Notes under the pieces: generated by a model | Databases searched by the model: none | The model's input: the letters and a program-made list of their open reading frames with translations, nothing else | Told to the model about the DNA's origin: nothing | Program-made: the position numbers and the translations under genes | IMG/VR virus record: IMGVR_UViG_3300005965_000002 | Span: 1 to 64,000 of that record | DNA: 64,000 bases | Reading direction: 5' to 3' (one strand) | Shown here: positions 1-64,000 of the stretch, one piece after another | Numbering within the stretch: position 1 is the stretch's first letter | Layout of the letters: each line of letters begins with the position of its first letter

Positions 1-147
1 TTTCTCTTTAACAATCTTTTCAATATCGCTTAACTTAGCTTTAGGATTTTCCTTAAATCTATTATACGAAAATCTAATTACATTATTAAATTGCCTAATG
101 TAATCTTCGTTAATGTTTATTTGTATTTTAAATTTATAGGTTACCAT
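1..147 (-). CDS. N-terminus (runs off window) of a possible TnpB/IS607-OrfB-like protein
   Basis: MVTYKFKIQ...EDYIRQFNNVIRFSYNRFKE resembles the N-terminal helix of TnpB-like proteins; only 49 codons visible. Confidence 0.4.
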   Translation of the reverse strand, partial: MVTYKFKIQININEDYIRQFNNVIRFSYNRFKENPKAKLSDIEKIVKEK

Positions 148-351
148 AAAATATCTTTAAATGTTAAGATTTTATTATTATTTATACAATTATATTTTTA
201 CATAAAATTACAAATAAATTAAAATTATTTATCACCAGTTATAACACTTAATAGAATAGTACTGAATCTCAAACTTGTCAATTGGAATAATTAGAGTATC
301 CCAGAATTCAAAAGTATCGTTTTCGAATCCGTGATAGGCAGTTTCAGACAT

Positions 352-984
352 TTAGTCCATACCTCTTTCGGTATGTATTAATTTGATTAAATCCATTTGA
401 TTGCAGAGCATTACTTTAGCGTTCATGTATATTGATTCTTGCTGTATAAATAAGCGCCTTGCTTTTTTAATGCTTGGAAGTATAAAATTTTCAGTTTCCT
501 CTATATACCATTTTTGCCCTTTTTCCGTAAAGACATTAACCATTGTTTGGATATTATTAATCCTATCCCAGGGTTTTGTTAGGGATGCTATAGGGTCCTG
601 TGATATCTCATGGTGATACTGCTTTATATCCTTTTTTACATTTTCATACTTTTTTGTCATAGCCATTACAGATAACTGAATTCTTTCACCAAATTCATTT
701 TTTATATAACTGGAGGTTATGTCACAATCTTCTAGCACATCATGTAGAAAAATCACAGCTAAAGTTTCTTCGGAGTAGAGCAGCGTGGGCTCAAAAGCTT
801 TAGCATAGTTAGCTATTGAAAGCTGGTGCTGAAATTCAGGAGTAACACTATCTTTTCTTTTTCCGGAATGACATTTTAGCCCTAGCTCCATAGCCTTAAG
901 GGCTGTGTTGTAATTTCTCCCGAGGAGCCAGTAGCGCATCGCTATTTTTGATTTTTTGAAGAATCCCTTCGTCGTATATTCCAT
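352..984 (-). CDS. HD-domain small alarmone ((p)ppGpp) hydrolase-like protein
   Basis: H-x-G-x-RKD..P...H, LHDVLED and K..DR..N motifs of SpoT/Mesh1-type HD hydrolases. Confidence 0.8.
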   Translation of the reverse strand: MEYTTKGFFKKSKIAMRYWLLGRNYNTALKAMELGLKCHSGKRKDSVTPEFQHQLSIANYAKAFEPTLLYSEETLAVIFLHDVLEDCDITSSYIKNEFGERIQLSVMAMTKKYENVKKDIKQYHHEISQDPIASLTKPWDRINNIQTMVNVFTEKGQKWYIEETENFILPSIKKARRLFIQQESIYMNAKVMLCNQMDLIKLIHTERGMD

Positions 985-1217
985 ATTTCTTGAAACCTTC
1001 CTCTAGATAAGTACAGGTCGTATACTGTGCTAGGTATGTTTTTTTGAGTATACCCGCAATCGCTGCAAAAAAGTTCTAAAATTTCATCTTTAATCCTGGG
1101 TTCTAACTTCTTATGCTTGCTTTTAATGCAGGTCATTGGGTGTAAGAATTCCTGCTCCTGCCACCATCTTATAGCTTTGGTCTTCTCATCATTTGATAAG
1201 TTCCTTTTTTCTCTCAT
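942..1217 (-). CDS. hypothetical protein with Cys/His cluster
   Basis: ORF track; HPMTC...H...CSDC. Confidence 0.55.
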   Translation of the reverse strand: MREKRNLSNDEKTKAIRWWQEQEFLHPMTCIKSKHKKLEPRIKDEILELFCSDCGYTQKNIPSTVYDLYLSRGRFQEIWNIRRRDSSKNQK

Positions 1218-1890
1218 AAATTGTCAATCCATTGTTATTGGAATAATGCTTTTTTAACTCCCAATGGTCGTTTTCTTTCATAAACTCATCTATGGCGTCT
1301 AATATACCTCTATTATTAAACTCTCCTCTTTTACCCCATGTTTCTGTATCATGAAAAACTATATATTTTCTTGCTTTATTACCATGGCGTAAAAGTTCAT
1401 TTTTTACTTGATCGTATACGTGAAGAGAATCTACGAAAAGAAGATCCGTTTCCTCTATATTAGCTTCAAGGGTGCTTTCTATGTGGTAATGCATATCGAT
1501 GTTCATGCATAAGGCTAGTGCTTCAATTTGCTTAGCTCTTGGATGTTCGTTAATATCATATGTGTGTAATATGAAAGGTCGAGCTCTTACAAAAGCTATG
1601 GTTGAGTTCCCTCGGTGGGTGCCTAGCTCAGTGATATGTTCGCATTCTCTAGCCAGGTTATACAGGGTTTTTAAATGATCACTACAGTCGTAATTACCCT
1701 CAGTGGATTCCTTGTAATATTCTTCAATCATATCCGGTGCAGAACAAATAGATTTGAAGATGTTGATCAAAACATTATTATTCTGCAGGATGGTGCTGTT
1801 CGCAGATAGGGATCCTGAATTATGTAATTCATTTAGCTCATTTTGCGTTTCCCCTAATATGCGAAAAGCGTCTGAGAAAAGAGGGTTCAT
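1189..1890 (-). CDS. class I SAM-dependent methyltransferase (Methyltransf_24-like)
   Basis: ELGTHRGNST, DLLFVDSLH, IVFHD motifs. Confidence 0.75.
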   Translation of the reverse strand: MNPLFSDAFRILGETQNELNELHNSGSLSANSTILQNNNVLINIFKSICSAPDMIEEYYKESTEGNYDCSDHLKTLYNLARECEHITELGTHRGNSTIAFVRARPFILHTYDINEHPRAKQIEALALCMNIDMHYHIESTLEANIEETDLLFVDSLHVYDQVKNELLRHGNKARKYIVFHDTETWGKRGEFNNRGILDAIDEFMKENDHWELKKHYSNNNGLTIYERKKELIK

Positions 1891-2055
1891 TTAGTATCCT
1901 CCAATTTTTTCTTAAAATCCTTCAAGATTTCTATTAGTTCTTCTATTAGAATACCTGCATCTTCTTTAGAGAGAAGACTTACAGCATTATTCATGACCTG
2001 AGTAATTCTTTTTCTATAAAAATTAACGTTAGGCATTTGTCTATCCTTTTAAGAA

Positions 2056-2140
2056 TGGCGGAGGCGGAGAGATTTGAACTCCCAAGGCCCGAAGGCCGAA
2101 TCCTTTCCAGGGATTTCGCTTACCGTTAGCATACGCCTCC
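2056..2140 (-). tRNA. tRNA-Ser(GGA)
   Basis: Cloverleaf with long variable arm; AATCC-CTGGAAA-GGATT; CCA encoded. Confidence 0.93.
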
Positions 2141-2172
2141 AGTATCTTAATGTATTTTTATAAATCTTTTTT

Positions 2173-2610
2173 TTAAAGCTGTTTTTCCCACTTTTCTACG
2201 GGTCCAGGAATTACTTTGAAAAAAGGATTCACCTCTGGGTTATCTATGTTTTGGTACTTACTATATTTTTCAGGAGATCTTTTTCTAAGTTTATTCTGCA
2301 TTAAATGATTGAACTCATAAAACAGTTGCCCGTGAGTTACCGGAATTTTATCTATAATTTCACTGAAAGGTAGGATCTTAGAGGAGTCGTAATTGTACCC
2401 TCTTCTTGCAGCTTCTTCGTGAATTGAGGTAAGATAGCAGGAAATGTAGGAAAGAGGATCAGGCATAGATTGGAAGCGGATGAGCTGCGAGTGGTTTTTA
2501 TAACCTATCGTTTTACCTTGTAAAACTTTTTGGGCTAGGAGCGCTTCTCGCCAGCAACCTCCTAAACCTTTTTGATCAAGATAGGAAGGATGTATAGACC
2601 AAAGTCTCAT
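2173..2610 (-). CDS. pyrimidine-dimer DNA glycosylase (DenV/endonuclease V-like)
   Basis: MRLWSIHPSYLD..GL..CWREALLAQKVL signature. Confidence 0.85.
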   Translation of the reverse strand: MRLWSIHPSYLDQKGLGGCWREALLAQKVLQGKTIGYKNHSQLIRFQSMPDPLSYISCYLTSIHEEAARRGYNYDSSKILPFSEIIDKIPVTHGQLFYEFNHLMQNKLRKRSPEKYSKYQNIDNPEVNPFFKVIPGPVEKWEKQL

Positions 2611-2924
2611 TTATATCTTACCGTGCTTGTTTTCCCATTCTTCCCGGAACCTTCTAGCGTACTTATTGACCCATTCTTCACAAGCTTCTTCATCTAGGTC
2701 TCTTCCTTCTTGTTCACTTCTGATCCATTTATACTTCTCGATTTCTTCTATTTCATCCTTCATAAACTTGAAATATTTGCTGTCAGGATTAATAGGAGAA
2801 GGAGGGAAGCTGTCGTCCTTACAGCATATACCAGTAGATCCCTTTAAACACGGCATCGATACTCCCCTGTATATTGGTGCCTGAGGGGGGACTTGAACCC
2901 CCACACCTTTCGGCACTAGATCCT

Positions 2925-3716
2925 CTTACTACTCCTAGTTTCCCAGGCCCTCTCGGTTGTAGTCTGGACTATATCTTCACCCTCAGTTTTACCTGTAGGG
3001 GCCTGACGTATAGTCTCTGAGGGGTCACTAAGACTTCCCTGCGGATTGCCGATTATTATCCATACAGATTTTTACTAATAATCTGCTAATAAGTTGGCAG
3101 ACTCATAGTACTGTAGGCTTTACGGGTTTCCCGCATATAGTCAGGTTTCACGCTCCCAATTACTTGAAAGGTGCTCAGGATATGAAGAACATTTCAAAAG
3201 AACTTCTTAAAAAATACTATCTACAGCAAAAACTTACACCCTATAAAATAGGAGAACTCTTTGGAGTTAACCACAAAACTGTAAGGAGCTACTTAAAAAA
3301 ATACCAAATACCCATGCGTACTGCCTCAGAATATAATTTTTTAGCCCGTAAGAGTCATACAAGACCCGACAAAAAAAAGTTACAAAGTAAATTATCCATT
3401 GCCGGGCATTCTGCTTTTCTTTGTGAAGGTTGGCATACAGAAAAAACAAATGCTTTTTATTTCTGTAATACAGATCCCGCCCTCATTCTTTTGGTCCTTA
3501 ATACGCTAAAAAGGATTTATCAAGTTAAAAGAATCGCTATACAAATAATAGCTAAAGAAAAAACAGGAACTAAAAAATTATTTGATATCTTTCCAGAAGC
3601 CTCCTTTATTGTTGAAAAAGATAGAAAAACTCCTATAGTTCGCCTTAGGTGTGGGGGTAAAAATCTTGCTAGAGAAGTAATAGAAAATTCTTACAGAATA
3701 GTTACTTCACTTTACT
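2925..3716 (-). ncRNA. group I intron (792 nt) in anticodon of tRNA-Leu(TAG)
   Basis: Inserted after U34, ends in G; core elements TCAGAGACTA and AAGATATAGTCC present. Confidence 0.9.
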
Positions 3717-3718
3717 AA
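3182..3718 (+). CDS. HTH + LAGLIDADG-like homing endonuclease encoded antisense inside the intron
   Basis: N-terminal HTH (LTPYKIGELFGVNHKTVRSYL), then AFLCEG...F.NTDP.LI motif; ATG at 3182 preferred over TTG at 3164. Confidence 0.65.
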   Translation: MKNISKELLKKYYLQQKLTPYKIGELFGVNHKTVRSYLKKYQIPMRTASEYNFLARKSHTRPDKKKLQSKLSIAGHSAFLCEGWHTEKTNAFYFCNTDPALILLVLNTLKRIYQVKRIAIQIIAKEKTGTKKLFDIFPEASFIVEKDRKTPIVRLRCGGKNLAREVIENSYRIVTSLY

Positions 3719-3802
3719 GTCTAGCGTGTCTGCCGTTCCACCACTCAGGCATGTAAACCTCGTTAACAATATACTTATCTGTTTTTACTATTTAAACTAC
3801 AG

Positions 3803-4072
3803 CTAGCAATATTTGAAATTTTGAATAAGATATGCTATGTCTTTTGCTGCATGGACTTCGTCGGGTCCTTCCGCTCGAACTATGATAACTTCGCCTTGTA
3901 AGAAAGCAGCGGTAAGTATGTAGAGGATATTATTAGTTGGGAATATGTGAGGGTTTGTTTTTCTTCGAAGTGTTACTGTAGATTTGTAATTGCGGCAGGA
4001 AACAACGATATCACGGGAAGGCCTTGCGTGGATCCCTTTATCGTTGTTGATTCGTGCCTCAACCTCAAACAT
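3803..4072 (-). CDS. ptsH: HPr-family phosphocarrier protein
   Basis: GIHARP active-site motif; AEGPDE..A C-terminal motif. Confidence 0.85.
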   Translation of the reverse strand: MFEVEARINNDKGIHARPSRDIVVSCRNYKSTVTLRRKTNPHIFPTNNILYILTAAFLQGEVIIVRAEGPDEVHAAKDIAYLIQNFKYC

Positions 4073-4094
4073 AGAAGTCCTATTTTATTAGTAG

Positions 4095-4167
4095 TGGAGC
4101 TGCGGGGGTTCAAACCCCGGACCTCAACGCTGCCAGCGTCGCGCTCTCCCAACTGAGCTACCGCCCC
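4095..4167 (-). tRNA. tRNA-Ala(GGC)
   Basis: G3:U70 pair; loop CTGGCAG; tail CTA rather than CCA. Confidence 0.88.
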
Positions 4168-4205
4168 GGAATTTATAGTAGGCACAATTATGAATGAATT
4201 ATTAA

Positions 4206-4278
4206 AGCCGGTGGAGGGATTCGAACCCCCGACCAGAGGTTTACAAAACCCCTGCTCTGGCCACTGAGCTACACCGGC
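4206..4278 (-). tRNA. tRNA-Thr(TGT)
   Basis: Cloverleaf; loop TTTGTAA; no CCA. Confidence 0.92.
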
Positions 4279-4328
4279 ATTAAAAATATTCTATTATGGA
4301 AAACACTAAGGAAGGAATCAAGCCTATT

Positions 4329-4550
4329 TTATTTTTTGGACTTTGGCTTAATCAGTCCTTCTTCCATCTTTTTCTGCATTTCTAATTTTCTTTTGGCCGA
4401 TTCTCTTTGTACACGTTTTACAATACACGGCTTTTCGAATCTTCTTCTTTTCTTCATTTCAGAAAGAATGCCGCCATTATCAATTACTTTGGAAAAGCGC
4501 CTGATAGCTTTTTCAATATTTTCGTTATCTCTTATTCTGATGCCATTCAT
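4329..4550 (-). CDS. rpsU: ribosomal protein bS21
   Basis: ENIEKAIRRF...GILSEMKKRRRFEKP signature. Confidence 0.9.
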   Translation of the reverse strand: MNGIRIRDNENIEKAIRRFSKVIDNGGILSEMKKRRRFEKPCIVKRVQRESAKRKLEMQKKMEEGLIKPKSKK

Positions 4551-4575
4551 TTCGTTATTTGCTCCTAATAAAAAA

Positions 4576-4797
4576 AGCGGGGGGTGGGATTCGAACCCAC
4601 AGCGATTATCCCTAACCGGATTATTTTTCAGACGCTAGGGTTTCCGTTATTACGGTTCCTCATCATTGTTCGGGCTATAGCTAGCTCTGTTCAGGCCCGA
4701 ACCCAGGTAGAGGCGTGCAACCGGTCTCGCTTAACCCGGTCAGTTTGTTTTCTCCCGAACCTGGATGGGAGGCGTCTACCAATTCCGCCACCCCCGC
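4576..4797 (-). ncRNA. 222-nt tRNA-like RNA with ~140-nt structured insertion
   Basis: Acceptor GCGGGGG/CCCCCGC, Leu-type D arm, canonical T arm; several hairpins between anticodon-like arm and T arm. Confidence 0.75.
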
Positions 4798-4854
4798 TTA
4801 TTACTATAATATACCAATTCTATGGATGTTTTTAAAAAAATTATTAACAAATAA

Positions 4855-5715
4855 TTAGAATTCTACTAATTGGGTTTTCATTTTTCTTACAGTAGCATGG
4901 TGAAAAAGCTTTCTAATAGCTCTTTCTTTTATCTGTCTTACTCTTTCTCTTGTAAGATTAAGCTTATCTCCAATTTCTTGGAGATTATAGCAATGTCGGT
5001 CATATAGGCCAAAATGAAGCCTACATATCTCTTTTTCTCTTTCAGAGAGTACCTGCAACAACTCAGTTACTAATTTTTGAGTTGTCTCCGCGTGAAGAAA
5101 TTCGTTTGCAGTAATCGTATCTTGATCCTCCAGTGTATCTTTAACGGTTGCGTTTCCTTCCCCGATAGGAGAATCTATTGAGATATAAGGAGTATACATA
5201 GAATGAAGCCATTGGTACTCACTATAGCTATCGATATTAAGCTCAGCCATTATCTCCGAGGGTTCCGGTTCTCTCCTAAGCTCCTGCTGTAGCTTAATAA
5301 TGGCTTTCTTATACTGATCAAAAATAGGCACTCTGTTAATAGGTATCCGAGCAATCCTACTTTGGTTTGCTAACGCTTCTAAAACCTGCTGCCTAATCCA
5401 CCAGACAGCATAAGATATAAATTTATACCCTTTTTTATAATCAAACTTTTTAGCTGCCTTAATAAGTCCGATGTTTCCGATGTTAATCAGATCTTCTAAA
5501 GGCAACCCTTGATGCTGGTAAACACTTACTACATTTATCACAAAACGGAGGTTACCAAGAATTAGTTCTTCCTCGGCCTTTTTATCCCCTTTTGCTATAC
5601 GAATTGCCAGGTTTTTCTCTTGTTCATAGCTAAAATTTTTATATTTACTTATATCACAAAAGTAGATATCTAAAAGAGAATTACCGGTATCTGGTTTACT
5701 TTTTGTATTTTTCAT
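4855..5715 (-). CDS. sigma-70 (RpoD/RpoS-like) factor lacking region 1.1
   Basis: NLRFV, GNIGLIKAAKKFD, FISYAVWWIRQ, TRERVRQI; start moved to ATG 5715 because the upstream part of the track ORF is a tRNA. Confidence 0.92.
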   Translation of the reverse strand: MKNTKSKPDTGNSLLDIYFCDISKYKNFSYEQEKNLAIRIAKGDKKAEEELILGNLRFVINVVSVYQHQGLPLEDLINIGNIGLIKAAKKFDYKKGYKFISYAVWWIRQQVLEALANQSRIARIPINRVPIFDQYKKAIIKLQQELRREPEPSEIMAELNIDSYSEYQWLHSMYTPYISIDSPIGEGNATVKDTLEDQDTITANEFLHAETTQKLVTELLQVLSEREKEICRLHFGLYDRHCYNLQEIGDKLNLTRERVRQIKERAIRKLFHHATVRKMKTQLVEF

Positions 5716-5726
5716 AGTATAAAAAA

Positions 5727-5817
5727 TGGCGGAGGGTGAGGGACTCGAACCCCCAACACCCGAAGGTGACCGGTTTTCAAGACCGGAGCGGTCAACCAAA
5801 TTACGCTTTAACCCTCC
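5727..5817 (-). tRNA. tRNA-Ser(TGA)
   Basis: CCGGT-CTTGAAA-ACCGG, long variable arm, CCA. Confidence 0.92.
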
Positions 5818-6188
5818 TACTGTTTAGTCAAGATTCTCCAATGTTCGAATTTACCAAAAATATTGTTATTAAGGTATGTAGGTAGATTCTTTCTATCGCA
5901 TATAAATAGCAATTGGTATAGATCTTCCGTAAATGCTACTGTAGTTTCAGCGATGCCCTCTATAAAACAAATACCTTTATAGTTTGCTGTTGCCCCACTA
6001 TTAACGTCATACTTTCTTAAAAAATTCAAAAAACCTTCTAAGACTTCATGGTGGAAGCCCTCTTTCTCAAAAAGATAAACAAAAGGGTTTTTCTCCTTTA
6101 ACCTCTTTTCTTCATCTTTAAAGATTTCATAAAGGTCCCTTATATCTTCTTCCGTGTAATAGATAGGCTTAGTTATTGGCTTTTTCAT
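5817..6188 (-). CDS. hypothetical protein
   Basis: ORF track, RBS-like GAGG upstream. Confidence 0.55.
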   Translation of the reverse strand: MKKPITKPIYYTEEDIRDLYEIFKDEEKRLKEKNPFVYLFEKEGFHHEVLEGFLNFLRKYDVNSGATANYKGICFIEGIAETTVAFTEDLYQLLFICDRKNLPTYLNNNIFGKFEHWRILTKQ

Positions 6189-6532
6189 GCCTCGGTTTTA
6201 CCTCGTTATTTATTAGTATAACCTTTGGGTTCGTAACTCCTTGTGATAAATAAGAATAAAACCTTAAGCAGCTGTTGCATTCATACGTGTTAGCTCTTTT
6301 TTAGGCTCTTTTGTAGGAAAAGATCCTATACGAAAAACGTATTTTCCACACCGTGCACAATTTTTATTGACTCTTAGTGGCGTAGTCATGTTTTATCCTT
6401 TCTCTATATCATAATATACTAATTGGGTAAGATTATTTAAATTAGAATATTAGGCAGATATTAGTAATAATCTTCTAATCTTTTCCACTTTATTACTTGT
6501 AATGCTTATATAAATTTTATTGGGGTGAAACA

Positions 6533-7360
6533 ATGTTCGAATATTTACAAGGCTTACATCCTTTGCTTTCCTATTCTTTATCCACTCTCCTTGTAATAGC
6601 TGCGGTAATTATTTCTCTTTTTGCTAAAATAAAATGGGATAAACAATCTTTATCAATAGGCGGTACAGATGACGGAGATAAAAAGAATAATATTAAAGAA
6701 GCTAATCAAAAATCGAGTACCGTTAAGGTTCAGGAAAGAAATTGTATTGACTGCGTTTTTTATGTACTAGCATTAAGAGAGAAGTTTGAAATAGAATACG
6801 TGGCCGTAAAAGATAGCGTGTTAAAGGATCAGATGAATTTTGCTGAACAGAAGTTAAGCGAAGTCAAGACCACTGCTACCACTGAGTTTACTAAAAAATT
6901 GAAAGATCTAGAGCTTAATAAAAACGGAGATATTAGCATAGAAGAGCAATTTTTCAGGGAGACTACTCGTTACGAACTCTTCTGTAGTGTACTAAGAGAA
7001 GTAATGCATATTATTAAAGATGAAATAAGAAGATCCTTTAAGGAAAACGGTTATTTCGATTTTCAAGAAGGTGAGTTTTCTAACTACTTACGTAATAAAA
7101 TGGACTACTTAGAAAGTTTAGCTCTCAACCATTTTTCATCTCGTTATCCTTCATATAATAAAATTTTACCTCTTAGTGAGATCAAAGAAATTTACTTGGA
7201 TAACCGAAAAGAGCTAGAATCGACTTTAAGAGAAGTTTTTACAATTAGTAGAAGTATTAAGACTAAAGCGGATACAGAGGTTAAGAATAAAAAAGAAGAA
7301 TTCAAGAAAAGAATTGATAGCTTTATAAATAAAAGAAATAAAGCCCAGGATGAGGATTGA
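6533..7360 (+). CDS. hypothetical membrane-anchored helical protein
   Basis: N-terminal hydrophobic segment; preceded by the TAATAATCnnnTAAT motif. Confidence 0.65.
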   Translation: MFEYLQGLHPLLSYSLSTLLVIAAVIISLFAKIKWDKQSLSIGGTDDGDKKNNIKEANQKSSTVKVQERNCIDCVFYVLALREKFEIEYVAVKDSVLKDQMNFAEQKLSEVKTTATTEFTKKLKDLELNKNGDISIEEQFFRETTRYELFCSVLREVMHIIKDEIRRSFKENGYFDFQEGEFSNYLRNKMDYLESLALNHFSSRYPSYNKILPLSEIKEIYLDNRKELESTLREVFTISRSIKTKADTEVKNKKEEFKKRIDSFINKRNKAQDED

Positions 7361-7413
7361 ACTCACGACCCCTACCTTACCAAGGTAGTACTCTACCACT
7401 GAGCTACCTGGGC
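7342..7413 (-). tRNA. tRNA-Thr(GGT)
   Basis: Loop TTGGTAA; no CCA. Confidence 0.92.
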
Positions 7414-7417
7414 GTAA

Positions 7418-7495
7418 TGGGGTGACCGAGGGGAATTAAACCCCCAACCACCAGAGCCACAATCTGGTGCTCTACCCGGTTGAGCTACGGCCACC
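7418..7495 (-). tRNA. tRNA-His(GTG)
   Basis: Loop TTGTGGC; G-1:C73; CCA. Confidence 0.92.
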
Positions 7496-7836
7496 ATAAA
7501 TTCATTTATGCAGATTTTAAAATATTTGACAGATAGGAAATAATGTCTGTGCTCTCGTCAGCTCTGTTGCGGGGTAGCTTATGCAGTTTACTTAAAGCTT
7601 TCTCAACCGTCTCCCGGTCAATATCCATCGGCAGCTCATTTATCTTCTCAGGAGATAGTATTTTTACCTTGTAGTGTCCGTTTCCATTTGATGCGAATAA
7701 TACCTTTATGAGCTTACCCTGGTTGTAAAAAAATTCCTGGTAATTAGGTTTTGACATTCTTCGTCTCCGTTTGTATGATAGACGATAATAGAATGCCTAT
7801 TAAGAGATTATTAGTTGTGAACAAAATAACGAAAAA

Positions 7837-7912
7837 TGGCAGACCCGAAGGGACTCGAACCCCCAACCACTGGTTTTGGAGACCAGGACTCTACCAATTG
7901 AGCTACGGGCCT
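7837..7912 (-). tRNA. tRNA-Trp(CCA)
   Basis: CTGGT-CTCCAAA-ACCAG; CCA. Confidence 0.93.
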
Positions 7913-7914
7913 GT

Positions 7915-8811
7915 TTAATATCCTATTAATTTTCTCATTAAGTGTTTTCTATATCTGTTCATGATTTTGTGCCTACCCGCAGTTCTCCCTACGACTGTAT
8001 CTTCCGGTGCCCTCTCGTGGAGAAAGTGCTTAATGTATGTGTTTGTTATCAGCCTACACTCAACACCAGCAAACATAGAATCTACCCCAAAGGCCACGTC
8101 CTCATGGCCCCAGGATTTGAATTCAGTGTCATCGAAGTAGAATAGATCATCGTTTATTCTTCTTATTGCTTTTAAGCCTGGAACGTCTATTGCAAAGTTA
8201 CATGACCAAGTAATTCTACCTGTAAGGATAAGATCCATCTTCTCGTTAAATGAAGTCATTTTATTATACAGATCTACTATTCCTGAGATATCCCGATAAT
8301 CTTTATAATCGAGCTCGCGCTCAAAATAAAGGTTATCGTAAAGATTGTCGCTGTTCGAGTTCAAAAAAGAAGAGGGCATCTTATCTACTGGCATATAGCA
8401 ACAGGACTCATCGTCTTTTAAGAACTCTTCAAAATCTTCAGGCCGTTGTATATGCTCTCTCATTCCGTAGAAGCCCACACACTCACTACCATACTCTGAG
8501 AAAGCTTTCTCATAATTTTCTATAAAGTGTTTATTCGCTGGGAAAGAATCTCCGTCGAAGAATACCAGATAATTATTACCCATGGTGAGTGCTTTGTTGA
8601 TACCTATGTTTCTCCCCCGGGCTCTTCCTACTGATTTTTCATTACGGATCACTGTCACAAGGGTATCCACAATTGGGTAGAAAGGTTCTATGGAACCATC
8701 ATCTACGACAATGATGTTTCGAGGTAGTACTGTTTGCTCACAGAGTTTTGCTATTGCATAATTAACAAAATTTTGCTGATCTCGGCAAAGTATAATTACT
8801 GATGTGCTCAT
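7915..8811 (-). CDS. glycosyltransferase family 2
   Basis: SVIIL, IIVVDDGS, RNIG, FFDGD, WGHED motifs. Confidence 0.85.
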   Translation of the reverse strand: MSTSVIILCRDQQNFVNYAIAKLCEQTVLPRNIIVVDDGSIEPFYPIVDTLVTVIRNEKSVGRARGRNIGINKALTMGNNYLVFFDGDSFPANKHFIENYEKAFSEYGSECVGFYGMREHIQRPEDFEEFLKDDESCCYMPVDKMPSSFLNSNSDNLYDNLYFERELDYKDYRDISGIVDLYNKMTSFNEKMDLILTGRITWSCNFAIDVPGLKAIRRINDDLFYFDDTEFKSWGHEDVAFGVDSMFAGVECRLITNTYIKHFLHERAPEDTVVGRTAGRHKIMNRYRKHLMRKLIGY

Positions 8812-9010
8812 TATTTTACCAATTTAGCTTCTTTTCTAAGTACCTTTTTTCCATTATCATAGTCGTACTTAATTATATAGTCTTCATCGTTAGCTGGGCA
8901 GCTTACAAGTATATGATCACCAAAATCTCCTAAGATAGTATCTTCCTCAGTGAAGATATAACCAGTGTCTGGATCCTGTGGATATTTGGAATAGTCTAGT
9001 TTAAAACAAT

Positions 9011-11026
9011 TCATTTTTTCTTCCCATATGTTTTTCTTTTAAATTCAATAGGATTACATTCCATATCAAACATTCTCTTACATGCTGGAAAACCTGAGCA
9101 CCCTCCAAATTCTTTACCTGTCTTTGTAGACTTGCGGATAGCAACGGGCTTTCCGCACTTATCACATTTAAAAGGTTTTCCCGAGGAGTCCTTTAAGTAG
9201 TTAACTTTTTTAACGACGGGGGAGCCGTCATCACCTATTTGAAAGGTGGCTTTGCATTTAGCCTTGCCTTTTTCCATAAATCCGGCACATCCGTAGAACT
9301 CCCCATAGCGACTTTTTCGTATTACTAACTTATGAGTTTTACATATAGGACAGACAATATCTGTCTCTTCTGCTTTCTTCATACTTTTTGCTGTTTTTGC
9401 TGCGCCGATTCTTTTTTGTAATTCGCTGTAAAAATCATCTACAGTTTCATACCATACTAACGTACCCGCAGCTATCTCATCAAGTTTATCTTCGATACGG
9501 GCGGTATATTTTGTGTCCATTAATTCGGGGAATGCCCCCTTAAGAAAGTCGCTTACTGTTGTCCCGAGTTCTGTAGCTATAAACTTTTTGCCTTGTCTTT
9601 CAACATATGCTCGTTTTATTAAAGTGTCGATAATGGAAGCATACGTGGAAGGTCTACCCACACCGTTTTCTTCTAATGTCTTCACCAGGGAGGCATCATT
9701 GTAGTGTGGCGGCGGTTGGGTAAAATGCTGAGAAGGATCCACTACTAAAAGATTCGAATCCTCTCCCTTATTTATTTCAGGCAAGATCTGATCTTTAGAA
9801 GAGCCGAAGGACCAAACTTTTAAGAATCCGTCGAATTTTAACTTCTGACCGCTTGTCTGGAACTCATGCTTTTTCGACCCGCTTTCGACGGTAATCTTCA
9901 TCGTGTCGAAGATTGCGCTCTCCATTTGACTAGCTACAAATCTTTGGTAAATACCTTTATATAGTTTTATCTCGTCCGGAGAGTTAGCATTCACTACATT
10001 TAAGTCAGTAGGTCTAATGCCCTCATGAGCTTCCTGAGCAGATTTGGATTTAGTTTTAAATAAGCGAGGTTTAGAAGGTAGATATTTATTACCATAGGAC
10101 CCCTTTATATGGTCTCTCACAGCGACCATAGCTTCTTTACTAATATTTAGTGAGTCGGTCCTCATGTATGTGATTAGTCCGCTTTCATACAACTTCTGAG
10201 CTACGCTCATCGTTTTTTTACCAGGCCAGCCGTAAACAGCGGAAGCAAATTGTTGTAAAGATGAGGTGTTAAAGACAGGATAGGGGCTACGGGTTTTCTC
10301 AGATTCCTTTACATCTTTAATTTTCCAGGAATCCTCAGCCTTTATAGAATCGACAACTTCTGTAGCTTCTTTTTCGTTTTTAATCTTTTCTTTTTTTACA
10401 TAAGAAGCCTTAAAGCTATCCTTACGAGGAGTAGCAAAAGTCCCCTCAATTTCCCAATACTCCTCGGGTTTAAAGGCGTCTATCTCTTTTTGTCTCTCTG
10501 CTATGAGCATCAACCCAATAGATTGTACCCTACCGGCGCTCGTACCCTTACATACTTTTCTCCACAATACAGGAGAAACACCATATCCTACTAGCCGGTC
10601 CAGTACAGCACGGGCTTGCTGTGAGTGATACATTTCTTCATTCAGATCGCCTGGATTGGCAAAGGCTTTATGTATAGCTGATTTTGTGATCTCATGAAAT
10701 GTGGTGCGTTTGATAGGGCAAGCGTTTTTAATAGCAAATTTAGCTAGATGCCAGCCAATTGCTTCTCCCTCTCTATCAGGGTCAGAAGCTATGTAGCAGA
10801 GACTGCTTTTCTTAGCCGCCTCTTTGATCTCTTTTATTACCTTACTCTTTTTTTCAGCTATTACATATTTAGGCGCGTACTGGTTATCAACATCAATCGA
10901 AAGCCCTTTAGGATCTATTTGGTAACAGTGCCCAAAGGAAGCTTTAACCACGTACCCGGATCCCAGGTAGCTTTGTATTTTTTTAATCTTCGCAGGACTC
11001 TCAACAATAACTAAGATCTTTCCCAT
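9011..11026 (-). CDS. topA: DNA topoisomerase I (type IA) with C-terminal zinc ribbons
   Basis: IVESPAK, DPDREGE, SAGRVQS, ITYMRTDS, GRPST motifs. Confidence 0.97.
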   Translation of the reverse strand: MGKILVIVESPAKIKKIQSYLGSGYVVKASFGHCYQIDPKGLSIDVDNQYAPKYVIAEKKSKVIKEIKEAAKKSSLCYIASDPDREGEAIGWHLAKFAIKNACPIKRTTFHEITKSAIHKAFANPGDLNEEMYHSQQARAVLDRLVGYGVSPVLWRKVCKGTSAGRVQSIGLMLIAERQKEIDAFKPEEYWEIEGTFATPRKDSFKASYVKKEKIKNEKEATEVVDSIKAEDSWKIKDVKESEKTRSPYPVFNTSSLQQFASAVYGWPGKKTMSVAQKLYESGLITYMRTDSLNISKEAMVAVRDHIKGSYGNKYLPSKPRLFKTKSKSAQEAHEGIRPTDLNVVNANSPDEIKLYKGIYQRFVASQMESAIFDTMKITVESGSKKHEFQTSGQKLKFDGFLKVWSFGSSKDQILPEINKGEDSNLLVVDPSQHFTQPPPHYNDASLVKTLEENGVGRPSTYASIIDTLIKRAYVERQGKKFIATELGTTVSDFLKGAFPELMDTKYTARIEDKLDEIAAGTLVWYETVDDFYSELQKRIGAAKTAKSMKKAEETDIVCPICKTHKLVIRKSRYGEFYGCAGFMEKGKAKCKATFQIGDDGSPVVKKVNYLKDSSGKPFKCDKCGKPVAIRKSTKTGKEFGGCSGFPACKRMFDMECNPIEFKRKTYGKKK

Positions 11027-11285
11027 TTATACCTCATATGATTTGTCGTATCAATTCATTAAGTTCTGGCTCACCATACCAAAAAAAATATTGGTAATTT
11101 TCATAACTGATGTATATTATTCCTACTTCTTTTTTTATGTGTTTTCTCAAATGATCTATTACAGAGGGAGTACACATAGATACTCTTAAAGAGGCTATAA
11201 TGTGGCTCGGGAATTCTTTTATAGCATCCCGGACTCTCCTGTATATTTTTTCTTTTTCTGTAATATATCGATTCATAAGAAATAA

Positions 11286-11361
11286 TGGTGGAGCCGGTCG
11301 GGATCGAACCGACGACCGCTAGCTTGCAAAGCTAGTGCTCTCCCAATTGAGCTACGGCCCC
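11286..11361 (-). tRNA. tRNA-Ala(TGC)
   Basis: Loop TTTGCAA; G3:U70; CCA. Confidence 0.94.
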
Positions 11362-11645
11362 TTATTCAGAAAAATTGGCAGAATTCTTTATATGTTTTTT
11401 AGTTTCTATTCTATTGACTAATATCCCAATGAGGTTTGTAAAAGAATTTACCTCAGTAGCTTCAACGTAATAGCAGCCCCCGCCGAGAGCCGGTTCAATG
11501 TTGAAAAGGATACCCATCCATAAGCCGGTTACAGGGTCCTGGGCAATCTCTCTAACGAGCCATCCTTTAGGTATAAGGCTAAGGACGCTTTCTTCTTGAT
11601 TTTTGGGTTTGCTTTTAAAAAATGAAAACATAGGCATTTAATTGT

Positions 11646-11731
11646 TGGTGCTCCGGGGGAGACTCGAACTCCCAAGGGCAGTGCCCGCCAGATTTTGAAT
11701 CTGGTGCGTTTACCAATTCCACCACCGGAGC
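11646..11731 (-). tRNA. tRNA-Leu(CAA)
   Basis: CCAGA-TTCAAAA-TCTGG; CCA. Confidence 0.93.
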
Positions 11732-12406
11732 TAAAGAATGATTGTTTTGCTTTCTCTACAAGTTTCTTCCAAACGGTTGTACTCAGTTTTGGGTACTGTC
11801 TGTGTGCGGTACTGATGATATGAGGCGATACCCATTCCAAGAAGAAGGATGCTGAGGAGAGCAGCACTTATGAATAAGCCATCACCTGACGTGGCTGCTA
11901 AAGCTACTGAAAGAATGACAATAAAAAAGAGGAAAGAGATAACTATTACTAAAAAAATAGGTAGCATACTAGTCCTTTTTTGAGGCGTCGCGCTTATAGA
12001 TATCACATTTAGATATACCACATTTGCTGATGCCCTCTAGTGTTCTTTGTTCCAGGTCAGAATAGTCTTCCCACGGAATAATCGGGGTAAATGATTCTTT
12101 GGCTTTCTTCCCCATCTCAGTACGGCTTTGAATATTTTCTATGTTAGGCTTATCCAATGTTATTCCTTTACTTCTCCTGAAAATATGTGATTGTCGCATT
12201 TAACTACATCATCTTGACAGGTATCTTTTAGTACCGGATGATGCCCTCTAAATTCAGGATTGCTCATGCATTTAGGCCATTTATCAGTATGGTCACACAT
12301 AATGCATAAATTAGGTAATGTAGCTAATTCATTCATAAATACTTCCTGAAAAAATGGTACTCGGGACGAGATTCGAACTCGTACGGGGTTACCCCCAATG
12401 GATTTT

Positions 12407-13174
12407 CTTACTACTCTTGCTTTCACAAGCCGCTATAACGTTGTAGTCTGGACTATATCATCTCCTTAGTAAAACCTTAGGAGGGACGTGCATAGTCTCT
12501 GAACCTTCCCCATTTTAAAGGGGCTCGGCTGCTGATTACCCAATCTCTGATAGTTTTTTAACTTTCACACCCGCTGTTTTCAGCCATGTTGTAGTCATCT
12601 GAGCTATAAGGGCTTTCCAGCAATTCTCGTCCTGCTCACCTATTGATTTCTCAATAAGGGCTCTTTGATCCCTTATAAAAAAGTGAAGCCTGCCATGCTG
12701 CATCCTACTAATAATTATCATGTTACTTAAAGAGTTGTCTTTTATATCACCGTTAATATGATGAATAACTTCGTTATAAGAAAGTTTTCTCTTCAAAACT
12801 TGTTCAGCTATTACCCGGTGTATATCTTTAGAACTTCCTTTAAGTTTATTGTAATTACCAGTAGCATTGTTACCTATTTTTGAGACTTTTCTATAGCATT
12901 CTAAACAGTACTTTTGGTCTTTGTGGTTTAGCTTAATTTTTTTAGTGCATAAAACACAAAATCCCCAACCGTATCTATTTTTGTAAGCCGCTCCTCCTTT
13001 TTGAAGATAAAAATATTTACGTCTTTCTAGGTAACAAGGATTACAGTATCGTCTTCCTTTTGTTGGCGGGATCTTTTTACATTTAACACAAAGCCTCTCC
13101 ATAATAACTCCTTTTATTGGAAGGACCAATATTAGGAGATTATGGTGGACACAACGTGTCAAGTGTAAAAAACA
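12407..13174 (-). ncRNA. group I intron (768 nt) in anticodon of tRNA-Leu(TAA)
   Basis: After U34, ends ...AGTAGTAAG; TCAGAGACTA and GATATAGTCC core elements. Confidence 0.9.
12536..13102 (-). CDS. intron-encoded HNH homing endonuclease with zinc fingers
   Basis: HRVIAE..L.R.L...EVIHHING...DN...N motif; CxxC pairs; start at ATG 13102 with RBS GGAG. Confidence 0.85.
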   Translation of the reverse strand: MERLCVKCKKIPPTKGRRYCNPCYLERRKYFYLQKGGAAYKNRYGWGFCVLCTKKIKLNHKDQKYCLECYRKVSKIGNNATGNYNKLKGSSKDIHRVIAEQVLKRKLSYNEVIHHINGDIKDNSLSNMIIISRMQHGRLHFFIRDQRALIEKSIGEQDENCWKALIAQMTTTWLKTAGVKVKKLSEIG

Positions 13175-13268
13175 AAGTCCACAGTGTCTACCATTCCACC
13201 ACCCGAGCATGTCAAAGATCATCTCATATGAATATACTCCTTTGATTATTCTAATTAAAGTAAAAAAG

Positions 13269-13352
13269 TGCGGAGAAAGGGACTCGAACCCTTAATCTCA
13301 TTTAGAGAATTAGCTCCTCGGGCTAACGTGTATACCATTCCACCATCTCCGC
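13269..13352 (-). tRNA. tRNA-Leu(GAG), with C33
   Basis: TTAGC-CCGAGGA-GCTAA; no CCA. Confidence 0.88.
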
Positions 13353-13393
13353 AATTATCTTTTGATATCCTTTTGTAGAAAAAGGAGATATGT

Positions 13394-13825
13394 ATGATAA
13401 TCAAAAAACTGGAAAAATATGCTTCTATCTTAGAAGATAGAGGTATGAAAAAGCAGGCTTTTGAAATAGATTTAATTTGCAATAGCATAGAAAAAGCAGC
13501 TTTTAAGTTTCCATGGACTAAGAAAAAAGAGCAAGACAAAGCTGAACTTGAGCAACTTATAGGTGACCGGGTAAAGAGCGATAATAAGTTTCTGGCTAAT
13601 AAGATTGAGATCTATGATCGTCAAAAAAACTTTTCTTCTGAGGGCCGCGTAAGGACCAAAAACCCTCCTAAAGAATTTAAGAACAAGTTTGTTGAGGGTC
13701 CAGATGGGTATTGGTACCTTCAGGATGATAGAGCGATGAGCGTACAGAAGTTTCCAGATAAAATGGTTCTATACGATGACTCTAAAGACCTTGGCGTACC
13801 GGTCCAAGGGTTAGAGATAATGTAA
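13394..13825 (+). CDS. hypothetical protein carrying the recurring LExKGxxKxAxxxD motif
   Basis: RBS AAGGAG; N-terminal motif shared with ORFs 24393, 27907 and 57509. Confidence 0.7.
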   Translation: MIIKKLEKYASILEDRGMKKQAFEIDLICNSIEKAAFKFPWTKKKEQDKAELEQLIGDRVKSDNKFLANKIEIYDRQKNFSSEGRVRTKNPPKEFKNKFVEGPDGYWYLQDDRAMSVQKFPDKMVLYDDSKDLGVPVQGLEIM

Positions 13826-13931
13826 AGACCGACCTCAGCTTCATAGGTTTAGCGTTGTTTCGCCTGCCACGCCTCAGCAGAGGGCCCGGGGTTCTGCGGG
13901 CCCAGGCGCACTTCCTGGTTTCTGGTCTTTA
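13823..13931 (-). ncRNA. putative structured small RNA within the tRNA array
   Basis: GC-rich island closed by TAAAGACC/GGTCTTTA; internal GGGCCC hairpin whose loop GCAGA matches downstream TCTGC. Confidence 0.55.
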
Positions 13932-13940
13932 ATGTAAAAA

Positions 13941-14025
13941 TGGGAGCACTAGGACTCGAACCTAGGAAGGCCGCTACAGCCGCCGGAGCTACAATCCGGT
14001 GCATTCGCCGCTATGCTATACTCCC
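13941..14025 (-). tRNA. tRNA-Tyr(GTA)
   Basis: CCGGA-TTGTAGC-TCCGG, long variable arm; no CCA. Confidence 0.9.
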
Positions 14026-14041
14026 TTAATCGGTAGTTAAA

Positions 14042-14124
14042 TGCTGACGGAGAGACTCGAACTCTCATGAGCATAAGCCCACCAGGTCCTGAACCTGGCG
14101 TGTCTACCATTCCACCACATCAGC
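14042..14124 (-). tRNA. tRNA-Leu(CAG)
   Basis: CCAGG-TTCAGGA-CCTGG; no CCA. Confidence 0.92.
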
Positions 14125-14130
14125 GAAAAA

Positions 14131-14204
14131 TGGAGACGGGATCGGGATTCGAACCCGAGATGGGAGTTTTGCAGACTCCTGCCTTACCGCTTGGCTATCC
14201 CGTC
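14131..14204 (-). tRNA. tRNA-Cys(GCA)
   Basis: GGAGT-CTGCAAA-ACTCC; U73; CCA. Confidence 0.93.
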
Positions 14205-14290
14205 TTAAAAGGAAGACTCTATGAAACAGAGTCTTCCCTCTATATAAAAAGGACAATTTCCTAACTAATGTGCCTATCAATGCGTCAAAA

Positions 14291-14302
14291 TGTCAAAGAG
14301 CA
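14291..14302 (-). promoter_or_regulatory. boxA-like antitermination element TGCTCTTTGACA
   Basis: One mismatch to rrn boxA TGCTCTTTAACA; lies upstream of a hairpin+T4 (14207-14237) and the tRNA block. Confidence 0.7.
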
Positions 14303-14308
14303 ATCTAA

Positions 14309-14458
14309 CTATCGAGTTTTGATGATCTTCACTCGATCTATTCTTTTTCTAACTTCTTCTTCAGGCATCATAGCTACCATACGCCGAGCTTGAGCCTTGC
14401 TTACACAAATTCTTTTTTCAATCAATCCGTCAATGAGTTCGTTTTTCTTATCTTCCAT
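14309..14458 (-). CDS. 49-aa protein with S4-like motif (not in ORF track)
   Basis: RBS AGGAGG; MEDKKNELIDGLIEKRICVSKAQARRMV... Confidence 0.55.
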   Translation of the reverse strand: MEDKKNELIDGLIEKRICVSKAQARRMVAMMPEEEVRKRIDRVKIIKTR

Positions 14459-14474
14459 ATCTCCTCCTAAACGC

Positions 14475-14715
14475 AAAAAACCCCTCCCAGGTTTGCTGGA
14501 AGGGGTTTTTCTAACTATCGGTATCTTTTGCTTATTTCGTTAGAAGTTCCTCCCAGCTACTATTGTATTCGCACAGAGATATGAATACAATAAGGTCCAT
14601 GCGGCTGATGTCAGCACGGTATGCAAGGACTGTAGTGTGGAGGATGTCGATTTCATTTCTTTTTTCCCTTAAACAAGTTCATTCCTAATATACCTTTTTT
14701 TCGCTGGATATTCAA
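14475..14715 (-). promoter_or_regulatory. attenuator 1: promoter TTGAAT-N17-TATATT, leader ORF 14656-14540, antiterminator, terminator 14510-14475
   Basis: Leader MKSTSSTLQSLHTVLTSAAWTLLYSYLCANTIVAGRNF; GCTGGGAG..TTCTAAC pairs with GTTAGAA..CTTCCAGC of the terminator 5' arm. Confidence 0.85.
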
Positions 14716-14926
14716 AGAATTTTTTCCAGCTTTTCTTTTTGGTATGGAACCGAATAGATTCGCTTCCTTCAAATTATATTCTTCTCTAATCTTAATCAGC
14801 ATCTCTTCAGGGATAGAATCCGGGACACATAGACTTAGTAAGTCTATGAAATTAAAGGTAGTACGCAACTGCTCTCTTGAGGTACATCCCTTTATCATCC
14901 TAATACATTTCGAGTAGACGGCGTCT

Positions 14927-15334
14927 TTATTTAATGACGCCTTTGGCTCGGTCTCTTTCACACGTATCGCAGGTACAAGCCGGGGCATGAGCTTTTCCCT
15001 CCGTTTGATAGTTCACTCCGCAATCCTTCAGAAGCTCTTTAAGTTGAGAATCTGTGTGGTCATACCAGTTATCGCGGATAAATAGTTTTTCTTTTTTATT
15101 AAACAGCTTTCCTTCAGTTTCCTTATAGACAGTCATCTTGCATGAGCGGCCATTCACATAATCCAGGCTGAGCTTTATGGACGGGTCTTTTTTGTGTACA
15201 CTAATTAGACCTTTTGCCTGCTCGTCAGTAAGGGGGTCAGGGGTGAATTGTAGAAAACCCATTCCCAGAGGCCGTGATAGTTCATACACCTTCTTAACAA
15301 ACTTTACCAAGTCTATGCCGGTAACTTCAATCAT
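14927..15334 (-). CDS. hypothetical phage protein
   Basis: ORF track; PLGMGFLQ...DYVNGR motif; RBS AGGAG. Confidence 0.65.
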   Translation of the reverse strand: MIEVTGIDLVKFVKKVYELSRPLGMGFLQFTPDPLTDEQAKGLISVHKKDPSIKLSLDYVNGRSCKMTVYKETEGKLFNKKEKLFIRDNWYDHTDSQLKELLKDCGVNYQTEGKAHAPACTCDTCERDRAKGVIK

Positions 15335-15343
15335 CAGTAGCTC

Positions 15344-15961
15344 CTATTGCTTATGCTTTAAAGTAAAATTGATTGTGTCATTCAGTACTGATCTATCAAG
15401 GATCATAAATCTTCCGAAACCTGTTTTACTGATTGTAGAAGAAAAACTTATTCTATCGTTAAGAGAAAATCTATTTAGTTGACCAAGCCAGTAGTCCAAC
15501 ATTTTTTGCATAGGTTTACTGTGCGTTTTTCTTATGATCACAGAGCTATCTATCATGAGGTATTGATCGCTTGCGCTAAGAAAAAGTTCTTTTTGTTCCT
15601 TTAAAACTTCCTGGGAGGATTCTGGGCTATGTTTAATTAGGTAATCTATTTTTTCAATAAAGGATTCTTCGTCACTACTGCTAAAGAAAAGAGCATCTAA
15701 ATCAGGATCAAGAGTTACTTTTTCAATTAGACTCTTTAAATGTTCAAAATTAGTAATATGTCGATTCCCGTCCAAGTAGACATTTATTTTGTATTCATTT
15801 AAGCAAAAATGAGGTTGCAGTTTGTAGTATTTGTTACTGTAAAGACCACTATTCTCTGCACTGAACTTAGGGAAGACTTTTACGTTCCAACCCGGAGCAT
15901 AAATATTAGGGGAATCCGTGATCAGAACAAAATCAAAGCCTGAATTACTAAAACGGCTCAC
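15344..15961 (-). CDS. DUF616-like glycosyltransferase-fold protein
   Basis: LITD, KYYKLQPH, VYLDGN, DRISF; an upstream VIYTAIFGDYD segment suggests an earlier start. Confidence 0.6.
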   Translation of the reverse strand: MSRFSNSGFDFVLITDSPNIYAPGWNVKVFPKFSAENSGLYSNKYYKLQPHFCLNEYKINVYLDGNRHITNFEHLKSLIEKVTLDPDLDALFFSSSDEESFIEKIDYLIKHSPESSQEVLKEQKELFLSASDQYLMIDSSVIIRKTHSKPMQKMLDYWLGQLNRFSLNDRISFSSTISKTGFGRFMILDRSVLNDTINFTLKHKQ

Positions 15962-16276
15962 ATTCTGAGGCGCGTCATAATCCCCAAATATAGCAGTATA
16001 GATAACAGTGCGAATAGTTCAATATACTTTTTTGAAAAGGTTATTTAAATCTAAATTTCCACCAGGGGTCACATCCCTTCCCATAAAACCGATAATCAGA
16101 AATATTCCAGGAGCAGTAGTACTTTTTATACCCTCCCCCATCCGGAACAGATTCTGATCTTCTTATCTTCCGGTTTGCCTGGTTTTTGTAGTACGCCCTG
16201 GATTTACCTTCGCTGGTTATCCAGAGGTTTTTGCGGTAAGAACGAGACATGTAAAACTCCTTGAAAAAGTTGAGTC

Positions 16277-17830
16277 TTACATTTTGTCCCTCCTTTTTTT
16301 CCATCTTTTCATAAGTTCTTTCTCCATATATTCTTTGGAAGGTTTCTTACCTTCTTTTTCAACGTATTCGTCCTCGATATCATTAACTATTCCAATAGCT
16401 ACTCCAACCTCAGGTCCAGCTTTTATATCGAGCAGTTCTTTTATCTCATTGCCGTTTAGGGGCGGCTTCTTCGATACAGGTACTTTTCTAGCTTGTTCTA
16501 TTTTTTCCCTTAGCATAGGAATTGAGTTACTAGGAGGTATTTTACCTAATTGATCTGCTTCAGCTAAATCGAGTAGAGAATCTACCAATTCGTCCCCAAT
16601 GCTTCTAATGAAACGACGTAATGCCTTTTCTGTAAGCTTTCCTTCTTCTAGATCTTTCGCCAAGGCATGGGGACGCATATGGTTTCTAACCATCTTTTTA
16701 ACCTTGTCGATATCTTTGACCTTAAAGTTCAGCCTCCTCATTATGCCCTCGGCTATTTCAGAGGCGGCAGCTTCATGGCCGTGGTGCTTTATTTCACCCT
16801 CCATCATAGATCTTGTTGCGGGCTTTCCAATGTCGTGCAGCAGAGCTGCCATCTGATTATTAAGACCAGGCTTTGCATTATCAAGCACCATAAGAGTGTG
16901 CGTCAATACATCACCTTCCTGGTGATGCCTCTCTGATTGCGTTTCCTCTTGTAGTGCTTTTACCTCGGGCAGTATGTGCTCAAGAAGACCGGTATCTCTC
17001 ATAAATTTAATCATAGAGGATAGTTTACCGTAATCAGCTATTTTTTCCATTTCCTCTTGGATACGCTCACTCGAAATGATATTAATTCGGTCTGCATTTC
17101 TTTTTACGGAGTCTATCATGTACTGTGGGATCTTCCAGTTGTATTTAGCTTTGAATCTCACAAGTCTGAGCATTCTCAATGGATCGCTCGTAAACATTTC
17201 ATCCAGGTTTACTTTCGGATGACCAGTAAGGTTTCCTTCTTCTATATCCTTCCGGCTACGCCCGGTAAGATCTTTTATCTCACCGGTAGATAAATCTTTT
17301 AAGAGCATGTTGACCGTAAAGTCACGCCTCATTATATCTTCCTCTACGGTGCCCGGCTCGGTTACTCTTTGCCTGGATTTAGGATCGGGAAAGGATTCCT
17401 TCTGGGAGTCAGCAAATTCTATTACTGCGCCCTGAGTCTGGTAGAGGTCACCTTTATAGTTAATGTTTTCCTTAAAGGTAATCTGCCATATCGGGTAAGA
17501 TTTTCCCATTTGATAAGGAGTCGATACAGATCCTGGATTCTCTTTGTTTAACGTAGTATTGATATATTTGGTCAGCTCTTCTGCGCCACCCCCCTTAGGG
17601 CTATCTACCATTATATCCAGGTCTTTGGCTTTTATTGAAGGATCTTTTTTTATTTTACTCAGATACTCATCGCGGACGTAACCGCCGACAGCATAAGCCT
17701 TACCTTTCCAAGGAGTGGTTGGTAGCCAATCTTTAAAAAGTCTTTCTACTTCTTTTTCTGCATCCGCAGCTACCTTTTTTAAAAGGTGGTTAGCTGCTTC
17801 TCTCAGTTTCGCTGCTGTCTTGAGTTCCAT
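16277..17830 (-). CDS. cca: CCA-adding tRNA nucleotidyltransferase with HD domain
   Basis: AVGGYVRD, DLD, RRDFTVN, DPLRMLR, SERI, LLHDIGKP motifs. Confidence 0.92.
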   Translation of the reverse strand: MELKTAAKLREAANHLLKKVAADAEKEVERLFKDWLPTTPWKGKAYAVGGYVRDEYLSKIKKDPSIKAKDLDIMVDSPKGGGAEELTKYINTTLNKENPGSVSTPYQMGKSYPIWQITFKENINYKGDLYQTQGAVIEFADSQKESFPDPKSRQRVTEPGTVEEDIMRRDFTVNMLLKDLSTGEIKDLTGRSRKDIEEGNLTGHPKVNLDEMFTSDPLRMLRLVRFKAKYNWKIPQYMIDSVKRNADRINIISSERIQEEMEKIADYGKLSSMIKFMRDTGLLEHILPEVKALQEETQSERHHQEGDVLTHTLMVLDNAKPGLNNQMAALLHDIGKPATRSMMEGEIKHHGHEAAASEIAEGIMRRLNFKVKDIDKVKKMVRNHMRPHALAKDLEEGKLTEKALRRFIRSIGDELVDSLLDLAEADQLGKIPPSNSIPMLREKIEQARKVPVSKKPPLNGNEIKELLDIKAGPEVGVAIGIVNDIEDEYVEKEGKKPSKEYMEKELMKRWKKRRDKM

Positions 17831-18441
17831 CGATTAATTCCCAAAAATGATCGTTAACAGCTTGAGCTATATCCGGGTCTAGATCTTTTTGGCCCGATAT
17901 TAACTTTTCATGAAATCCTTTAAGGATGTTTTCTTTTTCAGCTTCTTCCATATTCACCATGTTATACAGATTGGTCCTAAGTAAAAACCCTTGCATACTT
18001 TCATTAAATGCTGAGAATTACGAGGGTCGTTCCTAGTAACCAAAAGGCGTGTGAGTCTCCAATCGAACGGGGTAAACTGGATACCAAAGTCTTCTATTTT
18101 CATATGGATTTTTACCCACCACTTTTTATCTCTTTCCTTCTGCTCTTCTTTAAATTTTTCGTAATCTTCGTCCGGGACGTAATCTGTCGGCTCAGCTTTT
18201 TTCATTTGCTCTATTACTTTTAATATGTCATCGGTTTGCTCATCTGGAAAATCGAAGCAGAGTCCTACGCCTTCATCTTCATCGTCATCAGAATCTTTTA
18301 ATAGCTGCCAGATGGCGCACCCAACCCCATCCTTATATCGAATCTTCTCACCTCTTATTTTACCACTCTTAAACCTTATAGTGTCATCCATCTTTTTATC
18401 CTTGTTATTGTTACTTTTTACACGAAGATATTATTAAAGGA

Positions 18442-18927
18442 TTATTTTAGGGAATCTCGGACTTTTGTAAGGGTCTCTCCCAACCAATTTTTTCCCTTCC
18501 AATCCTTGGGATTGTTACATCGGGGATCGTCCCATTTCAGACCTATACCCCAAATCCTATCATATGGGCTACCTTCCACAAGAATGAGGGGTGCTGTCTC
18601 AATCAGTTTTTCTTTGAGCCCGGGGTTTTGGCTGTACTTAGCGTAGTTCCCTTCAAAGACAATATCTTTAGCCTTAGCATTCCATAATTCTTCGTTAAAA
18701 CCTTTAACTTTACGACCTAAAGCTTTTTGTTCTTTGGGGTTGTTTGTCGCCATTATTGATTCGAAGGTATGAAAGTCATTAAATATCCGAGCCTTCTCAG
18801 CCATCATAAACTGCTCAGCACAGCAATACACCCGACCTGCTACTGAAAAATCGGACATGTACCATTGAGACAGAAAGCCGTGCCAAAAGAACAGATACTT
18901 ATCAGTTTTTCTCATTTTCCGCCTCAT
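18442..18927 (-). CDS. NADAR family protein (YbiA-like)
   Basis: LSQWY, AEQFMMAEKA, KALGRKV, EGSPYDRIWGIG, GKNWLG. Confidence 0.92.
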   Translation of the reverse strand: MRRKMRKTDKYLFFWHGFLSQWYMSDFSVAGRVYCCAEQFMMAEKARIFNDFHTFESIMATNNPKEQKALGRKVKGFNEELWNAKAKDIVFEGNYAKYSQNPGLKEKLIETAPLILVEGSPYDRIWGIGLKWDDPRCNNPKDWKGKNWLGETLTKVRDSLK

Positions 18928-19717
18928 CCTTATAATCGAATTTGATAGAATGTAATAAGCTTGAATAATTTCGATTGAATGGTTTGGGTGTAGTTGTTTG
19001 AGTTATTTGGCCCCAGGTAGCAGGCTCGACAAATCTACGTCTTATTTTATAGCCGTCATAAGCTCTGTAATGGGGCAGCATCAATTCATTTATTTCTTTT
19101 TCCCCTACGAGGTTTTTTAGGTTTCTTTTCTTCTTCATTATTATCTGTTTTCTTAAAGCTGTTAATGTATCTTTTTTTCATTTCCTCAGTTTCATAGTAA
19201 GGACACTTACAAGAATCCGGTTCTATGACTTTTAAAACTGTCGGTATAATGATATCACATTTACCATTTTCTTGATTTAAACAGCTTTTTAAATTGCATT
19301 CATTCGTCTTTTTCTTGGTTATCTTCTCGCTCTTTTTGCCAGACAATTTTTACATCCCTCTCTAAATTGTATATCCTGTCATCTAATAATTCCCGGAAGC
19401 TTACGCCCATTGGTACCTTTCCAAGGGATTTTATTGAAAGATAATAGGTACCGCCCATCTGGACATTAGTCTTACGAAGAAGCTGCCCTTCAATGTAGTC
19501 CAACCTCCGAGTATCGTTGATAGAGATGGCTTGTTCCGGTTTTTGATTCCATTGAGTCCTGCAATTTGGCTCATTACACTGGCAGGTTAACCGTGTGCCG
19601 TCATTACTGAAATAGGCATTGATTTTAGCGCTCTTACAGTTAGGGCAGCAGGGCAATAGTAATCGGTTGCTGTACATAATAATCCTTTAATATAGTTCTA
19701 TTAAGAGAGGTATATCT

Positions 19718-20053
19718 ATGTCTAAAGATATTTCTGATAAAGTATCCCAGCGCATACAAGCTGGAGACCGTGGCGAATTTGTTAAATTACGCTATTCCTG
19801 CGATTATGGGCACGGTTTTTTGGGGTTGTTTGCTGCTCTCTTTAAAGGTAATATCGAGGAAGTCATTGATGACCCAGGCCCTCCTTACGTTGATAAAGCT
19901 CATATGCCTATGATTGTCAGGAACCTCTATTTCCTTTATAATGAGGGCAACGGAAATGAGCACCTAAAAGATATCCCCAAAAAATACCACAAATACATAT
20001 GTGATATTTCGGAACTTAACAAGCCTTCCTCAGACTGCCTCTTTGAGTCCTGA
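19718..20053 (+). CDS. hypothetical protein
   Basis: RBS GAGG; preceded by the TAATAATCCTTTAAT motif. Confidence 0.6.
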   Translation: MSKDISDKVSQRIQAGDRGEFVKLRYSCDYGHGFLGLFAALFKGNIEEVIDDPGPPYVDKAHMPMIVRNLYFLYNEGNGNEHLKDIPKKYHKYICDISELNKPSSDCLFES

Positions 20054-20387
20054 TAGAATATACTAATTAAAATAACTATTTTAAATCACTTTTTATCGAG
20101 CATATCTAGCTTGTATAAAAGTCCTGCTGTTTTGTGATCCACCAGATGTCCGTGGAAGGTATTTGCTGAGGATCCAGGAGGGGTGTAAGGAGCATACCAT
20201 TTGGTCTTTTTCTCAACCTCTGATAGCTCCCGGGGCTCGTCGTAGGCTCCGATTTCAGTAGCATTACAGTGCTCACAGTGGTAGGGCCCACACTGTACGT
20301 ACCCTACTTCTACATCAACCCAATCTGCTTCGCATTCTGCTCCACAGTACGGGCATTTTTTCTTCGGCCTCTCGTACGCCGATCTCA

Positions 20388-21443
20388 TTAAAAATCCTCT
20401 TTAGAGTTTTTTCTTAGTATCTCATAGATTTTTCGGCCCTGCTCTATGTTTTCCTTGGGCTCTTTTTTGCCTTCATTTTCTATCATTGATTCAATAAAGG
20501 CCTTTGTTTGTTCTTCATTGAGAGGAGGAGTACAGCGTATTCGTAGCCGTGGCTCGTCATCATATTCCAGAGTACCATAAATATCCTCATACTCCTTTAA
20601 AGCTTGCCGCTCAGCTTCATCAACAATCAAAGAAATGTTGCAATCATACAGTCCGGCACAGGAGAACGAACCTATCTCTAACAATCTCATTTCCCCTTCG
20701 GCAGTTTCACAGATGTCTATGACATACATAGGATCCGGATTGTAGCCCTCATTAGCTATTTCCTGTGCCTTTTTTAATGCAGCTTTATCTTTTGGGAAGT
20801 TAACGATATCGATTTCTCGGTATTTACCAGAGCTTATAGGTCCTATTCTTTCTTTGTACAAGCTGCCTGTAACTACTTTTTTATCTGATATAATAAATCG
20901 CCATTCCCTGATAATAACTTTAGGGGAGCTGATAATGACCAAAGAATGTGGCTCTGTGAATTCCTCTACCCAGTCCCAGTCGCTTTCAAAATGCTTCTCA
21001 TGGAAAACTTTTCCAGTAAAAGTTTTGTGCCCGGAACTCGGGCGCATAAAGAGAGCGTTTTCCTCACTACCAAAGGTCTTTTTAAGAAAACCCATTTGGC
21101 GAGGGACTTCTGCTCGGGGAAGCATTACGTAGTCGGAATTAAGATGGTGATGCCCTAAAGATGCATAATAACGAGAGCACTCGTACGCGATGCTGTTTAG
21201 CCAGGGACCTGGTACCCAGTAGTCCTCTTTTTGTAATTGTCTACAAAGATTAATAGATCCTTGCACAACAACGCAATCATGTCCTTTAAAAAAATGACTA
21301 TACTTCCCGCTTTTAAATGGGCGATATTTTACTACCTCGGTCTGTAGCCCCCGTCTACGGGTTTCTTCAGCTAATTTGTCAAACTTGTTATCCGCTTCGA
21401 AATCTTCTATTAACCATCTTGGTCTTACTTTAGCTATAGCCAT
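20388..21443 (-). CDS. ATP-grasp domain protein (DUF4343/R2K-like)
   Basis: FMRPSSGHKTFTG, EWRF, YVIDIC, EIGSFSCAGLY. Confidence 0.75.
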   Translation of the reverse strand: MAIAKVRPRWLIEDFEADNKFDKLAEETRRRGLQTEVVKYRPFKSGKYSHFFKGHDCVVVQGSINLCRQLQKEDYWVPGPWLNSIAYECSRYYASLGHHHLNSDYVMLPRAEVPRQMGFLKKTFGSEENALFMRPSSGHKTFTGKVFHEKHFESDWDWVEEFTEPHSLVIISSPKVIIREWRFIISDKKVVTGSLYKERIGPISSGKYREIDIVNFPKDKAALKKAQEIANEGYNPDPMYVIDICETAEGEMRLLEIGSFSCAGLYDCNISLIVDEAERQALKEYEDIYGTLEYDDEPRLRIRCTPPLNEEQTKAFIESMIENEGKKEPKENIEQGRKIYEILRKNSKEDF

Positions 21444-21612
21444 TTTTCAATTAAACCTTATAGTTATCACTTATTGAGTTTTTGTAGTTCTTGTTTTACT
21501 TCAGAAATATTTGTGTCAATACTTTCCAGCTTATCACATATGATAAGTAAAGAAAATAAAACTATGATTCCATATAGATATCGCATTATTAGGGTTCCTA
21601 ATTAAAATAAGA

Positions 21613-21699
21613 TGGCGGAGGGTGAGGGATTTGAACCCCCGTGCCCTTTCGGACGCTTGTTTAGCAAACAAGTGGTTTTACCGATTCACCCAACCCTCC
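21613..21699 (-). tRNA. tRNA-Ser(GCT)
   Basis: CTTGT-TTGCTAA-ACAAG; long variable arm; CCA. Confidence 0.93.
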
Positions 21700-21725
21700 G
21701 TTATCCTTGTACCGGAATGTATATA

Positions 21726-21996
21726 TTAGACCAAGCAAATGGATATGAATGTGCTTGGGGGTAGAACTTCTAACATTAATTTTCTTCCGCCCTGATTGAG
21801 GGAATGGACATAAACTTCTGGCGGACATCTATCTAAATTCCTTGATAGCCATTCTGCTACCTCGTATCCGGTACCCTCTCCGGAAGGGACATAGACTTTA
21901 CCGTCTAAGTCGTGATCAAGATATAAAAGATCCCACAAATTTGCGACGAAATAGCTTCATCCTATCCAAATCATCTTCGAGTATTAAAACATTCAT
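21726..21996 (-). pseudogene. cyclic-phosphate-processing receiver-like domain, frameshifted or internally deleted
   Basis: MNVLILEDD..R in one frame; LDHDL..GTGYEVA.WL..HSLN in another. Confidence 0.6.
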
Positions 21997-22502
21997 GAGC
22001 ATGCTTTCATAATTAAATAGCTATCAATTTTTCTTTTAATGTTGTCTATATGTTTGTCCAGACTCCAAGAAATATCTTCACCTAATTCTGGGTGGATAAG
22101 ATTTAGCTGAATAAACACATCTTTTTCTCTTTTATACCCGGGTTCTACGCCGACTGCAATCTCATGTAGATAGTCAGCTTTGTATTGTCTAAGGGCTACC
22201 TGTCTGCCGAGTTCATACATGCAAATAGGCTGGTCGCTAGGGGCATCGCTAAACCACATTGAAAATATGTCACATTGGTTTAGTGCGTGGAATTCCCAAG
22301 TAATTTGTTCCTCAGAAGCGTTTGGGTCATCGATAGGAAAGTTTTCTCTCCGAGGATTTAAAATGATACAATCAGTACCTTCTAATCCTTTGATTACTTC
22401 ATCCTGCCAATTTGGGCAGTTTGTTATACCTCCGGCTAAAAACACGGAAGGTAATCCTTGTACCCCCAACGTAAACGGACGAGGAGCTGTGTACAGTATC
22501 AT
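21993..22502 (-). CDS. nucleoside 2-deoxyribosyltransferase-like protein
   Basis: VFLAGGI..CPNWQ, LNPRR, QITWE, ELG motifs. Confidence 0.8.
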   Translation of the reverse strand: MILYTAPRPFTLGVQGLPSVFLAGGITNCPNWQDEVIKGLEGTDCIILNPRRENFPIDDPNASEEQITWEFHALNQCDIFSMWFSDAPSDQPICMYELGRQVALRQYKADYLHEIAVGVEPGYKREKDVFIQLNLIHPELGEDISWSLDKHIDNIKRKIDSYLIMKACS

Positions 22503-23616
22503 TTTATCTCCTGGAAAATCCCATGGTTTTATTTTTATTTTTTATCTGATTTAGAGTGTACTTCAGCTTTATAATTGCATTTGCGTAAACAGAAAAAGCT
22601 GTAATCAGGTTAGCAGTCAGCATTAAAATATAGGCTGCTTTCGCAAATGCTTTTTTTGTTCTCATATTGAGCATTACTGTTGGACCTCAAACACCTCTTC
22701 ACAGAGATGGTAGCTGTCTCTTTTTTCTTTTGCGATGGCTCTACATTTATCGCATTCGCCATCAGGCTTCCTATGCACGCAAACTACATTCTCATAAAGA
22801 GGATCCCAGGTTACGTAAACCTTTTCTTTATCTTTATTGTGTGAGTAGGATTTCTGAGCCTCAAGTACCCAACCGATATTTAAATTAAAAAGATGCTCAA
22901 GAGAATCGTACTCTTTATCTGGTATATGTCCCTTTAGGGGTATTAACCGACCAACACAGCTAGTCCAGTATCTACCCTCCCCCAAGGATTGTAAATCATA
23001 ATAGTAGTCATCTTTATCCGTTTTGAAATCTATCAAACGTACTACCGTCGTTCCGTCTATCAGCAGATCACCTTTATGTTTTTCAACAAACTGGATTAAA
23101 TCAGTTTTAGAAGATTGAGGGAAGTATGAATCGCAATCTTTGAGGTTGGTTTCTTCCTCGGCGCATTCAGATTTGGGGAGAGGAGTTACTTCGCCGGTTA
23201 GATATTCAAACTTATATCTGCAGGATTCACAAGGACCCTTCATACGTCATTCCTTTTCCATCCGTAGTTAAAAATAAACCAGTCTGCAGCTTTTTTTAGT
23301 TCTGTTTTTCTTCTCGATGATGGGAAGCGAAGCATCTCAAGTCGAGCTTCTTTGGTTTTGTACCAATAATCTACAAGCCAGTCATGAAATGAGATCTCTT
23401 CTTTTTTATTCCATGTGTGTGAGCAGTACCATTGGGGGTCAAAGAAATCAACATCTTCATATTTGACATTTACTCTGCTACACATTTCTTTCAGTGCCGC
23501 TTTTACATGGGTTCCAAACTCTCTTTTTTGAGGTTTATCTTGAGTGTCCATAGATATCTCCTTTTCAAAGCACAGAATAATGTATTATTTGGAGATCCGT
23601 ATTTAAAGAAAATTAG

Positions 23617-23688
23617 AGAAGAAGGCAGGAATCGAACCCACGCCTTCTCCCGGACAGGGAGTGTTCAACCAGCTTAAACTACTTCTTC
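23617..23688 (-). ncRNA. atypical tRNA-Asp(GTC)-like RNA
   Basis: Acceptor GAAGAAG/CTTCTTC, normal T arm, anticodon arm CTCCC-TGTCC-GGGAG (5-nt loop). Confidence 0.6.
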
Positions 23689-23872
23689 TCTAACATAGAG
23701 GCGGCTAAGGCCTTCAGGTGGCTACAAGGTTTTTCCTTGTTATCCATATTTATCACGCAACCACAAACTGTGCAGATTACGTTTGATACCTTAAGTGTGT
23801 GGGTTTCTACTCGTTCGAAGGCTTTTTTAATTTCTTCTACATCAATAGTCATATTATATTCTCCTAAAAAAA

Positions 23873-23947
23873 TGGCGGGCCCACGGAGAATTGAACTCCG
23901 GTTACGAGATTGACAGTCTCGCGTCCTAGCCACTAGACGATGAGCCC
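23873..23947 (-). tRNA. tRNA-Asp(GTC)
   Basis: CGAGA-CTGTCAA-TCTCG; CCA. Confidence 0.93.
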
Positions 23948-23953
23948 TTAAAC

Positions 23954-24031
23954 TGGTAGGGACGCCCGGGATTGAACCGGGGACAACGCGGATTTTCAGT
24001 CCGCTGCTCTACCAAACTGAGCTAAGTGGCC
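23954..24031 (-). tRNA. tRNA-Phe(GAA) with mismatched (chimeric) acceptor stem
   Basis: GCGGA-CTGAAAA-TCCGC; 5' GGCCACT versus 3' CGTCCCT has 3 mismatches. Confidence 0.75.
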
Positions 24032-24081
24032 TTAAATTTATTTTAAAGCCACTAAAGTCAGAATCTCCCATCATTGCCTCC

Positions 24082-24304
24082 AAAAAGAGAAACCCCGCTG
24101 AACTTTCGCTCGGCGGGGTTTCTCTTGAATTCACTTTTATAAAAAGTTATCTTCGAGACCCCCGCCCGGGCATAATATCATCGCCACTATCAAAATCGAT
24201 AGCGCTCATGCTGATGATAAAAATGCTGGTTACGATAGTCATTGAAGATAAACTCCTATTCATTGGTTCGTTTCTAATATACCCTTTTGTTACAAGGAAT
24301 TCAA
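24082..24304 (-). promoter_or_regulatory. attenuator 2: promoter TTGAAT-N17-TATATT, leader ORF 24242-24147, antiterminator, terminator 24126-24082
   Basis: Leader MTIVTSIFIISMSAIDFDSGDDIMPGRGSRR (RBS AGGAG); GGCGGGGGTCTC pairs with GAGAAACCCCGCC. Confidence 0.85.
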
Positions 24305-24392
24305 ATACTTTTTTCAGAAAGTTTAGGAACCCATTAATAATCTTATAATATTTTCTTGTTATAAGATATTTTCTGTAAAGAGGGGCTACATA

Positions 24393-26543
24393 ATGGATTG
24401 GGTAGGATTAAGTTTATTTGGATATAGAGAAGCTGCAAGAAAATTTAAAAAACCTGCAGATCTTCAGTCTATACTAAAGACCATCAATATCACCTCAGAA
24501 CAATTTGAAGAGATTCGAAAAGAGGTGGCTCAAAAAGATACAGCCGGGTTAAAAGTAACTGCTCAGACTTCTGGGGCTATTGAATTATATGATCCGATCA
24601 TCACCTACCTTACTTGGATAGTACTACACGACAAGTTTAAATCTAAAAAAGAAAAGCCTGAATATCCTACTCACCAAGAATATGATTTCTTTCATGATTT
24701 ATTAGTTGCTGGTAAATTTGATGATATAAGAAAAATCATATCTAATGATAATGTTCCTCGTAACCAGCTACAGCAATATATACAGAAATTTCAGTCTTCC
24801 AATAAGTCAGATAATAAGCTCACCAAAGAAGATTTGAAAGTTTTAAATAATAAAAAAGAAGTAGTTGATTTAGGGGGAGGGTGGTCTTGGATAACCCTAG
24901 TAGATGATCAAGGCAACATAAAAGGTGGTTCTACGGTACTTACTAAAATACTAGGTCACTGTGGTAACGGTGAAGGTTTACCTGGAGATAAAATGTATCT
25001 ATTAAGTAATAAAACCATGGGACTTATACCTACTATCAAAGCTACAGTTATTGTTGATGGTGAAGGAAAAATCAGGGAGTCTAAGGCTTCTTTCAATAGA
25101 AAGATAAACATTAATAAATATGGGGGTGCCTTCTTAAAACTTCTTGAGCAACCTTTCGTAAAAGGCCTAGACGATAGTGGTGCTTACATGGCTGATTCAA
25201 ATCTCCATATGAGTGACTTTTCTGGTACTCCTTTTGAAGAACAAGCCAAGGCTCTTATAGAGAAAAAACCTAATCTTATGAATAATGATTTTGATCAAGT
25301 TATTACTAAATATAAAGATGAAGTATCAAGTCTCTCCCCAGAAGATAAAAAAGACGAATTACGGAAATTATTAGAAGATGGTCATATAAATTTAGTACAA
25401 GCTCGCGCCTTGAATGGCGGAAAATTTCCCTTTACAGACGACGAGTTGGTCGGTATGATTGATGGGGGATTAGATATAGGAAAGATAATTTCTGCCGGTA
25501 ATAGCTTATTTAGCCTTAAAGTGCAGCAAGCTTTAGCAAAAAAAGATCCTTCAAAAAACATCTCTTACATGCTTTACATGGCAGCTACTTTAAATAACAG
25601 TCCTATAGATAAAAAAATTCTTATAGAGGGTCTTAATTCCGCAAAAAAATTTAAAATGAATAGCTTTGCAGGTGATGTAGGAGATGAGACAAAAAATAAA
25701 TTAACTTCTTACTTGAAAAAGAATACTGATTTATTGTCCGCTTATCTTAAGAAAGATCCCTCGGCTATAGATTATTTCCCTGAAGACCAGCGAATGCATA
25801 TATTTAATAAAATGCCCGAGGCGTTCGCCGAAGTGTTTAAAAAAGTTCCTTCGGCTATACGTTATTTCCCTGAAGATAAAAGGATGGATATCTTTAACCA
25901 AATGCCCGAGGCGTTCGCCGAAGGGTTTTATGAAGACCCCTCGTCTATTGGTTATTTCCCTGAAGATAAAAGGATGGATATCTTTAACCGAATGCCCGAG
26001 GTGTTCGCCGAAGGGTTTAAAGAAGTTCCTTGGTCTATAAGTTATTTCCCTGAAGATAAAAAGATGGATATCTTTAACCGAATGCCCGAGGCGTTCGCCG
26101 AAGGGTTTAAAAAAATTCCTTCGGCTATAGGTTATTTCCCTGAAGACCAACACGGTTATATAAAGGAAACTATAAGAAAAATAAATGAGAAGAATAGAAC
26201 AAAGGAAGCGGCTACTATGAACAAGATATCTACCCTGTTAGACACAATAGCCAACCGATTGGAAGCAAAAGGCCTAATTAAGGAAGCTTTCAGCTTAGAT
26301 ACAATAGCAAATACTCTTGAAAAATGTGCTGCTATAGATCCATATGCGGCTACCTTGATAGCCCATGCAAAAGGTAATATGAATCAAATTCAGCAAGCTG
26401 CTCAAGATGTTAAGCAACTAGGGAAGAAAGGTATAGAATCGGTAGGCCCTGTAGAAGAAGTATTAGAAAAGCATAACTTAACTTTAAAGTCCAAGGATGA
26501 GGCTGCTTTAGAAAATCTTTGTGCTAATCTTTTAAAGATCTAA
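24393..26543 (+). CDS. large hypothetical protein with 30-aa tandem repeats and the shared motif near the C-terminus
   Basis: 716-aa ORF; preceded by TAATAATCTTATAAT. Confidence 0.75.
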   Translation: MDWVGLSLFGYREAARKFKKPADLQSILKTINITSEQFEEIRKEVAQKDTAGLKVTAQTSGAIELYDPIITYLTWIVLHDKFKSKKEKPEYPTHQEYDFFHDLLVAGKFDDIRKIISNDNVPRNQLQQYIQKFQSSNKSDNKLTKEDLKVLNNKKEVVDLGGGWSWITLVDDQGNIKGGSTVLTKILGHCGNGEGLPGDKMYLLSNKTMGLIPTIKATVIVDGEGKIRESKASFNRKININKYGGAFLKLLEQPFVKGLDDSGAYMADSNLHMSDFSGTPFEEQAKALIEKKPNLMNNDFDQVITKYKDEVSSLSPEDKKDELRKLLEDGHINLVQARALNGGKFPFTDDELVGMIDGGLDIGKIISAGNSLFSLKVQQALAKKDPSKNISYMLYMAATLNNSPIDKKILIEGLNSAKKFKMNSFAGDVGDETKNKLTSYLKKNTDLLSAYLKKDPSAIDYFPEDQRMHIFNKMPEAFAEVFKKVPSAIRYFPEDKRMDIFNQMPEAFAEGFYEDPSSIGYFPEDKRMDIFNRMPEVFAEGFKEVPWSISYFPEDKKMDIFNRMPEAFAEGFKKIPSAIGYFPEDQHGYIKETIRKINEKNRTKEAATMNKISTLLDTIANRLEAKGLIKEAFSLDTIANTLEKCAAIDPYAATLIAHAKGNMNQIQQAAQDVKQLGKKGIESVGPVEEVLEKHNLTLKSKDEAALENLCANLLKI
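25758..26150 (+). repeat. 90-nt (30-aa) tandem repeat, 4 full copies plus 1 partial
   Basis: TATTTCCCTGAAGA recurs at 25773, 25863, 25953, 26043 and 26133. Confidence 0.95.
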
Positions 26544-26713
26544 AGAGTATCGGGTATTGATGCTTTTTCGGTTTCTTCTAATTCTTTTTGTAACGCCTTT
26601 ATATTTTCACGAGTTTCGTATATTATGCAGTGGTAGCTGTCATCAGTGTTATGTAGAAAATGCTCAAGCAATTTTATTGATTTTCTTAGCGTCTGTGCCT
26701 TCATTTTTATACC

Positions 26714-27334
26714 TCACAGAAAAACATGGTCTGCGTTTTTAACAAGAGCCTCGACGGCAGCACATTCTTTTGTGACAACTTTTTTTCTAAAGTTGTCTGT
26801 TTCGTTTTCTTTTTTCCTTTTCTTTCGGAAATCGTAGGTAGATTCTGGATCCGTCTTTCCTATGTGTACTTTAATATTAGAAGGAATATTAGAATGACAG
26901 CCATACAATCCTTCAAAAATTAATACATCACAGCTAGATTTATCTATGCTTGCATTAATTACTGCAGTGGAGAATTTTGACATTTGAAAGAACTGCACCC
27001 TATTGTAGAGTGGGTTATAAAAGGTCTCGTATGTCCAAGCCAGGCGTTTCCAGTCCATCTCTTTAGGTCCAATTACTTTGTTTTTCTTCCGTATATCATT
27101 ACGGGTGTGCCAGGGAGTCATGTAATAGTCATCCCCAGATATTATATGGCACTGCTTACCGGAACAGATGAGCATCTCGGCCAGTTTATGTGCTGTCTCC
27201 GATTTGCGCGTTCCTGAGATACCACCAATAGAGATGGTGAAGCGCTTTAATAAAAGCTTTTTATCTAGACCCTCAAAAATTTGTTTAGAATACTTTTCGC
27301 TAATAGCATCCCAAACCAAATAATCGCCGAACAT
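26714..27334 (-). CDS. uridine-kinase-like P-loop protein
   Basis: ISIGGISGTRKS, ISGDDYY, LIFEGLY. Confidence 0.7.
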   Translation of the reverse strand: MFGDYLVWDAISEKYSKQIFEGLDKKLLLKRFTISIGGISGTRKSETAHKLAEMLICSGKQCHIISGDDYYMTPWHTRNDIRKKNKVIGPKEMDWKRLAWTYETFYNPLYNRVQFFQMSKFSTAVINASIDKSSCDVLIFEGLYGCHSNIPSNIKVHIGKTDPESTYDFRKKRKKENETDNFRKKVVTKECAAVEALVKNADHVFL

Positions 27335-27371
27335 AATACACTCGCTATCAGTTATTGCTTAGACTGAACAT

Positions 27372-27410
27372 AAAAAAAAGGCCCCGTCAATAGATAATAT
27401 CAGCGGAACC
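27372..27410 (-). terminator. intrinsic terminator after the 81-aa ORF 27439-27684
   Basis: GGTTCCG...CGGGGCC followed by T8. Confidence 0.6.
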
Positions 27411-27906
27411 TAAACCTTAGACTTTTAAGCTAGGCCACTTACAGGTTATTAGCAATCCAGCTAGGAGCTCCTGCATACATCTTCAAGTAACCGCCTCCAG
27501 CCGATCCCTGTGTTTGGGTAGGCTTAACCTCAGTCTCAGTAGAGGGGGCACCATTTACCGGGTTGTTTCCGGCAGAATTATCCACAACGTCTCCACTAGG
27601 ATTACCCATGTTGGTATCTTTGGTCTCGAAAGTTGTGTTAATAGAGAATCCGCTCATTCCAGCATAAGAAGTATCTGTAGACATAATTTCCCCTTTATTG
27701 AGTTATTTTCAACGATTGTCTCAAAAGTATCGCTATGAACTATTAAATATTAAATGATTATTAATTTTTGTATGGAGGAGTTAAGTCACCATTTTTATCG
27801 ATAAATCCTTTTTTCTCAAGGAAAGCTCGTGCCGCTTTTTTACTCCTGCATATCTTTCTAGAGTATGCCCTTAGAGCTTTTATTTCTCTTTTTAGTTCTT
27901 TTTGTG

Positions 27907-28539
27907 TCATTTTATAAGGTTATGCTTATGAGCTATATCTAAAATGATTTTACATGTCCAGGCATCAACACCCGTAACCTCAGCAACTGAGTGCTCGGTG
28001 TCTGCTCCCTTATTAAAAGCTTGAATAACAAGATAGGCTTTTTCGGGGGGGATATCATTGTTCGCTATTTCATCGCTGAAACTAATTACGTTAATAGAAT
28101 CCCAGTTGGACTCGATGGTATTAGCTATAATATCCATTAAGTAAGATTCTTCGAAGGCTCCTTTTTCTTCTAAAGAATTTGCTATCTTTTCAATAGCCTG
28201 TATGGCGAGCTTAAGCGATAATTGCTCAGCTTCTTGCTTAGGTTCCTGCTTAGGTTTTTTCTCGGGCTTTTGCTTTTTTGCTCCTATCCTATCTATATCT
28301 AAATATTTTCTCCATTCCGAGAATGAAAAAGGATCCTTGCCCTTTTTTGGGCATACATAATCGACAAATTTAAAAAATTTTTGAAGTTTGTCGTAGCGGG
28401 TAGAGGATAAGGAGCGGGGCTCCCATTCCTTTAAAGGAATAGGAGTAACGGTATACTCTTTACCGTTATATAGAAAGGAAAACTGGCGTAAACCGGTATC
28501 GTGGTCTTTTGTCTCGCTTGTTACAATCGGATTCTGCAT
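27907..28539 (-). CDS. hypothetical protein with the shared IANxLExKG motif
   Basis: AIEKIANSLEEKGAFEESYLMDIIANTIE. Confidence 0.7.
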   Translation of the reverse strand: MQNPIVTSETKDHDTGLRQFSFLYNGKEYTVTPIPLKEWEPRSLSSTRYDKLQKFFKFVDYVCPKKGKDPFSFSEWRKYLDIDRIGAKKQKPEKKPKQEPKQEAEQLSLKLAIQAIEKIANSLEEKGAFEESYLMDIIANTIESNWDSINVISFSDEIANNDIPPEKAYLVIQAFNKGADTEHSVAEVTGVDAWTCKIILDIAHKHNLIK

Positions 28540-29563
28540 ATTTCCTCCTGCAACAATCGAGTTATAATGAATAGATAATTATAACGTAAGAATCTCTGTT
28601 TCACCAACGTCTTCAGGTAGTTCTTCGACTACCATCTTTGTGCTTTTATCCTTAGTGTTAAACCAGAAAAATATCTGATTATGATGGGTTGTAAAGGATT
28701 TTTCATCAAATTTGTCATTAGATGTGGTAGGGAATATCTCCTTATGTTCCTTTATAGCTCTTTCAATTAATCTTTTTCTTATGCTTTCCATGATTGTTTC
28801 CTTCTTTATTTTTTAACTGATTAAACAGTTTTTTTGTATTATTTATCATTGTTTTTAAGATATTAGGATCTTCTATATATTTTACGTTATCAGGGTTACT
28901 CTCGCTTACACAAATTAAATCAGATAGTATTGTGTCTGATATATCGTGAGACTCAACAATGTTGAAGAAAAAGTCGATCCCTTTTTCTGTAAATATTTTT
29001 TCCTTTAAATTAGCACAACACCGGGGCGTGCGGCTATTCTCATTATCTAAAAATTCCCTGGAGTTATCCAATAGAGTTGTGAATAAATCATACTCATAAA
29101 AATAGCTTTTTTGTCTCTGATATAACGTTTTAGTTCTTCATATGTAATTGATATTTTGTATGTTCTTTTAGACTGAATCTTCAAGGATCCATTATGCCTT
29201 GAAATATTAACCTTTGCTGGATCTGTTTTTTTATAGTTTTTTGACATCCATATAGGTTCATAATTATCGACTGAACGGTATCTATCTATATCTTCTTCTA
29301 CGTTATCGGAGTGGACATAGCCGGAGGAAGCCCACTCATCCAGATCATTATCATATATCGCTCTAGAAGCAACTTCCCAGGCTACTGAGTTACCACCTGT
29401 CTCCTTGCTTATAGTCTGATACAATACATAATACTTTTTCAGATCAAATTCTATGCCCATATGGTTTTCAACGGTATCGCCCACTTTATCTGTTTTAAGT
29501 ATAGCAATGAGCTCAACTTCTTTCAAGTCTTTAAAAGCTTCTAAGCATTTATCAATAAATACG

Positions 29564-30108
29564 TTATCTTGCATCATAGCTCCGTAAATCTGATTTTTTA
29601 GAGACACCCTCGTTTAGCTGGGTCTCCCAGAAATTTTGATAACACGCATTTAAGCCTGAGGTTTCCATAAGGGTGTTCAGAACAAACACATTTGGTAAGA
29701 CATTATTGTCTTTCCGAAAATTTTTTTCGTCCAACCCCAGAAATCTGTTAGCAAATAGGCCTACGGCTCCTGACCGGCTAATACCGGCATCGCAGTGGGC
29801 TACTAATGTATCTACCCGATCCTTGTTCCTATCAATAAACTCTATAATTCTAAGAGCGCATTCTTTCGAGAACAAAGTTATATCTTCATGCTTGGAAAGC
29901 CTGTTGTACTCCTCAAGGGTAACATCAGAAAATACACATTCCAGATAGTCTTTACAACCTTTTTTCTTCAGTTTATCTTTATCGACAATTGTCTCATCTT
30001 TTGTAGTGGTAATCGATATTAAAGACCAATTATCCCATATTTTTATGGAATCATCTAAAATCATGTCTTTAATAACCATTCTTGGTACTACTATTATTTT
30101 TTGAATCA
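29564..30108 (-). CDS. protein-tyrosine/dual-specificity phosphatase-like protein
   Basis: HCDAGISRS (CX5R) motif. Confidence 0.8.
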
Positions 30109-30807
30109 TACTATCTTCTTTATCGAATGATAGAGCATATGGAATCTTCCAGAATCCCATTCATCGTGCCAGTGTCCGCAATAATATTCAGCGTTTCTGC
30201 ACGTACGGAACACGTCATCTAGGTATAACCTTGTAGAATCCAGCTCCGTAAATCTGGAGCTTAGCCCTATAGTAGCAAAATACATGCGTATAAGAGTCTC
30301 CGGAGCGGTATGAGAGATTACGAAGTCTATTTGGTCTCCCATTTTTTCTAAAATCTTATAGCCTTTTTCTTTTTCCTCAGGTGACGGCACTTCCTGGGGC
30401 CACCAAGTTTTTCCCGGCTTACGCGAGTTCCGGTCGATGCTTTTTGCTCCACCCATAGTAAAAAAGAGTTTACCTTCGATATTATATACGTTACCTCTTT
30501 TTAGGTGAAAAACACTGTCAGAAGTCTTTCCAACAGAGCTGCCAAACATATCCACATCTTCGAACTCTTCAGCCAACCTTGCGTGATTCTCGTGGTTTCC
30601 GTCAACCCAGAGTGTTGTCCAGGGTTTATCATTCAACCACTTTAACCAGTATTCTTCAACGTTATCTTTTTTCGTCCATATCAGACCAAAATCCCCGGCG
30701 ATTATTAAATAATCTTTTTTAGTAAGCGTTTTCCCCTCAGGCCAATTTTTGGAAGAAAGATCGCCCATCCCTAATTCGCCGTGCTTATCTCCAGTAACAA
30801 AAATCAT
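30106..30807 (-). CDS. calcineurin-like metallophosphoesterase
   Basis: GDKHG, GDFG, GNHE, SHT, GHWH. Confidence 0.9.
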   Translation of the reverse strand: MIFVTGDKHGELGMGDLSSKNWPEGKTLTKKDYLIIAGDFGLIWTKKDNVEEYWLKWLNDKPWTTLWVDGNHENHARLAEEFEDVDMFGSSVGKTSDSVFHLKRGNVYNIEGKLFFTMGGAKSIDRNSRKPGKTWWPQEVPSPEEKEKGYKILEKMGDQIDFVISHTAPETLIRMYFATIGLSSRFTELDSTRLYLDDVFRTCRNAEYYCGHWHDEWDSGRFHMLYHSIKKIV

Positions 30808-30968
30808 TTTAATACTCTACTTTATCCGTCTCAAAGGATATACCAGTTTTTTTGACGATAACAGTTACCTGTATATGCTTTAAAGGGATTGGTAAAGGCG
30901 GTAAATAAATGTCTTTTCTATACGGATCATATCTTTTAATCGAAGGAACGAATGGTAACAGTTTTAAG

Positions 30969-31041
30969 CGCCCCCGAAAGGATTCGAACCTTTGACTGAC
31001 TGGTTTTAGGGACCACTCCTCTACCACTGAGGTACGGGGGC
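30969..31041 (-). tRNA. putative amber-suppressor tRNA (anticodon CTA), Trp-like anticodon arm
   Basis: TGGT-CCCTAAA-ACCA; perfect acceptor GCCCCCG/CGGGGGC; G73; C33. Confidence 0.7.
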
Positions 31042-31081
31042 TGATAGTCATTAATATACCTTTGTGATATATTTATTTTAA

Positions 31082-31393
31082 CTACTTTACGATATCAAGG
31101 CTTTTGAAGATACTTCCCAGATCGAAACAAGCTAGTGCTGTTTCTTGGTTGTCCAGGTCTGGCTCCCGAAAAACCGAAAAAATCTTCTCTTCTTTTTCTA
31201 GTTTTTCTTTCCAATACCTGAGGCCCCTCAAATGAGGGACCCCAAGATAAATGAGAGTGCCATTACCCCATGCCTTAAAAAGAGATTCATGTTCTAAGGC
31301 ATACTGTGAAAGCGCGTGGCCTCCTTGTACCAAACCGTAGACTTTGGAAAGATCAAGCCTCACTAGCACATACATCTTTGGCTGTGTAGGCAT
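31082..31393 (-). CDS. Pth2-like peptidyl-tRNA hydrolase
   Basis: KMYVLVRLDL....VQGGHA, FREPDLDNQETALA. Confidence 0.7.
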   Translation of the reverse strand: MPTQPKMYVLVRLDLSKVYGLVQGGHALSQYALEHESLFKAWGNGTLIYLGVPHLRGLRYWKEKLEKEEKIFSVFREPDLDNQETALACFDLGSIFKSLDIVK

Positions 31394-31661
31394 CTTTGAT
31401 CTCCTGAATAGTCTTCCAGTTAGGTTCGTTACCTTCTCTACAATGGTTCTCAATTTCTTCATATTTTCGTCCTCTAAGCAGGCAGTAGGCAATATGACTG
31501 TGGCGGTAGTCAGCCTTTAGAGAAAGAACCTCTGCTTGTTCTCTCCAAGCATTCCCGGTTCCTGACTCCCTTTGGATTGATCTAATCTTGTTTTTGAGTT
31601 CACGTAGACCTAAAGCCTTCTTCTTCAGCGTATTTTTCAGAATTGAATATGAGGTATGCAT
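31353..31661 (-). CDS. hypothetical protein upstream of the Pth2-like gene
   Basis: RHSHIAYCLLRGRKYEEIE; RBS lies inside a hairpin. Confidence 0.7.
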   Translation of the reverse strand: MHTSYSILKNTLKKKALGLRELKNKIRSIQRESGTGNAWREQAEVLSLKADYRHSHIAYCLLRGRKYEEIENHCREGNEPNWKTIQEIKDAYTAKDVCASEA

Positions 31662-31965
31662 TCCGCACTCCTTTAATTAAGTGAATAGTTAATAGATAGC
31701 ACTTAAAAAAGGAATGCTTTAAGGAGGCTTAAAAACTCGGAGGACCTATGTGAATCCGGAAACCTACACAGGTGAGAAAAAGTGGGTCATTTTATTTTCC
31801 TATTAAGATTTAATATTTAAATACCGATAATTTCATCATCGTAAAAATAGGTATCTTTTTCGTGACCACTCTTCATTTTATAGATGAAATAAGTAGCTAC
31901 TAATGCAAGAATACCCGATATAGCGATAATTTTTTTCATACTATGACTCTCAGATTAAAAGATTA

Positions 31966-32793
31966 TTAGATACCCAAGTAATGATGCCCATATTGCTGGA
32001 AGTTATATACTGGGTTTTCTACAATAATTCTTTTGTATTTTTCAATGTAAGCTAAAAACTTTTTTGATTCCTGCGCCCATGATTTTAGGGAATTGCAGGT
32101 AGGGACTGTTCTTACTTTAAGCTTATGCAATAAATCATGTTCCCATTTAAAATGATGAACAAAATTTTTGGAGAAACAGCTATCTACTTCCGGAAAATAT
32201 GTTTCTGTTCGGTAGCCGTTTACTTTTTCTCCGTTCTCCCGCAACAAAACATGATGACCTCCTCCGATGTCTCTCGATGCCTTCGCGGCCATTACCTTTT
32301 TATCCCAGGCACCTAACAGGTAGTGTGTAATAAACCCACCCAGTGAGAATATTTCTTCTAAAGAATATTCTTCTTTAAATAAAGGTAAGTCACCGCTGGA
32401 ATAGACTCTATCTAGTAACCTACCCTCGATTGAATCTAAGAAATGCTCTGAACAATAATTGATTTGATCACGTAAAGGAGGATCAAAGTAATGAAATTCA
32501 TCGCTATCCGCGTAAATCACCCAGTCCTGGTCGTCACAGACCTCATTTTTGGCTTTATTTTCGATCTCTATCTTTTTGTCCTCACTAAAATGTCCGTGCC
32601 AGGATCCATTTCCTTTTACATTATACCGGTTACAGACCTTACTAATACCCTGCAGTATATCGTATGAAAAATCTGGATAAGGCTGGTGGTTAGTAACTAT
32701 AAATTGATCGACACCAAGTCTCTGATAATAGCCAAAGAAACGATCCAGATACTTAATATCAGGACCTATCGTTGTGACTAAATAAATCTTCAT
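31966..32793 (-). CDS. glycosyltransferase family 2-like protein
   Basis: YYQRLGVD, WVIYADSDEF, GGGHH, HHFKW. Confidence 0.75.
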   Translation of the reverse strand: MKIYLVTTIGPDIKYLDRFFGYYQRLGVDQFIVTNHQPYPDFSYDILQGISKVCNRYNVKGNGSWHGHFSEDKKIEIENKAKNEVCDDQDWVIYADSDEFHYFDPPLRDQINYCSEHFLDSIEGRLLDRVYSSGDLPLFKEEYSLEEIFSLGGFITHYLLGAWDKKVMAAKASRDIGGGHHVLLRENGEKVNGYRTETYFPEVDSCFSKNFVHHFKWEHDLLHKLKVRTVPTCNSLKSWAQESKKFLAYIEKYKRIIVENPVYNFQQYGHHYLGI

Positions 32794-33690
32794 TTTTTAA
32801 CTTTTGGGATAAGGTAAATTTCAGAAGTATCGTAAGATCCATCATCATTCTTGTTTAAGCGCCCATGATAGATTGGAATGTGTGGGCCTATCTTCCTGGC
32901 GGTATCCCGCGCCTCATTCAATGCTGTGTAGGGGCCTTCATATTTTTTGCCTTTTTCTACTTCTACGAAAAATCCTTGCATTTGTCCTCACTTGTTATAC
33001 CATACCCAACCTACGAAAATTACCTGGTCACCGTTATCAAGATTTACCAAAAATCTTTTTAATTCGTTATCACCATCACAGGGAAGAGTGCAGGTAGTAT
33101 AGCCATGGCCTAAAGAAGCTCTTTCAATATGAGAGAGTACTCGTATACCATTTAGCACAAACGATGCATCAAACTTGTATTCAAACATAGCAGAATCAAA
33201 GTTTGGCTTTCTGTACTGATCTACATCGTTTTTTACGATAATAGCAGTAGGTATCATCCAGAAGTATCTGTTGCCTATGATATAGGGGCACTCATAAATT
33301 ACTTTATCTCTGATCTTTGATAGATCAACATTAAGTCGTTCCGCTTCATGCCAGGGGTCTGGTCTGATTAAAGATATTAAACCTATTTTTTCAGATTTAA
33401 TAGATTCTAATTTATCGAAGTCATAGGTGTGGGAAACATACTCTGACCCATACAAAATATCTCCGTAATCTTCACCCTGAAAAGTCTTAGCGACTACTGG
33501 CTTAATCATGATTCCTCCGTACTTATTTCGTCTATTTCCTTTTGTATTTCCTTTTGTATTTCTTTCTTAGCTTTTTGTCTTTCGGTCTTCTTATTAAGAC
33601 TATCTAACTCTGCCTCCCACCAATTGATGTATCCTTTGGGAGGATGGTTATCTTCGTAGTTATGACTTTTTGGTTTACGCCCGTAAGGTT

Positions 33691-34161
33691 TCATTTTTCA
33701 CAGACAAATTCTAGTTTTGTCCCACCATCGTAAGGTACAGCTAGACCGGCTGTAATTAGCATTTCAGCCAAATTCTGACCATCAATAAGAACATCAGCTA
33801 AAATCCTAAAATATTTACCTCTTTGTATATTGGTAAGCTCAATTTTTTTAGCATTTGAAAGCTTATCTATGACGAAGGCTTTAGCTTCTTTAGCTTTGGC
33901 TTTTTCACAGGGGCGGCTTCCCCTTATCTCCGGTGCGTCTATTCCTTTTACACGTATAGATACTGTGTCGCCGATGAGGGGGTGAACATTATTGATATTA
34001 GCGTGAAAAGTATCGCCATCATAAACTTTAACGATGTTTTTCACCTTCAGGGATCCGTACGTCTTATCAGCAGCGTGAAGAGAATTAACTACGCAGAAAA
34101 ATAAAATCAATAAAACAAACAAGTTTTTGAAAATTTGATTGTAAAGGTTCGATCCAAACAT
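33691..34161 (-). CDS. thermonuclease (SNase-like), probably secreted
   Basis: VYDGDT, IRVKGIDAPE, GKYFRILA, GLA motifs; hydrophobic signal-like segment; start uncertain. Confidence 0.85.
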   Translation of the reverse strand: MFGSNLYNQIFKNLFVLLILFFCVVNSLHAADKTYGSLKVKNIVKVYDGDTFHANINNVHPLIGDTVSIRVKGIDAPEIRGSRPCEKAKAKEAKAFVIDKLSNAKKIELTNIQRGKYFRILADVLIDGQNLAEMLITAGLAVPYDGGTKLEFVCEK

Positions 34162-34938
34162 TGGGTGGTATCCTGTGTTAGAGCTATCCGTCCCAACCTC
34201 TATATCTTTGGGTGTAGACTCCATTTTACGCAGCTTTGGCGAATGTTTTGTACTGTTGCCAAGCATCCTCCCACCTCTGGGATTTGACAAGCGTACGGAA
34301 TGTCAGGATGTTCTGACCACCTTCACAGGACCAACGCATGCCGCTTCGCTGAGATTGCTGGTCATCTTCTCTACAAGCTCGGCGTTGAGCTGCGAAAAGT
34401 TGAAGTCGTGGCATAAATCTACCATTTTTTGTTTAAATGTACTGACAAAGCGATCGACTATTCGGCCAATAGATATCATCGGATCCTCCTGAATTTCCCT
34501 TTAACTTGTTGTTCAATAAGCAGTTAGGGAATACGATGGGGGATCCTTTTTTCCTGAATACATGCGTAAAAACGAGTCTACACCCAAATCTTTCCAAAGA
34601 TCTTTCGGCATTGTGACACTAAACTTTTCCATTAATTTGTTTAATTCAGTATACGGTGTAGATTTTATTTTGTATGGATCGTATGCTCTAAATGCTGTCC
34701 GGTTGGTAGTTGTAGCTGTTGTACGGCCTATAACAGACCCGTTTACAGCTAAATCGTTTTCATGGGAATTATATACTCCATGAGGTTTACCTACAGGTTT
34801 ACCAAGCCAGCACTCGTCAGTGCGTCCTATAGATAATTCTGAAGCTTTGAATATGTCATTATTTCTATTTGGTGGTAACATAGGCATATTATAATATACT
34901 CCACAGATAAAAGTATTTAAAGGAGAGAAATAAGAAAA

Positions 34939-35013
34939 TCGAGGTGCCCGGATTTGAACCGAGGACCCCCGCCTCCCAAAGACGGTGCTCTAGCCAAGCT
35001 GAGCTACACCTCG
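34939..35013 (-). tRNA. tRNA-Pro(TGG)
   Basis: Loop TTTGGGA; no CCA. Confidence 0.92.
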
Positions 35014-35255
35014 TTAGATTATGATTTTTAGAGCACTCACAACATTTTGGATGCGGTTGATGACAGTTGTCGTACTACTCCCGGCAAAAAGAAGACCTAC
35101 GGCGTTATTTTGACCGTTAAATACCACTGACCCACTATCGCCTCCTTGGCTCATAGGTCCTGCAATAAGCTGGTCAGTAAAAACAGCCACTTTATTGGCT
35201 CCGTAGCTTACTTGTACTGTAGCATCTATCTGCTGAATAGTACCTTCTGTGTACC
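35014..35255 (-). pseudogene. C-terminal fragment of a trypsin-like serine protease
   Basis: TGYTEG..., SQGGDSGS, VGLLFAG; N-terminus replaced by IS DNA. Confidence 0.75.
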
Positions 35256-35830
35256 CGGTAGACATCCCACAGAAGAGAGCTGTCGGTGGGATAGTGGATG
35301 TTCGACTCACACACCGTGCTGTCCACCCGCAGCCTCTCGGCGGTGATCTTGCCGCTGCGCTGAGCAGCATCCAGGACAATCGCATTGATCTTTTGCCATG
35401 TCGAAGCCTGGATATGCTTGAATGCCGTACACAGCTGGTTAAAGCTCATCACCTTGCCCATGCCGATGCGGGTGAAATTGAGCAAAAAATCGCTATCTGC
35501 GATACGAATCACCGTCTCGCGGTAAGGAAGGTCTTCTATAATCATAACAATACTCATCCGCAATACCTGTTCGCTGCTATAACTGGCTCCACGCCCCTTG
35601 CTCGAGCCACATCGGCGCAGGTCTTTATGAACGACATTCAGAATCTCTGGATGCTCGTCCAGGAAGCGGTCAATCGAATCGTATTTGGCTCGGTACTCAC
35701 GAATCACCTTCTGTTCACTGAATACATTGAAGGGAAAACATGGCTGTGCGTGAACTATTTTTCTCACTGGGATGCCCTCCGTTTTCTGTAAAACCCTTTT
35801 GGTTTTTTGATCAACAGAAAAATAGGATAA
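35255..35830 (-). mobile_element. truncated IS transposase (ISNCY/IS5-like), 5' part only
   Basis: Higher GC; GR....EQVLR...YRE, RVDSTVCESNIHYPTDSSLLWD; fused out of frame to the protease fragment. Confidence 0.8.
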
Positions 35831-35844
35831 GGCATCCCTTTTTG

Positions 35845-36852
35845 TTAACCCTTAGTGCTTTCTGAACAGAAACTAACTAATACTCTTTTGTTTTTTACTA
35901 TGATTCTGAAATACGGGCATTTTCCATTTATCGACAAATCTTTTCCATCATTACCTTTTCTAAATTTAACAATCTCAAATTGGTCAGGATTGAATTTGTG
36001 TAGGAACGTTATGGGGACACCCATATATCCATTATAATCGATTGGTATATCCTGTGTTTTATTGACATTTATCCCATCATAATTATCATACTTTGGATAT
36101 TCAGCTTCATTACCAAGATATTTCCTTTTTAGTTCAATGTCTTCATGACGTTTAAAAGTGTCCAAATTAGTTAGCCATAGACAATTATTTGGCGAAACTA
36201 TTCTATTTCCAGCATCATCTATGCGTGCTTCTGTTCCATAGAGATCATAGTGGTCAGGTACAATAAAACCAGAAACGCCTCTACCAAGACCTATTCCTAG
36301 CCAAGCATTGTTTTCCTTAATTAACTTAAAAATTTCCTTATACGTTATGGCATTAACATTCCCAATTATCAAAAATTGTTTATCATAGTTTACCAATTGA
36401 GCGACATACTCTCTGAATAGCGAAAAAGGAGGATTAGTAACAATAATATCTGATTGTTTCAAGAGTTCAATGCTTTCAGCACTTCTAAAGTCTCCATCTC
36501 CTTTGAAATAAACTATATCCGTTGTATCTGGTATCTTTTTCTCGCCCTCAGTTCCTGTATATGCATAGAAAAAACCATTTTCATCTTCTTGCGTATTAAA
36601 TAAATCTCTTGTTTGTTCCTTATAACATGACGCGATTACTTTTTTAAGGCCAAGTTCCTCAAAGTTTGAAGTAAAATAACGGAAGAAGTTGCTGATACGA
36701 GGGTCATCACAATTACAATAAACAACTTTATTCTTAAAATGACTCTTATAATGTTGTAATTCACTTTCTATATCCGCAAGCTGGGTGTAAAATTCATCAC
36801 TTTTCGATTTTTTTGCCTTTTGAAGTAATTTATTTGTTGCATTTCGTGCCAT
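35845..36852 (-). CDS. EcoRI-family adenine DNA methyltransferase
   Basis: AKKSKSDEFYT, VYCNCDDP, GDGDFRS.E, VTNPPFSLFREY, GVPITF. Confidence 0.9.
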   Translation of the reverse strand: MARNATNKLLQKAKKSKSDEFYTQLADIESELQHYKSHFKNKVVYCNCDDPRISNFFRYFTSNFEELGLKKVIASCYKEQTRDLFNTQEDENGFFYAYTGTEGEKKIPDTTDIVYFKGDGDFRSAESIELLKQSDIIVTNPPFSLFREYVAQLVNYDKQFLIIGNVNAITYKEIFKLIKENNAWLGIGLGRGVSGFIVPDHYDLYGTEARIDDAGNRIVSPNNCLWLTNLDTFKRHEDIELKRKYLGNEAEYPKYDNYDGINVNKTQDIPIDYNGYMGVPITFLHKFNPDQFEIVKFRKGNDGKDLSINGKCPYFRIIVKNKRVLVSFCSESTKG

Positions 36853-36861
36853 TAATTCACC

Positions 36862-37488
36862 TTAGTTGTTATTTGTTAATTGATTGAATATGTCGCTTCC
36901 CAATACTTTGAGCGAGGTCTTCGAAATTTCAATCATAACATCAAACATATCCTTAGTATCCCACCTTTCTCCGTTCCCCTGTGTATAAATAGATGTTGCT
37001 TGAAGCATAATTGTTTTATCAATATGCTTAACAAACTTATTCATACATAAATTGGTGTTGATGGGCATACCATAATTTGCTGATGTCAACCTATCTAGTC
37101 TATTTAGCATTCCTGAGTTATATTCAAGAGTTACAACTCTTCCGTCTGGCCTTTGAATTGAAATAGTTTCTGTTAAGAAATTTGAGCCTTCCAAAAACAG
37201 TACGTAAGGGAAATGAGATTCAGCTAGCATAAAGTTAGCTATTTCTGATATGTTTTTATGAGACCTTTCAATCGCATTTCCAGCGGCCATCAAGTCTTGG
37301 TTATTACCAGTGCCAACTAATTGACCATTTCTAATGTTTTCAATGTCTTTTCCCTGATGTTTGGCTTCTGAAACCAAAACTACTCTCCAATTGCCGTTGT
37401 CGTCTTTTACTTCAATAATTCCGCCATCAGGTTTAATACTAGAATTACCTAAATCTTTTCTCATTACTATGACTTGTTTGTAATTCAT
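36862..37488 (-). CDS. N-truncated EcoRI-like restriction endonuclease fused to a Pth2-like N-terminus
   Basis: KPDGG..EAKHQG..MAAGNAIERSHKN closely match EcoRI; first 14 aa MNYKQVIVMRKDLG are Pth2-like. Confidence 0.85.
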   Translation of the reverse strand: MNYKQVIVMRKDLGNSSIKPDGGIIEVKDDNGNWRVVLVSEAKHQGKDIENIRNGQLVGTGNNQDLMAAGNAIERSHKNISEIANFMLAESHFPYVLFLEGSNFLTETISIQRPDGRVVTLEYNSGMLNRLDRLTSANYGMPINTNLCMNKFVKHIDKTIMLQATSIYTQGNGERWDTKDMFDVMIEISKTSLKVLGSDIFNQLTNNN

Positions 37489-37743
37489 GCGTCTTCCATT
37501 TCCTGCTTTACCCGTTTATTCTTTTTCTTTACCTGTTTGCGGCACCCTTCAATAAACTCTTTGCTTACTTTTTTACTGGGCACTTTAACTAATTTAATTG
37601 TAAAAACGCCTTCACACTTAGGACAGTACATTGCTTTTGAAAACCAGCCGTTTGAGACCTCTTCAAGACCTGTCCCGCATTTGTTGCAGACTGCATTGGT
37701 AATAAAAGGACTTGCGTGTATTTCGAAGTTATCAAATTTCATA

Positions 37744-38310
37744 TCAACTCCTAAGTTCTCTTTCGCCTGAGCGGGATAAATAGTTTTTATCTGCTGGTGA
37801 ATCGTAAAACCAGCAGGGCCAGTGCTTTTTAAAGCTTTCAATTACTGCTTGGTTACAAGTAATCACTAAACTCCAAGGACGAAAGAGTACCATATCAAAC
37901 ATTACCCAGCCGGGCTGGAGGGTCACCGCGTGGAAATTGTATTGGCTCTGTTCGCTGTCGTGGGAGACAATGATATCTGTGTTTTTCTGTAGTCGGTCTA
38001 AGAGTTGCCATCTTAACTCGACATCATTGTCTACGAAAATCATATCCCACTTACCGGATAAGCGGGATGCATAATTTAAGACCTGATCGTGATCGGGTAA
38101 GTATAGCGAGTTAGGGTTGATTTTTTGAGAAGAATCAAACCATTGTTCATTCTGGGTTTCTATAGAGGTAAGTACGCAACCTCTCTCTACAAAATATCTC
38201 GTGCTAAAGTCTCCGGTACCGAACTCAAGTACTTCCTTTGGATTCACCGTATTGAACACACGATCCAAAACTGGTATATGACTCATAATCCCATCAAATT
38301 TAAATATCAT
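37744..38310 (-). CDS. methyltransferase-like protein
   Basis: VLEFGTGDFST, DMIFVD, VSHD. Confidence 0.65.
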   Translation of the reverse strand: MIFKFDGIMSHIPVLDRVFNTVNPKEVLEFGTGDFSTRYFVERGCVLTSIETQNEQWFDSSQKINPNSLYLPDHDQVLNYASRLSGKWDMIFVDNDVELRWQLLDRLQKNTDIIVSHDSEQSQYNFHAVTLQPGWVMFDMVLFRPWSLVITCNQAVIESFKKHWPCWFYDSPADKNYLSRSGERELRS

Positions 38311-38326
38311 ATTATCTCTCCAAAAA

Positions 38327-38404
38327 TGGTCGGGACGCCCGGATTTGAACCGGGGACCCCAAGTCCCCCAGACTTGTGCGCTGACCAGGCTGCGCCACGT
38401 CCCG
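38327..38404 (-). tRNA. tRNA-Pro(GGG)
   Basis: Loop CTGGGGG; CCA. Confidence 0.92.
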
Positions 38405-38418
38405 AAAAAAACTAGTAA

Positions 38419-38937
38419 TCAATTTTTAACGTTTCCTTTTTTAAACTCTACGTGATAGTTTGTAAACTGCTGCTCTGATCTGTTTTCCAAATTACTTAAT
38501 TCAGGGTGCTCGGATTTTCTATATTTACATTTTTTTATGTTTATAAATCCTAGAATCTTAGCTATATACTCTAATTCTTCAAAGGCAGGAAAATGAATGT
38601 GTCCGAATCTTTTTACATTGATTTCCTCTAAAATGCAAAATTCTCTATAACCATACCCTATATAAAGGAGCGTATCTATGGGTGGGAATGATGCCCGAAA
38701 AACACCGTTGGGTTTTAATATTCTATAGATCTCTGAAAGAAACTTCATCACGTCTATTTGCGATAAGTGCTACAATACATCTTGGCAGTATACGAAGGAA
38801 GCGGTACTATCTTTAAAGGGGTGTTGCTTTGTTATATCTGCTATAAGCTGCGTGTCCGGGTTGTCTGCGTCAAAGCGTAGGTCAACGTTTAGCCTCCCCT
38901 CTTTGTAATCGTTACCACTGCCGTAATGGATCTTCAT
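38419..38937 (-). pseudogene. type 11 methyltransferase with in-frame TAG at 38772-38770 (pseudogene or read-through)
   Basis: MKIHYGSG...NVD...DIT..PF.D...QDVL*HL...EIYRILKPNG. Confidence 0.75.
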
Positions 38938-40155
38938 AGTGAATTCTTTAATATTTATGGTACGCCTAATTTTTTATTTCCACTACTCTACCGCTGTCAT
39001 ACACGAGATCTTTTTTATCGAAAAGGCTTGCGTTCATCACACAGGAGGCATCCCACCCCTTAGAAGTGTCTTCTGCTTCTCCATATAGGTCTGAGGATGT
39101 TTTCCCGCAACAAACACAAACCCAAATTTTACCTTCCGGGGCTATCTTATTTTTGCTCACGAGACTGCTCCCATTCTTTTATAAATGCTATAGCTGTATA
39201 GTTGGTATCACATTTACGCATTAGTATACACTGCCCATTTTTTAATGTCACATTAAATGCGTTATTCTCATCGGATAGTGTAGATATAATATCAACGGCC
39301 ACTACCTGATTAAGCATAAAAGCACCTTTGGGATGTTTGATAATTTTTTCAGAGTTCATCAGTCTTCCCTGACTATGTCAAATCGTTCTATTTTGCTGAA
39401 ATCTTCCACAATGTCTTTTGAAAAAATAAGTCTCCAGGAACCATCCGGGAGTCCATCAAGATGCAGCATCTCAAGATCTGATTTTATAGAGGTAGCTTTA
39501 GATAGCTCCAATTCCTTATAAGACCCATCTTTCATAACAATTCGGATAGCACGCCTAATACTCATGCTACAGATCCTCTCGTGGTTGAAACTGCTTCATA
39601 AAGTGGACAACGTTTTTGTATTCCTCAGGTTTATCGCAGGAGACGTAGCCGCTGGTTTCCCTTTGTTTCGTTCCACTACACTCCGCATACAGCAAAGGTA
39701 TACCCGATTTTACTCGCACCCGCCGCTGTTTTTAGGATGTGCTTTACCCGTTAAGCTACAGCCACCATAAACTCTTGGTAAATTTTTTATTTGGGTATAG
39801 ATACTCATTGCTTTCCAGTAACTTTTTCCTTCATCGTCTTTATAACACTTAATAAGCTGAATCTTCTTATCAAGTAATTCTGAAAAGACTAAAGCCATTC
39901 CCAAATCAAAATGAGATCCTTTTGAATCTACATCCCAGAACACATGTATCTCATCAGCATCCTTCATCCCTATGTAATGGCCCATGACGATACTGTAGCC
40001 AGTATCGTCATTTTGATTCACTTTTTTGTAGGAATGAACATCATGTCCTTGGCTTTCAAGGTTAGAGATATACTCGTCTAATTCCTCTTTTTGCTCATCT
40101 GTCATTTTTCTTACGGGACAGAGAATGTAGATGTTCATTTTGTCTCCTTAAAAAA

Positions 40156-40235
40156 TGGAAGGGGTGCCCGGATTCGAACCGGGGAAAAATAACGGGACCA
40201 AAACCCGTCGTGTTAAGCCGCTTCACCACACCCCT
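40156..40235 (-). tRNA. tRNA-Gln(TTG)
   Basis: ACGGG-TTTTGGT-CCCGT; CCA. Confidence 0.88.
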
Positions 40236-40434
40236 CTAATTACCGAAACTAATACCTGATCGCTTGTACGGTTTCGTTATTGCCCAGTATATAAAGATAA
40301 ATCTTCTTTCGAACCAAAGAGTATACGGCCCATACATAGTACCGCCCTCTTCCGGATCGTACCGGGCAAAGGATTCTCCTTTGGTGTAGAATAGATTTAA
40401 ACCGAGTTTACCTATCCAAATAAACATGATAAAT

Positions 40435-40511
40435 TGGCTGGCGCGGCAGGGCTCGAACCTGCGACCTGGTGGTTAACAGCCACCCGCTACTGCCAACTGA
40501 GCTACGCGCCA
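40435..40511 (-). tRNA. tRNA-Asn(GTT)
   Basis: GGTGG-CTGTTAA-CCACC; CCA. Confidence 0.93.
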
Positions 40512-40596
40512 GTACTTGGTATTGAGTTTTTCAGAATTTCAAGAATACGCTTATCTTCATCGCGTACTATATCATTCATAGCTTTTATGGTATATG

Positions 40597-40648
40597 CTGA
40601 CGTACTCCCACGACTGAAGTCGTGGGCTTTCCCGCTCACTCTCGTAAA
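40597..40648 (-). mobile_element. 52-nt palindromic IS200/IS605-end-like element, copy 1
   Basis: Identical to 53619-53670; hairpin CCCACGAC-TTCA-GTCGTGGG. Confidence 0.75.
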
Positions 40649-40925
40649 TCCTGCCAGTGCTCAAGAGCCCAACGAGGAAGATACTTAGCGTAATTTTTTC
40701 TAAATTTTTTATTCAATCTTTTGTTGTTTAACCAACGCTTAGGTCTACGAACTTTTGCGTACCGTGCCATTTCCGGTAGAGTAATACTCGTAGGGATTTC
40801 TACAGCACCTTTTAGATCAAAAGACGCCTTAATCGTAAATTTTTTAGAGTTTTTTAAAATGCCTTTAACAGCCTTATCATTCATACAAGAATATACTCAT
40901 TAGAATAAGCATTTTAAAGTAAAAG

Positions 40926-41001
40926 TGGCTGGGGTGCCAGGATTTGAACCCGGGATCTTCTGGGCCAGAACCAGACGTTCTACCAACTGAACTACACCCC
41001 A
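40926..41001 (-). tRNA. tRNA-Gln(CTG)
   Basis: TCTGG-TTCTGGC-CCAGA; CCA. Confidence 0.92.
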
Positions 41002-41008
41002 GTAAAAA

Positions 41009-41081
41009 CTGGCAGGGTCGGGATCGAACCGACAGTCACCTGGGTAACAACCAGGCCGCTTGCCAATTTGCGTACCTGCCA
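41009..41081 (-). tRNA. tRNA-Asn(GTT), divergent second copy
   Basis: CCTGG-TTGTTAC-CCAGG; no CCA. Confidence 0.85.
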
Positions 41082-41106
41082 ATGAAATGTACTACCACCA
41101 AATAGA

Positions 41107-41312
41107 TATCAAAGAACAAATAAAAAACCCCGGAGAACTCTTGGTTCGCCGGGGTTTTTGATTCTCTTATTGAGCTTTAATCTAGGCCAAAAGAATCCCT
41201 CCCAACGAACCTTCTGTTCGCGGTTGTTGTGGATTAGGATTATTCTGGTTCATGATAAACATAATTTTTCCTCGTCAGTACTAATATACCCTTTTGCAGT
41301 AAAAAATACAAA
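41107..41312 (-). promoter_or_regulatory. attenuator 3: promoter TTGTAT-N17-TATATT, leader ORF 41262-41182, terminator 41159-41122, boxA-like 41118-41107
   Basis: Leader MFIMNQNNPNPQQPRTEGSLGGILLA; GGTTCGTTGGG pairs with CCCGGCGAACC. Confidence 0.88.
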
Positions 41313-41319
41313 TACTTTT

Positions 41320-42057
41320 TTAGTAGGGTAGAATTACTTCAAGCTCTACCTGTTGATCGATTCTAATATCAGTGCCGTCGATAAGCTCTCTAATATCGCT
41401 ACTCGGGAATTTCCAGGTACCACAATCTTGCACGGATCCGAAAAATAGGATAGCTTTACCGACTCCTGACTGGAAGTTTATTCTTAAAAAGGAGTCTAAT
41501 GTATTAGTCGTAACAGGTATATTATTGGATTTATTATATCCAGCAACGACTCCTGACTTATCCGGCTTTAGAAGTTCTACCGTAAGTTCAGCAGCAGCGC
41601 AAATACGAGACCAATCGCTATTATCGACAGCCGGTTCCGATGTTGTTGAGTTGGCAACTACGCACTGCCAGATAGCTCCATTGTGGTAGACATAATCATT
41701 CTGTGAGTAAGTTTCCGCAGTCCAAATACTGATGTTTTCGATCTCTAAATCAGAAGGTGCGTTAGCTTTAATACCAATATCACTACAGCTAAATCTTAAC
41801 CATTGTTTGGCGAATTCAATTGAGAAATCTAGGCCGGTGATTTGACCATCGGTCCATACTAGTGTGTAGTCACTATCGATAGATATTCTATCTTCTTCCT
41901 CCTGGGTGGTCTGGTAATAAGCGATATCGGTGACATCACCACCTGTGTAGTTGGTTGCTAGTGCATCTAAAAATCCTTGAGCGGGATCTGAAGATAATCT
42001 TCTTTTTTCCAGCTCCTGCTGTGTTGAAATTTGACCGAAAATGTAGAGGCTTGACAT
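41320..42057 (-). CDS. hypothetical protein with CBM5/12-like module
   Basis: W.AETYSQNDYVYHNGAIWQC...P.....W. Confidence 0.6.
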   Translation of the reverse strand: MSSLYIFGQISTQQELEKRRLSSDPAQGFLDALATNYTGGDVTDIAYYQTTQEEEDRISIDSDYTLVWTDGQITGLDFSIEFAKQWLRFSCSDIGIKANAPSDLEIENISIWTAETYSQNDYVYHNGAIWQCVVANSTTSEPAVDNSDWSRICAAAELTVELLKPDKSGVVAGYNKSNNIPVTTNTLDSFLRINFQSGVGKAILFFGSVQDCGTWKFPSSDIRELIDGTDIRIDQQVELEVILPY

Positions 42058-43008
42058 TTTCTAACCTTTCTTTAATTGTTCTTTGTATTCACCCTTTGTG
42101 ATTCTTTCATAGTATATCAATGTGTATCTTATGTTAGGGTTTTTCTTCTGTTGCTTTAATATCCAGTCTTTAGGGTCTTCTCTTTTATCTTTTGATTTCA
42201 ATATTTTGGTGTGATATAATGGTGCAGATAAACTCTTCGTGTTCTGGGTAGTATACGTGACATAGTAATAAAACTCTCTACCCCAGTAAATCTTTATTTT
42301 CATTTATTTCTCCTTATTTAATTAAGTTAAATAAGTATGCGTATATAAGGAGATAATTACACTTTTTTGCTCCTTAAGATGAATTTAACAATAAACCTGA
42401 TAAAGGATTTACCAGGCTTTATAGATAATATGTAGGAACGGTTAAAAGAGGCTTTTGCGGTATTTGACTACTTTAAATCTACCGTCGCGGACATGGATAG
42501 TGTCTATATCGACAATCTTCTTTTCTTCTACCCAGATAGGGTCGGTTAAGGTAAAATGGGCAGTCTTTATAGTACAGCTTACCGTGAGTAGGAAAAACAA
42601 AATTATACCTAATTTCATTTGGTGCGATACCTTTCCTTTAAACTATCCATGTAAGCGACCTCAGACTTAGGGACTACTGTAGGATCGCTATCGACCAGAT
42701 TTCCAACATAAATGGTTATAGCTTTGTCTATCCAGGGGGCGGTTAGTCTTAATTCTCGTGTCTTTTTATTTTCCCAGATTACCATAGCATAAGCAATGTG
42801 TTTACCGCCGAGTTCGTTTGTATACTCGACTTTCAATGCGTGAGAAGTGTCATTCGGGGTTATATAGTATTTAAGTTCCCAAGGACTAGAAGATCCTACC
42901 AGAGTTGTGTCCGGGTTCCAAGGAGCTCTAGTTTTTGGTTCAGGAAGTTTATTGTTTCTTTGACAGCTATATATACTTAGAAGCAATAAGATAAGGAATA
43001 GAATAGTT

Positions 43009-43707
43009 TTAATCATCTTTTTCCTCTTTTATTTTTGCTAACTTTTCTTGTATCAATTCTTCGGCTTCTTGGACACCTTTACCTACGAGGTGCTCGTTTT
43101 CAGGATCTATTCTAGCTAAGAGTTCCTCGAATTCTCCAACGTGTTCCTTCTCTTCATTAGCTACATCCTGCATTATCTTTCTAACCGCTGCATCCGGTGT
43201 GGAATCAGCGATAAGCTCATATAGGTGCACAGCATCGTGCTCGGCTGTAATAGCTAATCTGATAGCTCTAGCGAGCTCTCGTACAGTCATAAACCGATTA
43301 GGGTTAAGAGTGGGCTCTATAGATGTGAACTCTACGGCTGTCTTTTGCTGGAGAGAGGGGTCATCGCTAAAGATAGGCTTAACAATATATCGGATAGATC
43401 CGTGTTGTTGATTCATTTTCTCAGCTTGAGTTCTAGCCCTATTTTTGTGGTACTCACTTTTTGGAGGAGGGTAAGAGCCGCCTACTTGCTGTTTTGTTTG
43501 TTTATCGTAAATTCTGTATTCAGCGATTTCTCTGGGGTTATTTTTATCCACTAACCCCCCTGGAATGGTATCCTGTGCTTGAATAAACATATAGGCTACT
43601 CTCTGAGCAGCCTCTTTAATTTTGTTTGCAGATTCCATTTGTTTTACCACCTTTTTTGCCCAGGAATATCCGGGATCACCACCCCAACACTTTTCAGGCT
43701 TAGCCAT
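43009..43707 (-). CDS. protein with C-terminal ferritin-like domain
   Basis: AIRLAITAEHDAVHLYE...DVANEEKEHVGEF. Confidence 0.75.
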   Translation of the reverse strand: MAKPEKCWGGDPGYSWAKKVVKQMESANKIKEAAQRVAYMFIQAQDTIPGGLVDKNNPREIAEYRIYDKQTKQQVGGSYPPPKSEYHKNRARTQAEKMNQQHGSIRYIVKPIFSDDPSLQQKTAVEFTSIEPTLNPNRFMTVRELARAIRLAITAEHDAVHLYELIADSTPDAAVRKIMQDVANEEKEHVGEFEELLARIDPENEHLVGKGVQEAEELIQEKLAKIKEEKDD

Positions 43708-43763
43708 ATAAAATCCTCCTAAACTATTAATATAAGTTAAAAGGATTTTATATTAGTTGATTA

Positions 43764-44063
43764 TTATCCAGCCTGAATTTCGGTGCAGAGGCGCAAAGGC
43801 GGGCCCGCTAGTCTGCTTTCGACCATTTCGCAGGTTTCCAAATTTCCCTGGTACGCTATAGCTTTACCATTATTGTGGGCTTCTATAGTAATAGAGTAAG
43901 CTTTGTTTAAATCGCATTTGACTGATCTTTGTACATGGATCACCACTTCTTCGAAAGAATGGTGCTCATCGTTAAAAAGCACTACCTTATGCGGCTTACC
44001 TAAAAGCGTGCTTATATCTGTTGTGGTCTTTAGATCGGGAGTTTGAATACTACCGCTATTCAT
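43764..44063 (-). CDS. clpS: ClpS-like N-degron adaptor
   Basis: KVVLFNDEHHSFEEV...AHNNGKA. Confidence 0.85.
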   Translation of the reverse strand: MNSGSIQTPDLKTTTDISTLLGKPHKVVLFNDEHHSFEEVVIHVQRSVKCDLNKAYSITIEAHNNGKAIAYQGNLETCEMVESRLAGPPLRLCTEIQAG

Positions 44064-44173
44064 TAGTATACTCCGGGAGGCTATATTTGTTAAGAATGTA
44101 GAAATAACTTATTGTAATAGCGCTTACAATAAATAAAGCAAGACCTAAGAATAACCGTTTAAACATTTTCATT

Positions 44174-45184
44174 TTAATGCCTATCGAAGATTTCGGACAT
44201 TGAGTTTTGGAAGTAGACACAAAGAATAGCATCAGAAAACATATCAGCCATTGAGATATATTCAAAAGTTTCCTGGATATTACTATCATTGGATATTTCA
44301 TTATCGATTGATTCCCTATAGACCGTATCGGTAAGATAAACTTTTTGAATACAAGACTCAGCTATCTTCTTAGGCGCTCCCTCGGTAAGCACGCCATGGA
44401 CGGCAAACACTTCTATGCTGTTGGCTCCAAGTTCCTTTAGTTTTTCAGCAGCTTTTATTACTGAGTTACCCGAGGCTATTTCATCATCCATTATAAGGCA
44501 GTTCTTGCCTTTTACATTCCCGGCTACATTAGTAATGGTGGGAGATTCGCTGTCATCGACTCTGATTTTATTCATATACGCCACAGGCGTACCAAAATAC
44601 TCAGCGTATCCAGCTACCATTTTACTACTCCCGGTGTCGGGAGCTACAAGTACAACATTATCCTTTAGCTTATCCTTCATGTATTTCCGAATAGTTATAG
44701 CAGGCAATAGATGATCTACTGGTATCCGAAAAAACCCTTGTACCTGAGGGGAATGAAGATTCATCGTAATTACCCGGTCAGCTCCTGCTGTTTCCAGCAT
44801 GTCAGCTACGAGTCTGGCTGTTATAGATATTCTGGCTTCATCCTTCTTATCTGATCGGCTATAGGGAAAATAGGGCAAAACAGTTGTTATACGCCCTGCG
44901 CTTGCATGCTTTAGGGCATCTATTAATATCAGAAGTTCTACCAACCGTTCATTTTGGTTGGGATAATTAGGCTGAATGATAAAGATATCATCGCCTCTTA
45001 CACATTTTTCTATTTTTACTTTTATGTTGTCGTTCGAAAATTTTACACAACTTACAGGTACTATAGGCTGTTCGCCCTGATAAGCTTCTTGGATATTTTT
45101 TGCAACAAGATCATAAAGGGGATAATAAGAGGATCCAGTAATAATCCCTAAACTTTTTGTCATAATATTTAACTGATAATTCAT
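44174..45184 (-). CDS. prs: ribose-phosphate pyrophosphokinase family protein
   Basis: PYFPYSRSDKK, LHSPQVQGFF, APDTG, MDDEIASG. Confidence 0.9.
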   Translation of the reverse strand: MNYQLNIMTKSLGIITGSSYYPLYDLVAKNIQEAYQGEQPIVPVSCVKFSNDNIKVKIEKCVRGDDIFIIQPNYPNQNERLVELLILIDALKHASAGRITTVLPYFPYSRSDKKDEARISITARLVADMLETAGADRVITMNLHSPQVQGFFRIPVDHLLPAITIRKYMKDKLKDNVVLVAPDTGSSKMVAGYAEYFGTPVAYMNKIRVDDSESPTITNVAGNVKGKNCLIMDDEIASGNSVIKAAEKLKELGANSIEVFAVHGVLTEGAPKKIAESCIQKVYLTDTVYRESIDNEISNDSNIQETFEYISMADMFSDAILCVYFQNSMSEIFDRH

Positions 45185-45563
45185 AGTATATCCTTAAGCG
45201 TCTGTTTAAAAATTATTAATAGAGGCACGCTCCCCAAGATTTCACACTGAGTAGCCCTTAGAAGAATATACTTATTTGAGACAAGATATTAAATCAGCTA
45301 TGGTATTTCATTGAGAGGGAGCAGGCACCTGCCACAATATAATAGAAAAAGCTCATGGGATGCTTTGTCGTGTCGGGTAGCTTGAAGAGCTTGTAGAGTG
45401 TATGTTCTACTTCTCGGTGGGATAATAATAGAGGGATATGAATGGATCTGTTTTCACATTTCAGAGAGGGCATGTAACCCGCATTTTTCTCTCTGAAGAT
45501 AACTTTGCAGCTTCCTTCTAAGATATCGAACTGATCTTCTATTAAATTGTTCATGTTGTCCAT

Positions 45564-45637
45564 TACGCCCGGTAGGATTCGAACCTACGACTACCGGCTT
45601 CGGAAGCCGGGACTCTATTCCGCTGAGTTACGGGCGC
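45564..45637 (-). tRNA. tRNA-Arg(CCG)
   Basis: CCGGC-TTCCGAA-GCCGG; no CCA. Confidence 0.92.
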
Positions 45638-45942
45638 TTGCCTAATATGGAAATTCTTTGGCAGACTTTAGCCAGGTTGAGCCCCTCCACATCGGATACG
45701 TCAACCCCGTAGATTTCTTCTATTTTTTTAAAGTCTTCTCTTCTGTCTCTTTGAATTCCATCTTCTGTGAGCTCAAAGTTAAAATCATCTAACGAAGATT
45801 CGTCTGTAATAAAAGATTGCTTTATTCCATAGACCCTAAATAAAAGGTCATGTGCGATATCTTTGTAAGATTCGATTTCTATTTGAGGAGCAAAGTAAAA
45901 CTTTAGTTCGGGTTTTTCTTTCTTCATAATAACCTTTATAAA

Positions 45943-45982
45943 TGGTGGGCACAGTAGGATTCGAACCTACGACCCCCTGCTT
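45943..45982 (-). pseudogene. orphan 3' half of a tRNA (Val-like)
   Basis: AAGCAGG-GGGTC-GTAGGTTCGAATCCTAC-TGTGCCC-ACCA; no matching 5' half seen. Confidence 0.7.
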
Positions 45983-46051
45983 ACTAAGAACTATATAATA
46001 ATCTTTTAATATAATATACTTTTTTGTACCACTAAAATACAAAGGAATATT

Positions 46052-46843
46052 ATGAAAAATTGTTTATTGTGCGGAGACCTTATTCCAAATTGGATTAAAA
46101 TAGACGGGAAAAGGAAAAATATATCCAGTCGAAAATACTGTTTAAAATGTTCGCCTTATAAAAAACACAACACAAAAAAGTTACACTTAAATAGTAACTC
46201 CGAAAAATTTAAAAAATGTAAAAGCTGCGGTAAAAAACAATCTATTGATAAATTCAGAAAAAGAACAGATAGAGAAAATTTAAGGGTGCCTTATTGTAAA
46301 AAGTGCCAAAATAAAGAGATGCTGATTAGATATAAAAAAAGACACTATAAATTAAAACTCAAAGCTGTTAAATACCTGGGCGGGAAATGTCATGTTTGTG
46401 GTTATAGTAAAAACATACATGTTTTAGACTTTCACCATAAGAACCCAAAAATTAAAAAAGGAGAATTTATAAAATTTAAAAGCGAAGCACGCATTGAGAA
46501 AGAACTAGATAGGTGCGTGTTACTTTGCTCTAACTGCCATAGGGAGCTCCACTATAATGTAAAGAGTTCTAAAATAATTAAAAAAGACACAATAAGAATA
46601 AAAAAGCTGTTGCTTAGTCTAAAGCAAAAAGCTGTTACATACCTGGGAGGGAAATGTTCTGCCTGCGGCTATAAAAAATGTATAGCCGCGCTTGAGTTTC
46701 ACCATATTTCAAAGAGCAAAGAATTTAATATATCAAAGCCTAAATCAATAGTATTTGAAAAAATAAAAACCGAATTAGATAAGTGCTCCCTATTATGCTC
46801 TAACTGTCACAGGGAAACACATCATAATAGTTGCAAAAAATAG
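46052..46843 (+). CDS. free-standing endonuclease with two HNH domains
   Basis: Two copies of GGKC..CGY....L.FHH...C.LLCSNCHRE.H. Confidence 0.88.
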   Translation: MKNCLLCGDLIPNWIKIDGKRKNISSRKYCLKCSPYKKHNTKKLHLNSNSEKFKKCKSCGKKQSIDKFRKRTDRENLRVPYCKKCQNKEMLIRYKKRHYKLKLKAVKYLGGKCHVCGYSKNIHVLDFHHKNPKIKKGEFIKFKSEARIEKELDRCVLLCSNCHRELHYNVKSSKIIKKDTIRIKKLLLSLKQKAVTYLGGKCSACGYKKCIAALEFHHISKSKEFNISKPKSIVFEKIKTELDKCSLLCSNCHRETHHNSCKK

Positions 46844-46914
46844 GCGATCAGGGATTTGAACCCTGGATCTTTTGAATGTAACTCAAACGCTTTTACCAAC
46901 TAAGCTAATCGCCT
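46841..46914 (-). tRNA. tRNA-Val(TAC)
   Basis: TTTGA-GTTACAT-TCAAA; no CCA. Confidence 0.88.
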
Positions 46915-47109
46915 ATGTAAACTCTGTGGGCTATTTAGCAAACTTTATGAAATCTCAATATGGTGCTCTTTCCACATTTCTTTACTTACCAATCTTTTTG
47001 CGCCTACCAAGATGATTAATCTCCATCCATACAGATAAGCTAATTCTTCTCTACGTTCTTTAATAGCATCTTTTTCATTATGTCTCTGTATAAAAGTGAT
47101 GACCAGTAA

Positions 47110-47184
47110 CACCCCCGCCAGGATTCGAACCTGGAACTAACCGGCGTTCGTAGCGCCGTGCTCTATCCATTGAGCTACGGGGGC
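47110..47184 (-). tRNA. tRNA-Arg(ACG)
   Basis: CGGCG-CTACGAA-CGCCG; no CCA. Confidence 0.9.
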
Positions 47185-47187
47185 GTA

Positions 47188-47273
47188 AAGCAGATAGACA
47201 AATCGGTAGCTGGTCTCACATGATTGTCTCAAAGCCCTGGCTTTCAGTTTTCACGTCACTGCCCTCTCTGCTT
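47188..47273 (-). ncRNA. putative structured small RNA between tRNA-Lys and tRNA-Arg
   Basis: Closing stem AAGCAGAGAGGGCA/TGTCTATCTGCTT; interior rich in TGAAA/TGAGA. Confidence 0.55.
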
Positions 47274-47278
47274 ATAAA

Positions 47279-47353
47279 TGGTACGCCCGGCTGGGCTTGA
47301 ACCAGAAACTCTCGCCTTAAGAGGGCGATACTCTACCATTGAGTTACGGGCGC
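47279..47353 (-). tRNA. tRNA-Lys(CTT)
   Basis: TCGCC-CTCTTAA-GGCGA; CCA. Confidence 0.92.
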
Positions 47354-47443
47354 ATATCATCAAAGAACATGGGCTTGCCCAGAATATAACCGGAGGCTCA
47401 ATGCCAAAGAGGCATTTTAACCATCTGAGCTATAAAGGCATAC

Positions 47444-47977
47444 CTATAAAAATTTTTTTATGTTTATTAGCTTTCCGTGTACTTCCGCGTGGCAACTCCT
47501 GCACAAGCATATGCATTTGTTTAGTTCTTTTTTTACTTTATCTAAATTTAACAGTTTGGATTTTGATATTATATAATCTTTTTTAGAAGGTTCTAAATGA
47601 TGAAATTCCAATGCTCCATAATACTTATTATATCCACAGATTAAACACTTACCGCCTAAATACTCTACCGCTTCTTTTTTTAATTTTATTTGCCTATCTT
47701 TAGTGCTGTTGCTACAACATAATTTACAGTAAGAGCTATACCCTCCGCTCTCCCTTTTATAAAACTCATTTAACTTCTTTTTTTTGTTGCATTTTGGGCA
47801 TAGCTTTTCTGACTTAATATCGATTCCTAATTCATCCGGTACGTGTAGCTTTTTTGTGTTATGCTTTTTATAGGGAGAACACCTTAAACAATATTTTCTA
47901 GAAAATAGATACTTCCATTCACCGTTTATTTTTTGATATCCCTTAAACTCTTTATTACATTTTTTACATATTGGCAT
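47444..47977 (-). CDS. HNH endonuclease, paralog of 46052-46843
   Basis: SRKYCL.CSPYKKHNTKKLH shared; GGKCLICGY..LEFHH..CRSCHAEVH. Confidence 0.88.
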   Translation of the reverse strand: MPICKKCNKEFKGYQKINGEWKYLFSRKYCLRCSPYKKHNTKKLHVPDELGIDIKSEKLCPKCNKKKKLNEFYKRESGGYSSYCKLCCSNSTKDRQIKLKKEAVEYLGGKCLICGYNKYYGALEFHHLEPSKKDYIISKSKLLNLDKVKKELNKCICLCRSCHAEVHGKLINIKKFL

Positions 47978-48051
47978 AATAACCTACACTATTTAATTGC
48001 TAAACCTTTGTGTTTAACAACTATAAATTAGTAGATTAGTACATATAATAG

Positions 48052-48125
48052 TGGGTTAGGAGGGACTCGAACCCTCGACTCCGATATTAAAAGTATCGTA
48101 CTCTAGCCATCTGAGTTACTAACCC
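48052..48125 (-). tRNA. tRNA-Lys(TTT)
   Basis: CGATA-CTTTTAA-TATCG; CTA tail. Confidence 0.92.
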
Positions 48126-48429
48126 ATTTTCCTTCCTTCAGCAGCGATGTCCCGACTTTCCTCTGCTAAATTCCCAGGTCTCCCAAGGCGTAGGGTCAGA
48201 GTATTCTATCTCTTTATCTTAGCACTAGGAGGATCCGGTGGAGCCGGAGGAGCATTTGAGTTATCAAACTGTCTCATAGCTCCTTGCTTCTTACCTTCTG
48301 TTAGTCGAATACTCCTATTATGATTTCTATCATCTTCAGCTCTATGAAAATTGACCATAGGGTCAGACTTCATATCAGCTTCGCTCTTTTTAAATATATA
48401 AGGTTTCTTTTTCATATTATCCCAGAAAT

Positions 48430-48637
48430 AAAAAAGCCCTCCGGATTCCTCCAGAGGGCTTTGTATCTTAAAAATGCTTTCGCTTTTAGATAAAAAGCCT
48501 AAATTCCCCCCTGTGGCTACCTTTACGGCGCTTTACTACGACTTTTACCTTTTTCACGATCATCAGCATAATTCCACCTAATTTCTTCAGTTTTCTTCTC
48601 GTACTTATAATATACCACTTAGAACTCCTTATTTCAA
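48430..48637 (-). promoter_or_regulatory. attenuator 4: promoter TTGAAA-N17-TATATT, leader ORF 48569-48486, terminator 48462-48430
   Basis: Leader MLMIVKKVKVVVKRRKGSHRGEFRLFI; GGCTTTTTATCT pairs with AGATACAAAGCC, and CAGGGGG with CCCTCTG. Confidence 0.88.
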
Positions 48638-49512
48638 ACACTTCCTAAATATTTTTTTACTAAGTCTTTGTATACGGATAGGTACTTTAGGTATATCTCA
48701 TTAAAATACACTGCGTTAGGATAGGCCCAGTCCCACGATAAAAATTTATCACTATCTGGAGCGTTAGGTCCTGTAAAATGTACAATGCGTGCTGATTGGG
48801 GAGGAGACCCGACGTCACGCAGGGAGCCGAATGATACCTGATAATTATACAGATAGCTTTGGCTAATTGGTATGTTTAAGACGTTACACCATAGTGTTAT
48901 AATACTTTGATCGGCATACGCACAATACTTAATAAAATCCTTTGAGAGGTCACATAATAGATTATAATAAAAAGGTGTCCTGTACTTTTTGGGAATCATA
49001 AAGACACCAGCGTTTGCCATGCTATTAGGACCGTCTGGGTATTTAATACCGTATCTATTAAGTTTTCTTTGTAGTTTCTTATCGTGCCTTTTATCCTGGC
49101 CAAAGACCCTGACTATTGTATAGGGCTCGTGATTAGAAACTATAAAGAAATCGTGTTCTTCAAAAATATAGTCCAAATTTCTTTGTACAATAGTATCGCA
49201 ATCTAAATAAAGCACATTATCGTATTCATCAAAATCTGATGTCCATAGGTTGTACTTAAGGTAGACCCCTGGATGATTCACAGGCCCTAAACTCTTTTTT
49301 TGAGCCCTAAAATTTTCCCTGTAGAACATATCCTTTAACTCTACGTTTACTAGAGTTCTTAAAAGATTTCTAATCTCTGTGTTTTGTCCTTCGTAATAGA
49401 CTAAAATTTTTGGGTGTGATGGGTAGTTAGTTACTATACTACCCACCAGCGCCCTGGCATAATTCAAGTATCTATCATCGAAGTAAAAAGCTATTGCGTT
49501 TTTCTTAGACAT
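48634..49512 (-). CDS. glycosyltransferase family 8
   Basis: VLYLDCD, NAGV, ADQS, YNYQ, IVHFTG. Confidence 0.85.
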   Translation of the reverse strand: MSKKNAIAFYFDDRYLNYARALVGSIVTNYPSHPKILVYYEGQNTEIRNLLRTLVNVELKDMFYRENFRAQKKSLGPVNHPGVYLKYNLWTSDFDEYDNVLYLDCDTIVQRNLDYIFEEHDFFIVSNHEPYTIVRVFGQDKRHDKKLQRKLNRYGIKYPDGPNSMANAGVFMIPKKYRTPFYYNLLCDLSKDFIKYCAYADQSIITLWCNVLNIPISQSYLYNYQVSFGSLRDVGSPPQSARIVHFTGPNAPDSDKFLSWDWAYPNAVYFNEIYLKYLSVYKDLVKKYLGSV

Positions 49513-50071
49513 AATCCTCTGGAAAGTTTAACCGGCTAACGTCTTTAGTTCTTTTATAAACAGCTTGATCATATGCTGCGGCAGCATCTGTTTCTTCACT
49601 AAAGAAACCAAGTTCCATTCTTTTACCAGCTATGCAAGCTCTGGCTCTCCATTTACTGTACGACTCAGCCCAGCTCACTCCTCGAAAGGCGCTACTTTTC
49701 CCTCTTGGAGATACTCTATTAGCTTTTCTTTTATTTAGTTTCTTAGCTTTTCTGTTAGTAGACTTTAGATGAGGGGTTCTGCGCCTATCTACTAAAGTCT
49801 TTTTTTCTACTAGGTTCATCGGACCATCTATACCTTCAGATTCGATGGCTATATTCGAACTTTGCGGGAGGCTCTTTGTACCCCTGTCGGACATTGTTGT
49901 ATCATTTAAGCACTCCGAGAGCCAATCTTCTTCCTCAATAGTAATCTCAGGAAACTCTGCCTCAATAAAATTCTTAATCTCAAGGATTTCATTGAAGAGA
50001 GTTTTGATTTTTTCTTTCGCTGTCACTATCATTGTGCCTTTAAGTGCCGGGGGAATCGAGCTGGTGCTCAT
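49505..50071 (-). CDS. AP2-domain DNA-binding protein
   Basis: SAFRGVSW...KWRAR....LGFF.EE.DAAAAYD....LNFP. Confidence 0.8.
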   Translation of the reverse strand: MSTSSIPPALKGTMIVTAKEKIKTLFNEILEIKNFIEAEFPEITIEEEDWLSECLNDTTMSDRGTKSLPQSSNIAIESEGIDGPMNLVEKKTLVDRRRTPHLKSTNRKAKKLNKRKANRVSPRGKSSAFRGVSWAESYSKWRARACIAGKRMELGFFSEETDAAAAYDQAVYKRTKDVSRLNFPEDYV

Positions 50072-50080
50072 TACTACCTC

Positions 50081-50620
50081 CTAGTTTGAATTATAGAATT
50101 TATCCCATGCTGATTTAATAGCTTTTATGTGTAGACTTACTGTTTGATCAGTAACACATAATTTTTTTGCTATCTCTTTACGTGTTCTCTTTATGATTAA
50201 TTCCTCGAAAATTTTTCTTCTTATAGGCGACACCTTTGGATCTTCGTAGTATAAAGAAACAAAAAGATTCCAATCTGATTTTAAATCCATTTCCTTTGCT
50301 AAATCAGAATCCTCCGAGTGTAGAGACTCATCGTATTCAACTTTTACAATATTAGCACCACGTTTTACGCTTTTTTCTTTGTTGGCCTCTTTTTGCGCGA
50401 ACCTTAACAGACATGTAGTGATGTAGGTGTTATACTTAGCAATCTTTTCATTGAACTTCTCCAATATTTCATTTTCTATCATATGAAGCACAAACTTGGA
50501 TATTAACTCATCGACTAAATCCGGATCCCTGACTCTGGTCTTCCAGATAAACATCTTCCTGAGGTCATCCAGGTTTTTTCTATAGAAGGTATCGTATGAT
50601 TTAGTTTCAATCATTTGCAA
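50081..50620 (-). CDS. ECF/sigma-like transcription factor
   Basis: Region-2-like KFNEKIAKYNTYI and C-terminal HTH RKEIAKKLCVTDQTVS. Confidence 0.65.
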   Translation of the reverse strand: MQMIETKSYDTFYRKNLDDLRKMFIWKTRVRDPDLVDELISKFVLHMIENEILEKFNEKIAKYNTYITTCLLRFAQKEANKEKSVKRGANIVKVEYDESLHSEDSDLAKEMDLKSDWNLFVSLYYEDPKVSPIRRKIFEELIIKRTRKEIAKKLCVTDQTVSLHIKAIKSAWDKFYNSN

Positions 50621-50647
50621 TTATTGGGTTTAAATTAAACTTCATAG

Positions 50648-51229
50648 TCAATTATGTACAAACAGTGCTTTGCTGATATACTCTGCTCTTTGGTTCATTG
50701 CTTTCTTATAATCTTCCAGAAAAAAACCATCGGCACAATAATGAGTGGAATTAAATCCTACTTCTTTAGCTTTTTTTGTCCTGGTGACAAATGCTCCCAT
50801 GTCTATTTTACTAATTTCTGGATAGCTCTTATAATAATTGTAATCCTGGTGGCTATGTACAAAATCATAGTATAGCAGATCCACATCATCTTTAAAGTTA
50901 GAAAGAACTGTGTCTACATATGTAGGTACATAGTAATTATCAAAATTGGTTATTAAAAGCAGCTCCCCGTCGTTTGGGTCTATTTTCGAAAGCATGGTTG
51001 ATCTATTTATATGACCCCAGACACCGGTTGGGGGATCAACTCCTAAAATTCTAACGTCACAAAAGTTTCTGTAATGATTTATTAAGTCTGTGACGGGAAG
51101 GGTCACTATTCCATCATGTATAAAATGTATCACATAGTTTTGGTTAGTTTGTAATAGAAAACTATTAATAAATACGTTGAAGTTAAAAATCTGGTTTTGG
51201 TAACAAGCCGCTATAATCTGTAATCTCAC
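50648..51229 (-). CDS. glycosyltransferase family 2-like protein
   Basis: IHDG, WGH.NR, TNFDNYY, IDMG, ADG. Confidence 0.7.
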   Translation of the reverse strand: MRLQIIAACYQNQIFNFNVFINSFLLQTNQNYVIHFIHDGIVTLPVTDLINHYRNFCDVRILGVDPPTGVWGHINRSTMLSKIDPNDGELLLITNFDNYYVPTYVDTVLSNFKDDVDLLYYDFVHSHQDYNYYKSYPEISKIDMGAFVTRTKKAKEVGFNSTHYCADGFFLEDYKKAMNQRAEYISKALFVHN

Positions 51230-52258
51230 TTATCCCTCCAGGACCTTCTGAATCATTTTCACATAGGCTACTCCTATAGTGTGTATGCCATACTTCTGAA
51301 AGGATGATGCTTTAGCGTTTATACCTATATATTGGCGCAGTTTTGGGTCTTTAAGCATCGTAAGGTATTTTACCCAGTCTTCTTTTGTCTCAGCTATAAA
51401 TCCATTCCTACCGTGCTCTATAGCTTCTATATACGAGGTAAGTGGGCAGGCTATAACAGGCATCCCCAGAGACATAGCGGTGGATGCCTTAACGTTACTT
51501 TTTGCCGGGAACTTATTTATGTCATGATAGCACAAGGCAACGTCACAGCTTGTTAAATCTCCAATCCAAGAATAGGGAGTATACTCCAGACATTCGAATC
51601 GTTTATCAAAATTGGTCTTGTATATCGATGTAAATTTGTAACCTGCTTCATCACATATTTCAAGTAAAAAGTCACTGTAAGGCTGGATATTAGCCCCGAG
51701 TAAACAAGATTTGTTACTTTGGTCATAAGTAGGAAGCTTACTGTACTTGGTCCCAGTATCGACAGGGTCGTATATCGTGAAAACAGGTACCTGCCAGGAA
51801 TTTATAGCAGCAAGATGGCCGTCAGTATATTGAGAAAGTAATGAGCTACAACATGAGATCCCGGCAGCATTCCTCATTATATCATCTTCGTTAGGTAAGG
51901 AAAAAATAGACTCACTATGATCAAAAATGCATTTTGTTTTGCTCCCAGCTAGTCCTATAAAGATGTCTTTATCCTCAACTTCTAAGTCGAAGATGACTAC
52001 TATATCGTATCTTTTTAGGTACTCTATAAAGTTCTCTGTATCATCGCAATGGTATCCTGTGCCGTTGTAATTTTTGTGTCCACCAACTATAACTGTTGAT
52101 TCACTTACCAGGTATTTAAGATTCTCTAAATACCTATGAATTAGATACCTTCTGAGCCTGAACGCAGGATCCGAGATAATATTCATCGAGGGAAAAAGCC
52201 ATGCTATAGAAAAGGGCTTTAGCTCTTTGACTTTATACTGGTCAATACCAATGATCAT
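51230..52258 (-). CDS. GT-B fold glycosyltransferase (GT4-like)
   Basis: KSNVK...AMSLGMPVIA...Y.EAIEHGRNGF. Confidence 0.8.
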   Translation of the reverse strand: MIIGIDQYKVKELKPFSIAWLFPSMNIISDPAFRLRRYLIHRYLENLKYLVSESTVIVGGHKNYNGTGYHCDDTENFIEYLKRYDIVVIFDLEVEDKDIFIGLAGSKTKCIFDHSESIFSLPNEDDIMRNAAGISCCSSLLSQYTDGHLAAINSWQVPVFTIYDPVDTGTKYSKLPTYDQSNKSCLLGANIQPYSDFLLEICDEAGYKFTSIYKTNFDKRFECLEYTPYSWIGDLTSCDVALCYHDINKFPAKSNVKASTAMSLGMPVIACPLTSYIEAIEHGRNGFIAETKEDWVKYLTMLKDPKLRQYIGINAKASSFQKYGIHTIGVAYVKMIQKVLEG

Positions 52259-52731
52259 ATAGGATAACCTACAAAAATCGCTTTATAAACTGTTTTTAGA
52301 TCCGAAAAAGAGTTGCTTATTGGAAGACCCTGATTCTTGAGAGATTTGATAACATCAACTCCCATTGCTTCCGGGCAGGAAGTGTGTGCCACCCCACGCT
52401 TTGTTTTTACAAATTCTATGGCTTTTTCTTTTAAGGATTTATTGACTCGGGATTGCCAGTAGAGAACACAGCGGCATTGAAGCTCCGTCCAGTCCGGGTG
52501 CCTGGACTTCATTTTCTTTTTATGAGACTCTAAATCAAAGGTAGTATATATAAACCAATGAGGCTTTGTTAGGTCAAATACGTCCTGTAAAAAAGGTACT
52601 TTGGGAGGACAGGTGTCTTTCTTCCCGTAGTTAGGGCAACCACGGGGGTGGTTAGGGTATGGTAGCTTACACCATTCCCTGGCTCTAGGATTAAGCACAA
52701 GATTGCCGGTTACTTCAACGACACCGTTCAT
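52255..52731 (-). CDS. DUF2284-like metal-binding protein
   Basis: C..GCPNYGK..TCPP, PEAMGVDV. Confidence 0.75.
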   Translation of the reverse strand: MNGVVEVTGNLVLNPRAREWCKLPYPNHPRGCPNYGKKDTCPPKVPFLQDVFDLTKPHWFIYTTFDLESHKKKMKSRHPDWTELQCRCVLYWQSRVNKSLKEKAIEFVKTKRGVAHTSCPEAMGVDVIKSLKNQGLPISNSFSDLKTVYKAIFVGYPI

Positions 52732-52752
52732 ATTATCTTATTTATTAAAAAA

Positions 52753-52828
52753 TGGCACGCCCGCCAGGACTCGAACCTGGAACCCTGGGATTAGAAATCC
52801 CATGCTATCTCCATTTAGCTACGGGCGC
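52753..52828 (-). tRNA. tRNA-Arg(TCT)
   Basis: TGGGA-TTTCTAA-TCCCA; CCA. Confidence 0.92.
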
Positions 52829-53618
52829 ATTAATACCTCTTCAATATACCCACGAATTACTTTAGGAGTAATCCGTATCTGTTTTTTACGATTTGCTTCC
52901 TCGAATTCTTCTTTCGACATTTCTACGAATTCCCAGATTTTCATCATATAGAAGTCTTGTTCTGGGGAAAGAAATTTAATGTTTTTCTTTTGTATCTCCC
53001 ATCTCCAGCAGTGCTCATTTACCATTATTTTTCGAGCTAATGCTACCGATCTTCTTTTTTTCGGAGATGTTTTTGATTTCATGTATTTTTGTACATTATA
53101 CGGCTTCCGACTTGTTCTATGGGTTTTACACATAAAGTGCAAACTCCCTGGTATTCAACATACTAACCACCTGAAGCTGTGATGAATACCTCCCGGTCAT
53201 AATCTTCAGAACATTCAGTTGAACAGACGTATTCAAATTCTGCGGTTTTCATAAATTTTAGCGGAAGATTAATTACCGGGTGAGGTATGGGTTTTCCGCA
53301 ATGAATACATCTGGAAGCGTATTTCTTTAAACGCTTCAGTGGTGGTTTTCTTATGAATAAATTATTAAACCATTTCATCCAAGAGCCCTCGGTTTTTCAG
53401 CTCTTCATTAATCATGTCAACAATAGAATCAAGAACATGCTCAGGGGTTCCATATAATTCATCAAGATTGTCACTCTCTGACTGTTCTATTAATTTAGAG
53501 CGTACATCAGAGATCACGCTTTTATATTTGTCGCCATTAAGAGCATCTTTGAATGCTTGTTCTTCGGCATACATATCAAATTTTAATATCAGCTTAGGCA
53601 TACTAACTCCAAGGGCTT

Positions 53619-53670
53619 CTGACGTACTCCCACGACTGAAGTCGTGGGCTTTCCCGCTCACTCTCGTAAA
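53619..53670 (-). mobile_element. 52-nt palindromic IS200/IS605-end-like element, copy 2
   Basis: Identical to 40597-40648. Confidence 0.75.
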
Positions 53671-53868
53671 AGGCGAGCAATACATAGCTGCCTTTTGGAT
53701 ACCACTGTAACTAAGGATTTCAGAGATTTTAATTGCTGTAATTTCGGCCTGATTTTTTCCTGCTTCTGTAAGCTCAATCTTGTAATCCGGGACTGTAAGA
53801 TACACGTCTTTATCAACATTCCCTGTTGATTGGCCGTGACGTACTAAAAAAATTTTACGGGGTTTCAT
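53665..53868 (-). pseudogene. histidine phosphatase (phosphoglycerate-mutase family), truncated at the palindromic element
   Basis: IFLVRHGQS..N, LT..G..QA, YCSPFTR, then element-derived sequence. Confidence 0.75.
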
Positions 53869-53931
53869 CTGATACCTTTATGCTTCGCGTAGGGCCTATT
53901 ACAATATACTTATCAGAAGCTATTTTTTAAA

Positions 53932-54543
53932 TCAATAAACGAATTCTTCCCAAGGAGTTTGGGAATAGATTTTCCAGATAAAAGAGTCTAATTCAGCTGG
54001 GGTCATTTTCCTTTTATGGGACTCCAGGGCAAATTCTTTTTCTTTTTCGAGATAATCTTTCGAATTTTTAGGAGGATCCCACAGCATATATTTGATTATA
54101 TGGGTATCTATTATGGCTAATTCTATAGCTCCAAGATTTCTAAGGAAATGGCTGGATGTTTTCATACCGAAGCCGTTAACGTTTTTACAAAGCCACTCCC
54201 TTACTTCTACCCAAGGCCTTTCGCTTCTAATCAAGTCATAGATTTGGTTAAATTGAGATTTGGCCAGCAGGAGCCTGTTAGCTTTAACCTTATGGAATCG
54301 GGTAGTCCAAATCAATGAATCCACCTGCTTGAGGCTCAGGGTATTGCAATAAAAACCACTCGAAATGATGTTACTAATAGCAATACAATTACTCTTGTAG
54401 GTAGTTTGGGGTGTCATGAGACAAAAGCACATATCATAGAAGATCTGTTCTTTTGACTTCAATATTCTGAAGGAATTTATGACTTTTTTTAAGAATTTTC
54501 TATCAGCATCTGGAATCGAGTAGCGAGAATTCTTAGTATACAC
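53932..54543 (-). CDS. 8-oxoguanine DNA glycosylase/AP lyase (Ogg-like)
   Basis: FCL.TPQ, RF..VKA, REWL..V.G.G.K.SSHFLRN.G, AIIDTHI. Confidence 0.88.
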   Translation of the reverse strand: MYTKNSRYSIPDADRKFLKKVINSFRILKSKEQIFYDMCFCLMTPQTTYKSNCIAISNIISSGFYCNTLSLKQVDSLIWTTRFHKVKANRLLLAKSQFNQIYDLIRSERPWVEVREWLCKNVNGFGMKTSSHFLRNLGAIELAIIDTHIIKYMLWDPPKNSKDYLEKEKEFALESHKRKMTPAELDSFIWKIYSQTPWEEFVY

Positions 54544-54593
54544 TCTAATCTCCGGTTTATACCTAAATACTATTTTGAAAAAGTTATTTAAAA

Positions 54594-54666
54594 TAGCCCA
54601 GCAGGGACTCGAACCCCGAGACCAGGATTAGGAATCCTGTGCTTTGTCCTGTTAAGCGACTGGGCC
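54594..54666 (-). tRNA. tRNA-Arg(CCT)
   Basis: CAGGA-TTCCTAA-TCCTG; no CCA. Confidence 0.88.
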
Positions 54667-55482
54667 TTTTTTCTTTTTCAGTATAAACCCGATTATCCAG
54701 GTCATTACTCCGCTACTAATTATAAACCCGATAATGGTTTTCCAGTTGTTTTCCCAAAATCTGCCAGCTATAAAAGTAGGATTTACAGCCACTTTTATAG
54801 TGTCCGTATATGTTACGATATCATAGGTTTCATCCGAGAATCCTTCTCTTTTCAAGATGCATACTATTTTCATTTTTAATATATTTGTGCCACCGCTTAC
54901 AGGAGTAATCCCCCATTTCCATACGGTAGGCTTATCAAATTTTCGTAACTGAGTGGATGAGCTATAAGTGGTATCAATGCGGAACCCGTCACCAGATAAT
55001 TCAGCTTTCATTGTCTGGCTTACATCGATAATTTTTAGAGTATATTTTTCTCCTAAACCTTCAGTTAGTGCCTCAGAAATTTTATTATCGATTCTGAGCT
55101 TAACTTGATACTCTTTTCCCATTTTAATTGTATCTGGTACCTCGTAAGCTATTGCTCCAGAGGTAAGTTGAGACTGAAGGACCCAGGCGGCATCTCTATG
55201 AGAAAAATCCTCTCCGGCTGCTGCTGGAGAGGATCCTTCAATCTGTATAGTTCTTAAATTGATACGATCTAATTGTTTGGTTTCTTCTTCCCAGCTTGAA
55301 GGAGCTGGGGGAGGCATCCCAGCCCAATAGTCTTCTTCGTACTCATAGGTATCGGGGGAGGGTGTCATCTCTTGATAATCTGGTGAGATTACCGGAGGGG
55401 GTGCTGATGTATCATCTTTAAAAGTTTTTTTACCTCCACAAGAAACAATAGTAGCCAATAAGATTAAAAACATCCACTTCAT
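54652..55482 (-). CDS. putative lipoprotein with C-terminal transmembrane segment
   Basis: Lipobox-like IVSC; hydrophobic C-terminus followed by KKKK. Confidence 0.65.
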   Translation of the reverse strand: MKWMFLILLATIVSCGGKKTFKDDTSAPPPVISPDYQEMTPSPDTYEYEEDYWAGMPPPAPSSWEEETKQLDRINLRTIQIEGSSPAAAGEDFSHRDAAWVLQSQLTSGAIAYEVPDTIKMGKEYQVKLRIDNKISEALTEGLGEKYTLKIIDVSQTMKAELSGDGFRIDTTYSSSTQLRKFDKPTVWKWGITPVSGGTNILKMKIVCILKREGFSDETYDIVTYTDTIKVAVNPTFIAGRFWENNWKTIIGFIISSGVMTWIIGFILKKKKGPVA

Positions 55483-55496
55483 AATTACTCCTTTAA

Positions 55497-55568
55497 AGCC
55501 GGTGAAGGGACTCGGACCCCCAACCTACGCATTACGGGTGCGTTGCTCTACCGTTGAGCTACACCGGC
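55497..55568 (-). tRNA. tRNA-Thr(CGT), with C33
   Basis: ACGCA-CCCGTAA-TGCGT; no CCA. Confidence 0.85.
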
Positions 55569-56269
55569 TAGTATCCTAATTCAGATGCTGCTTGAACAAT
55601 TGGATCTGGCATCTTGATCTGCGTATAGGATGTCTTATTTTTATATACCTGGAGTTTCTCTATTTTCTCCCCCACAAAATCAGAGATTCTTTTTAATTCG
55701 TGATCCTGGTTTTCTATAAAATCTTCCATTTTTACCACTATCGATCTTTCTGGGTAAGGAACAGATTTTATAATGTCGTATTGAAGCTTCCAGCTCCATA
55801 AGCTTATATTTGCGTTTTTTAATCCACCAAACGCTCCAAAATGATTTAACAGCTTATCGCTATAGTGAGGGGCATTTCTCATTGGATTGCGAAACCAGAG
55901 TACATAGTAAAACTCAGGATATAGCCTAGTAAGCCAGGGATAGATAAAAGTTGTTTCTGGAAGCTTCCACCCTTTTTTTGGAGATTTATCGAGTAGAATG
56001 TCATGCAGATACCGGCGAATATCCTCGGCATCTTTAGCAGTGCAGCCTTCTATTGCTGGTTGTAGATTATAGTGATTGCCATCAAATTTAATTTGACTGA
56101 TAAACCTTTTGGCAATATCATACATTAAAGCATAGGGTTCCTTATCATAGCTTACATTCCTAAACTGAGGGGAACCCATAAAAAATCCGCTACTAGAAAA
56201 AGTTTTTGCTATTAATCTAGAAGCAGAAGATCCACGACCAATGATTGTTACAATCTTAGGACTCATCAC
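55568..56269 (-). CDS. sulfotransferase-family protein
   Basis: IIGRGSSASR, GWKLPET, FRNP, VKMEDF. Confidence 0.7.
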   Translation of the reverse strand: MMSPKIVTIIGRGSSASRLIAKTFSSSGFFMGSPQFRNVSYDKEPYALMYDIAKRFISQIKFDGNHYNLQPAIEGCTAKDAEDIRRYLHDILLDKSPKKGWKLPETTFIYPWLTRLYPEFYYVLWFRNPMRNAPHYSDKLLNHFGAFGGLKNANISLWSWKLQYDIIKSVPYPERSIVVKMEDFIENQDHELKRISDFVGEKIEKLQVYKNKTSYTQIKMPDPIVQAASELGY

Positions 56270-56489
56270 CTTCCTCTACTTCGTTACAGGCTATGCTTGC
56301 GTTTGCCCACATGATCGCTTCGCGTAGCTTTTCTATCGCTTTGTTAGTTTCCTCGCCTTCGGGGCAAAGCTTGACAATCTTTTTCGCTAGTCTTTTTCCT
56401 GCAGTCCTGAGAGTTTCATAACGATCGGGTTGGTCTCCACCCGGTCTGTGGTAGCTAAAAATGTTTTCGATTTGGTCTTTTGTAATCAT
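56256..56489 (-). CDS. Acb2/Tad1-like small helical protein
   Basis: FSYH.P..Q..RY..LR...CP...AIEKLREAIMWANASIA; start at ATG 56489. Confidence 0.65.
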   Translation of the reverse strand: MITKDQIENIFSYHRPGGDQPDRYETLRTAGKRLAKKIVKLCPEGEETNKAIEKLREAIMWANASIACNEVEEGDES

Positions 56490-56509
56490 CTTATCTTCTC
56501 CATAAAAAT

Positions 56510-56584
56510 TGGAGCAGGAGACGAGACTCGAACTCGCAACAATCACCTTGGAAGGGTGGGGCTCTACCATTGAGCTACTCCTGC
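56510..56584 (-). tRNA. tRNA-Gly(TCC)
   Basis: Loop CTTCCAA; U73; CCA. Confidence 0.92.
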
Positions 56585-57508
56585 ATATATTTAAATGTTT
56601 TTGGTTTTCTCTATATTTTCACTAATAAATTGCCTGACTTTTTTCCTAGATTTTTTCTTTTCCTTTATTTTCTACAAACTCTTCGCCTCTTTCCCAGGCT
56701 GCTATCTTAGCGTCTGCCTCTGATTCATGCATAATTATAAGAGACCCGTCCTTGCAGTCGAAACCAACAGGACCTGAAATAGAAACTTCTTTGAAATCGT
56801 AAATCACCAGATATTGCTTAGAATCCTCTGTTATCAATATCGCTGGTGTCTCGTCTAATCTTAACTTTCCTTTATAGCCTTTTTCCAGTAAATGACCAAC
56901 GGCTTTAGAAAGTATCTTCAGTTTTTTTGGAGAGGCTAGTCCCTCATAACTGAGGCGCAGAAACTCCTTAAAATTTTCCTTCGTTAGTAGTCCTGACTCA
57001 AGAGCTTCAAAAATAGCATCCGATGCATTTTCTACTGTGAGCTCAGGATCCAAATCCGGGCTATCCTCAAAGTTTATCATTCTCAGCTCAACTCTTTAAA
57101 CAAACTTATATAATTGTCTGCGATTTCCCTGTCTGACTTCTTCTCTTCTTCGCTGAGATTTTCATACTCGGAAAGCATTTGCCTTACCCAGCGGGCGACC
57201 TTTTCCTCGGGGATCAAAATAGCACCAAAAGAAGTAGGCTCACATTGCTTAAAAAGGTACTTCATTTAGTGAGACCATACATCATGGCAGTGCCTAGCGA
57301 TCTCTTCCTTAGGATCCTTATCTTTTTTAGAAAAAGGATTAATTTTCTCAGGGTTTACTGGTAATTCCCCAGCTTCGGCATTTTCTCTAATCTGGCGTAA
57401 GCTCCAGGGTTCGCTGTCTCTCATAATATGTTTTACCAATATTTTGATATTAAAGAATTATTTCACTGATTAACTACTAATATTCTGCAATTTAAAAAGG
57501 AGTATCCT

Positions 57509-57922
57509 ATGCATAGAATATCAGAATATTTAGACTCTCTTTCTAATATATTAGAGAGCAAAGGATTTTTAAAGCAGGCTGAGCATATTGATATGCTTAC
57601 TAACACAGTAGATGGGTTATGGCTCTGCTCATGCTGTCAGAAGCCCACGGTAAATAGTATAGAAGATCGTTACATGGTAAACGATGATATATGGAGAGAG
57701 CTGGGTTTCCCGGGCCAAGTAGATGGCATTCCTGATGACTACTTTTTATGTTGGAGCTGTCTTATTATGGCAGTTTCGAAAAAGTTAGGTAGAGGGCTTT
57801 CATCTGCCGATTTTGCTCAATATATGCAGTACCCTATAAACGTAAATAATCCGAATATAATTGATCTTATGAGGGGAGAAATGGACCAGGTAGGACTCGA
57901 ACCTACGACTGCTCGATTATGA
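57509..57922 (+). CDS. hypothetical protein with the shared N-terminal motif
   Basis: RBS AAGGAG; LDSLSNILESKGFLKQAEHIDML. Confidence 0.7.
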   Translation: MHRISEYLDSLSNILESKGFLKQAEHIDMLTNTVDGLWLCSCCQKPTVNSIEDRYMVNDDIWRELGFPGQVDGIPDDYFLCWSCLIMAVSKKLGRGLSSADFAQYMQYPINVNNPNIIDLMRGEMDQVGLEPTTARL

Positions 57923-57955
57923 GTCGAGAACTCTAACCAACTGAGTTACTGGTCC
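57882..57955 (-). tRNA. tRNA with CAT anticodon (Ile2 likely, Met possible)
   Basis: CTCGA-CTCATAA-TCGAG; no CCA; its leader contains ATA twice. Confidence 0.88.
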
Positions 57956-58145
57956 TAAAAATTCTCAAAATTTTCTGCAAAGTGTATTCTTTCATTTTGA
58001 CGGCATTCTCCCAATCTTAAAGAGACTGATTTGCCAAATTCTTTTCTTTTCTTTTAATATAATAGCACTTGTCTGTGTCAGGGCAATATATGCACATTAC
58101 ATCTGTAGTACTCATTATAACCTCTTTGAGCTACTTGATAAATAG

Positions 58146-58270
58146 AGCCCCGGGTTGGATTCGAACCAACGATGGAGGTCTTCAGTCACCCAGCAAACAG
58201 CCTCTCAACTGGTCGCGAGTTCAATTTAACCACTGGGTATTGTCGCCGTGTGCCTTCTCGGCTCCAGGGC
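58146..58270 (-). ncRNA. 125-nt tRNA-like RNA (acceptor and T arm, long helix replacing anticodon arm)
   Basis: GCCCTGG/CCGGGGC-U; GTTGG-TTCGAAT-CCAAC; ACCCAGT/GCTGGGT helix. Confidence 0.65.
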
Positions 58271-58569
58271 ATTCTGTGTCTATTTTAACATACTTTTTAG
58301 TATCTTAGTTTTAAAACGTATCTTTTCTTTTACTAAGTTTTTTCAAGCACTTCTTTGCTGTTTTTTCGAGCTCTGTAATAACAAGAACACAATCGTTGAC
58401 TTCGCCCTCGTAATAAAAATGAACAAACCCACCCTCTTTGTCATCACTTAGTTTAGAGGCTATAAGTTTCATTTTATGGTCTAAATAGGTGTTTTCCATG
58501 TTTCTCCTTTCTCTTACCATAAAAATATAGTAAAAGATAAGGAGATAATTAATGAGGATTGTGTTAGAA

Positions 58570-58644
58570 TGGAGCAGGGGACGGGAGTCGAACCCGCAAC
58601 AACCACCTTGGCAAGGTGGAGCTCTACCGTTGAGCTACCCCTGC
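58570..58644 (-). tRNA. tRNA-Gly(GCC)
   Basis: CCACC-TTGCCAA-GGTGG; CCA. Confidence 0.93.
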
Positions 58645-58645
58645 T

Positions 58646-59104
58646 TTATCTGAGATTATAGAAGTAAAGTAGACCAGCCCACCCCGAGGGTAAACACCTA
58701 GGTGCTTCTTCTAACTCTTCTCCATATTTTACCGCCATTTCAAGGAAGTACTTAGCATGGAAAAAGGCCTCTACCATAGGTCTCGTGTGTTTAAGCCAAT
58801 TTTTGTTATGCTTGTCTTGGAAGGTTTTGCCTGAAGCACCTTCCTTAAGTATCTCTTCTAAAAAACAGTTAGGCTTTACTCCCTCAGGTGCTAAGCTGTT
58901 AAGCTTTTCAATAATCTCTTTGGTAATCCCTTGGATGTAATAAACCTTAAAAGATTGGTGGTAGAACCGGTATATATGGTCTTCATAAAACCAATGACCG
59001 TTTATCTTCTCTAACAGTTCTTTAAGCTCCTTGTGATTACGCTTTATATTTTCTAAAAGCGCGTTAGCTTGCTTATGCATGTTCTCAAAATAATTATGAT
59101 CCAT
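58646..59104 (-). CDS. conserved hypothetical protein
   Basis: YRFYHQSFKVY...EAFFHAKYFL...LPSGWA. Confidence 0.7.
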   Translation of the reverse strand: MDHNYFENMHKQANALLENIKRNHKELKELLEKINGHWFYEDHIYRFYHQSFKVYYIQGITKEIIEKLNSLAPEGVKPNCFLEEILKEGASGKTFQDKHNKNWLKHTRPMVEAFFHAKYFLEMAVKYGEELEEAPRCLPSGWAGLLYFYNLR

Positions 59105-59162
59105 AAAAACCCTCCTTCTTTAATATAACTATTTACAGAAAGGTTTTTTGAAAATAATAAAA

Positions 59163-59234
59163 TAGCCCGTACCGGAGTCGAACCGATGCGTCCTGGCTGA
59201 GAACCAGGTATCCTGACCACTAGATGAACGGGCC
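59163..59234 (-). tRNA. tRNA-Glu(CTC)
   Basis: CCTGG-TTCTCAG-CCAGG; no CCA. Confidence 0.9.
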
Positions 59235-59239
59235 ATTAA

Positions 59240-59313
59240 TAGAGGTAGGGGGATTCGAACCCCCGATCTACGCCGTGAAAGGGCGTTGAGTTTGACCACT
59301 ACTCTATACCTCC
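59240..59313 (-). tRNA. tRNA-Glu(TTC)
   Basis: ACGCC-CTTTCAC-GGCGT; no CCA. Confidence 0.9.
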
Positions 59314-59318
59314 ATATA

Positions 59319-59400
59319 TGGAGCTGGGAGAGGGTGTTTCACCCACACAGAGCTCATTCCCCTGAGCAAGGGGTCCGCTGCCTATTTCTGGAGTCCCAGC
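59319..59400 (-). ncRNA. 82-nt tRNA-like RNA ending UCCA
   Basis: GCTGGGA/TCCCAGC-TCCA; non-canonical T loop TGAAACA; CCCCT-TGCTC-AGGGG arm. Confidence 0.65.
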
Positions 59401-59592
59401 ATAGTAACTAATCTAAGGTGCGTTCTTATGCTTATTCCTGTCAAAGAGCTTCGGCTTCCACTGAGTGCAGTGATCTGCGCACCTAACGTAGATAGCCTGT
59501 TTTTTGGCCGTGCACACACGATAGCCCTGTCTTATGGATCTACACCCATTAGCACAGTTGTAACAGCTTTCGTCATGTATTTTAGTGGCCAT

Positions 59593-59784
59593 AAAAAAAA
59601 CCCTGTCAGTTTTAGTCCTGACAGGGTTTTATTCGACTTATGCAATAGATACCCCATCAGGACATTATAGTACCCTCGCCTTCTCCTTCTCTTCCTTCTA
59701 TCCTGATGGTAGTCGTAGCAATCATAATTTTTCCTTAAATTGGTTCGTTATCTTTAATATACCAATTAACGACCGAAAATTCAA
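59593..59784 (-). promoter_or_regulatory. attenuator 5: promoter TTGAAT-N17-TATATT, leader ORF 59725-59657, terminator 59630-59593 (boxA-like at 59450-59439)
   Basis: Leader MIATTTIRIEGREGEGEGTIMS; GTCCTGATGGGGT pairs over 13 bp with ACCCTGTCAGGAC. Confidence 0.9.
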
Positions 59785-59787
59785 ATA

Positions 59788-60210
59788 CTAAATTACAACT
59801 CTACCATTTTCCCAATAACCAAGTTTTCCCACGACATCAAAAGGCTCTATTTGGGAAAAATTTAAATGCTTAGTATCGACAGCTTTACCCCCGGCCCCTA
59901 AAGACATAGTTATATGAGGAGTAGCCGGGTTTCTATAGAGATCCTTTAATGATATTTTCTCACCACCAGCTACAAGTATTATGTTTGGTATTTTTACCTC
60001 AAACCCGTGATTTTTATCGTTACTACCCTCACCAACAACTTTTATAGGAATTTCTTTTCCTATTAGTTCTTTCGGTAGCTTATCTTCTTTATTGGGGTTG
60101 AAGTTAAAAGTTACATGCAAATCCTCTATAGGTTTATCAAGGGATGTGCTTACTTTATCCCGTAGCAGGTCGTCAAAAGGACCTTCGAAAAATACGCCTG
60201 AGTAGTACAT
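59788..60210 (-). CDS. 2H phosphoesterase-like protein
   Basis: Two HxT motifs (LHVT, PHIT). Confidence 0.65.
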   Translation of the reverse strand: MYYSGVFFEGPFDDLLRDKVSTSLDKPIEDLHVTFNFNPNKEDKLPKELIGKEIPIKVVGEGSNDKNHGFEVKIPNIILVAGGEKISLKDLYRNPATPHITMSLGAGGKAVDTKHLNFSQIEPFDVVGKLGYWENGRVVI

Positions 60211-60212
60211 GC

Positions 60213-61124
60213 TTATCCTTTAATAAAAGAGTAATCTACTTGTTTTGAAAGTTCTTCACCTATTTGTTGGTATTCGGACAAGTATCTAATCTTATCCATT
60301 CCATCGAATTTCTTTTCTTTACCGCTAAACGTATATTGCAGTCGCTGGAAAGAAAAGTTTTCAGAGGTTTCTGTTAGCTGCTGCAGCCAGCACACCTGAG
60401 TGTCGGCAGCAACCACCCGGGCGAGCCCGCCATTTTTTGGATTTAAGTAATAGCTTACTTGTCGAATATTTTTGTAATTTTTAGCTTTATTAAATGGTAT
60501 GCTGTAATCGGTTTTTCCGCATCCTAATGAAATAACGTGCGCGGGTGTGTCTCCCGTCCACCCTTGCCTCAAGATTTCAACATAGCTTTCAACAAGAGGG
60601 CAATTATTATTGCTCGTACCCCCATCCAGCCATACAGCACTATTATCTTTATCCACTATAGAGCCAAAATATAAAGGGGCTGCAAAAGATCGAGCTACTG
60701 TATCCAGGGCAGGAAGACTGCCGTCTGCTTGCTCCCAGGATTTGAAGAAGTGCGTCCTCCCCGTTACCATGTCTACTGATGTGAACATAAATTTAGATTT
60801 AGCATCAGCCAGAAACTTCCCACCTAAGTAAGGGGCCAATTTCTTCTTCGCAGTTCTCATGCTATATTTAGGCTGAATAATAGGTATTCGGATTCTGGGT
60901 TTGAAAATGACTTTTACATCTTCAAGAAACTCTTCTAAGGCCTGTTCTGCTGATTTATCCCCTATCAAGATAGAGGATCCTATAATACTACCTACTGAGG
61001 TACTAACTACTAAATCAGCCCATTCATGGAGAGGCTTACCTATTTCTTTTTCCATGTTCTTTAGGATCGTAAGAGGGATTACGCCTTTAGCTCCTCCACC
61101 ATCTATCTCAATGACGACTCTCAT
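60213..61124 (-). CDS. patatin-like phospholipase
   Basis: IDGGGAKG, STSVG, SFAAPLYF, LDGG..NN.P. Confidence 0.88.
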   Translation of the reverse strand: MRVVIEIDGGGAKGVIPLTILKNMEKEIGKPLHEWADLVVSTSVGSIIGSSILIGDKSAEQALEEFLEDVKVIFKPRIRIPIIQPKYSMRTAKKKLAPYLGGKFLADAKSKFMFTSVDMVTGRTHFFKSWEQADGSLPALDTVARSFAAPLYFGSIVDKDNSAVWLDGGTSNNNCPLVESYVEILRQGWTGDTPAHVISLGCGKTDYSIPFNKAKNYKNIRQVSYYLNPKNGGLARVVAADTQVCWLQQLTETSENFSFQRLQYTFSGKEKKFDGMDKIRYLSEYQQIGEELSKQVDYSFIKG

Positions 61125-61522
61125 ATTAAACTCCTCTTTATTCTAATTAATCTATATCCCAGTTTTCGTCACTTCCACATTTTGGGCATGACGCGCATTT
61201 GGCATTATAATCTTTTTTAAAGCTTTTTTGTGTCCACCATTTTTGAGTAAATAGTCTGACAAAATGTCTTCTTATTTCCCACCACATTATACGCCAAGAA
61301 AATATATGGTTACTCTTAAAACCGTTTTCTTTCGCCCACTGAGAATCATACTTAATAAACCGAGGGCGTGCGTATTCAGCTATATCTTCTAGGACTAATG
61401 ATAGGGGATTGTGCCCTAAGGGCCTCCGCGACCACTGCCAAAAACGTAGTAGTCCTTGCCATTTCCATGACCAAAAATCGTCTTGACTCCAAGAACATTT
61501 ATGGCAATGTAGATATGACATA

Positions 61523-61972
61523 TCAATTCCCCTCAATTCGGATATTAAATGTTTTTTCTATCTTTTCAGTAAGATCTTTAAAGAAAGCATCTCCAGGAAC
61601 AAAATGTACAAAAGGAGTAGTAAAATGCTCTAGGTATTTCATTGAATCATCAATATGCAGATCTATATTTTCTTTGTCACAGTAGTGGCCCTTTGTTTTA
61701 TTCCACGTACCTTCATCCATCCAGGGCGTTCCCTTTTCATCGTACCATATGTTTGTGCCCTGTTTTGTGTGGTGGTCCACTATTGAAAAAAAATGAGTAT
61801 AGCCTTTTAATAGGCCACACTCATAATTAAGTTTATAATAAATCTCTTCAGAATACTTAGCACCGGTTATAATATGTACCTGGTGACCAGCATTAATCAA
61901 AGTTTTTGTTATGGGCTGAAAAAATTTAGGGTATGCTTCAACAACACCGTGAAAATCTAATCCAAGCTTCAT
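61523..61972 (-). CDS. HAD-superfamily-like protein
   Basis: LGLDFHGV, IITG, HIDDS. Confidence 0.65.
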   Translation of the reverse strand: MKLGLDFHGVVEAYPKFFQPITKTLINAGHQVHIITGAKYSEEIYYKLNYECGLLKGYTHFFSIVDHHTKQGTNIWYDEKGTPWMDEGTWNKTKGHYCDKENIDLHIDDSMKYLEHFTTPFVHFVPGDAFFKDLTEKIEKTFNIRIEGN

Positions 61973-61975
61973 CTT

Positions 61976-64000
61976 TTAACCTTGCCATTTTTGAACTATA
62001 GGTATCCTTCGACCGATACCGAAAGCTTTTTCGTGTATCTTTAAGGTTATAGGTGCCTGATTTCTTTTAAATTCGTTTCTTCTAACCATACGACCAATCT
62101 GGTGGTAGTCGCTTGCACTCATTTGATTTTGTACCCGCAGTATCTCTGCCCAGTCTTCCCTATATGCTTCTCTTCCTTCAATAAATACCTTTAGTCTCGC
62201 ATCTAGAAGAGGATAAGGGGGCAAATTATCAGTATCCTCCTGTCCGGGAGCTAGCTCAGCGGAAGGAGCCTTATTAATGATAGACTCCGGTATTAATTCT
62301 TTATTATGAAATTCATTATAGTACCTGGCAAGCTCATAGACTTCCATCTTATAAAGATCACTTAAAGGGGCCAGGCCCCCATTCATGTCCCCGTATATTG
62401 TGCAATTATGCGTTTTTACGCCATTTACTGTGTATTCATGGTCTTTTTCTACTGTGAAATCGAACATTTCAACTTCTGTTTCCACAGTTTCTAATTTTTT
62501 AATAGCGGCGTAGTATGTCTTACTCTTAATTCTATCTTCCAAAGCAACCGTGATATCACTTTTATTTTTAATTGTATCAAGAAATTTTTTAAGAATACTT
62601 CTTCCAATCCACTTACTATTTTTATTTAAGTGCCTTCGAATAGTCCCATTTACCTTCCAATGTGTGTTGTCCTTGATGTGTGATAATTCACAGTGTGTTA
62701 TAGGAACAACATCATAGCTGGTTTTTATTTTTTTTGTGTTTTTTGTGTTATTATATAGTCTATTAGCTATACTTTTCTTCAGGATTTTAAAATTTAACAA
62801 TTTTTCTGATTCTATTGCCGGTATATACACTTCGTGTAAGTTTTTCCTGGACCTAATATAGGAAACTACCCCCAAATTCAACAAAATTAGATGTAACTTT
62901 TCTACTAATTTATAGCTAACACTATGGTATAGGATTTCTGACGTATTTTTGTTACCGTTGCTAGTACTATCTAAAAAAACACCTTCAATGAAAGGTTTTA
63001 CAAGATTTAGCGGGGCTCTCATAATGCACGCCGGTACATCTTTATTATGGGAACCATGTTCAATTCCTAAATGTCTTAAAAAACTGTTAAACTGAACACT
63101 ACATATTTCTATAAAAAAGCAACCTCTTTGGTCTTTTTTTGTAACTTTATACGAGCTTTCTTTTAGCCTTATGCTCTTAAAAAACATTACACAGAAATCA
63201 GAAACATACTTTTTAGAAGTACGTATTCTATAGATACTATCATTTATCCCGGAATAAGAGCCGTCAGCAACACAGATACCTATAAATTTAGATAGATTTT
63301 CATTCAAGTGAGATGGAAAATTAATATCTTGGGATATATAGTCAAATTCTTTTTTTTTGTAAGAAAACGTTATGTCGGTACTTCTGCCCCATATGTTTTC
63401 ACCAAAACTTACTATAGACATGTCTCCTACTTTTAGATTTTTAGCCTCTATAAATTCTTCTTTTCCATTTTTGTGTATCTTTATTTTGTGGTCTTCCGAT
63501 ATCTTTATTATATCCCCAAGTATGTTAGTAATTTTGATAAATCTATTTTTAACATTCCTAAATGAGTGCGTAACAGGCATGTCCTTGATAGAATAGGAAT
63601 TTTTTTCGTCAAAAACGCTACGAGCGCTAATTATGCCATTATCCGTAAATATGTAACTATCTCCATGGACACAATAACCCACGGACATCTCACTTTTGTT
63701 TCCTGTGGAAACTAGTAGATACCCAAATTGGTTAGAAAAAGCCATCAAAAGGAGCCCTCTTATACGGGCTTGCATGTTTTGCCTAGTCAAATCTGCGTCT
63801 GGAAGGTCGCCGACAGCGAAAAGAAAATCAGTGAAAACTTTTTCAAATATCCCTTTGATAGGTAGATTCTTTAGCTCTACTCCCAAGTTACTGCATAGCT
63901 TCTCAGAGTCCGTCACACTTCCTATACTAGAATACTCTGATGGCATTGTTACCGCAAAAACTTTGTCCGGACCAATAGCATCAGCGGCCATAGCTATTGC
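61976..64000 (-). CDS. nadE: NAD+ synthetase (5' end outside window) containing an intein
   Basis: MPS.YS, NMQARIRG, TGNKSE..VGY|CTIYGD, DLYK, KAPSAEL..GQ.D, EFKR.QAP. Confidence 0.92.
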   Translation of the reverse strand, partial: AIAMAADAIGPDKVFAVTMPSEYSSIGSVTDSEKLCSNLGVELKNLPIKGIFEKVFTDFLFAVGDLPDADLTRQNMQARIRGLLLMAFSNQFGYLLVSTGNKSEMSVGYCVHGDSYIFTDNGIISARSVFDEKNSYSIKDMPVTHSFRNVKNRFIKITNILGDIIKISEDHKIKIHKNGKEEFIEAKNLKVGDMSIVSFGENIWGRSTDITFSYKKKEFDYISQDINFPSHLNENLSKFIGICVADGSYSGINDSIYRIRTSKKYVSDFCVMFFKSIRLKESSYKVTKKDQRGCFFIEICSVQFNSFLRHLGIEHGSHNKDVPACIMRAPLNLVKPFIEGVFLDSTSNGNKNTSEILYHSVSYKLVEKLHLILLNLGVVSYIRSRKNLHEVYIPAIESEKLLNFKILKKSIANRLYNNTKNTKKIKTSYDVVPITHCELSHIKDNTHWKVNGTIRRHLNKNSKWIGRSILKKFLDTIKNKSDITVALEDRIKSKTYYAAIKKLETVETEVEMFDFTVEKDHEYTVNGVKTHNCTIYGDMNGGLAPLSDLYKMEVYELARYYNEFHNKELIPESIINKAPSAELAPGQEDTDNLPPYPLLDARLKVFIEGREAYREDWAEILRVQNQMSASDYHQIGRMVRRNEFKRNQAPITLKIHEKAFGIGRRIPIVQKWQG
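62405..63673 (-). mobile_element. 423-aa intein with LAGLIDADG endonuclease in NadE
   Basis: Starts CVHGDS, ends FDFTV..DHEY.VNG..THN followed by Cys; IGICVADG and FIEGVFLDS blocks. Confidence 0.93.

Follow-up and report, generated by a model that had tools for sequence, protein, structure and literature searches.

A portable, predicted helical-hairpin tag on unrelated proteins of huge bacteriophages and its possible role in head assembly

The window analysed here comprised 64,000 nt (positions 1 to 64,000) of IMG/VR record IMGVR_UViG_3300005965_000002, part of a 258.6-kb genome of a tRNA-rich huge phage from hypersaline-lake metagenomes. Four genes in this window, A to D, encoded proteins that shared one conserved module of about 35 residues with a 28-aa core. 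Gene A (nt 13394–13825, + strand) encoded a protein of 143 aa that matched no Pfam, PHROG or NCBIfam family, had the core at its extreme N-terminus (nt 13409–13492; tag HMM, E 8e-14), and lay on the + strand among minus-strand neighbours, as did gene B. Gene B (nt 24393–26543, + strand) encoded a 716-aa protein possessing five 30-aa tandem repeats (about residues 455–600) that were only weakly DUF4116-like (Pfam, E 0.11, below cutoff), followed by the core at residues 616–643 (nt 26238–26321; E 5e-18), which was the copy closest to the family consensus, and a 73-aa tail. Gene C (nt 27907–28539, - strand) encoded a 210-aa protein with an N-terminal domain, a K/E/P-rich linker, the core at residues 116–143 (nt 28111–28194, - strand; E 2e-14), and a C-terminal part with only a weak winged-helix hit (PF24409, E 0.003, below cutoff); a minor strain variant in one metagenome carried one synonymous change and one Met-to-Leu change in this core. 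Gene D (nt 57509–57922, + strand) encoded a 137-aa protein in which an N-terminal core (nt 57530–57613; E 1e-14) was followed by a Cys-rich, zinc-ribbon-like domain (phrog_6053, E 2e-6), and its last 41 nt overlapped tRNA-Met on the other strand.

A promoter-like motif, TAATAATCTnnTAATAT, was located upstream of each of the four genes. A perfect match ended 41 nt before the start codon of B (nt 24335–24351, + strand; PWM score 23.1 bits, rank 9 of 274 genes), whereas those of A (nt 13352–13368, + strand; 3 mismatches, 13.7 bits against a shuffled 99th percentile of 8.1, rank 36), C (nt 28565–28581, - strand; 4 mismatches, 13.8 bits, rank 34) and D (nt 57467–57483, + strand; 3 mismatches, 12.7 bits, rank 37) ended 25 nt before the respective start codons. 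Only 39 of the 274 genes had the motif; it preceded all six tagged transcription units of the genome as well as the tail-sheath, tail-fibre and head genes, but homing-endonuclease genes also. Late expression of the tagged genes is supported only by inference.

The original prediction, that four unrelated proteins share a helical pattern of about 30 residues, was confirmed, although the positions it gave were those of gene ends rather than of the motifs. In leave-one-out HMM searches of all 3548 six-frame ORFs of the genome, each left-out copy was the next-best hit at E 1e-5 to 1e-8, with noise beginning at E > 0.04. The copies shared 8–14 of 28 residues and 52–60% of nucleotides with a third-codon identity of only 25–57%, indicating that they are old and kept at the protein level rather than recent DNA duplicates. 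With the tags masked, no pair of bearers was similar (best BLASTP E 0.083). A weaker copy had also been claimed for the N-terminal extension of the CCA enzyme (nt 16277–17830, - strand; TIGR02692, E 8e-57); this was not supported, since a 156-instance tag HMM did not detect the extension even at permissive thresholds.

Two further copies were found outside the window. One was the C-terminal tag of a DEDDh exonuclease (genome nt 143810–143893), the 40%-identical orthologue of which in a syntenic relative ended before the tag, showing that the tag is gained or lost on orthologues. The other was a divergent copy at residues 301–336 of a 405-aa, 40%-charged, mostly helical protein (nt 118870–120087) that had no family or fold match. 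This gene was situated in the head module, in the order portal, 126 aa, 98 aa, the 405-aa protein, 190 aa, prohead protease, 357 aa, 183 aa and major capsid protein. All 22 orthologues of the 405-aa protein, down to 30% identity, kept the variant hairpin, and the synteny was kept.

A profile search of 1.84 billion proteins returned 617 bearers at E ≤ 1e-3. Of the best 150, 143 were true, a few TPR-like false positives being present among the hits, and these 143 held 169 tags (109 N-terminal, 49 internal and 11 C-terminal), one to three per protein, on at least 89 unrelated families. The proteins seen included an exonuclease, 5'-nucleotidases, a SET-domain protein and one bearer with a C39 peptidase domain; about 10 of the 143 (about 7%) had a membrane-like segment, one of them being a TMEM65-domain protein with three tags. 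The same consensus occurred in contigs binned with gut bacteria. No Pfam-A, NCBIfam or PHROG model and no PDB chain covered the module.

AlphaFold2 predicted for the segment at nt 26208–26357 of gene B an alpha-hairpin with helices at residues 6–20 and 24–43 of the 50 aa (core pLDDT 96–97), and the same hairpin was predicted in the 405-aa protein (pLDDT about 80–85). Each helix had an L/I/A seam at positions a/d/e, which leaves a surface for further helix packing. The net charge of the tag was -3.8 and always negative, and about ten polar surface residues were extremely conserved (D26 100%, E14 98%, N30 97%). The tag ended in E (81%) or D (17%) followed by A, K or S, with T at P3.

Related phages carried 4–12 tags per genome. 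Tags and the head-protein family were both present in this genome and in G001, G002, G004 and G008 (records of related phages), and G006, found through the tag alone, also had the family. Both features were absent from three phages with a related capsid protein, LR745208 (74% identity), Tunturi_5 and Bacillus phage G. This co-occurrence may only reflect shared ancestry of one clade, and several of the records are fragments. In G002, a canonical tag gene sat inside the head module, directly upstream of the protease gene, and five consecutive genes shared only the tag.

As to function, the original prediction of a portable tag on likely late genes acting as a capsid-packaging or targeting signal was partly supported: portability is strongly supported and far more general than was visible in the window, while capsid targeting is the best-supported reading but circumstantial, resting on the paralogous hairpin in a head-module protein, the co-occurrence of the two features, and the tag gene inserted in the head module of G002. 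Tentatively, the tag may be an autonomous docking module, in a clade of huge phages, that tethers otherwise unrelated proteins to the head-assembly core. In this view, tagged proteins would be made together with the virion proteins; their hairpin would either pack against the paralogous hairpin of the 405-aa protein or occupy the same site on the procapsid interior that this hairpin uses; and they would thereby be co-assembled into the procapsid and could leave it with the DNA. The present data establish the module, its portability, its predicted fold, the paralogous copy, the co-occurrence and the shared promoter-like motif, whereas the binding partner, actual packaging, late timing and any proteolytic removal of the tag are inferred, and the role of the 405-aa protein as scaffold or core is inferred from gene position and composition only. 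The predicted fold of the acidic hairpin suits docking, and the first 50 residues of the capsid protein, its likely N-arm, were basic (9 K/R against 4 D/E); electrostatic binding of the P22 scaffold hairpin to the coat N-arm is a precedent. However, LR745208 has a 74%-identical capsid protein yet no tags, so that a basic N-arm does not by itself call for tags. A complex prediction with the capsid protein, the C-part of the 405-aa protein and the tag scored 0.02 and counts neither way. Membrane proteins are unlikely capsid cargo, and internal or multiple tags are unlike known capsid-targeting leaders. A more far-reaching possibility, not excluded but doubtful, is that the hairpin is a natural, position-independent, structured cargo-loading domain by which huge phages load a changeable arsenal of enzymes into the capsid through a scaffold-derived hairpin for delivery into the host with the DNA; it would be the natural counterpart of engineered P22 scaffold-fusion encapsidation and, in concept, a new and much larger relative of the T4 capsid targeting sequence (CTS) system. 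If the tag is a capsid or core docking module, it defines which of the many unknown genes of these uncultured phages encode proteins delivered with the DNA, candidates for host-takeover or anti-defence factors, gives a simple sequence rule for finding them in metagenomes, and offers a compact, folded, position-tolerant tag for loading proteins into large HK97-fold capsids. Even if the destination is different, a module on at least 89 protein families that no domain library describes is a useful new family and a handle on protein-protein organisation in phages that cannot yet be grown.

Other readings were considered less likely. The tag might be a general docking or oligomerisation module unrelated to packaging, the hairpins bundling with one another or with a hub so as to gather tagged enzymes, membrane proteins and the head protein at a cytoplasmic or membrane-associated site, such as a replication, nucleotide-metabolism or virion factory. 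The a/d/e seam is the pattern of higher-order helical bundles, the nearest PDB sequences were designed hexameric coiled coils, many proteins carry 2–3 tags and would be multivalent, position in the protein does not matter, some bearers are membrane proteins, and the exonuclease and 5'-nucleotidases fit nucleotide metabolism. However, no hub candidate was found, and this doubtful alternative explains neither why the only conserved core gene carrying the hairpin lies between the portal and protease genes nor the tag gene in the head module of G002.

It is unlikely that the tag is an intramolecular or chaperone-related element, that is, a solitary TPR-like helix-turn-helix that stabilises or solubilises poorly behaved phage proteins, or recruits a folding or turnover factor, without a shared destination. 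The module has the length and form of one TPR unit, the profile cross-hit TPR proteins over positions 6–25, and its high acidity could aid solubility in a hypersaline host; but no TPR, Sel1 or other Pfam model reached the tag on any bearer, tags were solitary or separated by whole domains and flanked by linkers rather than stacked on a fold or in tandem arrays, the consensus also occurred in the gut-associated contigs, and the extreme conservation of polar surface residues argues for one specific conserved partner rather than a generic solubility role. A recognition element for regulated proteolysis or export (a degron, protease-adaptor site or secretion leader) is very unlikely, for although a terminal Glu or Asp followed by a small residue is compatible with Glu-specific prohead proteases and one bearer carries a C39 peptidase domain, internal and C-terminal positions and multiple copies do not fit a leader peptide, the motif matches neither the double-glycine leader pattern nor the T4 L/I-x-E rule at P3, and no export machinery is linked to it. 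A chance or compositional artefact of amphipathic helices in an AT-rich genome, conceivable for a short helical motif, is refuted by the leave-one-out recovery with its clean gap to noise, the hundreds of independent bearers sharing one consensus, and the nearly invariant polar positions.

Among known systems, the T4 internal proteins (IPI-III, Alt) are otherwise unrelated, fast-evolving proteins sharing only the CTS, which directs them into the scaffolding core of the prohead (PMC3012670). The tagged proteins likewise share only the tag, the five-gene cluster of G002 resembles the T-even internal-protein genes, and co-expression with head genes is inferred. The T4 CTS is an N-terminal leader of about 10–19 residues that is cut off by the prohead protease, whereas the tag is a predicted hairpin of about 35 residues occurring at any position and in up to three copies, and no sequence similarity was seen. 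The P22 scaffold possesses a U-shaped helix-turn-helix that binds the N-arm of an HK97-fold coat protein electrostatically (PMC9965877), and fusing it to foreign proteins loads them into capsids (PMC9962691). Both hairpins are two-helix motifs in a charged, largely disordered head-assembly protein, a role inferred for the 405-aa protein, and here the same kind of hairpin occurs naturally on many other proteins. However, neither Foldseek against the PDB (nothing at E ≤ 1e-3) nor a profile search of PDB sequences revealed homology to gp8 residues 264–303 (PDB 2GP8), the polarity is reversed, the P22 motif having a basic face that binds an acidic coat N-arm and the tag being acidic with a basic capsid N-arm, and the hairpin of the 405-aa protein is not at the very C-terminus.

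Encapsulation peptides of bacterial microcompartments and cargo-loading peptides of encapsulins are also portable helical tags, joined by linkers to the termini of unrelated enzymes, or sometimes between domains, and directing them into a protein shell. Encapsulin shells share the HK97 fold; capsids and compartments have been compared (PMC13185644). Those are single short helices or extended peptides in cellular compartments, whereas the tag is a two-helix hairpin in a virus with a paralogue in a head-module protein. Compared with dockerin-cohesin docking, the tag had no Ca-binding loop, no homology and no identified cohesin-like receptor, and its context is intracellular and viral; as in that system, a small module appended to diverse enzymes, presumably to bind a common receptor, has an internal two-fold sequence repeat, LDxIAxxLE occurring twice in the tag.

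The 64-kb window comprised the first part of a single 258,580-bp contig with 38.6% GC, classed as a virus record, and the locus was found in three hypersaline-lake metagenomes, all from DNA. The genome encoded a portal, a prohead protease, an HK97-type major capsid protein, a tail sheath, and a collagen-like tail fibre. Positions 1–94 kb contained mostly minus-strand genes (tRNAs, NAD synthetase, ribonucleotide reductase), whereas positions 94.8–257 kb were plus-strand and included the virion modules. Thirty-seven tRNA genes, covering nearly all amino acids, were located in the window between nt 2056 and 59314, mostly on the minus strand, and together with a CCA-adding enzyme gene (nt 16277–17830, minus strand) they represent a large translation-related arsenal for a phage. 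One of these tRNAs (nt 30968–31041, minus strand) had the anticodon CUA, that is, an amber suppressor called tRNA-Pyl by ARAGORN. However, under translation table 11 the coding density was 94% and TAG ended 57 of the 274 ORFs (21%), so another genetic code was rejected and the phage itself does not seem to be recoded.

The original prediction, that four unrelated proteins share a helical tag of about 30 residues, held: all four peptides were present in ORFs, namely gene A (nt 13394–13825, plus strand), gene B (nt 24393–26543, plus strand), gene C (nt 27907–28539, minus strand), and gene D (nt 57509–57922, plus strand). A regular-expression and HMM scan of the whole genome added a fifth clear copy, at the C-terminus of a DEDDh 3′-5′ exonuclease (genome nt 142940–143908; RNase_T, E 1e-11). 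Leave-one-out HMMs recovered every left-out copy at E 1e-5 to 1e-8 among 3548 six-frame ORFs, with noise beginning only above E 0.04. Nucleotide identity between copies was 52% to 60% and third-codon identity was near background, indicating that the copies are ancient and kept by selection on the protein; recent DNA duplication or a mobile cassette was thereby rejected. Outside the tag the bearers were unrelated (best E 0.083). The weaker copy claimed for the N-terminus of the CCA enzyme was not supported. In one lake metagenome, a minor strain variant differed at four positions within nt 28051–28167, two of which lay in the tag of gene C, one being synonymous and the other changing Met to Leu, towards the family consensus.

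An alignment of the five copies with their flanks was searched against 1.84 billion representative proteins, giving 617 proteins at E <= 1e-3 and 28 at E <= 1e-10. The hits shared a sharp 37-residue consensus, KISSALDKIANSLESKGLLKEAEELDVISNTIEALAK, in which D7, A10, L13, E14, G17, A22, D26, and N30 were near-invariant, although these frequencies are somewhat inflated because they come from the best-scoring hits. The core was always net negative (mean -3.8), on which ground a DNA-binding helix-turn-helix was rejected, and a double-glycine secretion leader was rejected on position and pattern. The two halves repeat the pattern LDxIAxxLE, and each helix therefore has hydrophobic or small residues at heptad positions a, d, and e. 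In a profile search of PDB sequences, the nearest entries were designed hexameric coiled coils with the same pattern, though not significantly (E 0.3); by inference, such a pattern leaves a second seam free for packing against further helices. AlphaFold2, with 80 aligned sequences, predicted two helices joined at the conserved Gly, with a core pLDDT of 96–97. A fold search of this model against the PDB returned only generic hairpins (Rop, designed bundles, ferritin-like) and nothing at E <= 1e-3, and no Pfam, NCBIfam, or PHROG model and no solved structure covered the module.

Of the 150 best hits, 143 carried a near-complete tag, while the other seven were TPR-like partial matches. One tag was present in 119 proteins, two in 22, and three in 2; of the 169 tags, 109 were N-terminal, 49 internal, and 11 C-terminal. 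With tags masked, the proteins fell into 89 BLASTP families, and the fused domains included NT5C nucleotidase (four proteins), DUF3228 (three), TMEM65, peptidase C39, RNase_T, and SET. A syntenic 278-kb relative (metagenome locus L016) possessed the orthologous exonuclease, 40% identical at E 1e-70, but that protein ended before the tag, whereas three neighbouring genes in that relative carried tags. Among related IMG/VR records, 12 tags were found in G002 (467 kb, 98% complete), 6 in G004, and 4 in G001, and in G002 five consecutive genes each carried one tag at a different position and shared nothing else. A tblastn search of GenBank phages gave no match with B or with the tag alone, searches of IMG/VR with B and with the exonuclease found no relatives, and a back-translated pattern found tags in only three IMG/VR records. 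A back-translated pattern scanned against the GTDB species genomes gave five hits, two being true tags on short MAG contigs and three being half-matches. A word-based protein search with residues 1–40 of A found only A itself, and an ESM Atlas search with protein A gave no lead above chance.

A richer HMM, built from 156 instances, revealed a sixth, divergent copy in this genome at E 1.4e-6, located at residues 301–336 of a 405-aa protein encoded at genome nt 118870–120087 and having a three-residue insertion in the turn. The gene order in this region was portal (nt 114696–118139), 126 aa, 98 aa, the 405-aa protein, 190 aa, prohead protease (nt 120685–122253), 357 aa, 183 aa, and major capsid protein (nt 124094–124975). 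The 405-aa protein was 40% charged and mostly helical with disordered linkers, possessing a conserved N-domain, a variable charged linker, and a conserved C-part that contains the hairpin; its model was of low confidence (pLDDT 63), and a fold search of it against BFVD returned nothing. All 22 orthologues kept the variant hairpin, and the synteny was conserved in the relatives L017 and L018 and in the IMG/VR loci. In G002, a canonical tag gene of 151 aa was inserted in this module, directly upstream of the protease gene. Tags and this protein family co-occurred in this genome (G000) and in the records G001, G002, G004, G006, and G008, of which G006 was found through the tag alone, although this co-occurrence is not corrected for shared ancestry and several records are fragments. 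Both were absent from LR745208 (capsid protein 74% identical), Tunturiibacter phage Tunturi_5, and Bacillus phage G.

The 293-aa major capsid protein (L006:19094–19975) was extremely conserved, sharing 77% to 99% identity across the best 120 of more than 1950 metagenomic relatives, on contigs up to 512 kb, whereas the adjacent 405-aa protein dropped to 30% identity across the same phages. The nearest cultured relatives were Tunturi_5 (50%) and Bacillus phage G (39%). In the 108-kb relative L018, which is more distant, type I-E CRISPR-Cas genes (Cse1 and a Cas_CT1975 gene; L018:1–1966) were located a few kb from the head module, and the portal gene of another relative (L017:5860–9270) held an intein with a LAGLIDADG domain.

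A 17-nt promoter-like motif, TAATAATCTnnTAATAT, occurred 31 times with two or fewer mismatches, 25 of these lying 10–105 nt upstream of a gene start on the same strand. In the window it was observed at nt 3076–3092, 6465–6481, 19677–19693, 24335–24351, and 45996–46012 (plus strand) and at nt 7797–7813, 27747–27763, and 43750–43766 (minus strand), with many more in genome 118–235 kb. With a weight matrix, 39 of 274 genes scored above the 99th percentile of shuffled upstream regions. This set included the tail sheath, the tail fibre, the 405-aa gene, the gene after the protease, nearly all plus-strand genes of the otherwise minus-strand left arm, and all tagged units, that is, B (perfect match), the operon that contains the exonuclease, and A, C, and D. 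The latter three were not in the training set, and in each the motif ended 25 nt from the start codon. Since A, B, and D are plus-strand genes among minus-strand neighbours, they need their own promoters. That the motif is a late promoter is an inference from the genes it precedes, and it also preceded two free-standing HNH homing-endonuclease genes (nt 3164–3718 and 46052–46843, both plus strand) that had PHROG hits, the second at E 5e-63. A third such gene is probable at nt 12536–13222 (minus strand), where an HNH signature was seen by eye only.

The original prediction had further proposed that the tag marks likely late genes and serves as a capsid-packaging or targeting signal, and this interpretation was partly supported. 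The best-supported mechanism is a docking tag that brings diverse proteins to the assembling prohead, which would work either by bundling with the paralogous hairpin of the 405-aa head protein or by using the same site on the shell. In comparison with the P22 scaffold domain, the polarity here would be reversed, as the tag is acidic and the first 50 residues of the capsid protein (its likely N-arm) hold 9 K/R against 4 D/E. The module, its occurrence on unrelated proteins, its divergent copy in the head-module protein, and the shared promoter-like motif were established by the sequence analysis, and the hairpin fold was predicted, whereas binding, packaging, late expression, and the scaffold role of the 405-aa protein are inferred, without direct binding or proteomic evidence. 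Weighing against this reading, many tags were internal or multiple, and about 7% of the bearers had a membrane-like segment, including a TMEM65 protein with three tags. A single complex prediction, combining the capsid protein, residues 280–385 of the head protein, and the tag, returned a score of 0.02 and is not evidence for or against binding. The main rival is a general oligomerisation or docking module that gathers proteins at some other site. Targeting to the capsid or core is preferred only tentatively, and the rival, although somewhat less likely, remains possible.

The module is a new domain family, whereas portable targeting tags shared by unrelated phage proteins are already known as a kind of system. 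It differs from the T4 CTS, the P22 scaffold domain, and encapsulin or microcompartment peptides in being a folded, acidic, position-independent hairpin with a paralogue in a head-module protein.

Directly before the tag of B, at nt 25750–26190 (residues about 455–600), there were five tandem 30-residue repeats of the type ...PSAI.YFPED.RMDIFN.MPEAFAEGF..., which were only weakly DUF4116-like (Pfam E 0.11, below cutoff). The last 41 nt of gene D (nt 57882–57922) overlapped tRNA-Met (nt 57882–57955) on the opposite strand; the C-terminal residues of D are therefore antisense tRNA sequence, and a homologue in another sample (P0016, 122 aa) was 15 residues shorter. A 1006-aa NAD synthetase-like protein (phrog_36784, E 6e-116) was encoded on the minus strand from nt 61976 to the end of the window at nt 64000, continuing to genome nt 64996, and genome nt 67986–71519 (plus strand) encoded a 1177-aa ribonucleotide reductase large subunit interrupted by an HNH-endonuclease-like insert, possibly an intein.

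Follow-up and report, generated by a model that had tools for sequence, protein, structure and literature searches.

Codon-matched leader ORFs and candidate attenuators upstream of tRNA gene blocks in an uncultured 258-kb phage

Large phages can carry dozens of tRNA genes, and how these genes are regulated is an open question. In the DNA studied here (the window; 64,000 nucleotides), a short minus-strand ORF lies upstream of 15 tRNA genes, and the sequence-only reading had proposed that this single 38-codon leader holds a codon for each of them and acts as an attenuator. Does the match hold, and does it indicate control of the tRNA genes? We found that the match is correct and that the locus is one of five units of the same build, which together partition all 39 tRNA genes of the phage. 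Judged from sequence and computation alone, without RNA data, each unit is probably a ribosome-mediated transcription attenuator.

A leader ORF matched to 15 downstream tRNAs, and four further units

The window is the first 64 kb of a single 258,580-bp contig with 38.6% G+C, from a hypersaline-lake or microbial-mat metagenome. All of its tRNA genes lie on the minus strand between 2 and 59 kb, in an arm of minus-strand genes that also encodes a CCA-adding enzyme, topoisomerase I, a sigma-70-type factor, PRPP synthetase, and homing endonucleases. No cultured phage is close; the best match to the CCA enzyme in the phage collection is 33% identical.

We first examined the leader ORF and its tRNAs. 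The ORF has 38 sense codons and a TAA stop, exactly as the sequence-only reading gave it, and the span it had delimited, 14475-14715, matches the unit almost to the base. ARAGORN called 12 of the 15 downstream tRNAs with the expected anticodons. It miscalled a 13th as Ala-CGC, but this gene has an anticodon stem CCGGT/ACCGG and loop CTTGAAA, so it is Ser-TGA. The remaining two, Leu-TAA and Leu-TAG, are split by group I introns after position 34 (Rfam RF00028), and ARAGORN called both once they were spliced in silico. Every one of the 15 anticodons has a cognate codon in the leader, even under the strict rule that TTA is required for Leu-TAA and CTA for Leu-TAG. Of codons 3-29, 25 of 27 are block codons, the exceptions being CAG and GTG. 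Among about 517,000 windows of 37 codons in all six frames of the genome, only three loci reached 15/15; this locus is the only one on the minus strand, and it holds 15/15 over 17 consecutive window offsets. The leader has 27 of 37 block codons against 12.0 expected (binomial p = 5e-7).

We next searched the minus strand for strong hairpins followed by T-runs. The best ones were located just upstream of tRNA groups, at 59600, 48435, 41127, 24086, and 14480, and upstream of each is a short ORF whose peptide mirrors the tRNAs that follow (Table 1, units A to E). All five units have the same parts in the same order: a sigma-70-type promoter, a Shine-Dalgarno-like purine run 5-10 nt before the ATG, a leader of 22-38 codons, a spacer of 23-30 nt, a G+C-rich hairpin of -16.9 to -28.5 kcal/mol followed by T5-T8, and then the tRNAs. 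The promoter is TTTGAA-N16-GGTATATTA (TTTGTA in unit C). Searched genome-wide with at most one mismatch per box, this motif has eight minus-strand hits, and five of them are these units.

Table 1. Coordinates of the five units and their tRNA blocks in the window.
Unit	Feature	Position	Strand	Sequence or content
E	Whole unit	14716..14475	(-)	
E	Promoter	14686..14716	(-)	TTTGAA (14716..14711), 16-nt spacer, GGTATATTA (14694..14686); predicted transcription start near 14679
E	Shine-Dalgarno	14670..14665		AAGGGA
E	Leader ORF	14540..14656	(-)	38 codons, MKSTSSTLQSLHTVLTSAAWTLLYSYLCANTIVAGRNF
E	Segment 1	14645..14628		Outer 1:2 helix, pairs with the segment-2 region
E	Inner 10-bp hairpin, candidate pause hairpin	14561..14592	(-)	TATTGTATTC (14592..14583) and GAATACAATA (14570..14561)
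E	Segment 2	14548..14557	(-)	GCTGGGAGGA; ends 6 nt before the stop codon
E	Intrinsic terminator	14475..14505	(-)	CCCCTTCCAG-CAAAC-CTGGGAGGGG (14505..14481), 25-nt hairpin, -17.8 kcal/mol; T6 (14480..14475)
E	Second strong hairpin with TTTT, 17 bp	14237..14211		Directly before tRNA-Cys
E	Block E, in order of transcription	2056..14204	(-)	Cys-GCA, Leu-CAG, Tyr-GTA, Leu-GAG, Leu-TAA (intron), Leu-CAA, Ala-TGC, Trp-CCA, His-GTG, Thr-GGT, Ser-TGA, Thr-TGT, Ala-GGC, Leu-TAG (intron), Ser-GGA; interspersed with protein genes (topoisomerase I, a sigma-70-type factor, a glycosyltransferase, an HNH endonuclease)
E	Leu-TAA exons	13208..13175 and 12406..12355		
E	Ser-TGA	5817..5727		
E	Internal promoter of the same type	4837..4807		
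E	Leu-TAG exons	3750..3717 and 2924..2875		
A	Whole unit	59593..59785	(-)	
A	Promoter	59785..59755		
A	Leader	59725..59657		MIATTTIRIEGREGEGEGTIMS
A	Segment 2	59661..59651		
A	Terminator hairpin	59626..59601		Followed by T8
A	Block A	59314..52753		Glu-TTC, Glu-CTC, Gly-GCC, Met-CAT, Gly-TCC, Thr-CGT, Arg-CCT, Arg-TCT
B	Whole unit	48430..48638	(-)	
B	Promoter	48638..48608		
B	Leader	48569..48486		MLMIVKKVKVVVKRRKGSHRGEFRLFI
B	Segment 2	48514..48506		
B	Terminator	48459..48436		Followed by T6
B	Block B	48125..45564		Lys-TTT, Lys-CTT, Arg-ACG, Val-TAC, Arg-CCG
C	Whole unit	41122..41312	(-)	
C	Promoter	41312..41282		
C	Leader	41262..41182		MFIMNQNNPNPQQPRTEGSLGGILLA, stop TAG
C	Segment 2	41211..41200		
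C	Terminator	41154..41128		Followed by T6
C	Block C	41082..30968		Asn, Gln-CTG, Asn, Gln-TTG, Pro-GGG, Pro-TGG, suppressor tRNA with anticodon CTA
D	Whole unit	24082..24305	(-)	
D	Promoter	24305..24275		
D	Leader	24242..24147		MTIVTSIFIISMSAIDFDSGDDIMPGRGSRR
D	Segment 2	24172..24154		
D	Terminator	24124..24087		Followed by T5
D	Block D	24033..21613		Phe-like tRNA, Asp, Asp, Ser-GCT

Each leader is enriched in the codons of its own block. Own-block codons are 12/21 in leader A (p = 1e-4), 11/26 in B (p = 2e-4), 10/25 in C (p = 5e-4), 10/30 in D (p = 6e-3), and 27/37 in E. The leader-by-block matrix is diagonal, each leader scoring highest on its own block, and 38 of 39 tRNAs are covered: 8 of 8 in block A, 4 of 5 in block B, where CGG for Arg-CCG is absent, and all six sense tRNAs in block C. 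The match holds at the level of the anticodon. Leader A uses ACG, AGG, and AGA, exactly the Thr and Arg codons whose tRNAs are in its block, and leader B uses CGC and CGT, read by Arg-ACG. In leader D the four Ser codons upstream of segment 2 are all AGC or AGT, read by Ser-GCT, whereas leader E uses only TCN for Ser. The regulatory stretches rank at 3e-5 to 2e-3 of all stop-free windows in the genome, and in a blind scan of 67 small ORFs upstream of tRNAs the top four were leaders E, C, A, and B. Leader C ends in TAG and its block holds the CTA suppressor. Recoding of TAG was rejected: dropping TAG as a stop lengthens ORFs no more than dropping TGA does, and TAG ends 17% of long ORFs.

Competing pairings and conservation of the units

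In all five units the 3' end of the leader ORF (segment 2) is complementary to the 5' arm of the terminator (segment 3), the layout of a ribosome-mediated attenuator. Segment 2 either overlaps the stop codon or ends 5-18 nt before it. The 2:3 duplexes are -13.2 to -23.3 kcal/mol, with shuffle p of 0.029, 0.051, 0.005, <0.001, and 0.012 for units A to E (combined 1.3e-6); the energies are -16.3 kcal/mol in unit C, -23.3 in D, and -13.3 in E. Own-block codons make up 69/107 codons upstream of segment 2 and 1/32 within or after it (Fisher p = 1e-10), so that they lie where a stalled ribosome would free segment 2. To test whether the pairings could switch, we folded each unit with a 30-nt ribosome footprint. 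With the ribosome about a third of the way into the ORF (about 35% in unit E) and the 3' arm not yet made, the antiterminator formed in all five units, whereas with the ribosome at the stop codon the terminator formed. The 1:2 duplex is -11 to -15 kcal/mol in units A, C, D, and E but weak in unit B (-4.5 kcal/mol).

Relatives from other samples keep units B, D, and E. A Logan contig, L125, has a CCA enzyme 87% identical to that of the window and carries units D and E. Its leader E, MKSINSTTMTLHTALTAAAWSLLYSCLYVDTKAGRKI, differs at 15 of 31 aligned codons and has a 3-nt in-frame indel, yet it still covers all 15 anticodons. CTA and CTG have moved to other positions, and TGT and TAT, inside the inner hairpin, have swapped. 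Random change of the same size keeps full coverage with probability 0.01 (point substitutions) or 8e-4 (codon replacement). Segment 2 and the terminator hairpin are identical, the T-run being one T shorter, and the promoter boxes are conserved while the spacer diverges. The inner hairpin lies just 5' of the antiterminator segment and is kept in L125 (12 bp in its fold) despite changed bases, although the 1:2 duplex is weaker there; this fits a 1:2 hairpin or the pause site that the sequence-only reading had suggested. In the window, the 111-aa ORF upstream of unit E runs through the promoter to an ATGA overlap with the leader, but in L125 that gene ends inside the -35 box. The overlap therefore looks incidental, and translational coupling through it was rejected as a designed feature.

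In L125, unit D is followed by Phe, CAT, CAT, Ile-GAT, Asp, Asp, and Ser-GCT. The Phe-like gene of the window has a Phe-type 5' part and the 3' end of that Ile gene, with a mismatched acceptor stem. A deletion in the lineage of the window therefore explains the otherwise unmatched Ile and Met codons of its leader D. The first half of L125's leader D holds Asn, Tyr, Lys, Leu, and His codons that its block does not explain. Unit B is present in two further contigs, L126 and L128, whose flanking glycosyltransferase is 75% and 71% identical. The regulatory core of leader B and the terminator stem are identical to the base, without even a synonymous change in the core, while the 5' UTR and promoter spacer diverge. 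Indels in the ORFs of the relatives stay in frame (3, net 15, and 9 nt). In L126 the first tRNA begins 12 nt after the T-run, which leaves no room for another promoter.

Near and distant DNA searches of the phage collection with the locus returned only tRNA hits, and IMG/VR scans with the 111-aa neighbour, the promoter motif, terminator E, and the unit D core gave either nothing or single chance matches. Relatives found by the CCA-adding enzyme at about 50-58% identity (L001, L002, L129, L130) are not syntenic and have no tRNAs nearby. A metagenome scan returned only the window's own contig and a near-identical copy with 1 mismatch in 15.6 kb. The 245-aa protein upstream of unit C has no homologue other than itself, so no relative was obtained for units A and C; a 92%-identical contig from DNA runs aligned to 40100-42100 spans unit C but allowed no conclusion.

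We then examined other phages. LR756501.1 is an unrelated, uncultured phage record of 735,411 bp with 66 tRNA matches in minus-strand arrays; its size matches the largest genome described in PMC7162821, and we infer that the two are the same. Each of five arrays is preceded by a promoter-like motif, a Shine-Dalgarno site, a small ORF, and a T-run terminator, and the peptides again mirror the arrays: MNFRIINMIQEQMQQIQNLIGGTISY at locus L133 (Met, Gln, Ile-TAT, Glu), MKNMVRKYNDYCINDKLKMLIG at L134 (Ile, Cys, Asp, Asn, Tyr), MNNILHINLLNSLCLLGIKLIG at L135 (five Leu), MLQTSKHSKHFSSSSKWFTTFGVETDLLCVS at L136 (Trp, His, Phe, Lys, Ser), and MLFNSNISVKFTPAPAVAFRRGTGTGTGTCVPAGCGFEGMNG at L137 (Arg, Thr, Val, Ala, Gly, Pro). 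The diagonal of its matrix ranks first of 120 permutations, and all five 2:3 duplexes have p <= 0.011. In a 10-by-10 cross test, each terminator arm paired best or nearly best with its own leader. At L136 the gap between the T-run and the first tRNA is 30 nt, again leaving no room for another promoter. KVP40 and Atu_ph07 gave no signal. XacN1 has two suggestive ORFs without T-run terminators, and Microcystis phage MaAM05 has only 3 tRNAs.

A probable attenuation mechanism and its alternatives

These results suggest that the units are ribosome-mediated attenuators placed in front of phage tRNA genes, and we consider this reading likely, although leader translation, termination, read-through, and the sign of the response are inferred and, with the host unknown, transcription-translation coupling cannot be assumed. 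In the inferred mechanism, RNA polymerase starts at the unit promoter and a ribosome loads on the leader. If the tRNAs for the codons of the block are plentiful and charged, the ribosome runs to the stop codon and covers segment 2, the terminator (3:4) forms, and transcription stops before the tRNA genes. If any of those codons is read slowly, perhaps because host tRNA is scarce, uncharged, or defence-cleaved or phage tRNA is not yet made, the ribosome stalls in the regulatory stretch, disrupts the 1:2 helix, and leaves segment 2 free to pair with segment 3, so that polymerase reads into the tRNA block and its co-transcribed genes. Without any translation, the 1:2 and 3:4 helices would form and transcription would terminate. 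The net effect would be a codon-family-specific negative feedback on the supply of phage tRNA. It should be noted that the blocks run 3-12 kb through many protein genes, and that block E contains an internal promoter and a second hairpin with TTTT before its first tRNA; the leader may therefore not control every tRNA in its block. On a broader reading, which we regard as somewhat more likely than not, some huge phages of at least two unrelated lineages carry a previously unrecognised class of codon-barcoded leader peptides, each of which tests whether the infected cell can decode the codon families served by one tRNA array and opens transcription of that array only when it cannot. The phage would thereby keep the tRNA supply steady codon family by codon family, for example after host tRNA loss or cleavage by anticodon nucleases.

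An alternative that is unlikely but survives best is that the leaders do sense decoding of the block's codons while the output differs from classical attenuation, for instance Rho-dependent polarity, control of processing or stability of the tRNA precursor, or the opposite sign, in which efficient translation promotes read-through as positive feedback once the phage tRNAs work. The sign and the output are inferred from folds only, and the candidate ORFs in XacN1 are followed by hairpins without T-runs. Unit D has a second conserved small ORF after the terminator, with Asp, Ser, and Phe codons, that runs into the first tRNA, and read-through of the TAG of leader C would carry the ribosome 15 nt closer to the terminator. 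However, all ten well-defined units of the two phages have canonical intrinsic terminators with T-runs, and in all ten a segment 2 at or just before the stop codon competes for the terminator's 5' arm, a geometry that predicts termination when the leader is fully translated.

It is more doubtful still that the units are independent genes for small proteins or small RNAs and that the tRNA genes are transcribed from elsewhere. A promoter, a short ORF, and a terminator are also the anatomy of a small-protein gene, units A, B, and E are followed by another small ORF before the first tRNA, and some leaders look hydrophobic. On the other hand, the peptide sequences turn over quickly while codon content, frame, and RNA pairing are kept, the core of leader B is invariant even at synonymous sites, segment 2 is complementary to the terminator's 5' arm in 10 of 10 units, the gaps in L126 and L136 leave no room for another promoter, and no Pfam family matches; this reading also gives no reason for each peptide to mirror the tRNAs that follow. 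Chance is very unlikely: although the block was chosen after the ORF had been seen, its codon set is large (32% of codons in long ORFs), and two plus-strand loci also reach 15/15, the design is replicated five times with a shared promoter and a different block each time (product of the five binomial p values about 1e-20), is kept through sequence turnover in relatives, and recurs in LR756501.1, and the negative controls KVP40 and Atu_ph07 gave nothing.

Comparison with known systems

In the papers searched, we found no report of leader-peptide attenuators before tRNA genes or in phages, and the huge-phage survey does not use the words attenuator, leader, or terminator (PMC7162821). The mechanism belongs to a known kind; what appears new is the target (tRNA arrays), the multi-anticodon barcode in the leader, and its use as a set of five that partitions the whole tRNA repertoire of a phage. 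The elements suggest that the phage measures decoding speed for each codon family and supplies tRNAs on demand, which would extend leader-peptide attenuation, known for amino-acid operons and one synthetase operon, to tRNA genes themselves, to viruses, and to leaders that sense up to 15 anticodons at once. The leaders also act as an internal annotation, indicating which tRNAs belong to one transcription unit and which a block used to contain. The units are compact (about 200-240 nt) and might serve as codon-specific sensors.

The tRNA clusters of the cultured phages T4, KVP40, Atu_ph07, and XacN1 likewise contain many tRNA genes on one strand, interspersed with small ORFs and homing endonucleases, but the KVP40 and Atu_ph07 arrays are not sorted by amino acid and show no codon-matched upstream ORF. 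T-box riboswitches also sense the tRNA status of a specific codon or anticodon and switch between a terminator and an antiterminator upstream of translation-related genes. A T-box, however, binds uncharged tRNA directly through a specifier codon and a conserved T-box sequence, without translation, whereas here there is a Shine-Dalgarno site, an ATG, and a conserved reading frame, and cmscan of the whole window at gathering threshold returned only tRNA and group I intron matches, with no T-box and no leader family (Trp_leader, His_leader, Leu_leader, Thr_leader, and others).

In the pheMST attenuator of E. coli, a component of the translation apparatus rather than a biosynthetic enzyme is apparently controlled by a leader peptide, PheM, that senses decoding of the cognate codon. 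That system controls phenylalanyl-tRNA synthetase, senses one amino acid, and is a host gene, whereas here the tRNAs themselves would be controlled and many codon families sensed at once. The leader-peptide attenuators of amino-acid biosynthetic operons (trpL, hisL, leuL, thrL, ilvL, pheL of Enterobacteria) typically combine a promoter, a short translated leader rich in regulatory codons, an intrinsic terminator, and mutually exclusive 1:2, 2:3, and 3:4 pairings read out by ribosome position, and multivalent leaders seem to be represented among them (thr for Thr and Ile; ilv for Ile, Leu, and Val). In the phage units, the downstream genes are tRNA genes rather than biosynthetic enzymes, the leader carries one to a few codons for each of up to 15 different anticodons instead of a run of one codon, the elements are phage-encoded and occur as a set of five, and segment 2 lies at the very end of the ORF.

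Additional hits of the unit promoter

A sixth promoter (TTTTAA-N16-GGTATATTA) of the same type as those of the five leader units directly drives an RNA of about 221 nt. This RNA has a tRNA-like acceptor stem, D-arm, and T-arm, but carries about 150 extra nucleotides where the anticodon and variable region would be. It encodes no CCA and ends in a T7 run. It was not called by ARAGORN, and no significant match was found in Rfam. Outside the window, another hit of the unit promoter is followed by GGAGG and a minimal ATG-TGA start-stop ORF.

Coordinates of the additional features. L125 is a Logan contig representing a relative.
Feature	Record	Coordinates	Strand
Sixth promoter and the RNA it drives	window	4577-4837	-
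Sixth promoter	window	4837..4807	-
RNA of about 221 nt	window	4797..4577	-
Intron-bearing tRNA-Leu(TAA) and tRNA-Leu(TAG)	window	12355-13208 and 2875-3750	-
HNH endonuclease ORF in the first intron	window	within 13222..12536	
184-aa ORF overlapping the second intron	window	3164..3718	opposite
Gene called tRNA-Phe	window	23954-24033	-
Amber-suppressor-type tRNA and end of leader C	window	30968-31041 and 41182-41184	-
Second small ORF after terminator D	window; L125	24030-24075; 1913-1985	-; +
17-bp hairpin upstream of tRNA-Cys	window	14211-14237	-
49-aa ORF before this hairpin	window	14458..14309	
Tandem 90-nt repeat	window	about 25740-26150	
716-aa ORF containing the repeat	window	24393..26543	plus
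Promoter hit with minimal ORF	genome, outside the window	66629-66659	-
Two small ORFs of Xanthomonas phage XacN1	AP018399.1	30428-30469 and 46104-46229	+

Unusual tRNA genes

Both tRNA-Leu(TAA) and tRNA-Leu(TAG) carry a group I intron after anticodon position 34. The first intron holds an HNH endonuclease ORF, whereas the second overlaps an ORF on the opposite strand. The gene called tRNA-Phe looks like a chimera: its 5' part, with anticodon GAA, is Phe-like, whereas its T-arm and 3' acceptor strand are identical to those of the tRNA-Ile(GAT) of the relative L125. The acceptor stem does not pair, which suggests a deletion that removed two CAT-anticodon tRNAs and Ile-GAT.

The phage also encodes an amber-suppressor-type tRNA (anticodon CTA), although it uses TAG as an ordinary stop (17% of long ORFs, with no sign of recoding). 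Leader C, whose block contains this tRNA, is the only one of the five leaders that ends in TAG, although on its own this is not statistically significant. Read-through would add four codons and stop at a TAA 15 nt closer to the terminator.

Elements near terminators and a tandem repeat

Directly after the terminator of unit D, a second small ORF with a strong Shine-Dalgarno site (GGAGG) starts and runs into the first tRNA gene. Its opening codons, GAT TCT GAC TTT AGT GGC TTT, are conserved in L125, and its codons again match the tRNA block of unit D (Asp, Ser, Phe). Directly upstream of tRNA-Cys, and after an ORF that is conserved in L125, lies a hairpin of about -25 kcal/mol followed by TTTT. 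This hairpin could be a second terminator, or a 3'-end stabiliser for the upstream mRNA after RNase P cleavage. Self-matches at offsets of 90 and 180 nt (about 86% identity) point to a tandem repeat inside a long plus-strand ORF.

Small ORFs before tRNA genes in Xanthomonas phage XacN1

In XacN1, two small ORFs mirror the tRNAs that follow them. MNKPYYKRYYAKA lies before Lys, Lys, and Tyr, whereas MNAIHIDNRADRFISIIADDSVSARVDSFSVVAVDSSNKQE lies before Phe, Asp, Ile, Ala, Val, His, Ser-GCT, and Arg, and five of the six Ser codons of the latter are AGY. Both ORFs are followed by hairpins without T-runs. They may be a variant of the same idea in a cultured phage.

What the first reader, a model, noticed from the sequence alone, without database searches (positions are those of the whole stretch)
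23954..24080. Chimeric tRNA-Phe with a foreign 3' acceptor strand and an overlapping mini-ORF
The 5' strand GGCCACT cannot pair with the 3' strand CGTCCCT-ACCA, which would suit a tRNA starting AGGGACG (Ile/Met-like A1-U72, A73). This suggests a deletion or assembly collapse between the T arms of tRNA-Phe and a lost downstream tRNA. Separately, upstream AGTGGCTTTAAA pairs with TTTAAGGCCACT and would sequester the tRNA 5' end. An RBS-led mini-ORF, MMGDSDFSGFKINLRPLSSVW* (Asp/Phe codons), runs through that hairpin, a possible second translation-coupled switch on tRNA maturation.
Basis: partly seen in the sequence, partly recalled or inferred. Interest (0 to 1): 0.6.

Follow-up and report, generated by a model that had tools for sequence, protein, structure and literature searches.

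The report
Phe/Ile hybrid tRNA pseudogene in phage
A huge phage from a salt lake carries a broken tRNA gene, made when a deletion fused the front of its tRNA-Phe gene to the tail of its tRNA-Ile gene; the gene sits behind a conserved leader region that looks built to sense the cell's tRNA supply.

Summary
On the minus strand, 24031-23954 is a tRNA-Phe(GAA) whose acceptor strands GGCCACU and CGUCCCU form only 4 of 7 pairs. Of the other 36 tRNAs in the record, 35 form 7/7 and one 6/7.

It is a real deletion, not an assembly collapse. The exact junction recurs in seven assemblies, including a k141 MEGAHIT contig.

Syntenic relatives carry Phe - Met(CAU) x2-3 - Ile(GAU) - Asp - Asp at this spot. 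Their tRNA-Ile starts AGGGACG, and its last 32 nt match window 23985-23954 exactly. Phe and Ile share GTCCCCGGTTCAAT in the T arm, where the crossover lies. The product is most likely a dead tRNA.

The 12-bp leader hairpin and the mini-ORF predate the deletion. All six distinct relatives' leaders keep Shine-Dalgarno (SD) + ATG + [S/V]DFS[G/D]F running into tRNA-Phe. Leader/acceptor pairing potential holds in 35 of 36 cells, without significant covariation. A switch function is untested.

Beyond the finding, three attenuator-like units precede tRNA clusters in this window. Each has a leader peptide rich in codons cognate to the tRNAs downstream, plus alternative antiterminator and terminator folds. 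I found no precedent for leader-peptide attenuation of tRNA operons.

The parts
23954..24031 (-). Hybrid tRNA gene (pseudogene). It has a Phe(GAA) 5' acceptor strand, D arm and anticodon arm. Its T arm, 3' acceptor strand, A73 and encoded CCA come from tRNA-Ile(GAU).
   Evidence: Rfam scores it 42.6 bits, against 58.9-62.9 for intact Phe and 66.2 for intact Ile in relatives.
23986..24031 (-). The Phe-derived part: positions 1 to about 46, from GGCCACU to UCCGCGU.
   Evidence: The closest relative, L028, has the same leader and the same GGCCACUUAGCUCAG start. Alignment A3.
23971..23985 (-). Crossover zone. GTCCCCGGTTCAAT (23984-23971) is shared by the Phe and Ile genes of relative L029. The T at 23985 is Ile-type.
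   Evidence: Alignment A3. The contig of the ~93% relative stops matching the window exactly at 23985 (record 27).
23954..23985 (-). The Ile-derived part, 32/32 identical to the 3' end of tRNA-Ile(GAU) of L029 and L031.
24025..24053 (-). Leader hairpin. The 5' arm is 24053-24042, the loop 24041-24037 and the 3' arm 24036-24025. The 3' arm includes all 7 nt of the tRNA's 5' acceptor strand.
24009..24074 (-). Mini-ORF2 (21 aa, MMGDSDFSGFKINLRPLSSVW*). Its stop is the UAG in the tRNA D loop.
24077..24081 (-). GGAGG Shine-Dalgarno sequence of mini-ORF2, immediately after the terminator's U tract.
   Evidence: A purine-rich Shine-Dalgarno-like sequence is present in all six relatives' leaders.
24085..24126 (-). 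Strong intrinsic terminator (14 + 4 bp stem, then a U tract) between ORF1 and mini-ORF2.
   Evidence: Conserved in L028, L029 and L031. L091 has a terminator of different sequence at the same place.
24147..24242 (-). ORF1, a candidate leader peptide: MTIVTSIFIISMSAIDFDSGDDIMPGRGSRR*. Its last codons (24166-24155, GGCGGGGGUCUC) can pair with the terminator's 5' arm and so act as an antiterminator.
24276..24304 (-). Promoter-like site, TTGAAT-17-TATATT. The extended motif AAAAGGGTATATTAG recurs exactly at 41295, and with one mismatch at 14699, each time in front of another leader-peptide unit.
23873..23947 (-). tRNA-Asp(GUC), the next gene of the operon, 6 nt after the hybrid.
23679..23852 (-). 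57-aa ORF (CxxC...C) between the two tRNA-Asp genes.
23616..23688 (-). Second, atypical tRNA-Asp(GUC), conserved in relatives.

Best explanation
The feature is a hybrid tRNA pseudogene in the tRNA-rich arm of a huge phage. The source is an IMG/VR record of 258.6 kb from a hypersaline lake.

In the ancestor, one operon read: leader - tRNA-Phe(GAA) - two or three tRNA(CAU) - tRNA-Ile(GAU) - tRNA-Asp - tRNA-Asp. The Phe and Ile genes share an identical 14-nt stretch (GTCCCCGGTTCAAT) running from the end of the variable loop into the T loop. Recombination or replication slippage between these two direct repeats deleted everything between them. That is 266 nt by the L029 layout, 497 nt by the L031 layout, and probably more than 0.7 kb by the closest relative.

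The deletion left Phe positions 1 to about 46 joined to the T arm, 3' acceptor strand, A73 and CCA of Ile. The Phe 5' strand GGCCACU meets the Ile 3' strand CGUCCCU, so only 4 of 7 acceptor pairs form. Instead, the 5' strand is captured by the complementary leader segment in a 12-bp hairpin. The product is therefore most likely not matured or charged (inferred). In one event the phage lost tRNA-Phe function, its only tRNA-Ile(GAU) and its initiator-like and other CAU tRNAs.

The hairpin and the mini-ORF are not products of the deletion. They are conserved features of the leader of intact tRNA-Phe genes in relatives. The mini-ORF (Shine-Dalgarno, ATG, x1-3, S/V-D-F-S-G/D-F) is probably translated into the 5' half of the pre-tRNA.

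The likeliest role, which is inferred and not shown, is this. A ribosome on or paused at the Asp/Phe codons covers AGYGGC and frees the acceptor 5' strand. That would couple tRNA-Phe folding and maturation to decoding capacity. It would sit downstream of a leader-peptide transcription attenuator (ORF1 plus terminator) that gates the whole operon.
For: Shown:
- The acceptor defect, and that this gene is an outlier among the record's 37 tRNAs.
- The exact 196-nt region is present in seven assemblies: JGI 3300005965, ENA k141_116460, Logan SRR6201977 and SRR6201976, JGI 3300025364 and Ga0208075, plus a 168-nt contig spanning the junction in run X3.
- Syntenic relatives L029/L030 and L031 have intact Phe, CAU tRNAs, Ile, Asp and Asp. 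Their Ile 3' end is 32/32 identical to the window.
- The hybrid scores 42.6 Rfam bits, against 58.9-66.2 for the intact parents.
- In the ~93% relative (run X4), one contig matches 23623-23871 and 23946-23985 and then runs on for 725 nt unlike the window. Another contig (L028) carries the leader and the Phe 5' part. So the two halves are not adjacent there.
- There is no other copy of the deleted tRNAs in the 258.6-kb record.
- The hairpin is in the minimum-free-energy fold. The helix pairs in 35 of 36 cells across the six leaders, with U-A, U.G and C-G at one position.
- Mini-ORF: ATG and a Shine-Dalgarno-like sequence in all six leaders; Ser kept through TCT versus AGT; synonymous GAC/GAT and AGT/AGC; an in-frame 3-nt indel in L031.
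- The 16-mer GACTTTAGTGGCTTTA is unique in the genome, so it is not a recurrent promoter motif.
Against: - The sequence of the closest relative's intact array was not seen. Only its contig layout was. The ancestral layout is therefore inferred from more distant relatives, whose Phe acceptor stem differs (GCCGCUG).
- No RNA data exist. Non-function of the hybrid, translation of the mini-ORF and any switch are all inference.
- Covariation in the hairpin is not statistically supported: 327 of 500 shuffles do as well.
- In L091 the AGUGAC/GCCGUU pairing is weak. In L048 and L091 the minimum-free-energy fold prefers the cloverleaf.
- The mini-ORF's stop codon position is not conserved, and L091 has no stop within the tRNA.
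Confidence: 0.85

Rival explanations
1. Assembly artefact: the assembler collapsed two tRNA genes at their similar T arms, and the real genome has an intact array.
For: Phe and Ile share a 14-nt repeat.
Against: A 14-nt repeat is far below any k-mer used. The junction is reproduced with 0 differences by JGI, MEGAHIT (k141) and Logan (k31) assemblies of at least five samples from different studies. Depth is even across it. No contig in runs X1-X3 joins the window's flanks to an intact array.
Confidence: 0.02
2. The 3' part was copied from the phage's own tRNA-Pro(GGG) gene (38327-38404) by gene conversion, not produced by a deletion.
For: The Pro(GGG) 3' third is 28/31 identical to the hybrid's 3' third.
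Against: tRNA-Ile of relatives is 32/32 identical, including the T loop UUCAAUC and U72, where Pro differs. It also sits at the syntenic position, with the same downstream neighbours. The window lacks exactly the genes that lie between Phe and Ile in relatives.
Confidence: 0.03
3. The hybrid is still a working tRNA or tRNA-like RNA. It might tolerate a loose acceptor stem, be repaired after transcription, or act with the upstream AGUGGCU as a surrogate acceptor partner (a permuted or split tRNA logic).
For: The D, anticodon and T arms, A73 and CCA are all intact, and the gene scores above the Rfam threshold. The sequence is identical in all samples. The upstream AGUGGCU is a perfect partner for GGCCACU.
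Against: Two C.C and one U.C mismatches in a 7-bp stem are unlike all 36 other tRNAs here. The leader complement is present in relatives whose tRNA-Phe is intact, so it is not an adaptation to the loss. The leader strand would close the acceptor end with a loop and leave no aminoacylatable 3' end in register. No bulge-helix-bulge motif or permuted layout is present. Identity across samples is expected for a recent deletion.
Confidence: 0.08
4. The conserved leader block is not a translated ORF. It is an RNA or DNA element whose open frame is incidental: a processing site, a protein-binding site, a phage-specific promoter, or the decayed 3' end of an older upstream tRNA-Phe copy.
For: The block is conserved at nucleotide level (GAYTTTAGYGRCTTTA). 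It mimics the 3' acceptor strand of tRNA-Phe. More distant relatives have tandem tRNA-Phe genes (L096). The ORF's C-terminal part and stop are not conserved.
Against: ATG and a Shine-Dalgarno-like sequence are kept in all six leaders, in three different upstream contexts. Ser is kept with unrelated codons (TCT versus AGT). The indel is in frame. No sigma-70-like site passes the scan there, and the motif is unique in the genome.
Confidence: 0.35

Closest known systems
Hybrid tRNA genes and tRNA pseudogenes made by unequal recombination or deletion between neighbouring tRNA genes. Examples are deletion mutants of the phage T4 tRNA cluster and tRNA pseudogenes in organelle and bacterial arrays (from my own knowledge; not checked in the paper library).
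   Same: The breakpoints lie in the conserved T-arm sequence shared by two tRNA genes of one cluster. The product keeps a cloverleaf body but has mismatched acceptor strands. The intervening genes are lost.
   Different: Here the parent genes, the microhomology and the lost genes can all be read from natural relatives. The event removed a phage's only tRNA-Ile(GAU) and its initiator-like tRNA.
Ribosome-mediated (leader-peptide) transcription attenuators: trpL, hisL, pheL/pheA and pheM/pheST (e.g. PMC3082878 for pheL).
   Same: This applies to ORF1, and to the units at ~41.2 kb and ~14.6 kb. Each has a promoter, a Shine-Dalgarno-led short ORF with a run of regulatory codons, and an ORF 3' end that can pair with the 5' arm of a strong intrinsic terminator. 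An additional 1:2 pairing is seen in L091 and at 14.6 kb.
   Different: The controlled genes are tRNA genes, not amino-acid biosynthesis or synthetase genes. The regulatory codons match the tRNAs encoded downstream: I/D/F/M, N/Q and L/Y/C. Four literature searches found no described case. Mini-ORF2 itself lacks a following terminator, so it is not a classical attenuator.
Pre-tRNA 5' leaders that pair with the acceptor strand and modulate RNase P cleavage (general knowledge of pre-tRNA processing).
   Same: The leader segment is complementary to acceptor positions 1-7 and competes with the 3' acceptor strand.
   Different: Here the competing segment lies inside a conserved, Shine-Dalgarno-led mini-ORF with Asp/Phe codons just upstream, so a ribosome could gate the pairing. 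No such arrangement is known to me.

Membership tests
Canonical tRNA (Rfam RF00005) | Score above the family gathering threshold. | tested here: met
   42.6 bits against a threshold of 29. This is the second lowest of the 38 tRNA matches, and 16-24 bits below the intact Phe and Ile of relatives.
Canonical tRNA (Rfam RF00005) | A 7-bp acceptor stem formed by the 5' and 3' ends. | tested here: not met
   Only 4 of 7 pairs form, with C.C, C.C and U.C mismatches.
Canonical tRNA (Rfam RF00005) | D arm, anticodon arm with a 7-nt loop, T arm with UUCRANY, and a discriminator plus CCA. | tested here: met
   alignment. The anticodon is GAA, followed by A73 and an encoded CCA.
Canonical tRNA (Rfam RF00005) | Processed, CCA-ended and aminoacylated in vivo. 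| not testable with these tools
   No RNA runs hold this sequence.
Hybrid tRNA pseudogene by inter-gene deletion | The 5' part is orthologous to one tRNA gene and the 3' part to another gene of the same array. | tested here: met
   Alignment A3. The Phe 5' part matches L028. The 3' 32 nt equal the Ile of L029 and L031.
Hybrid tRNA pseudogene by inter-gene deletion | Relatives keep both parents, with the intervening genes, at the syntenic locus. | tested here: met
   L029, L030 and L031 carry Phe-Met-Met(-Met)-Ile-Asp-Asp with the same flanking protein genes. L091 also has separate intact Phe and Ile genes.
Hybrid tRNA pseudogene by inter-gene deletion | The junction is real in DNA (independent assemblies or reads). 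| tested here: met
Leader-peptide transcription attenuator (ORF1 unit, 24304-24085) | A short Shine-Dalgarno-led ORF with clustered regulatory codons. | tested here: met
   IDFDxxxDDIM is conserved in 5 relatives. 8 of 10 residues fall in {F,M,I,D}, P = 0.001. The sets of the other loci are not enriched.
Leader-peptide transcription attenuator (ORF1 unit, 24304-24085) | An intrinsic terminator, plus a mutually exclusive antiterminator that involves the ORF's 3' end. | tested here: met
   In L091 the terminator has a different sequence, yet the end of ORF1 is again complementary to its 5' arm.
Leader-peptide transcription attenuator (ORF1 unit, 24304-24085) | Read-through responds to the supply of the cognate charged tRNA. 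| not testable with these tools
   Needs in vitro or in vivo transcription assays.
Leader-peptide transcription attenuator (mini-ORF2, the finding's ORF) | A terminator hairpin with a U tract downstream of the ORF. | tested here: not met
   The hairpin 24053-24025 is AT-rich at its top and is followed by UAGCUCAG, not a U tract. Mini-ORF2 is therefore not filed as a classical attenuator.
Permuted or split tRNA gene | The 3' half lies upstream of the 5' half, with bulge-helix-bulge processing motifs at the junction. | tested here: not met
   Only a 7-nt acceptor complement lies upstream. No such motif is present. The same complement exists upstream of intact tRNA-Phe genes.

The most novel reading that the evidence does not exclude
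The tRNA-Phe leader is a two-stage, ribosome-read control unit for phage tRNA supply.

Stage 1 is a leader-peptide transcription attenuator. Its regulatory codons (Ile, Asp, Phe, Met) are exactly the tRNAs encoded downstream.

Stage 2 is the finding's mini-ORF. Its Asp/Phe codons sit immediately 5' of a segment that pairs with the tRNA's acceptor 5' strand. A ribosome slowed there would unmask the strand and license folding and RNase P maturation of tRNA-Phe.

Together with the N/Q leader (before Asn-Gln) and the L/Y/C leader (before Cys-Leu-Tyr), this would be an undescribed class. In it, a virus measures decoding capacity codon by codon and tops up the matching tRNAs.
Probability: 0.25. Interest if true: 0.88.

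Novelty: new variant of a known kind. Interest (0 to 1): 0.6.

Why it matters
The hybrid gene is a dated, natural example of how phage tRNA arrays lose genes. One microhomology-mediated deletion removed four or more tRNA functions. It warns annotators that tRNA finders still call such a gene "tRNA-Phe".

The leader matters more. In relatives, an intact tRNA-Phe is preceded by a conserved, probably translated mini-ORF that overlaps a sequence able to sequester the acceptor strand. The operon also lies behind what looks like a textbook leader-peptide attenuator whose sensor codons match the tRNAs it controls. Two further units of the same design lie in this window.

If these work as they look, phages regulate their tRNA genes by direct feedback from ribosome speed on the cognate codons. 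That would give a testable answer to why and when large phages express their tRNAs.

Tried and rejected
- Assembly collapse: rejected.
- tRNA-Pro(GGG) as donor: considered after (28/31 identical) and rejected in favour of the syntenic tRNA-Ile (32/32).
- GenBank phages (blastn, 3 kb): only generic tRNA matches and no relative.
- IMG/VR exact-pattern scans for the Phe 5' part, the T arm plus 3' strand, and the Ile 5' part: no relative. GGCCACTTAGCTCAG found unrelated phage tRNAs, all with a proper AGTGGCC/AGTGGTC 3' strand. CCGGGCGTCCCTACCA hit non-tRNA sequence.
- Protein-guided IMG/VR scans with the 716-aa and 189-aa neighbours: nothing. The JGI metagenome scan returned only identical copies.
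- The 57-aa ORF has no homologues in the word search.
- The genome-contig scan for the leader motif gave only chance hits. Of the 57 IMG/VR hits to the 16-mer, only L048 was a true relative.
- More distant relatives (L095-L100) have lost synteny, or have tRNA-Phe preceded directly by another tRNA.
- A sigma-70 promoter inside the leader does not pass the scan. A recurrent genome-wide motif is excluded because the 16-mer is unique.
- Covariation test of the hairpin: not significant.
- A mini-ORF running into tRNA-Met at 57955 was inspected. It has no good Shine-Dalgarno spacing or leader/acceptor complement, so it was not counted as analogous.
- MAFFT alignment A1 of the whole arrays mis-aligned the T arms and was not used.
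- No RNA runs are available, so expression is untested.
- The sequence of contig 'record 27' of run X4 could not be fetched, because its small ORF is not in the protein index and the reads tool was capped.

Full report
**Source and setting**

The window is the first 64 kb of a 258,580-bp IMG/VR virus record. It is linear, and CheckV rates it 55% complete. Public runs that hold it come from hypersaline-lake and microbial-mat metagenomes. GC content is 34-43%.

All 37 tRNA genes of the record lie in this window, and all are on the minus strand. Two group I introns are also present. No relative exists among GenBank phages.

**Observation**

On the minus strand, 24031-23954 reads GGCCACU-UA-[D arm]-[GCGGA CUGAAAA UCCGC]-GUUGU-[CCCGG UUCAAUC CCGGG]-CGUCCCU-A-CCA.

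- Rfam scores it 42.6 bits and flags three non-canonical acceptor pairs. ARAGORN's shifted register is no better.
- The pairs are G1-U72, G2-C71, C3xC70, C4xC69, A5-U68, C6-G67 and U7xC66.
- Of the other 36 tRNAs, 35 have seven standard pairs and one has six.
- The upstream AGUGGCUUUAAA (24053-24042) pairs with UUUAAGGCCACU (24036-24025) in the minimum-free-energy fold.
- The GGAGG-led ORF MMGDSDFSGFKINLRPLSSVW* spans 24074-24009.

**Not an assembly error**

Contigs were laid on 22000-26000.

- A 13.6-kb Logan contig of run X1 has 0 differences.
- A 1870-nt contig of another sample and study (X2) has 2 differences, neither in the tRNA.
- A 168-nt contig of a third sample (X3) spans 23956-24123 with 0 differences.

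Contigs fetched through neighbouring proteins all contain the identical 196-nt region 23940-24135. These are a MEGAHIT k141 contig of 16.3 kb, two JGI contigs from other samples, and two Logan contigs. A 14-nt repeat cannot collapse at these k values.

**What it is**

Members of the 90% cluster of the neighbouring 206-aa kinase-like protein led to syntenic contigs of relatives.

- L029 (and the identical L030) carries, downstream of the same leader: tRNA-Phe(GAA), tRNA(CAU), a tRNA(CAU) of initiator type (C1xA72), tRNA-Ile(GAU), tRNA-Asp and tRNA-Asp.
- L031 has the same order with three CAU tRNAs.
- Their tRNA-Ile reads AGGGACG...AUGUCCCCGGUUCAAUCCCGGGCGUCCCUACCA. Its last 32 nt are identical to window 23985-23954 (alignment A3).
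- The Phe gene of L029 shares GUCCCCGGUUCAAU with Ile and differs at the next base (U versus C). At that base the window carries the Ile-type C.
- The crossover therefore lies in 23985-23971.
- The distance between the repeats is 266 nt in L029 and 497 nt in L031.

The closest relative is in run X4, 90-96% identical over the aligned pieces.

- One of its contigs matches 23623-23871 and 23946-23985 and then continues for 725 nt unlike the window.
- Another (L028) carries the leader and the same GGCCACUUAGCUCAG start, and ends in the Phe anticodon loop.
- So the two halves are separate genes in that strain, and the deletion is younger than that split.

The intact parents score 58.9-62.9 bits (Phe) and 66.2 bits (Ile), against 42.6 for the hybrid. 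No other copy of the lost genes exists in the 258.6-kb record. Because the record is incomplete, absence from the whole genome is not proven.

**Function of the hybrid**

With two C.C and one U.C mismatches, and with the 5' strand held in a 12-bp leader hairpin, normal RNase P recognition, EF-Tu binding and charging are unlikely. This is inference from general tRNA biology. No RNA data exist. I rate it a pseudogene at about 0.8.

**The hairpin and the mini-ORF are ancestral**

There are six distinct leaders: the window, L028, L029, L031, L091 (L092 and L093 are essentially the same) and L048. L048 comes from a 292-kb IMG/VR contig found by the leader 16-mer. The leaders were aligned.

All six keep a purine-rich Shine-Dalgarno-like sequence, an in-frame ATG, and then [S/V]-D-F-S-[G/D]-F. 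The peptides are:

- window: MMGDSDFSGFKINLRPLSSVW*
- L028: MMGDSDFSGFMINLRPLSSVGRAGD*
- L029: MEDSDFSGFRNKCRCSSVGRAPV*
- L031: MEVDFSGFRNMKSYAAVAK*
- L048: MKSDFSGFTMPL*
- L091: MSMEESDFSDFIL... (no stop within the tRNA)

Signs of coding or decoding constraint:

- Ser is kept as TCT versus AGT.
- GAC/GAT and AGT/AGC are synonymous changes.
- L031 has an in-frame 3-nt indel.
- The ATG is kept in three unrelated upstream contexts.

The C-terminal part and the stop are dictated by the tRNA sequence and are not conserved.

The 6-bp core AGYGGC/GCCRCU pairs in 35 of 36 cells, with U-A, U.G and C-G at one position. Shuffles do as well in 327 of 500 trials, so covariation is unproven.

The minimum-free-energy folds of the intact pre-tRNAs differ. 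L029 and L031 prefer leader pairing. L048 and L091 prefer the cloverleaf. In L031 the strongest partner of the tRNA 5' strand is the mini-ORF's own initiation region (CAGCGGCAU). L091 has a GCGGCAC copy further upstream.

The 16-mer GACTTTAGTGGCTTTA is unique in the genome, and no sigma-70-like site is called there.

My reading is that the mini-ORF is probably translated (about 0.6). A role in gating acceptor-strand availability is plausible (about 0.25-0.3) but untested. It is not a classical attenuator, because no terminator follows it.

**Context found while following the leader upstream**

A conserved 31-36-aa ORF1 lies at 24242-24147. In the relatives it reads ...IDFD[S/R][G/D/F][D/M]DDIM.... 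It sits behind a promoter-like site and ahead of a strong terminator at 24126-24085.

Its conserved block uses only Ile, Asp, Phe and Met. These are the tRNAs of the operon in relatives. The enrichment has P = 0.001, and the codon sets of the other loci are not enriched.

Before the terminator's 3' arm is made, ORF1's last codons (GGCGGGGGUCUC) pair with the terminator's 5' arm. This holds in the window, L028, L029 and L031. It also holds in L091, where the terminator sequence is entirely different and a 1:2 pairing is added.

The same promoter motif (AAAAGGGTATATTAG) occurs only twice more in front of short ORFs.

- At about 41.3 kb: MFIMNQNNPNPQQPRTEGSLGGILLA*, an 11-bp antiterminator, a terminator, then tRNA-Asn and tRNA-Gln (P = 5e-5).
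- At about 14.7 kb...WTLLYSYLCANTIVAGRNF*, a 9-bp antiterminator with z = -4.9, a terminator, then a 49-aa ORF and tRNA-Cys, tRNA-Leu and tRNA-Tyr (P = 0.0095).

Four full-text searches found no report of leader-peptide attenuation of tRNA genes. This lies outside the finding's coordinates and is only partly followed up. It frames the mini-ORF as a possible second layer of control.

**Verdict**

The deletion hypothesis is strongly supported, and the donor is identified as tRNA-Ile(GAU). Assembly collapse is excluded.

The hybrid alone is an ordinary, if neat, pseudogene. The conserved mini-ORF and hairpin leader, and the attenuator-like units around tRNA clusters, are what deserve further work.

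Noticed in passing
window 24085-24304 (-), with relatives L028, L029, L031 and L091: A leader-peptide attenuator-like unit lies upstream of the tRNA-Phe operon. It has a promoter-like site and ORF1 (MTIVTSIFIISMSAIDFDSGDDIMPGRGSRR*), with the conserved block I-D-F-D..D-D-I-M. Those residues match the tRNAs downstream in relatives (Phe, Met, Ile, Asp). The end of ORF1 is complementary to the 5' arm of a strong terminator. L091 keeps the design with a different terminator sequence.
   Followed up: partly
window ~41110-41310 (-): A second unit of the same design: the same promoter motif, the leader MFIMNQNNPNPQQPRTEGSLGGILLA*, an 11-bp antiterminator and a terminator, then tRNA-Asn(GUU) and tRNA-Gln(CUG).
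   Followed up: partly
window ~14205-14715 (-): A third unit: the promoter motif, then the leader MKSTSSTLQSLHTVLTSAAWTLLYSYLCANTIVAGRNF*. It has 1:2, 2:3 and 3:4 alternative pairings. After it come a 49-aa ORF, a second hairpin, and tRNA-Cys, tRNA-Leu and tRNA-Tyr.
   Followed up: partly
window 23873-23947 (-): The first tRNA-Asp differs completely in sequence from the tRNA-Asp at the same place in L029 and L031. In the ~93% relative, exactly this gene is replaced (74 nt versus 76 unrelated letters) while both flanks align. This looks like gene-by-gene cassette replacement within the array.
   Followed up: partly
window 24393-26543 (+): A 716-aa ORF with no Pfam match. In L028, L029 and L031 the ORF at the same place is only 108-109 aa. 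The L028 protein falls in the same 90% cluster as the 716-aa protein. The window's version is therefore a large extension or fusion.
   Followed up: no
window 30968-31041 (-); also L091-L094: A tRNA with anticodon CUA (an amber suppressor, which ARAGORN calls 'Pyl'), conserved in relatives. This may indicate TAG recoding in part of the genome.
   Followed up: no
window 2944-3239 and 12433-12677 (-): Two group I introns (Rfam 79 and 67 bits) within the tRNA-rich arm. The host genes were not examined.
   Followed up: no
window 5727-5817 (-): ARAGORN calls this a 91-nt tRNA-Ala(CGC), but it looks like a type II tRNA. It has a long variable arm and the same acceptor stem as tRNA-Ser(GCU). Its loop CUUGAAA gives anticodon UGA, so it is probably tRNA-Ser(UGA). 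Rfam scores it only 31.4 bits.
   Followed up: no
window 23616-23688 (-): An atypical second tRNA-Asp(GUC) (43 bits) with an odd anticodon arm, conserved in L029 and L031. It overlaps the end of the 57-aa ORF by 10 nt.
   Followed up: no
window 38327-38404 (-), compared with the tRNA-Ile of relatives: tRNA-Pro(GGG) and tRNA-Ile(GAU) share nearly the same acceptor stem ((C/A)GGGACG) and T arm. This suggests that tRNA genes of different specificity in this phage lineage arose from one another, and it provides further repeats for recombination.
   Followed up: no

Follow-up and report, generated by a model that had tools for sequence, protein, structure and literature searches.

A putative leader-peptide attenuator upstream of tRNA genes in a salt-lake jumbo phage, with leader codons that predicted a lost tRNA-Ile

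Leader-peptide attenuation has been a textbook mechanism for the control of amino-acid operons since the 1970s. In the classical enterobacterial systems, which include the multivalent leaders of thr (Thr and Ile codons), ilvGMEDA and ilvBN (Ile/Leu/Val), as well as his, leu, trp and pheA, a promoter-proximal short ORF with a Shine-Dalgarno (SD) sequence carries clusters of codons for the relevant amino acids, and is followed by mutually exclusive antiterminator and terminator hairpins and a U-run. The nearest logical analogue of the system described here is probably the pheST attenuator of E. coli with its pheM leader, where a leader peptide with codons for one amino acid controls a gene needed to decode those same codons (the related pheA/pheL mechanism is described in PMC3082878). 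However, pheST encodes an aminoacyl-tRNA synthetase, not tRNAs, and responds to a single amino acid; the E. coli tRNA-Phe genes pheV and pheU showed no leader ORF or attenuator when examined. T-box riboswitches also couple antitermination to the state of a specific tRNA, but appear to bind uncharged tRNA directly, without a leader peptide. Phage tRNA arrays have been discussed as codon supplements or as counter-measures to tRNA-targeting defences (PMC10264068), but demand-dependent, codon-matched attenuation of such arrays was not found in the literature searched.

The locus described here lies on the minus strand of a 64,000-nt window (positions 1 to 64,000 of IMG/VR record IMGVR_UViG_3300005965_000002) from the 258,580-bp genome of a jumbo phage. 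The unit, referred to as L2, spans 24304-24082. It begins with a sigma-70-type promoter (−35 TTGAAT, 24304-24299; 17-nt spacer; −10 TATATT, 24281-24276), with the −10 inside a motif, AAAGGGTATATTAG (24287-24274), that occurs in front of all five leader units in the window and also before two leaderless tRNAs at 31060 and 4815. An SD sequence, AGGAG (24257-24253), lies 10 nt before the ATG of a 31-codon ORF that extends from 24242 to a TAA at 24149-24147 and encodes MTIVTSIFIISMSAIDFDSGDDIMPGRGSRR. The ORF is followed by an intrinsic terminator, comprising segment 3 (24124-24108), a loop, segment 4 (24103-24087) and a T5 run (24086-24082). At −28.3 kcal/mol, this is the strongest minus-strand terminator of the window, and the first tRNA starts 54 nt further on. 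An internal hairpin of the leader (24204-24183, around CTATCGATTTTGATAG) is predicted in every fold of the free RNA and is possibly a pause or segment-1 element, although it does not sequester the antiterminator strand.

The tRNAs downstream are tRNA-Phe(gaa) (23954-24033), tRNA-Asp(GTC) (23873-23947; Rfam score 61.9 bits), which is the first intact tRNA of the block, a second, atypical tRNA-Asp(GTC)-like gene with C at position 37 (23616-23688; 43.1 bits), and tRNA-Ser(GCT) (21613-21699), the last tRNA of the block. No predicted minus-strand terminator lies between tRNA-Ser and the attenuator. Between the terminator and the first tRNA is a second mini-ORF of unknown function (24081-24009), with an SD sequence, GGAGG (24081-24077), and an ATG at 24074, encoding MMGDSDFSGFKINLRPLSSVW followed by a stop. 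This mini-ORF runs into the tRNA, and its AGTGGC pairs with the 5' acceptor strand of the tRNA. Its core, [DE]SDFSGF[KR], is kept with synonymous changes in the two relatives described below, and the pairing covaries (AGTGGC/GCCACT, AGCGGC/GCCGCT, AGTGGT/GCCACT).

The codons of the leader match the tRNAs of the block more often than expected by chance. As stated in the original prediction, the ORF contains GAT x4, TTT x2, four AGC/AGT codons (AGC x3, AGT x1), six ATC/ATT codons (ATC x4, ATT x2) and two internal ATG codons; the Ile, Ser-AGY, Phe, Asp and Met codons lie in codons 3-24 (24236-24171). Ten of 30 leader codons are read by the tRNAs of the present block (4.2 expected, P=0.006). No tRNA-Ile was found anywhere in the genome, with or without an intron search, and Ile is the only amino acid without a tRNA. 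If Ile-GAT and Met-CAT are added to the block, 18 of 30 codons match (5.8 expected, P=1.2e-6). All six Ile codons are ATY, although the genome prefers ATA (46% of its Ile codons).

Additional evidence for a codon-matched mechanism comes from four sister units on the minus strand of the window. Unit L4 (59725-59601) has the leader MIATTTIRIEGREGEGEGTIMS (59725-57), a terminator at 59626-01 and a block of Glu, Glu, Gly, Met, Gly, Thr-cgt, Arg-cct and Arg-tct tRNAs, with 12/21 codons matched (P=1e-4). Unit L5 (48569-48436) has the leader MLMIVKKVKVVVKRRKGSHRGEFRLFI, a terminator at 48459-36 and a block of Lys, Lys, Arg-acg, Val and Arg-ccg tRNAs (11/26, P=2e-4). Unit L1 (41262-41128) has the leader MFIMNQNNPNPQQPRTEGSLGGILLA, a terminator at 41154-28 and a block of Asn, Gln, Asn, Gln, Pro and Pro tRNAs, with 10 consecutive matched codons (P=5e-4). 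Unit L3 (14656-14481) has the leader MKSTSSTLQSLHTVLTSAAWTLLYSYLCANTIVAGRNF, a terminator at 14505-14481 and a block of Cys, Leu x5, Tyr, Ala x3, Trp, His, Thr x2 and Ser tRNAs (24/37, P=2e-5). Over all five units, 67 of 139 leader codons are read by tRNAs of the unit's own block, against 26 expected; none of 200,000 simulations exceeded 47, and the true leader-block assignment is the single best of 120 permutations. The match holds at the codon level: Arg is AGG/AGA in L4, whose block has cct and tct, but CGC/CGT in L5, whose block has acg; Ser is AGY in L2 (gct) but TCN in L3 (gga); and the five different Leu codons in L3 are matched by five tRNA-Leu genes. Nonetheless, some leader codons are unmatched, for example Ile x4 in L4 and NYNKYLHY in the relative L077.

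The predicted RNA structures are consistent with the classical attenuator layout. Segment 2, the antiterminator strand (24172-24154; core GGCGGGG at 24166-24160 plus TCTC at 24158-24155), lies in the last codons of the leader, 6 nt before the stop codon. Its predicted duplex with the 5' arm of the terminator is −23.3 kcal/mol, which was reached by 0 of 300 shuffles. In 9 of 9 units examined, five in the window and four in relatives, the best pairing partner of the terminator's 5' arm lies between −28 and +8 nt of the leader stop (dG −13 to −23, z −1.8 to −5.4). In truncated-transcript folds, used to mimic co-transcriptional folding, the 2:3 pairing forms unless a ribosome sits at codon 24 or later, or at the stop; with a ribosome mask, it forms for stalls at codons 11-22 and is absent with the ribosome at the stop. 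Other observations count against the model. At equilibrium, the full-length RNA always prefers the terminator, also with ribosome masks, such that the model depends on co-transcriptional kinetics. Moreover, the truncated transcript also forms 2:3 without any ribosome, unlike the trp paradigm, and a convincing 1:2 element is predicted only for L3.

Comparison with relatives provides further support. The closest relative found, contig L077, is syntenic and encodes a 78% identical R2K protein; a second contig, L079, is from a more distant relative. Both keep a homologous Ile/Ser/Phe/Asp/Met-rich L2 leader with a conserved SD sequence and ATG, of 36 codons in L077 (16/35 matched, P=4e-4) and 33 codons in L079 (19/32, P=7e-7), with the stop at the same distance from segment 2. 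The frame is kept open despite a diverged interior, and GCGGGGGTCTCGAA is invariant in three relatives, third codon positions included. L079 carries one compensatory G-C to A-T change in the terminator. Evidence from covariation within L2 is limited, since only three homologues of this unit exist, most paired positions are invariant, each helix has a single compensatory change, and L079 has an A·C mismatch at the antiterminator position that covaries between the window and L077. Homologues of L3 are also present in both relatives. In L079, the L3 unit has a different terminator arm (GCCCCGCC) and a correspondingly different segment 2 (GGTGGGGT), against CCCCTTCCAG/CTGGGAGG in the window and L077.

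The same design was detected in two more distant phages, L099 (13/30 codons matched against 2.5 expected, P=3.5e-7) and L110, but is absent from 51 unrelated phage tRNA loci retrieved with the tRNA-Phe anticodon arm. Two more distant relatives, L080 and L093, have tRNAs but no such leaders, and contigs of P0002, P0003, P0005, P0012 and P0013 do not reach, or do not contain, the tRNA block. Nucleotide and translated searches of GenBank phages with the locus and its 716-aa neighbour gave only generic tRNA hits. Searches of IMG/VR with the 716-aa and 189-aa neighbours and with TerL gave nothing useful (one 21-kb contig with a 60% identical TerL), and a search with the 57-aa intra-block protein found only itself. 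The leader/terminator pattern found nothing in IMG/VR; in JGI metagenomes it found the window's own contig, one identical contig and three GC-rich chance hits. The Rfam His_leader model (RF00514) aligns full-length at 24085-24220 but below threshold (27.7 against 49 bits, E=0.036), indicating architectural resemblance rather than membership. No T-box or other Rfam cis-regulatory family reached the gathering threshold in the window, and no T-box hit was found at E<=10 in 23400-24500.

The original prediction, that the Ile-rich leader without a visible tRNA-Ile reflects a tRNA-Ile(GAT) once present in the block, is supported by the relatives. In L077, the leader and terminator are followed by Phe, Met, Met, Ile-GAT, Asp and Asp', the last being the counterpart, at 2394-2464, of the atypical Asp-like gene. 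In L079, the order is Phe, Asp, Met, Met, Ile-GAT, Phe and Ser-gct. The tRNA-Ser(GCT) sits next to the R2K gene in both. Relatives with an Ile-rich leader but no tRNA-Ile were not found; the opposite was observed. The tRNA-Phe of the window is a chimera (23954-24031), of which the 5' part (24031-23985) is tRNA-Phe(GAA), matching the second tRNA-Phe of L079 best (39/47), and the 3' part (23984-23954; T-arm, acceptor 3' strand and CCA) is 31/31 identical to the 3' end of the L077 tRNA-Ile. Only 4 of 7 acceptor positions pair (5' GGCCACT against 3' CGTCCCT), and the Rfam tRNA score is only 42.6 bits, against 53-71 for most others. The junction lies in a shared T-arm repeat. A 266-bp deletion between the near-identical T-arms of tRNA-Phe and tRNA-Ile removed the 3' end of Phe, two tRNA-Met(CAT) genes and most of tRNA-Ile(GAT), such that the Ile and Met codons of the leader match tRNA genes that are gone.

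Taken together, these data make it likely that 24304-24082 is a ribosome-mediated transcription attenuator that gates a phage operon of tRNA genes and RNA-repair-type genes, although the evidence is computational, without transcript, ribosome-profiling or reporter data, and translation of the leader, regulated termination and the biological trigger are inferred. In the proposed mechanism, host RNA polymerase initiates at the TTGAAT-N17-TATATT promoter and a ribosome translates the leader close behind it. If the ATC/ATT, AGC/AGT, TTT, GAT and ATG codons are decoded quickly, the ribosome reaches the TAA and covers segment 2, so segments 3 and 4 fold into the terminator and transcription stops at the T-run. 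If decoding stalls because those tRNAs are scarce, through host tRNA decay or cleavage by host anticodon nucleases, segment 2 stays free and pairs with segment 3, the terminator cannot form, and the polymerase reads into the tRNA genes that decode the same codons. The result would be negative feedback on tRNA supply, and the four sister units would control the other tRNA blocks in the same way. Since the host is unknown, transcription-translation coupling and SD use are assumed. In contrast to the enterobacterial attenuators, the regulated genes are tRNA genes rather than genes for biosynthetic enzymes, the regulatory codons are matched at the anticodon level to the tRNAs downstream, such that the loop would sense tRNA supply rather than amino-acid supply, and segment 2 lies inside the last codons of the ORF.

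Other explanations for the leader are less well supported. The most plausible, though still unlikely, is that the hairpin is a constitutive or protein-controlled terminator, overridden for example by a phage antiterminator or a timing factor, with no sensing role for the ORF. The preference for the terminator at equilibrium is consistent with this model, as is the temporal antitermination that jumbo phages may often use, and there are no expression data. However, it does not explain the codon-tRNA matching, the constant position of a terminator-complementary segment at the leader's stop codon in 9 of 9 units, or the concerted change of segment 2 and the terminator arm in L3 of L079. It is very unlikely that the ORF is an ordinary small phage protein gene with its own terminator and a coincidental codon resemblance to the downstream tRNAs. 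While its N-terminal half (MTIVTSIFIISMSAI) is hydrophobic, as in a membrane peptide, and small ORFs are common between phage tRNA genes, the match recurs in five units. Moreover, the N-terminal half is not conserved in L077, whereas its composition stays matched to the block, and the only strictly conserved stretch is the part that pairs with the terminator.

Similarly, it is very unlikely that the Ile codons are background from an AT-rich genome and a hydrophobic peptide, with no tRNA-Ile ever present and the odd tRNA-Phe merely degenerate or mispredicted. In favour of this reading, Ile makes up 7.2% of the phage's codons, 6 of 30 gives only P=0.018 on its own, and Ile codons also occur in L4, L5 and L1, whose blocks have no Ile tRNA. 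Nonetheless, this possibility is contradicted by the tRNA-Ile(GAT) genes of both relatives and by the 31-nt identity, and 17 of the 18 Ile codons in the three L2 leaders are ATY, the codons read by GAT. An assembly artefact, with a collapse across the 14-22-nt T-arm repeat (GTCCCCGGTTCAAT) that flanks the missing segment, is also very unlikely, even though the genome is a metagenome contig (Ga0081527_100007). The same junction appears in a second JGI contig (L088) and in Logan contigs from two other samples that span it without an indel (X2 record 6, 22858-24727; X3 record 13, 23956-24123), and a 14-nt repeat is far shorter than the usual assembly k-mers. One caveat is that the three samples look related (hypersaline lake, 2017) and all are short-read assemblies. 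A roughly 90%-identical relative follows the window through the Ile-derived part (to 23985), with about 725 nt of its contig beyond that point not aligning.

A broader reading, judged slightly more likely than not, is that this virus runs a codon-resolved feedback network on its own tRNA supply, in which five multivalent attenuators split an array of 40 tRNA genes covering 19 amino acids into demand-controlled operons, each opened only when ribosomes stall on the codons that its tRNAs read. The same switches would release tRNA-repair enzymes (CCA-adding enzyme, cREC/R2K module), and the system would then act as a sensor of, and response to, host tRNA depletion or anticodon-nuclease defence. 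Leader codon content would also record the tRNA content of a block; the rule that leader composition predicts block content already predicted a gene loss correctly here, and it detects similar units in distant jumbo phages (L099 and L110). The units are compact, at about 220 nt, and could serve as natural, modular sensors of decoding capacity for chosen codons. If the device works as proposed, it would be a self-regulating tRNA supply system, would show that phages measure translational demand, and would offer a direct link between phage tRNA arrays and tRNA-targeting host defences or host shut-off.

The sequence forms the first 64 kb of a single 258,580-bp contig (GC 38.6%), JGI metagenome contig Ga0081527_100007, and the runs that hold it are hypersaline-lake metagenomes. 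The contig encodes a large terminase, a head-maturation protease, helicases and similar proteins, and is therefore a jumbo phage. All of its tRNA genes lie on the minus strand of the window. ARAGORN finds 37 of them, and 40 when introns are allowed, covering 19 amino acids plus an amber suppressor, with Ile as the only amino acid lacking a tRNA. Default tRNA scans miss three genes: tRNA-Leu(taa) (12355-13208, minus strand) and tRNA-Leu(tag) (2875-3750, minus strand) are interrupted by introns of 768 and 792 nt that contain Rfam group I intron matches (12433-12677 and 2944-3239), and a tRNA-like gene with a 147-nt insert (4575-4798, minus strand) lies behind its own GGTATATTA promoter (4815-4807). 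The only tRNA with anticodon CAT (57882-57955, minus strand) has an Ile-like D-loop and anticodon stem when compared with the Ile tRNAs of the relatives L077 and L079 described below, and could be tRNA-Ile2 (lysidine, reading ATA) rather than tRNA-Met.

On the minus strand, a sigma-70-type promoter (TTGAAT 24304-24299, 17-nt spacer, TATATT 24281-24276) is followed by AGGAG (24257-24253), an ORF of 31 codons running from ATG 24242 to TAA 24149-24147 (MTIVTSIFIISMSAIDFDSGDDIMPGRGSRR), a 38-nt hairpin at 24124-24087 that is the strongest minus-strand terminator of the window (-28.3 kcal/mol), and a run of five T (24086-24082). The whole leader folds far better than shuffled sequences (z = -5.65). 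tRNA-Phe(gaa) begins 54 nt further on, followed by tRNA-Asp(gtc), a 57-codon ORF, a second Asp-like tRNA and several protein genes; tRNA-Ser(gct) follows at 21699-21613, with no predicted terminator in between. The second Asp-like gene (23616-23688, minus strand) is an atypical tRNA-Asp(gtc)-like gene with C at position 37 and a 4-bp anticodon stem that scores only 43 bits, yet it is conserved in L077 (2394-2464). Divergently transcribed from this locus is a 716-aa ORF (24393-26543, plus strand) with four to five tandem ~23-aa repeats (YFPEDKRMDIFNxMPEAFAEGF), which has no Pfam hit and for which no homologue was found in the GenBank phage or IMG/VR searches. The leader codon counts of the original prediction (four GAT, two TTT, four AGC/AGT, six ATC/ATT and two internal ATG) are all correct.

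This unit is one of five. The motif GGTATATTA(G), with an upstream TTGAA, marks seven minus-strand promoters in the tRNA region, five of which are followed by an SD, a 22-38-codon ORF, a strong terminator and then tRNAs. Unit L4 (59601-59725, minus strand; ATG 59725) encodes the leader MIATTTIRIEGREGEGEGTIMS and precedes Glu, Glu, Gly, Met, Gly, Thr-cgt, Arg-cct and Arg-tct tRNAs. Unit L5 (48436-48569, minus strand; ATG 48569) encodes MLMIVKKVKVVVKRRKGSHRGEFRLFI and precedes Lys, Lys, Arg-acg, Val and Arg-ccg, while unit L1 (41128-41262, minus strand; ATG 41262) encodes MFIMNQNNPNPQQPRTEGSLGGILLA and precedes Asn, Gln, Asn, Gln, Pro and Pro. Unit L2, with its ATG at 24242, is the unit described here, with the block Phe (chimera), Asp, Asp-like and Ser-gct. 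Unit L3 (14481-14656, minus strand; ATG 14656) encodes MKSTSSTLQSLHTVLTSAAWTLLYSYLCANTIVAGRNF and precedes Cys, five Leu, Tyr, three Ala, Trp, His, two Thr and Ser. By contrast, an amber-suppressor-type tRNA (anticodon cta, labelled Pyl by ARAGORN; 30968-31041, minus strand) has the same promoter (31060-31052) but no leader or terminator; three relatives (L080-L082) carry a tta suppressor instead.

The correspondence between leader codons and downstream tRNAs was evaluated using standard wobble rules and the codon usage of the phage itself. Of 139 leader codons, 67 are read by tRNAs of the unit's own block, against 26 expected, and none of 200,000 simulations exceeded 47. Each unit is individually significant (P from 2e-5 to 6e-3), and the true leader-to-block assignment scores 67, against 52 for the second best of 120 permutations. 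The match is at the level of codons, not only of amino acids: Arg is AGG/AGA in L4 (tRNAs cct, tct) but CGC/CGT in L5 (acg), Ser is AGC/AGT in L2 (gct) but TCN in L3 (gga), and L3 uses five different Leu codons where its block holds five tRNA-Leu species, two of which are found only when introns are allowed. L4 also contains four unmatched Ile codons (ATT, ATC, ATA x2) and three Thr ACY codons. By the same logic, these might mark further lost or unrecognized tRNAs, and the two ATA codons lie upstream of the possible tRNA-Ile2.

Additional evidence for attenuation came from alternative RNA structures. In all five window units, and in the four homologous units of relatives, the part of the leader that pairs best with the 5' arm of the terminator is a G-rich stretch at the very end of the leader ORF, between -28 and +8 nt of the stop codon, with energies of -13 to -23 kcal/mol (z -1.8 to -5.4 against shuffles). 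For L2 this segment 2 is 24172-24154; its core GGCGGGG (24166-24160) pairs with CCCCGCC (24118-24112), and TCTC pairs with GAGA, with an energy of -23.3 kcal/mol that 0 of 300 shuffles reach. When the transcript was folded as it exists before the 3' arm of the terminator is made, the antiterminator formed with a ribosome stalled anywhere from codon 11 to codon 22, and was lost when the A site reached codon 24 or the stop codon, because segment 2 is then inside the ribosome. Two weaknesses remain. At equilibrium the full-length RNA always prefers the terminator, so the switch must be kinetic, as in the classical systems. The antiterminator is also predicted in the absence of any ribosome, and a clear 1:2 helix is seen only in L3. 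The Rfam His-leader model aligns end to end at 27.7 bits, below its threshold of 49, indicating a resemblance of architecture, not membership.

While GenBank phages and IMG/VR hold nothing close, homologues of the R2K ATP-grasp protein of block 2 (20388-21443) led to relatives in assembled public reads. L077 is an 11.6-kb contig, syntenic with the window, whose R2K protein is 78% identical. It carries the same promoter, SD, terminator and leader 3' end, and its leader, MISNYNKYLHYSFIEGDSIDFDRFMDDIMPQRGSRR, is followed by tRNA-Phe, Met, Met, Ile(GAT), Asp and Asp'. L079, a 45-kb contig with 63% identity, has the leader MTSVTSISIISSIAISFIDSMFDDIVLKRGSRI, the terminator, and then Phe, Asp, Met, Met, Ile(GAT), Phe and Ser-gct. 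These leaders match their blocks, at 16/35 (P=4e-4) for L077 and 19/32 (P=7e-7) for L079, and the window leader scores 18/30 (P=1.2e-6) if Ile-GAT and Met-CAT are added to its block. In the three leaders, 17 of 18 Ile codons are ATC or ATT, the codons read by anticodon GAT, although the window genome itself prefers ATA.

Both relatives also keep an L3 unit. In L079 that unit has a different terminator (arm GCCCCGCC) and a correspondingly different segment 2 (GGTGGGGT), where the window and L077 have CCCCTTCCAG and CTGGGAGG, such that the pairing is kept while both strands change. Within L2, the paired cores are invariant, third codon positions of CGG GGG TCT CGA included, while the rest of the leader and the spacer diverge. 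Each helix shows one compensatory change, and L079 has an A·C mismatch at the antiterminator position that covaries between the window and L077. A second mini-ORF with a strong SD (GGAGG) sits between the terminator and tRNA-Phe and runs into the tRNA (24009-24081, minus strand; L077 1913-1960; L079 7197-7240). Its core [DE]SDFSGF[KR], which again uses Asp, Ser and Phe codons, is conserved in three relatives with mostly synonymous changes, and its AGYGGY pairs with the 5' acceptor strand of tRNA-Phe and covaries with it (AGTGGC/GCCACT, AGCGGC/GCCGCT, AGTGGT/GCCACT). This mini-ORF may be a second, translation-dependent control of tRNA folding or processing.

Evidence for the loss of a tRNA-Ile came from the "tRNA-Phe" of the window, which has a defective acceptor stem (4 of 7 pairs) and a low Rfam score. 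Alignment with the tRNAs of the relatives showed that its first 47 nt are Phe-like (39/47 to L079 Phe2), while its last 31 nt, GTCCCCGGTTCAATCCCGGGCGTCCCTACCA, are 31/31 identical to the 3' end of the L077 tRNA-Ile. In L077 the T-arms of Phe and Ile share GTCCCCGGTTCAAT, at 2003 and 2269, and a deletion of 266 bp between these repeats yields exactly the chimera found in the window, removing the Phe 3' end, both Met genes and two thirds of Ile. A short-word BLAST of the relatives' Ile and Met tRNAs against the whole genome finds only this 32-nt remnant, plus a weaker 31-nt (90%) match in the T-arm of tRNA-Pro at 38327-38357.

The junction is not an assembly accident of one data set. A second JGI contig (L088) is identical across it, and Logan contigs from two other samples also span it without an indel (X2 record 6, 22858-24727; X3 record 13, 23956-24123). 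A roughly 90%-identical relative in a 2022 sample matches up to 23985, the Ile-derived part; about 725 nt of its contig beyond that point did not align and could not be read, and an intact tRNA-Ile there is only inferred. The original prediction that Ile-GAT, and perhaps also Met, genes would lie next to Phe is thus borne out, and the deletion and chimera account can be held with very high confidence.

The same design was found twice among 20 IMG/VR loci with distant R2K homologues, in jumbo-phage contigs L099 and L110, whose R2K proteins are only 48% and 34% identical to that of the window. L099 (1240-1500) has the leader MRITTNNTFSNSNCTCNFCFSNSRNELVEFA, with segment 2 CTGGTGGAG against terminator arm CTCCACCGG, followed by Phe, Ser-gct, Cys and Thr-cgt; 13/30 codons match against 2.5 expected (P=3.5e-7). 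L110 (6440-6615) has the leader MRRHSIHTTSIISSTDGTGLLV before an Ile/Leu/Ser/Thr/His array. By contrast, 51 unrelated phage tRNA-Phe loci gave no such unit, and neither did two relatives at 58-61% R2K identity.

The mechanism class is that of the classical leader-peptide attenuator. The systems nearest in logic appear to be the multivalent thr and ilv leaders and the pheST leader, which probably controls a translation component; the pheL mechanism has been summarized (PMC3082878). The differences lie in the regulated genes, which are tRNAs, the anticodon-level matching, the viral setting, and details of the fold. The E. coli tRNA-Phe genes pheV and pheU have no leader, and no T-box or other Rfam regulatory family reaches threshold. 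No report of attenuators in front of phage tRNA genes was found in full-text searches of an incomplete literature collection, such that earlier work may exist.

Taken as a whole, the data confirm the observation and support its interpretation as an attenuator with a missing tRNA-Ile, and it is likely, although less certain than the deletion, that the unit is a working ribosome-dependent attenuator of a tRNA operon. The system is compact, repeated, predictive and directly testable. In the inferred mechanism, a ribosome that translates the leader without delay reaches the stop codon, hides segment 2 and lets the terminator form, whereas a ribosome stalled on Ile, Ser-AGY, Phe, Asp or Met codons leaves segment 2 free to pair with segment 3, and the polymerase reads into the tRNA genes. 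Block 2 also carries a CCA-adding enzyme with an HD domain, the R2K-clade ATP-grasp protein, a cREC_REC (cyclic-phosphate processing receiver) protein and a nucleoside 2-deoxyribosyltransferase-like protein (16277-17830, 20388-21443, 21726-21938 and 21993-22502, all minus strand), an RNA-repair-type gene set under the same predicted attenuator. The CCA-adding enzyme, R2K and cREC_REC proteins fit a response to tRNA damage, for example by host anticodon nucleases, and phage tRNAs have been proposed as a counter to such defences (PMC10264068), although this link is speculative. Because the tRNAs gated are those that read the stalling codons, the loop would be a negative feedback on decoding capacity. 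In the lineage of the window itself, the Ile, Met and probably Phe inputs are now orphaned, with the leader still asking for tRNAs that the operon no longer supplies.
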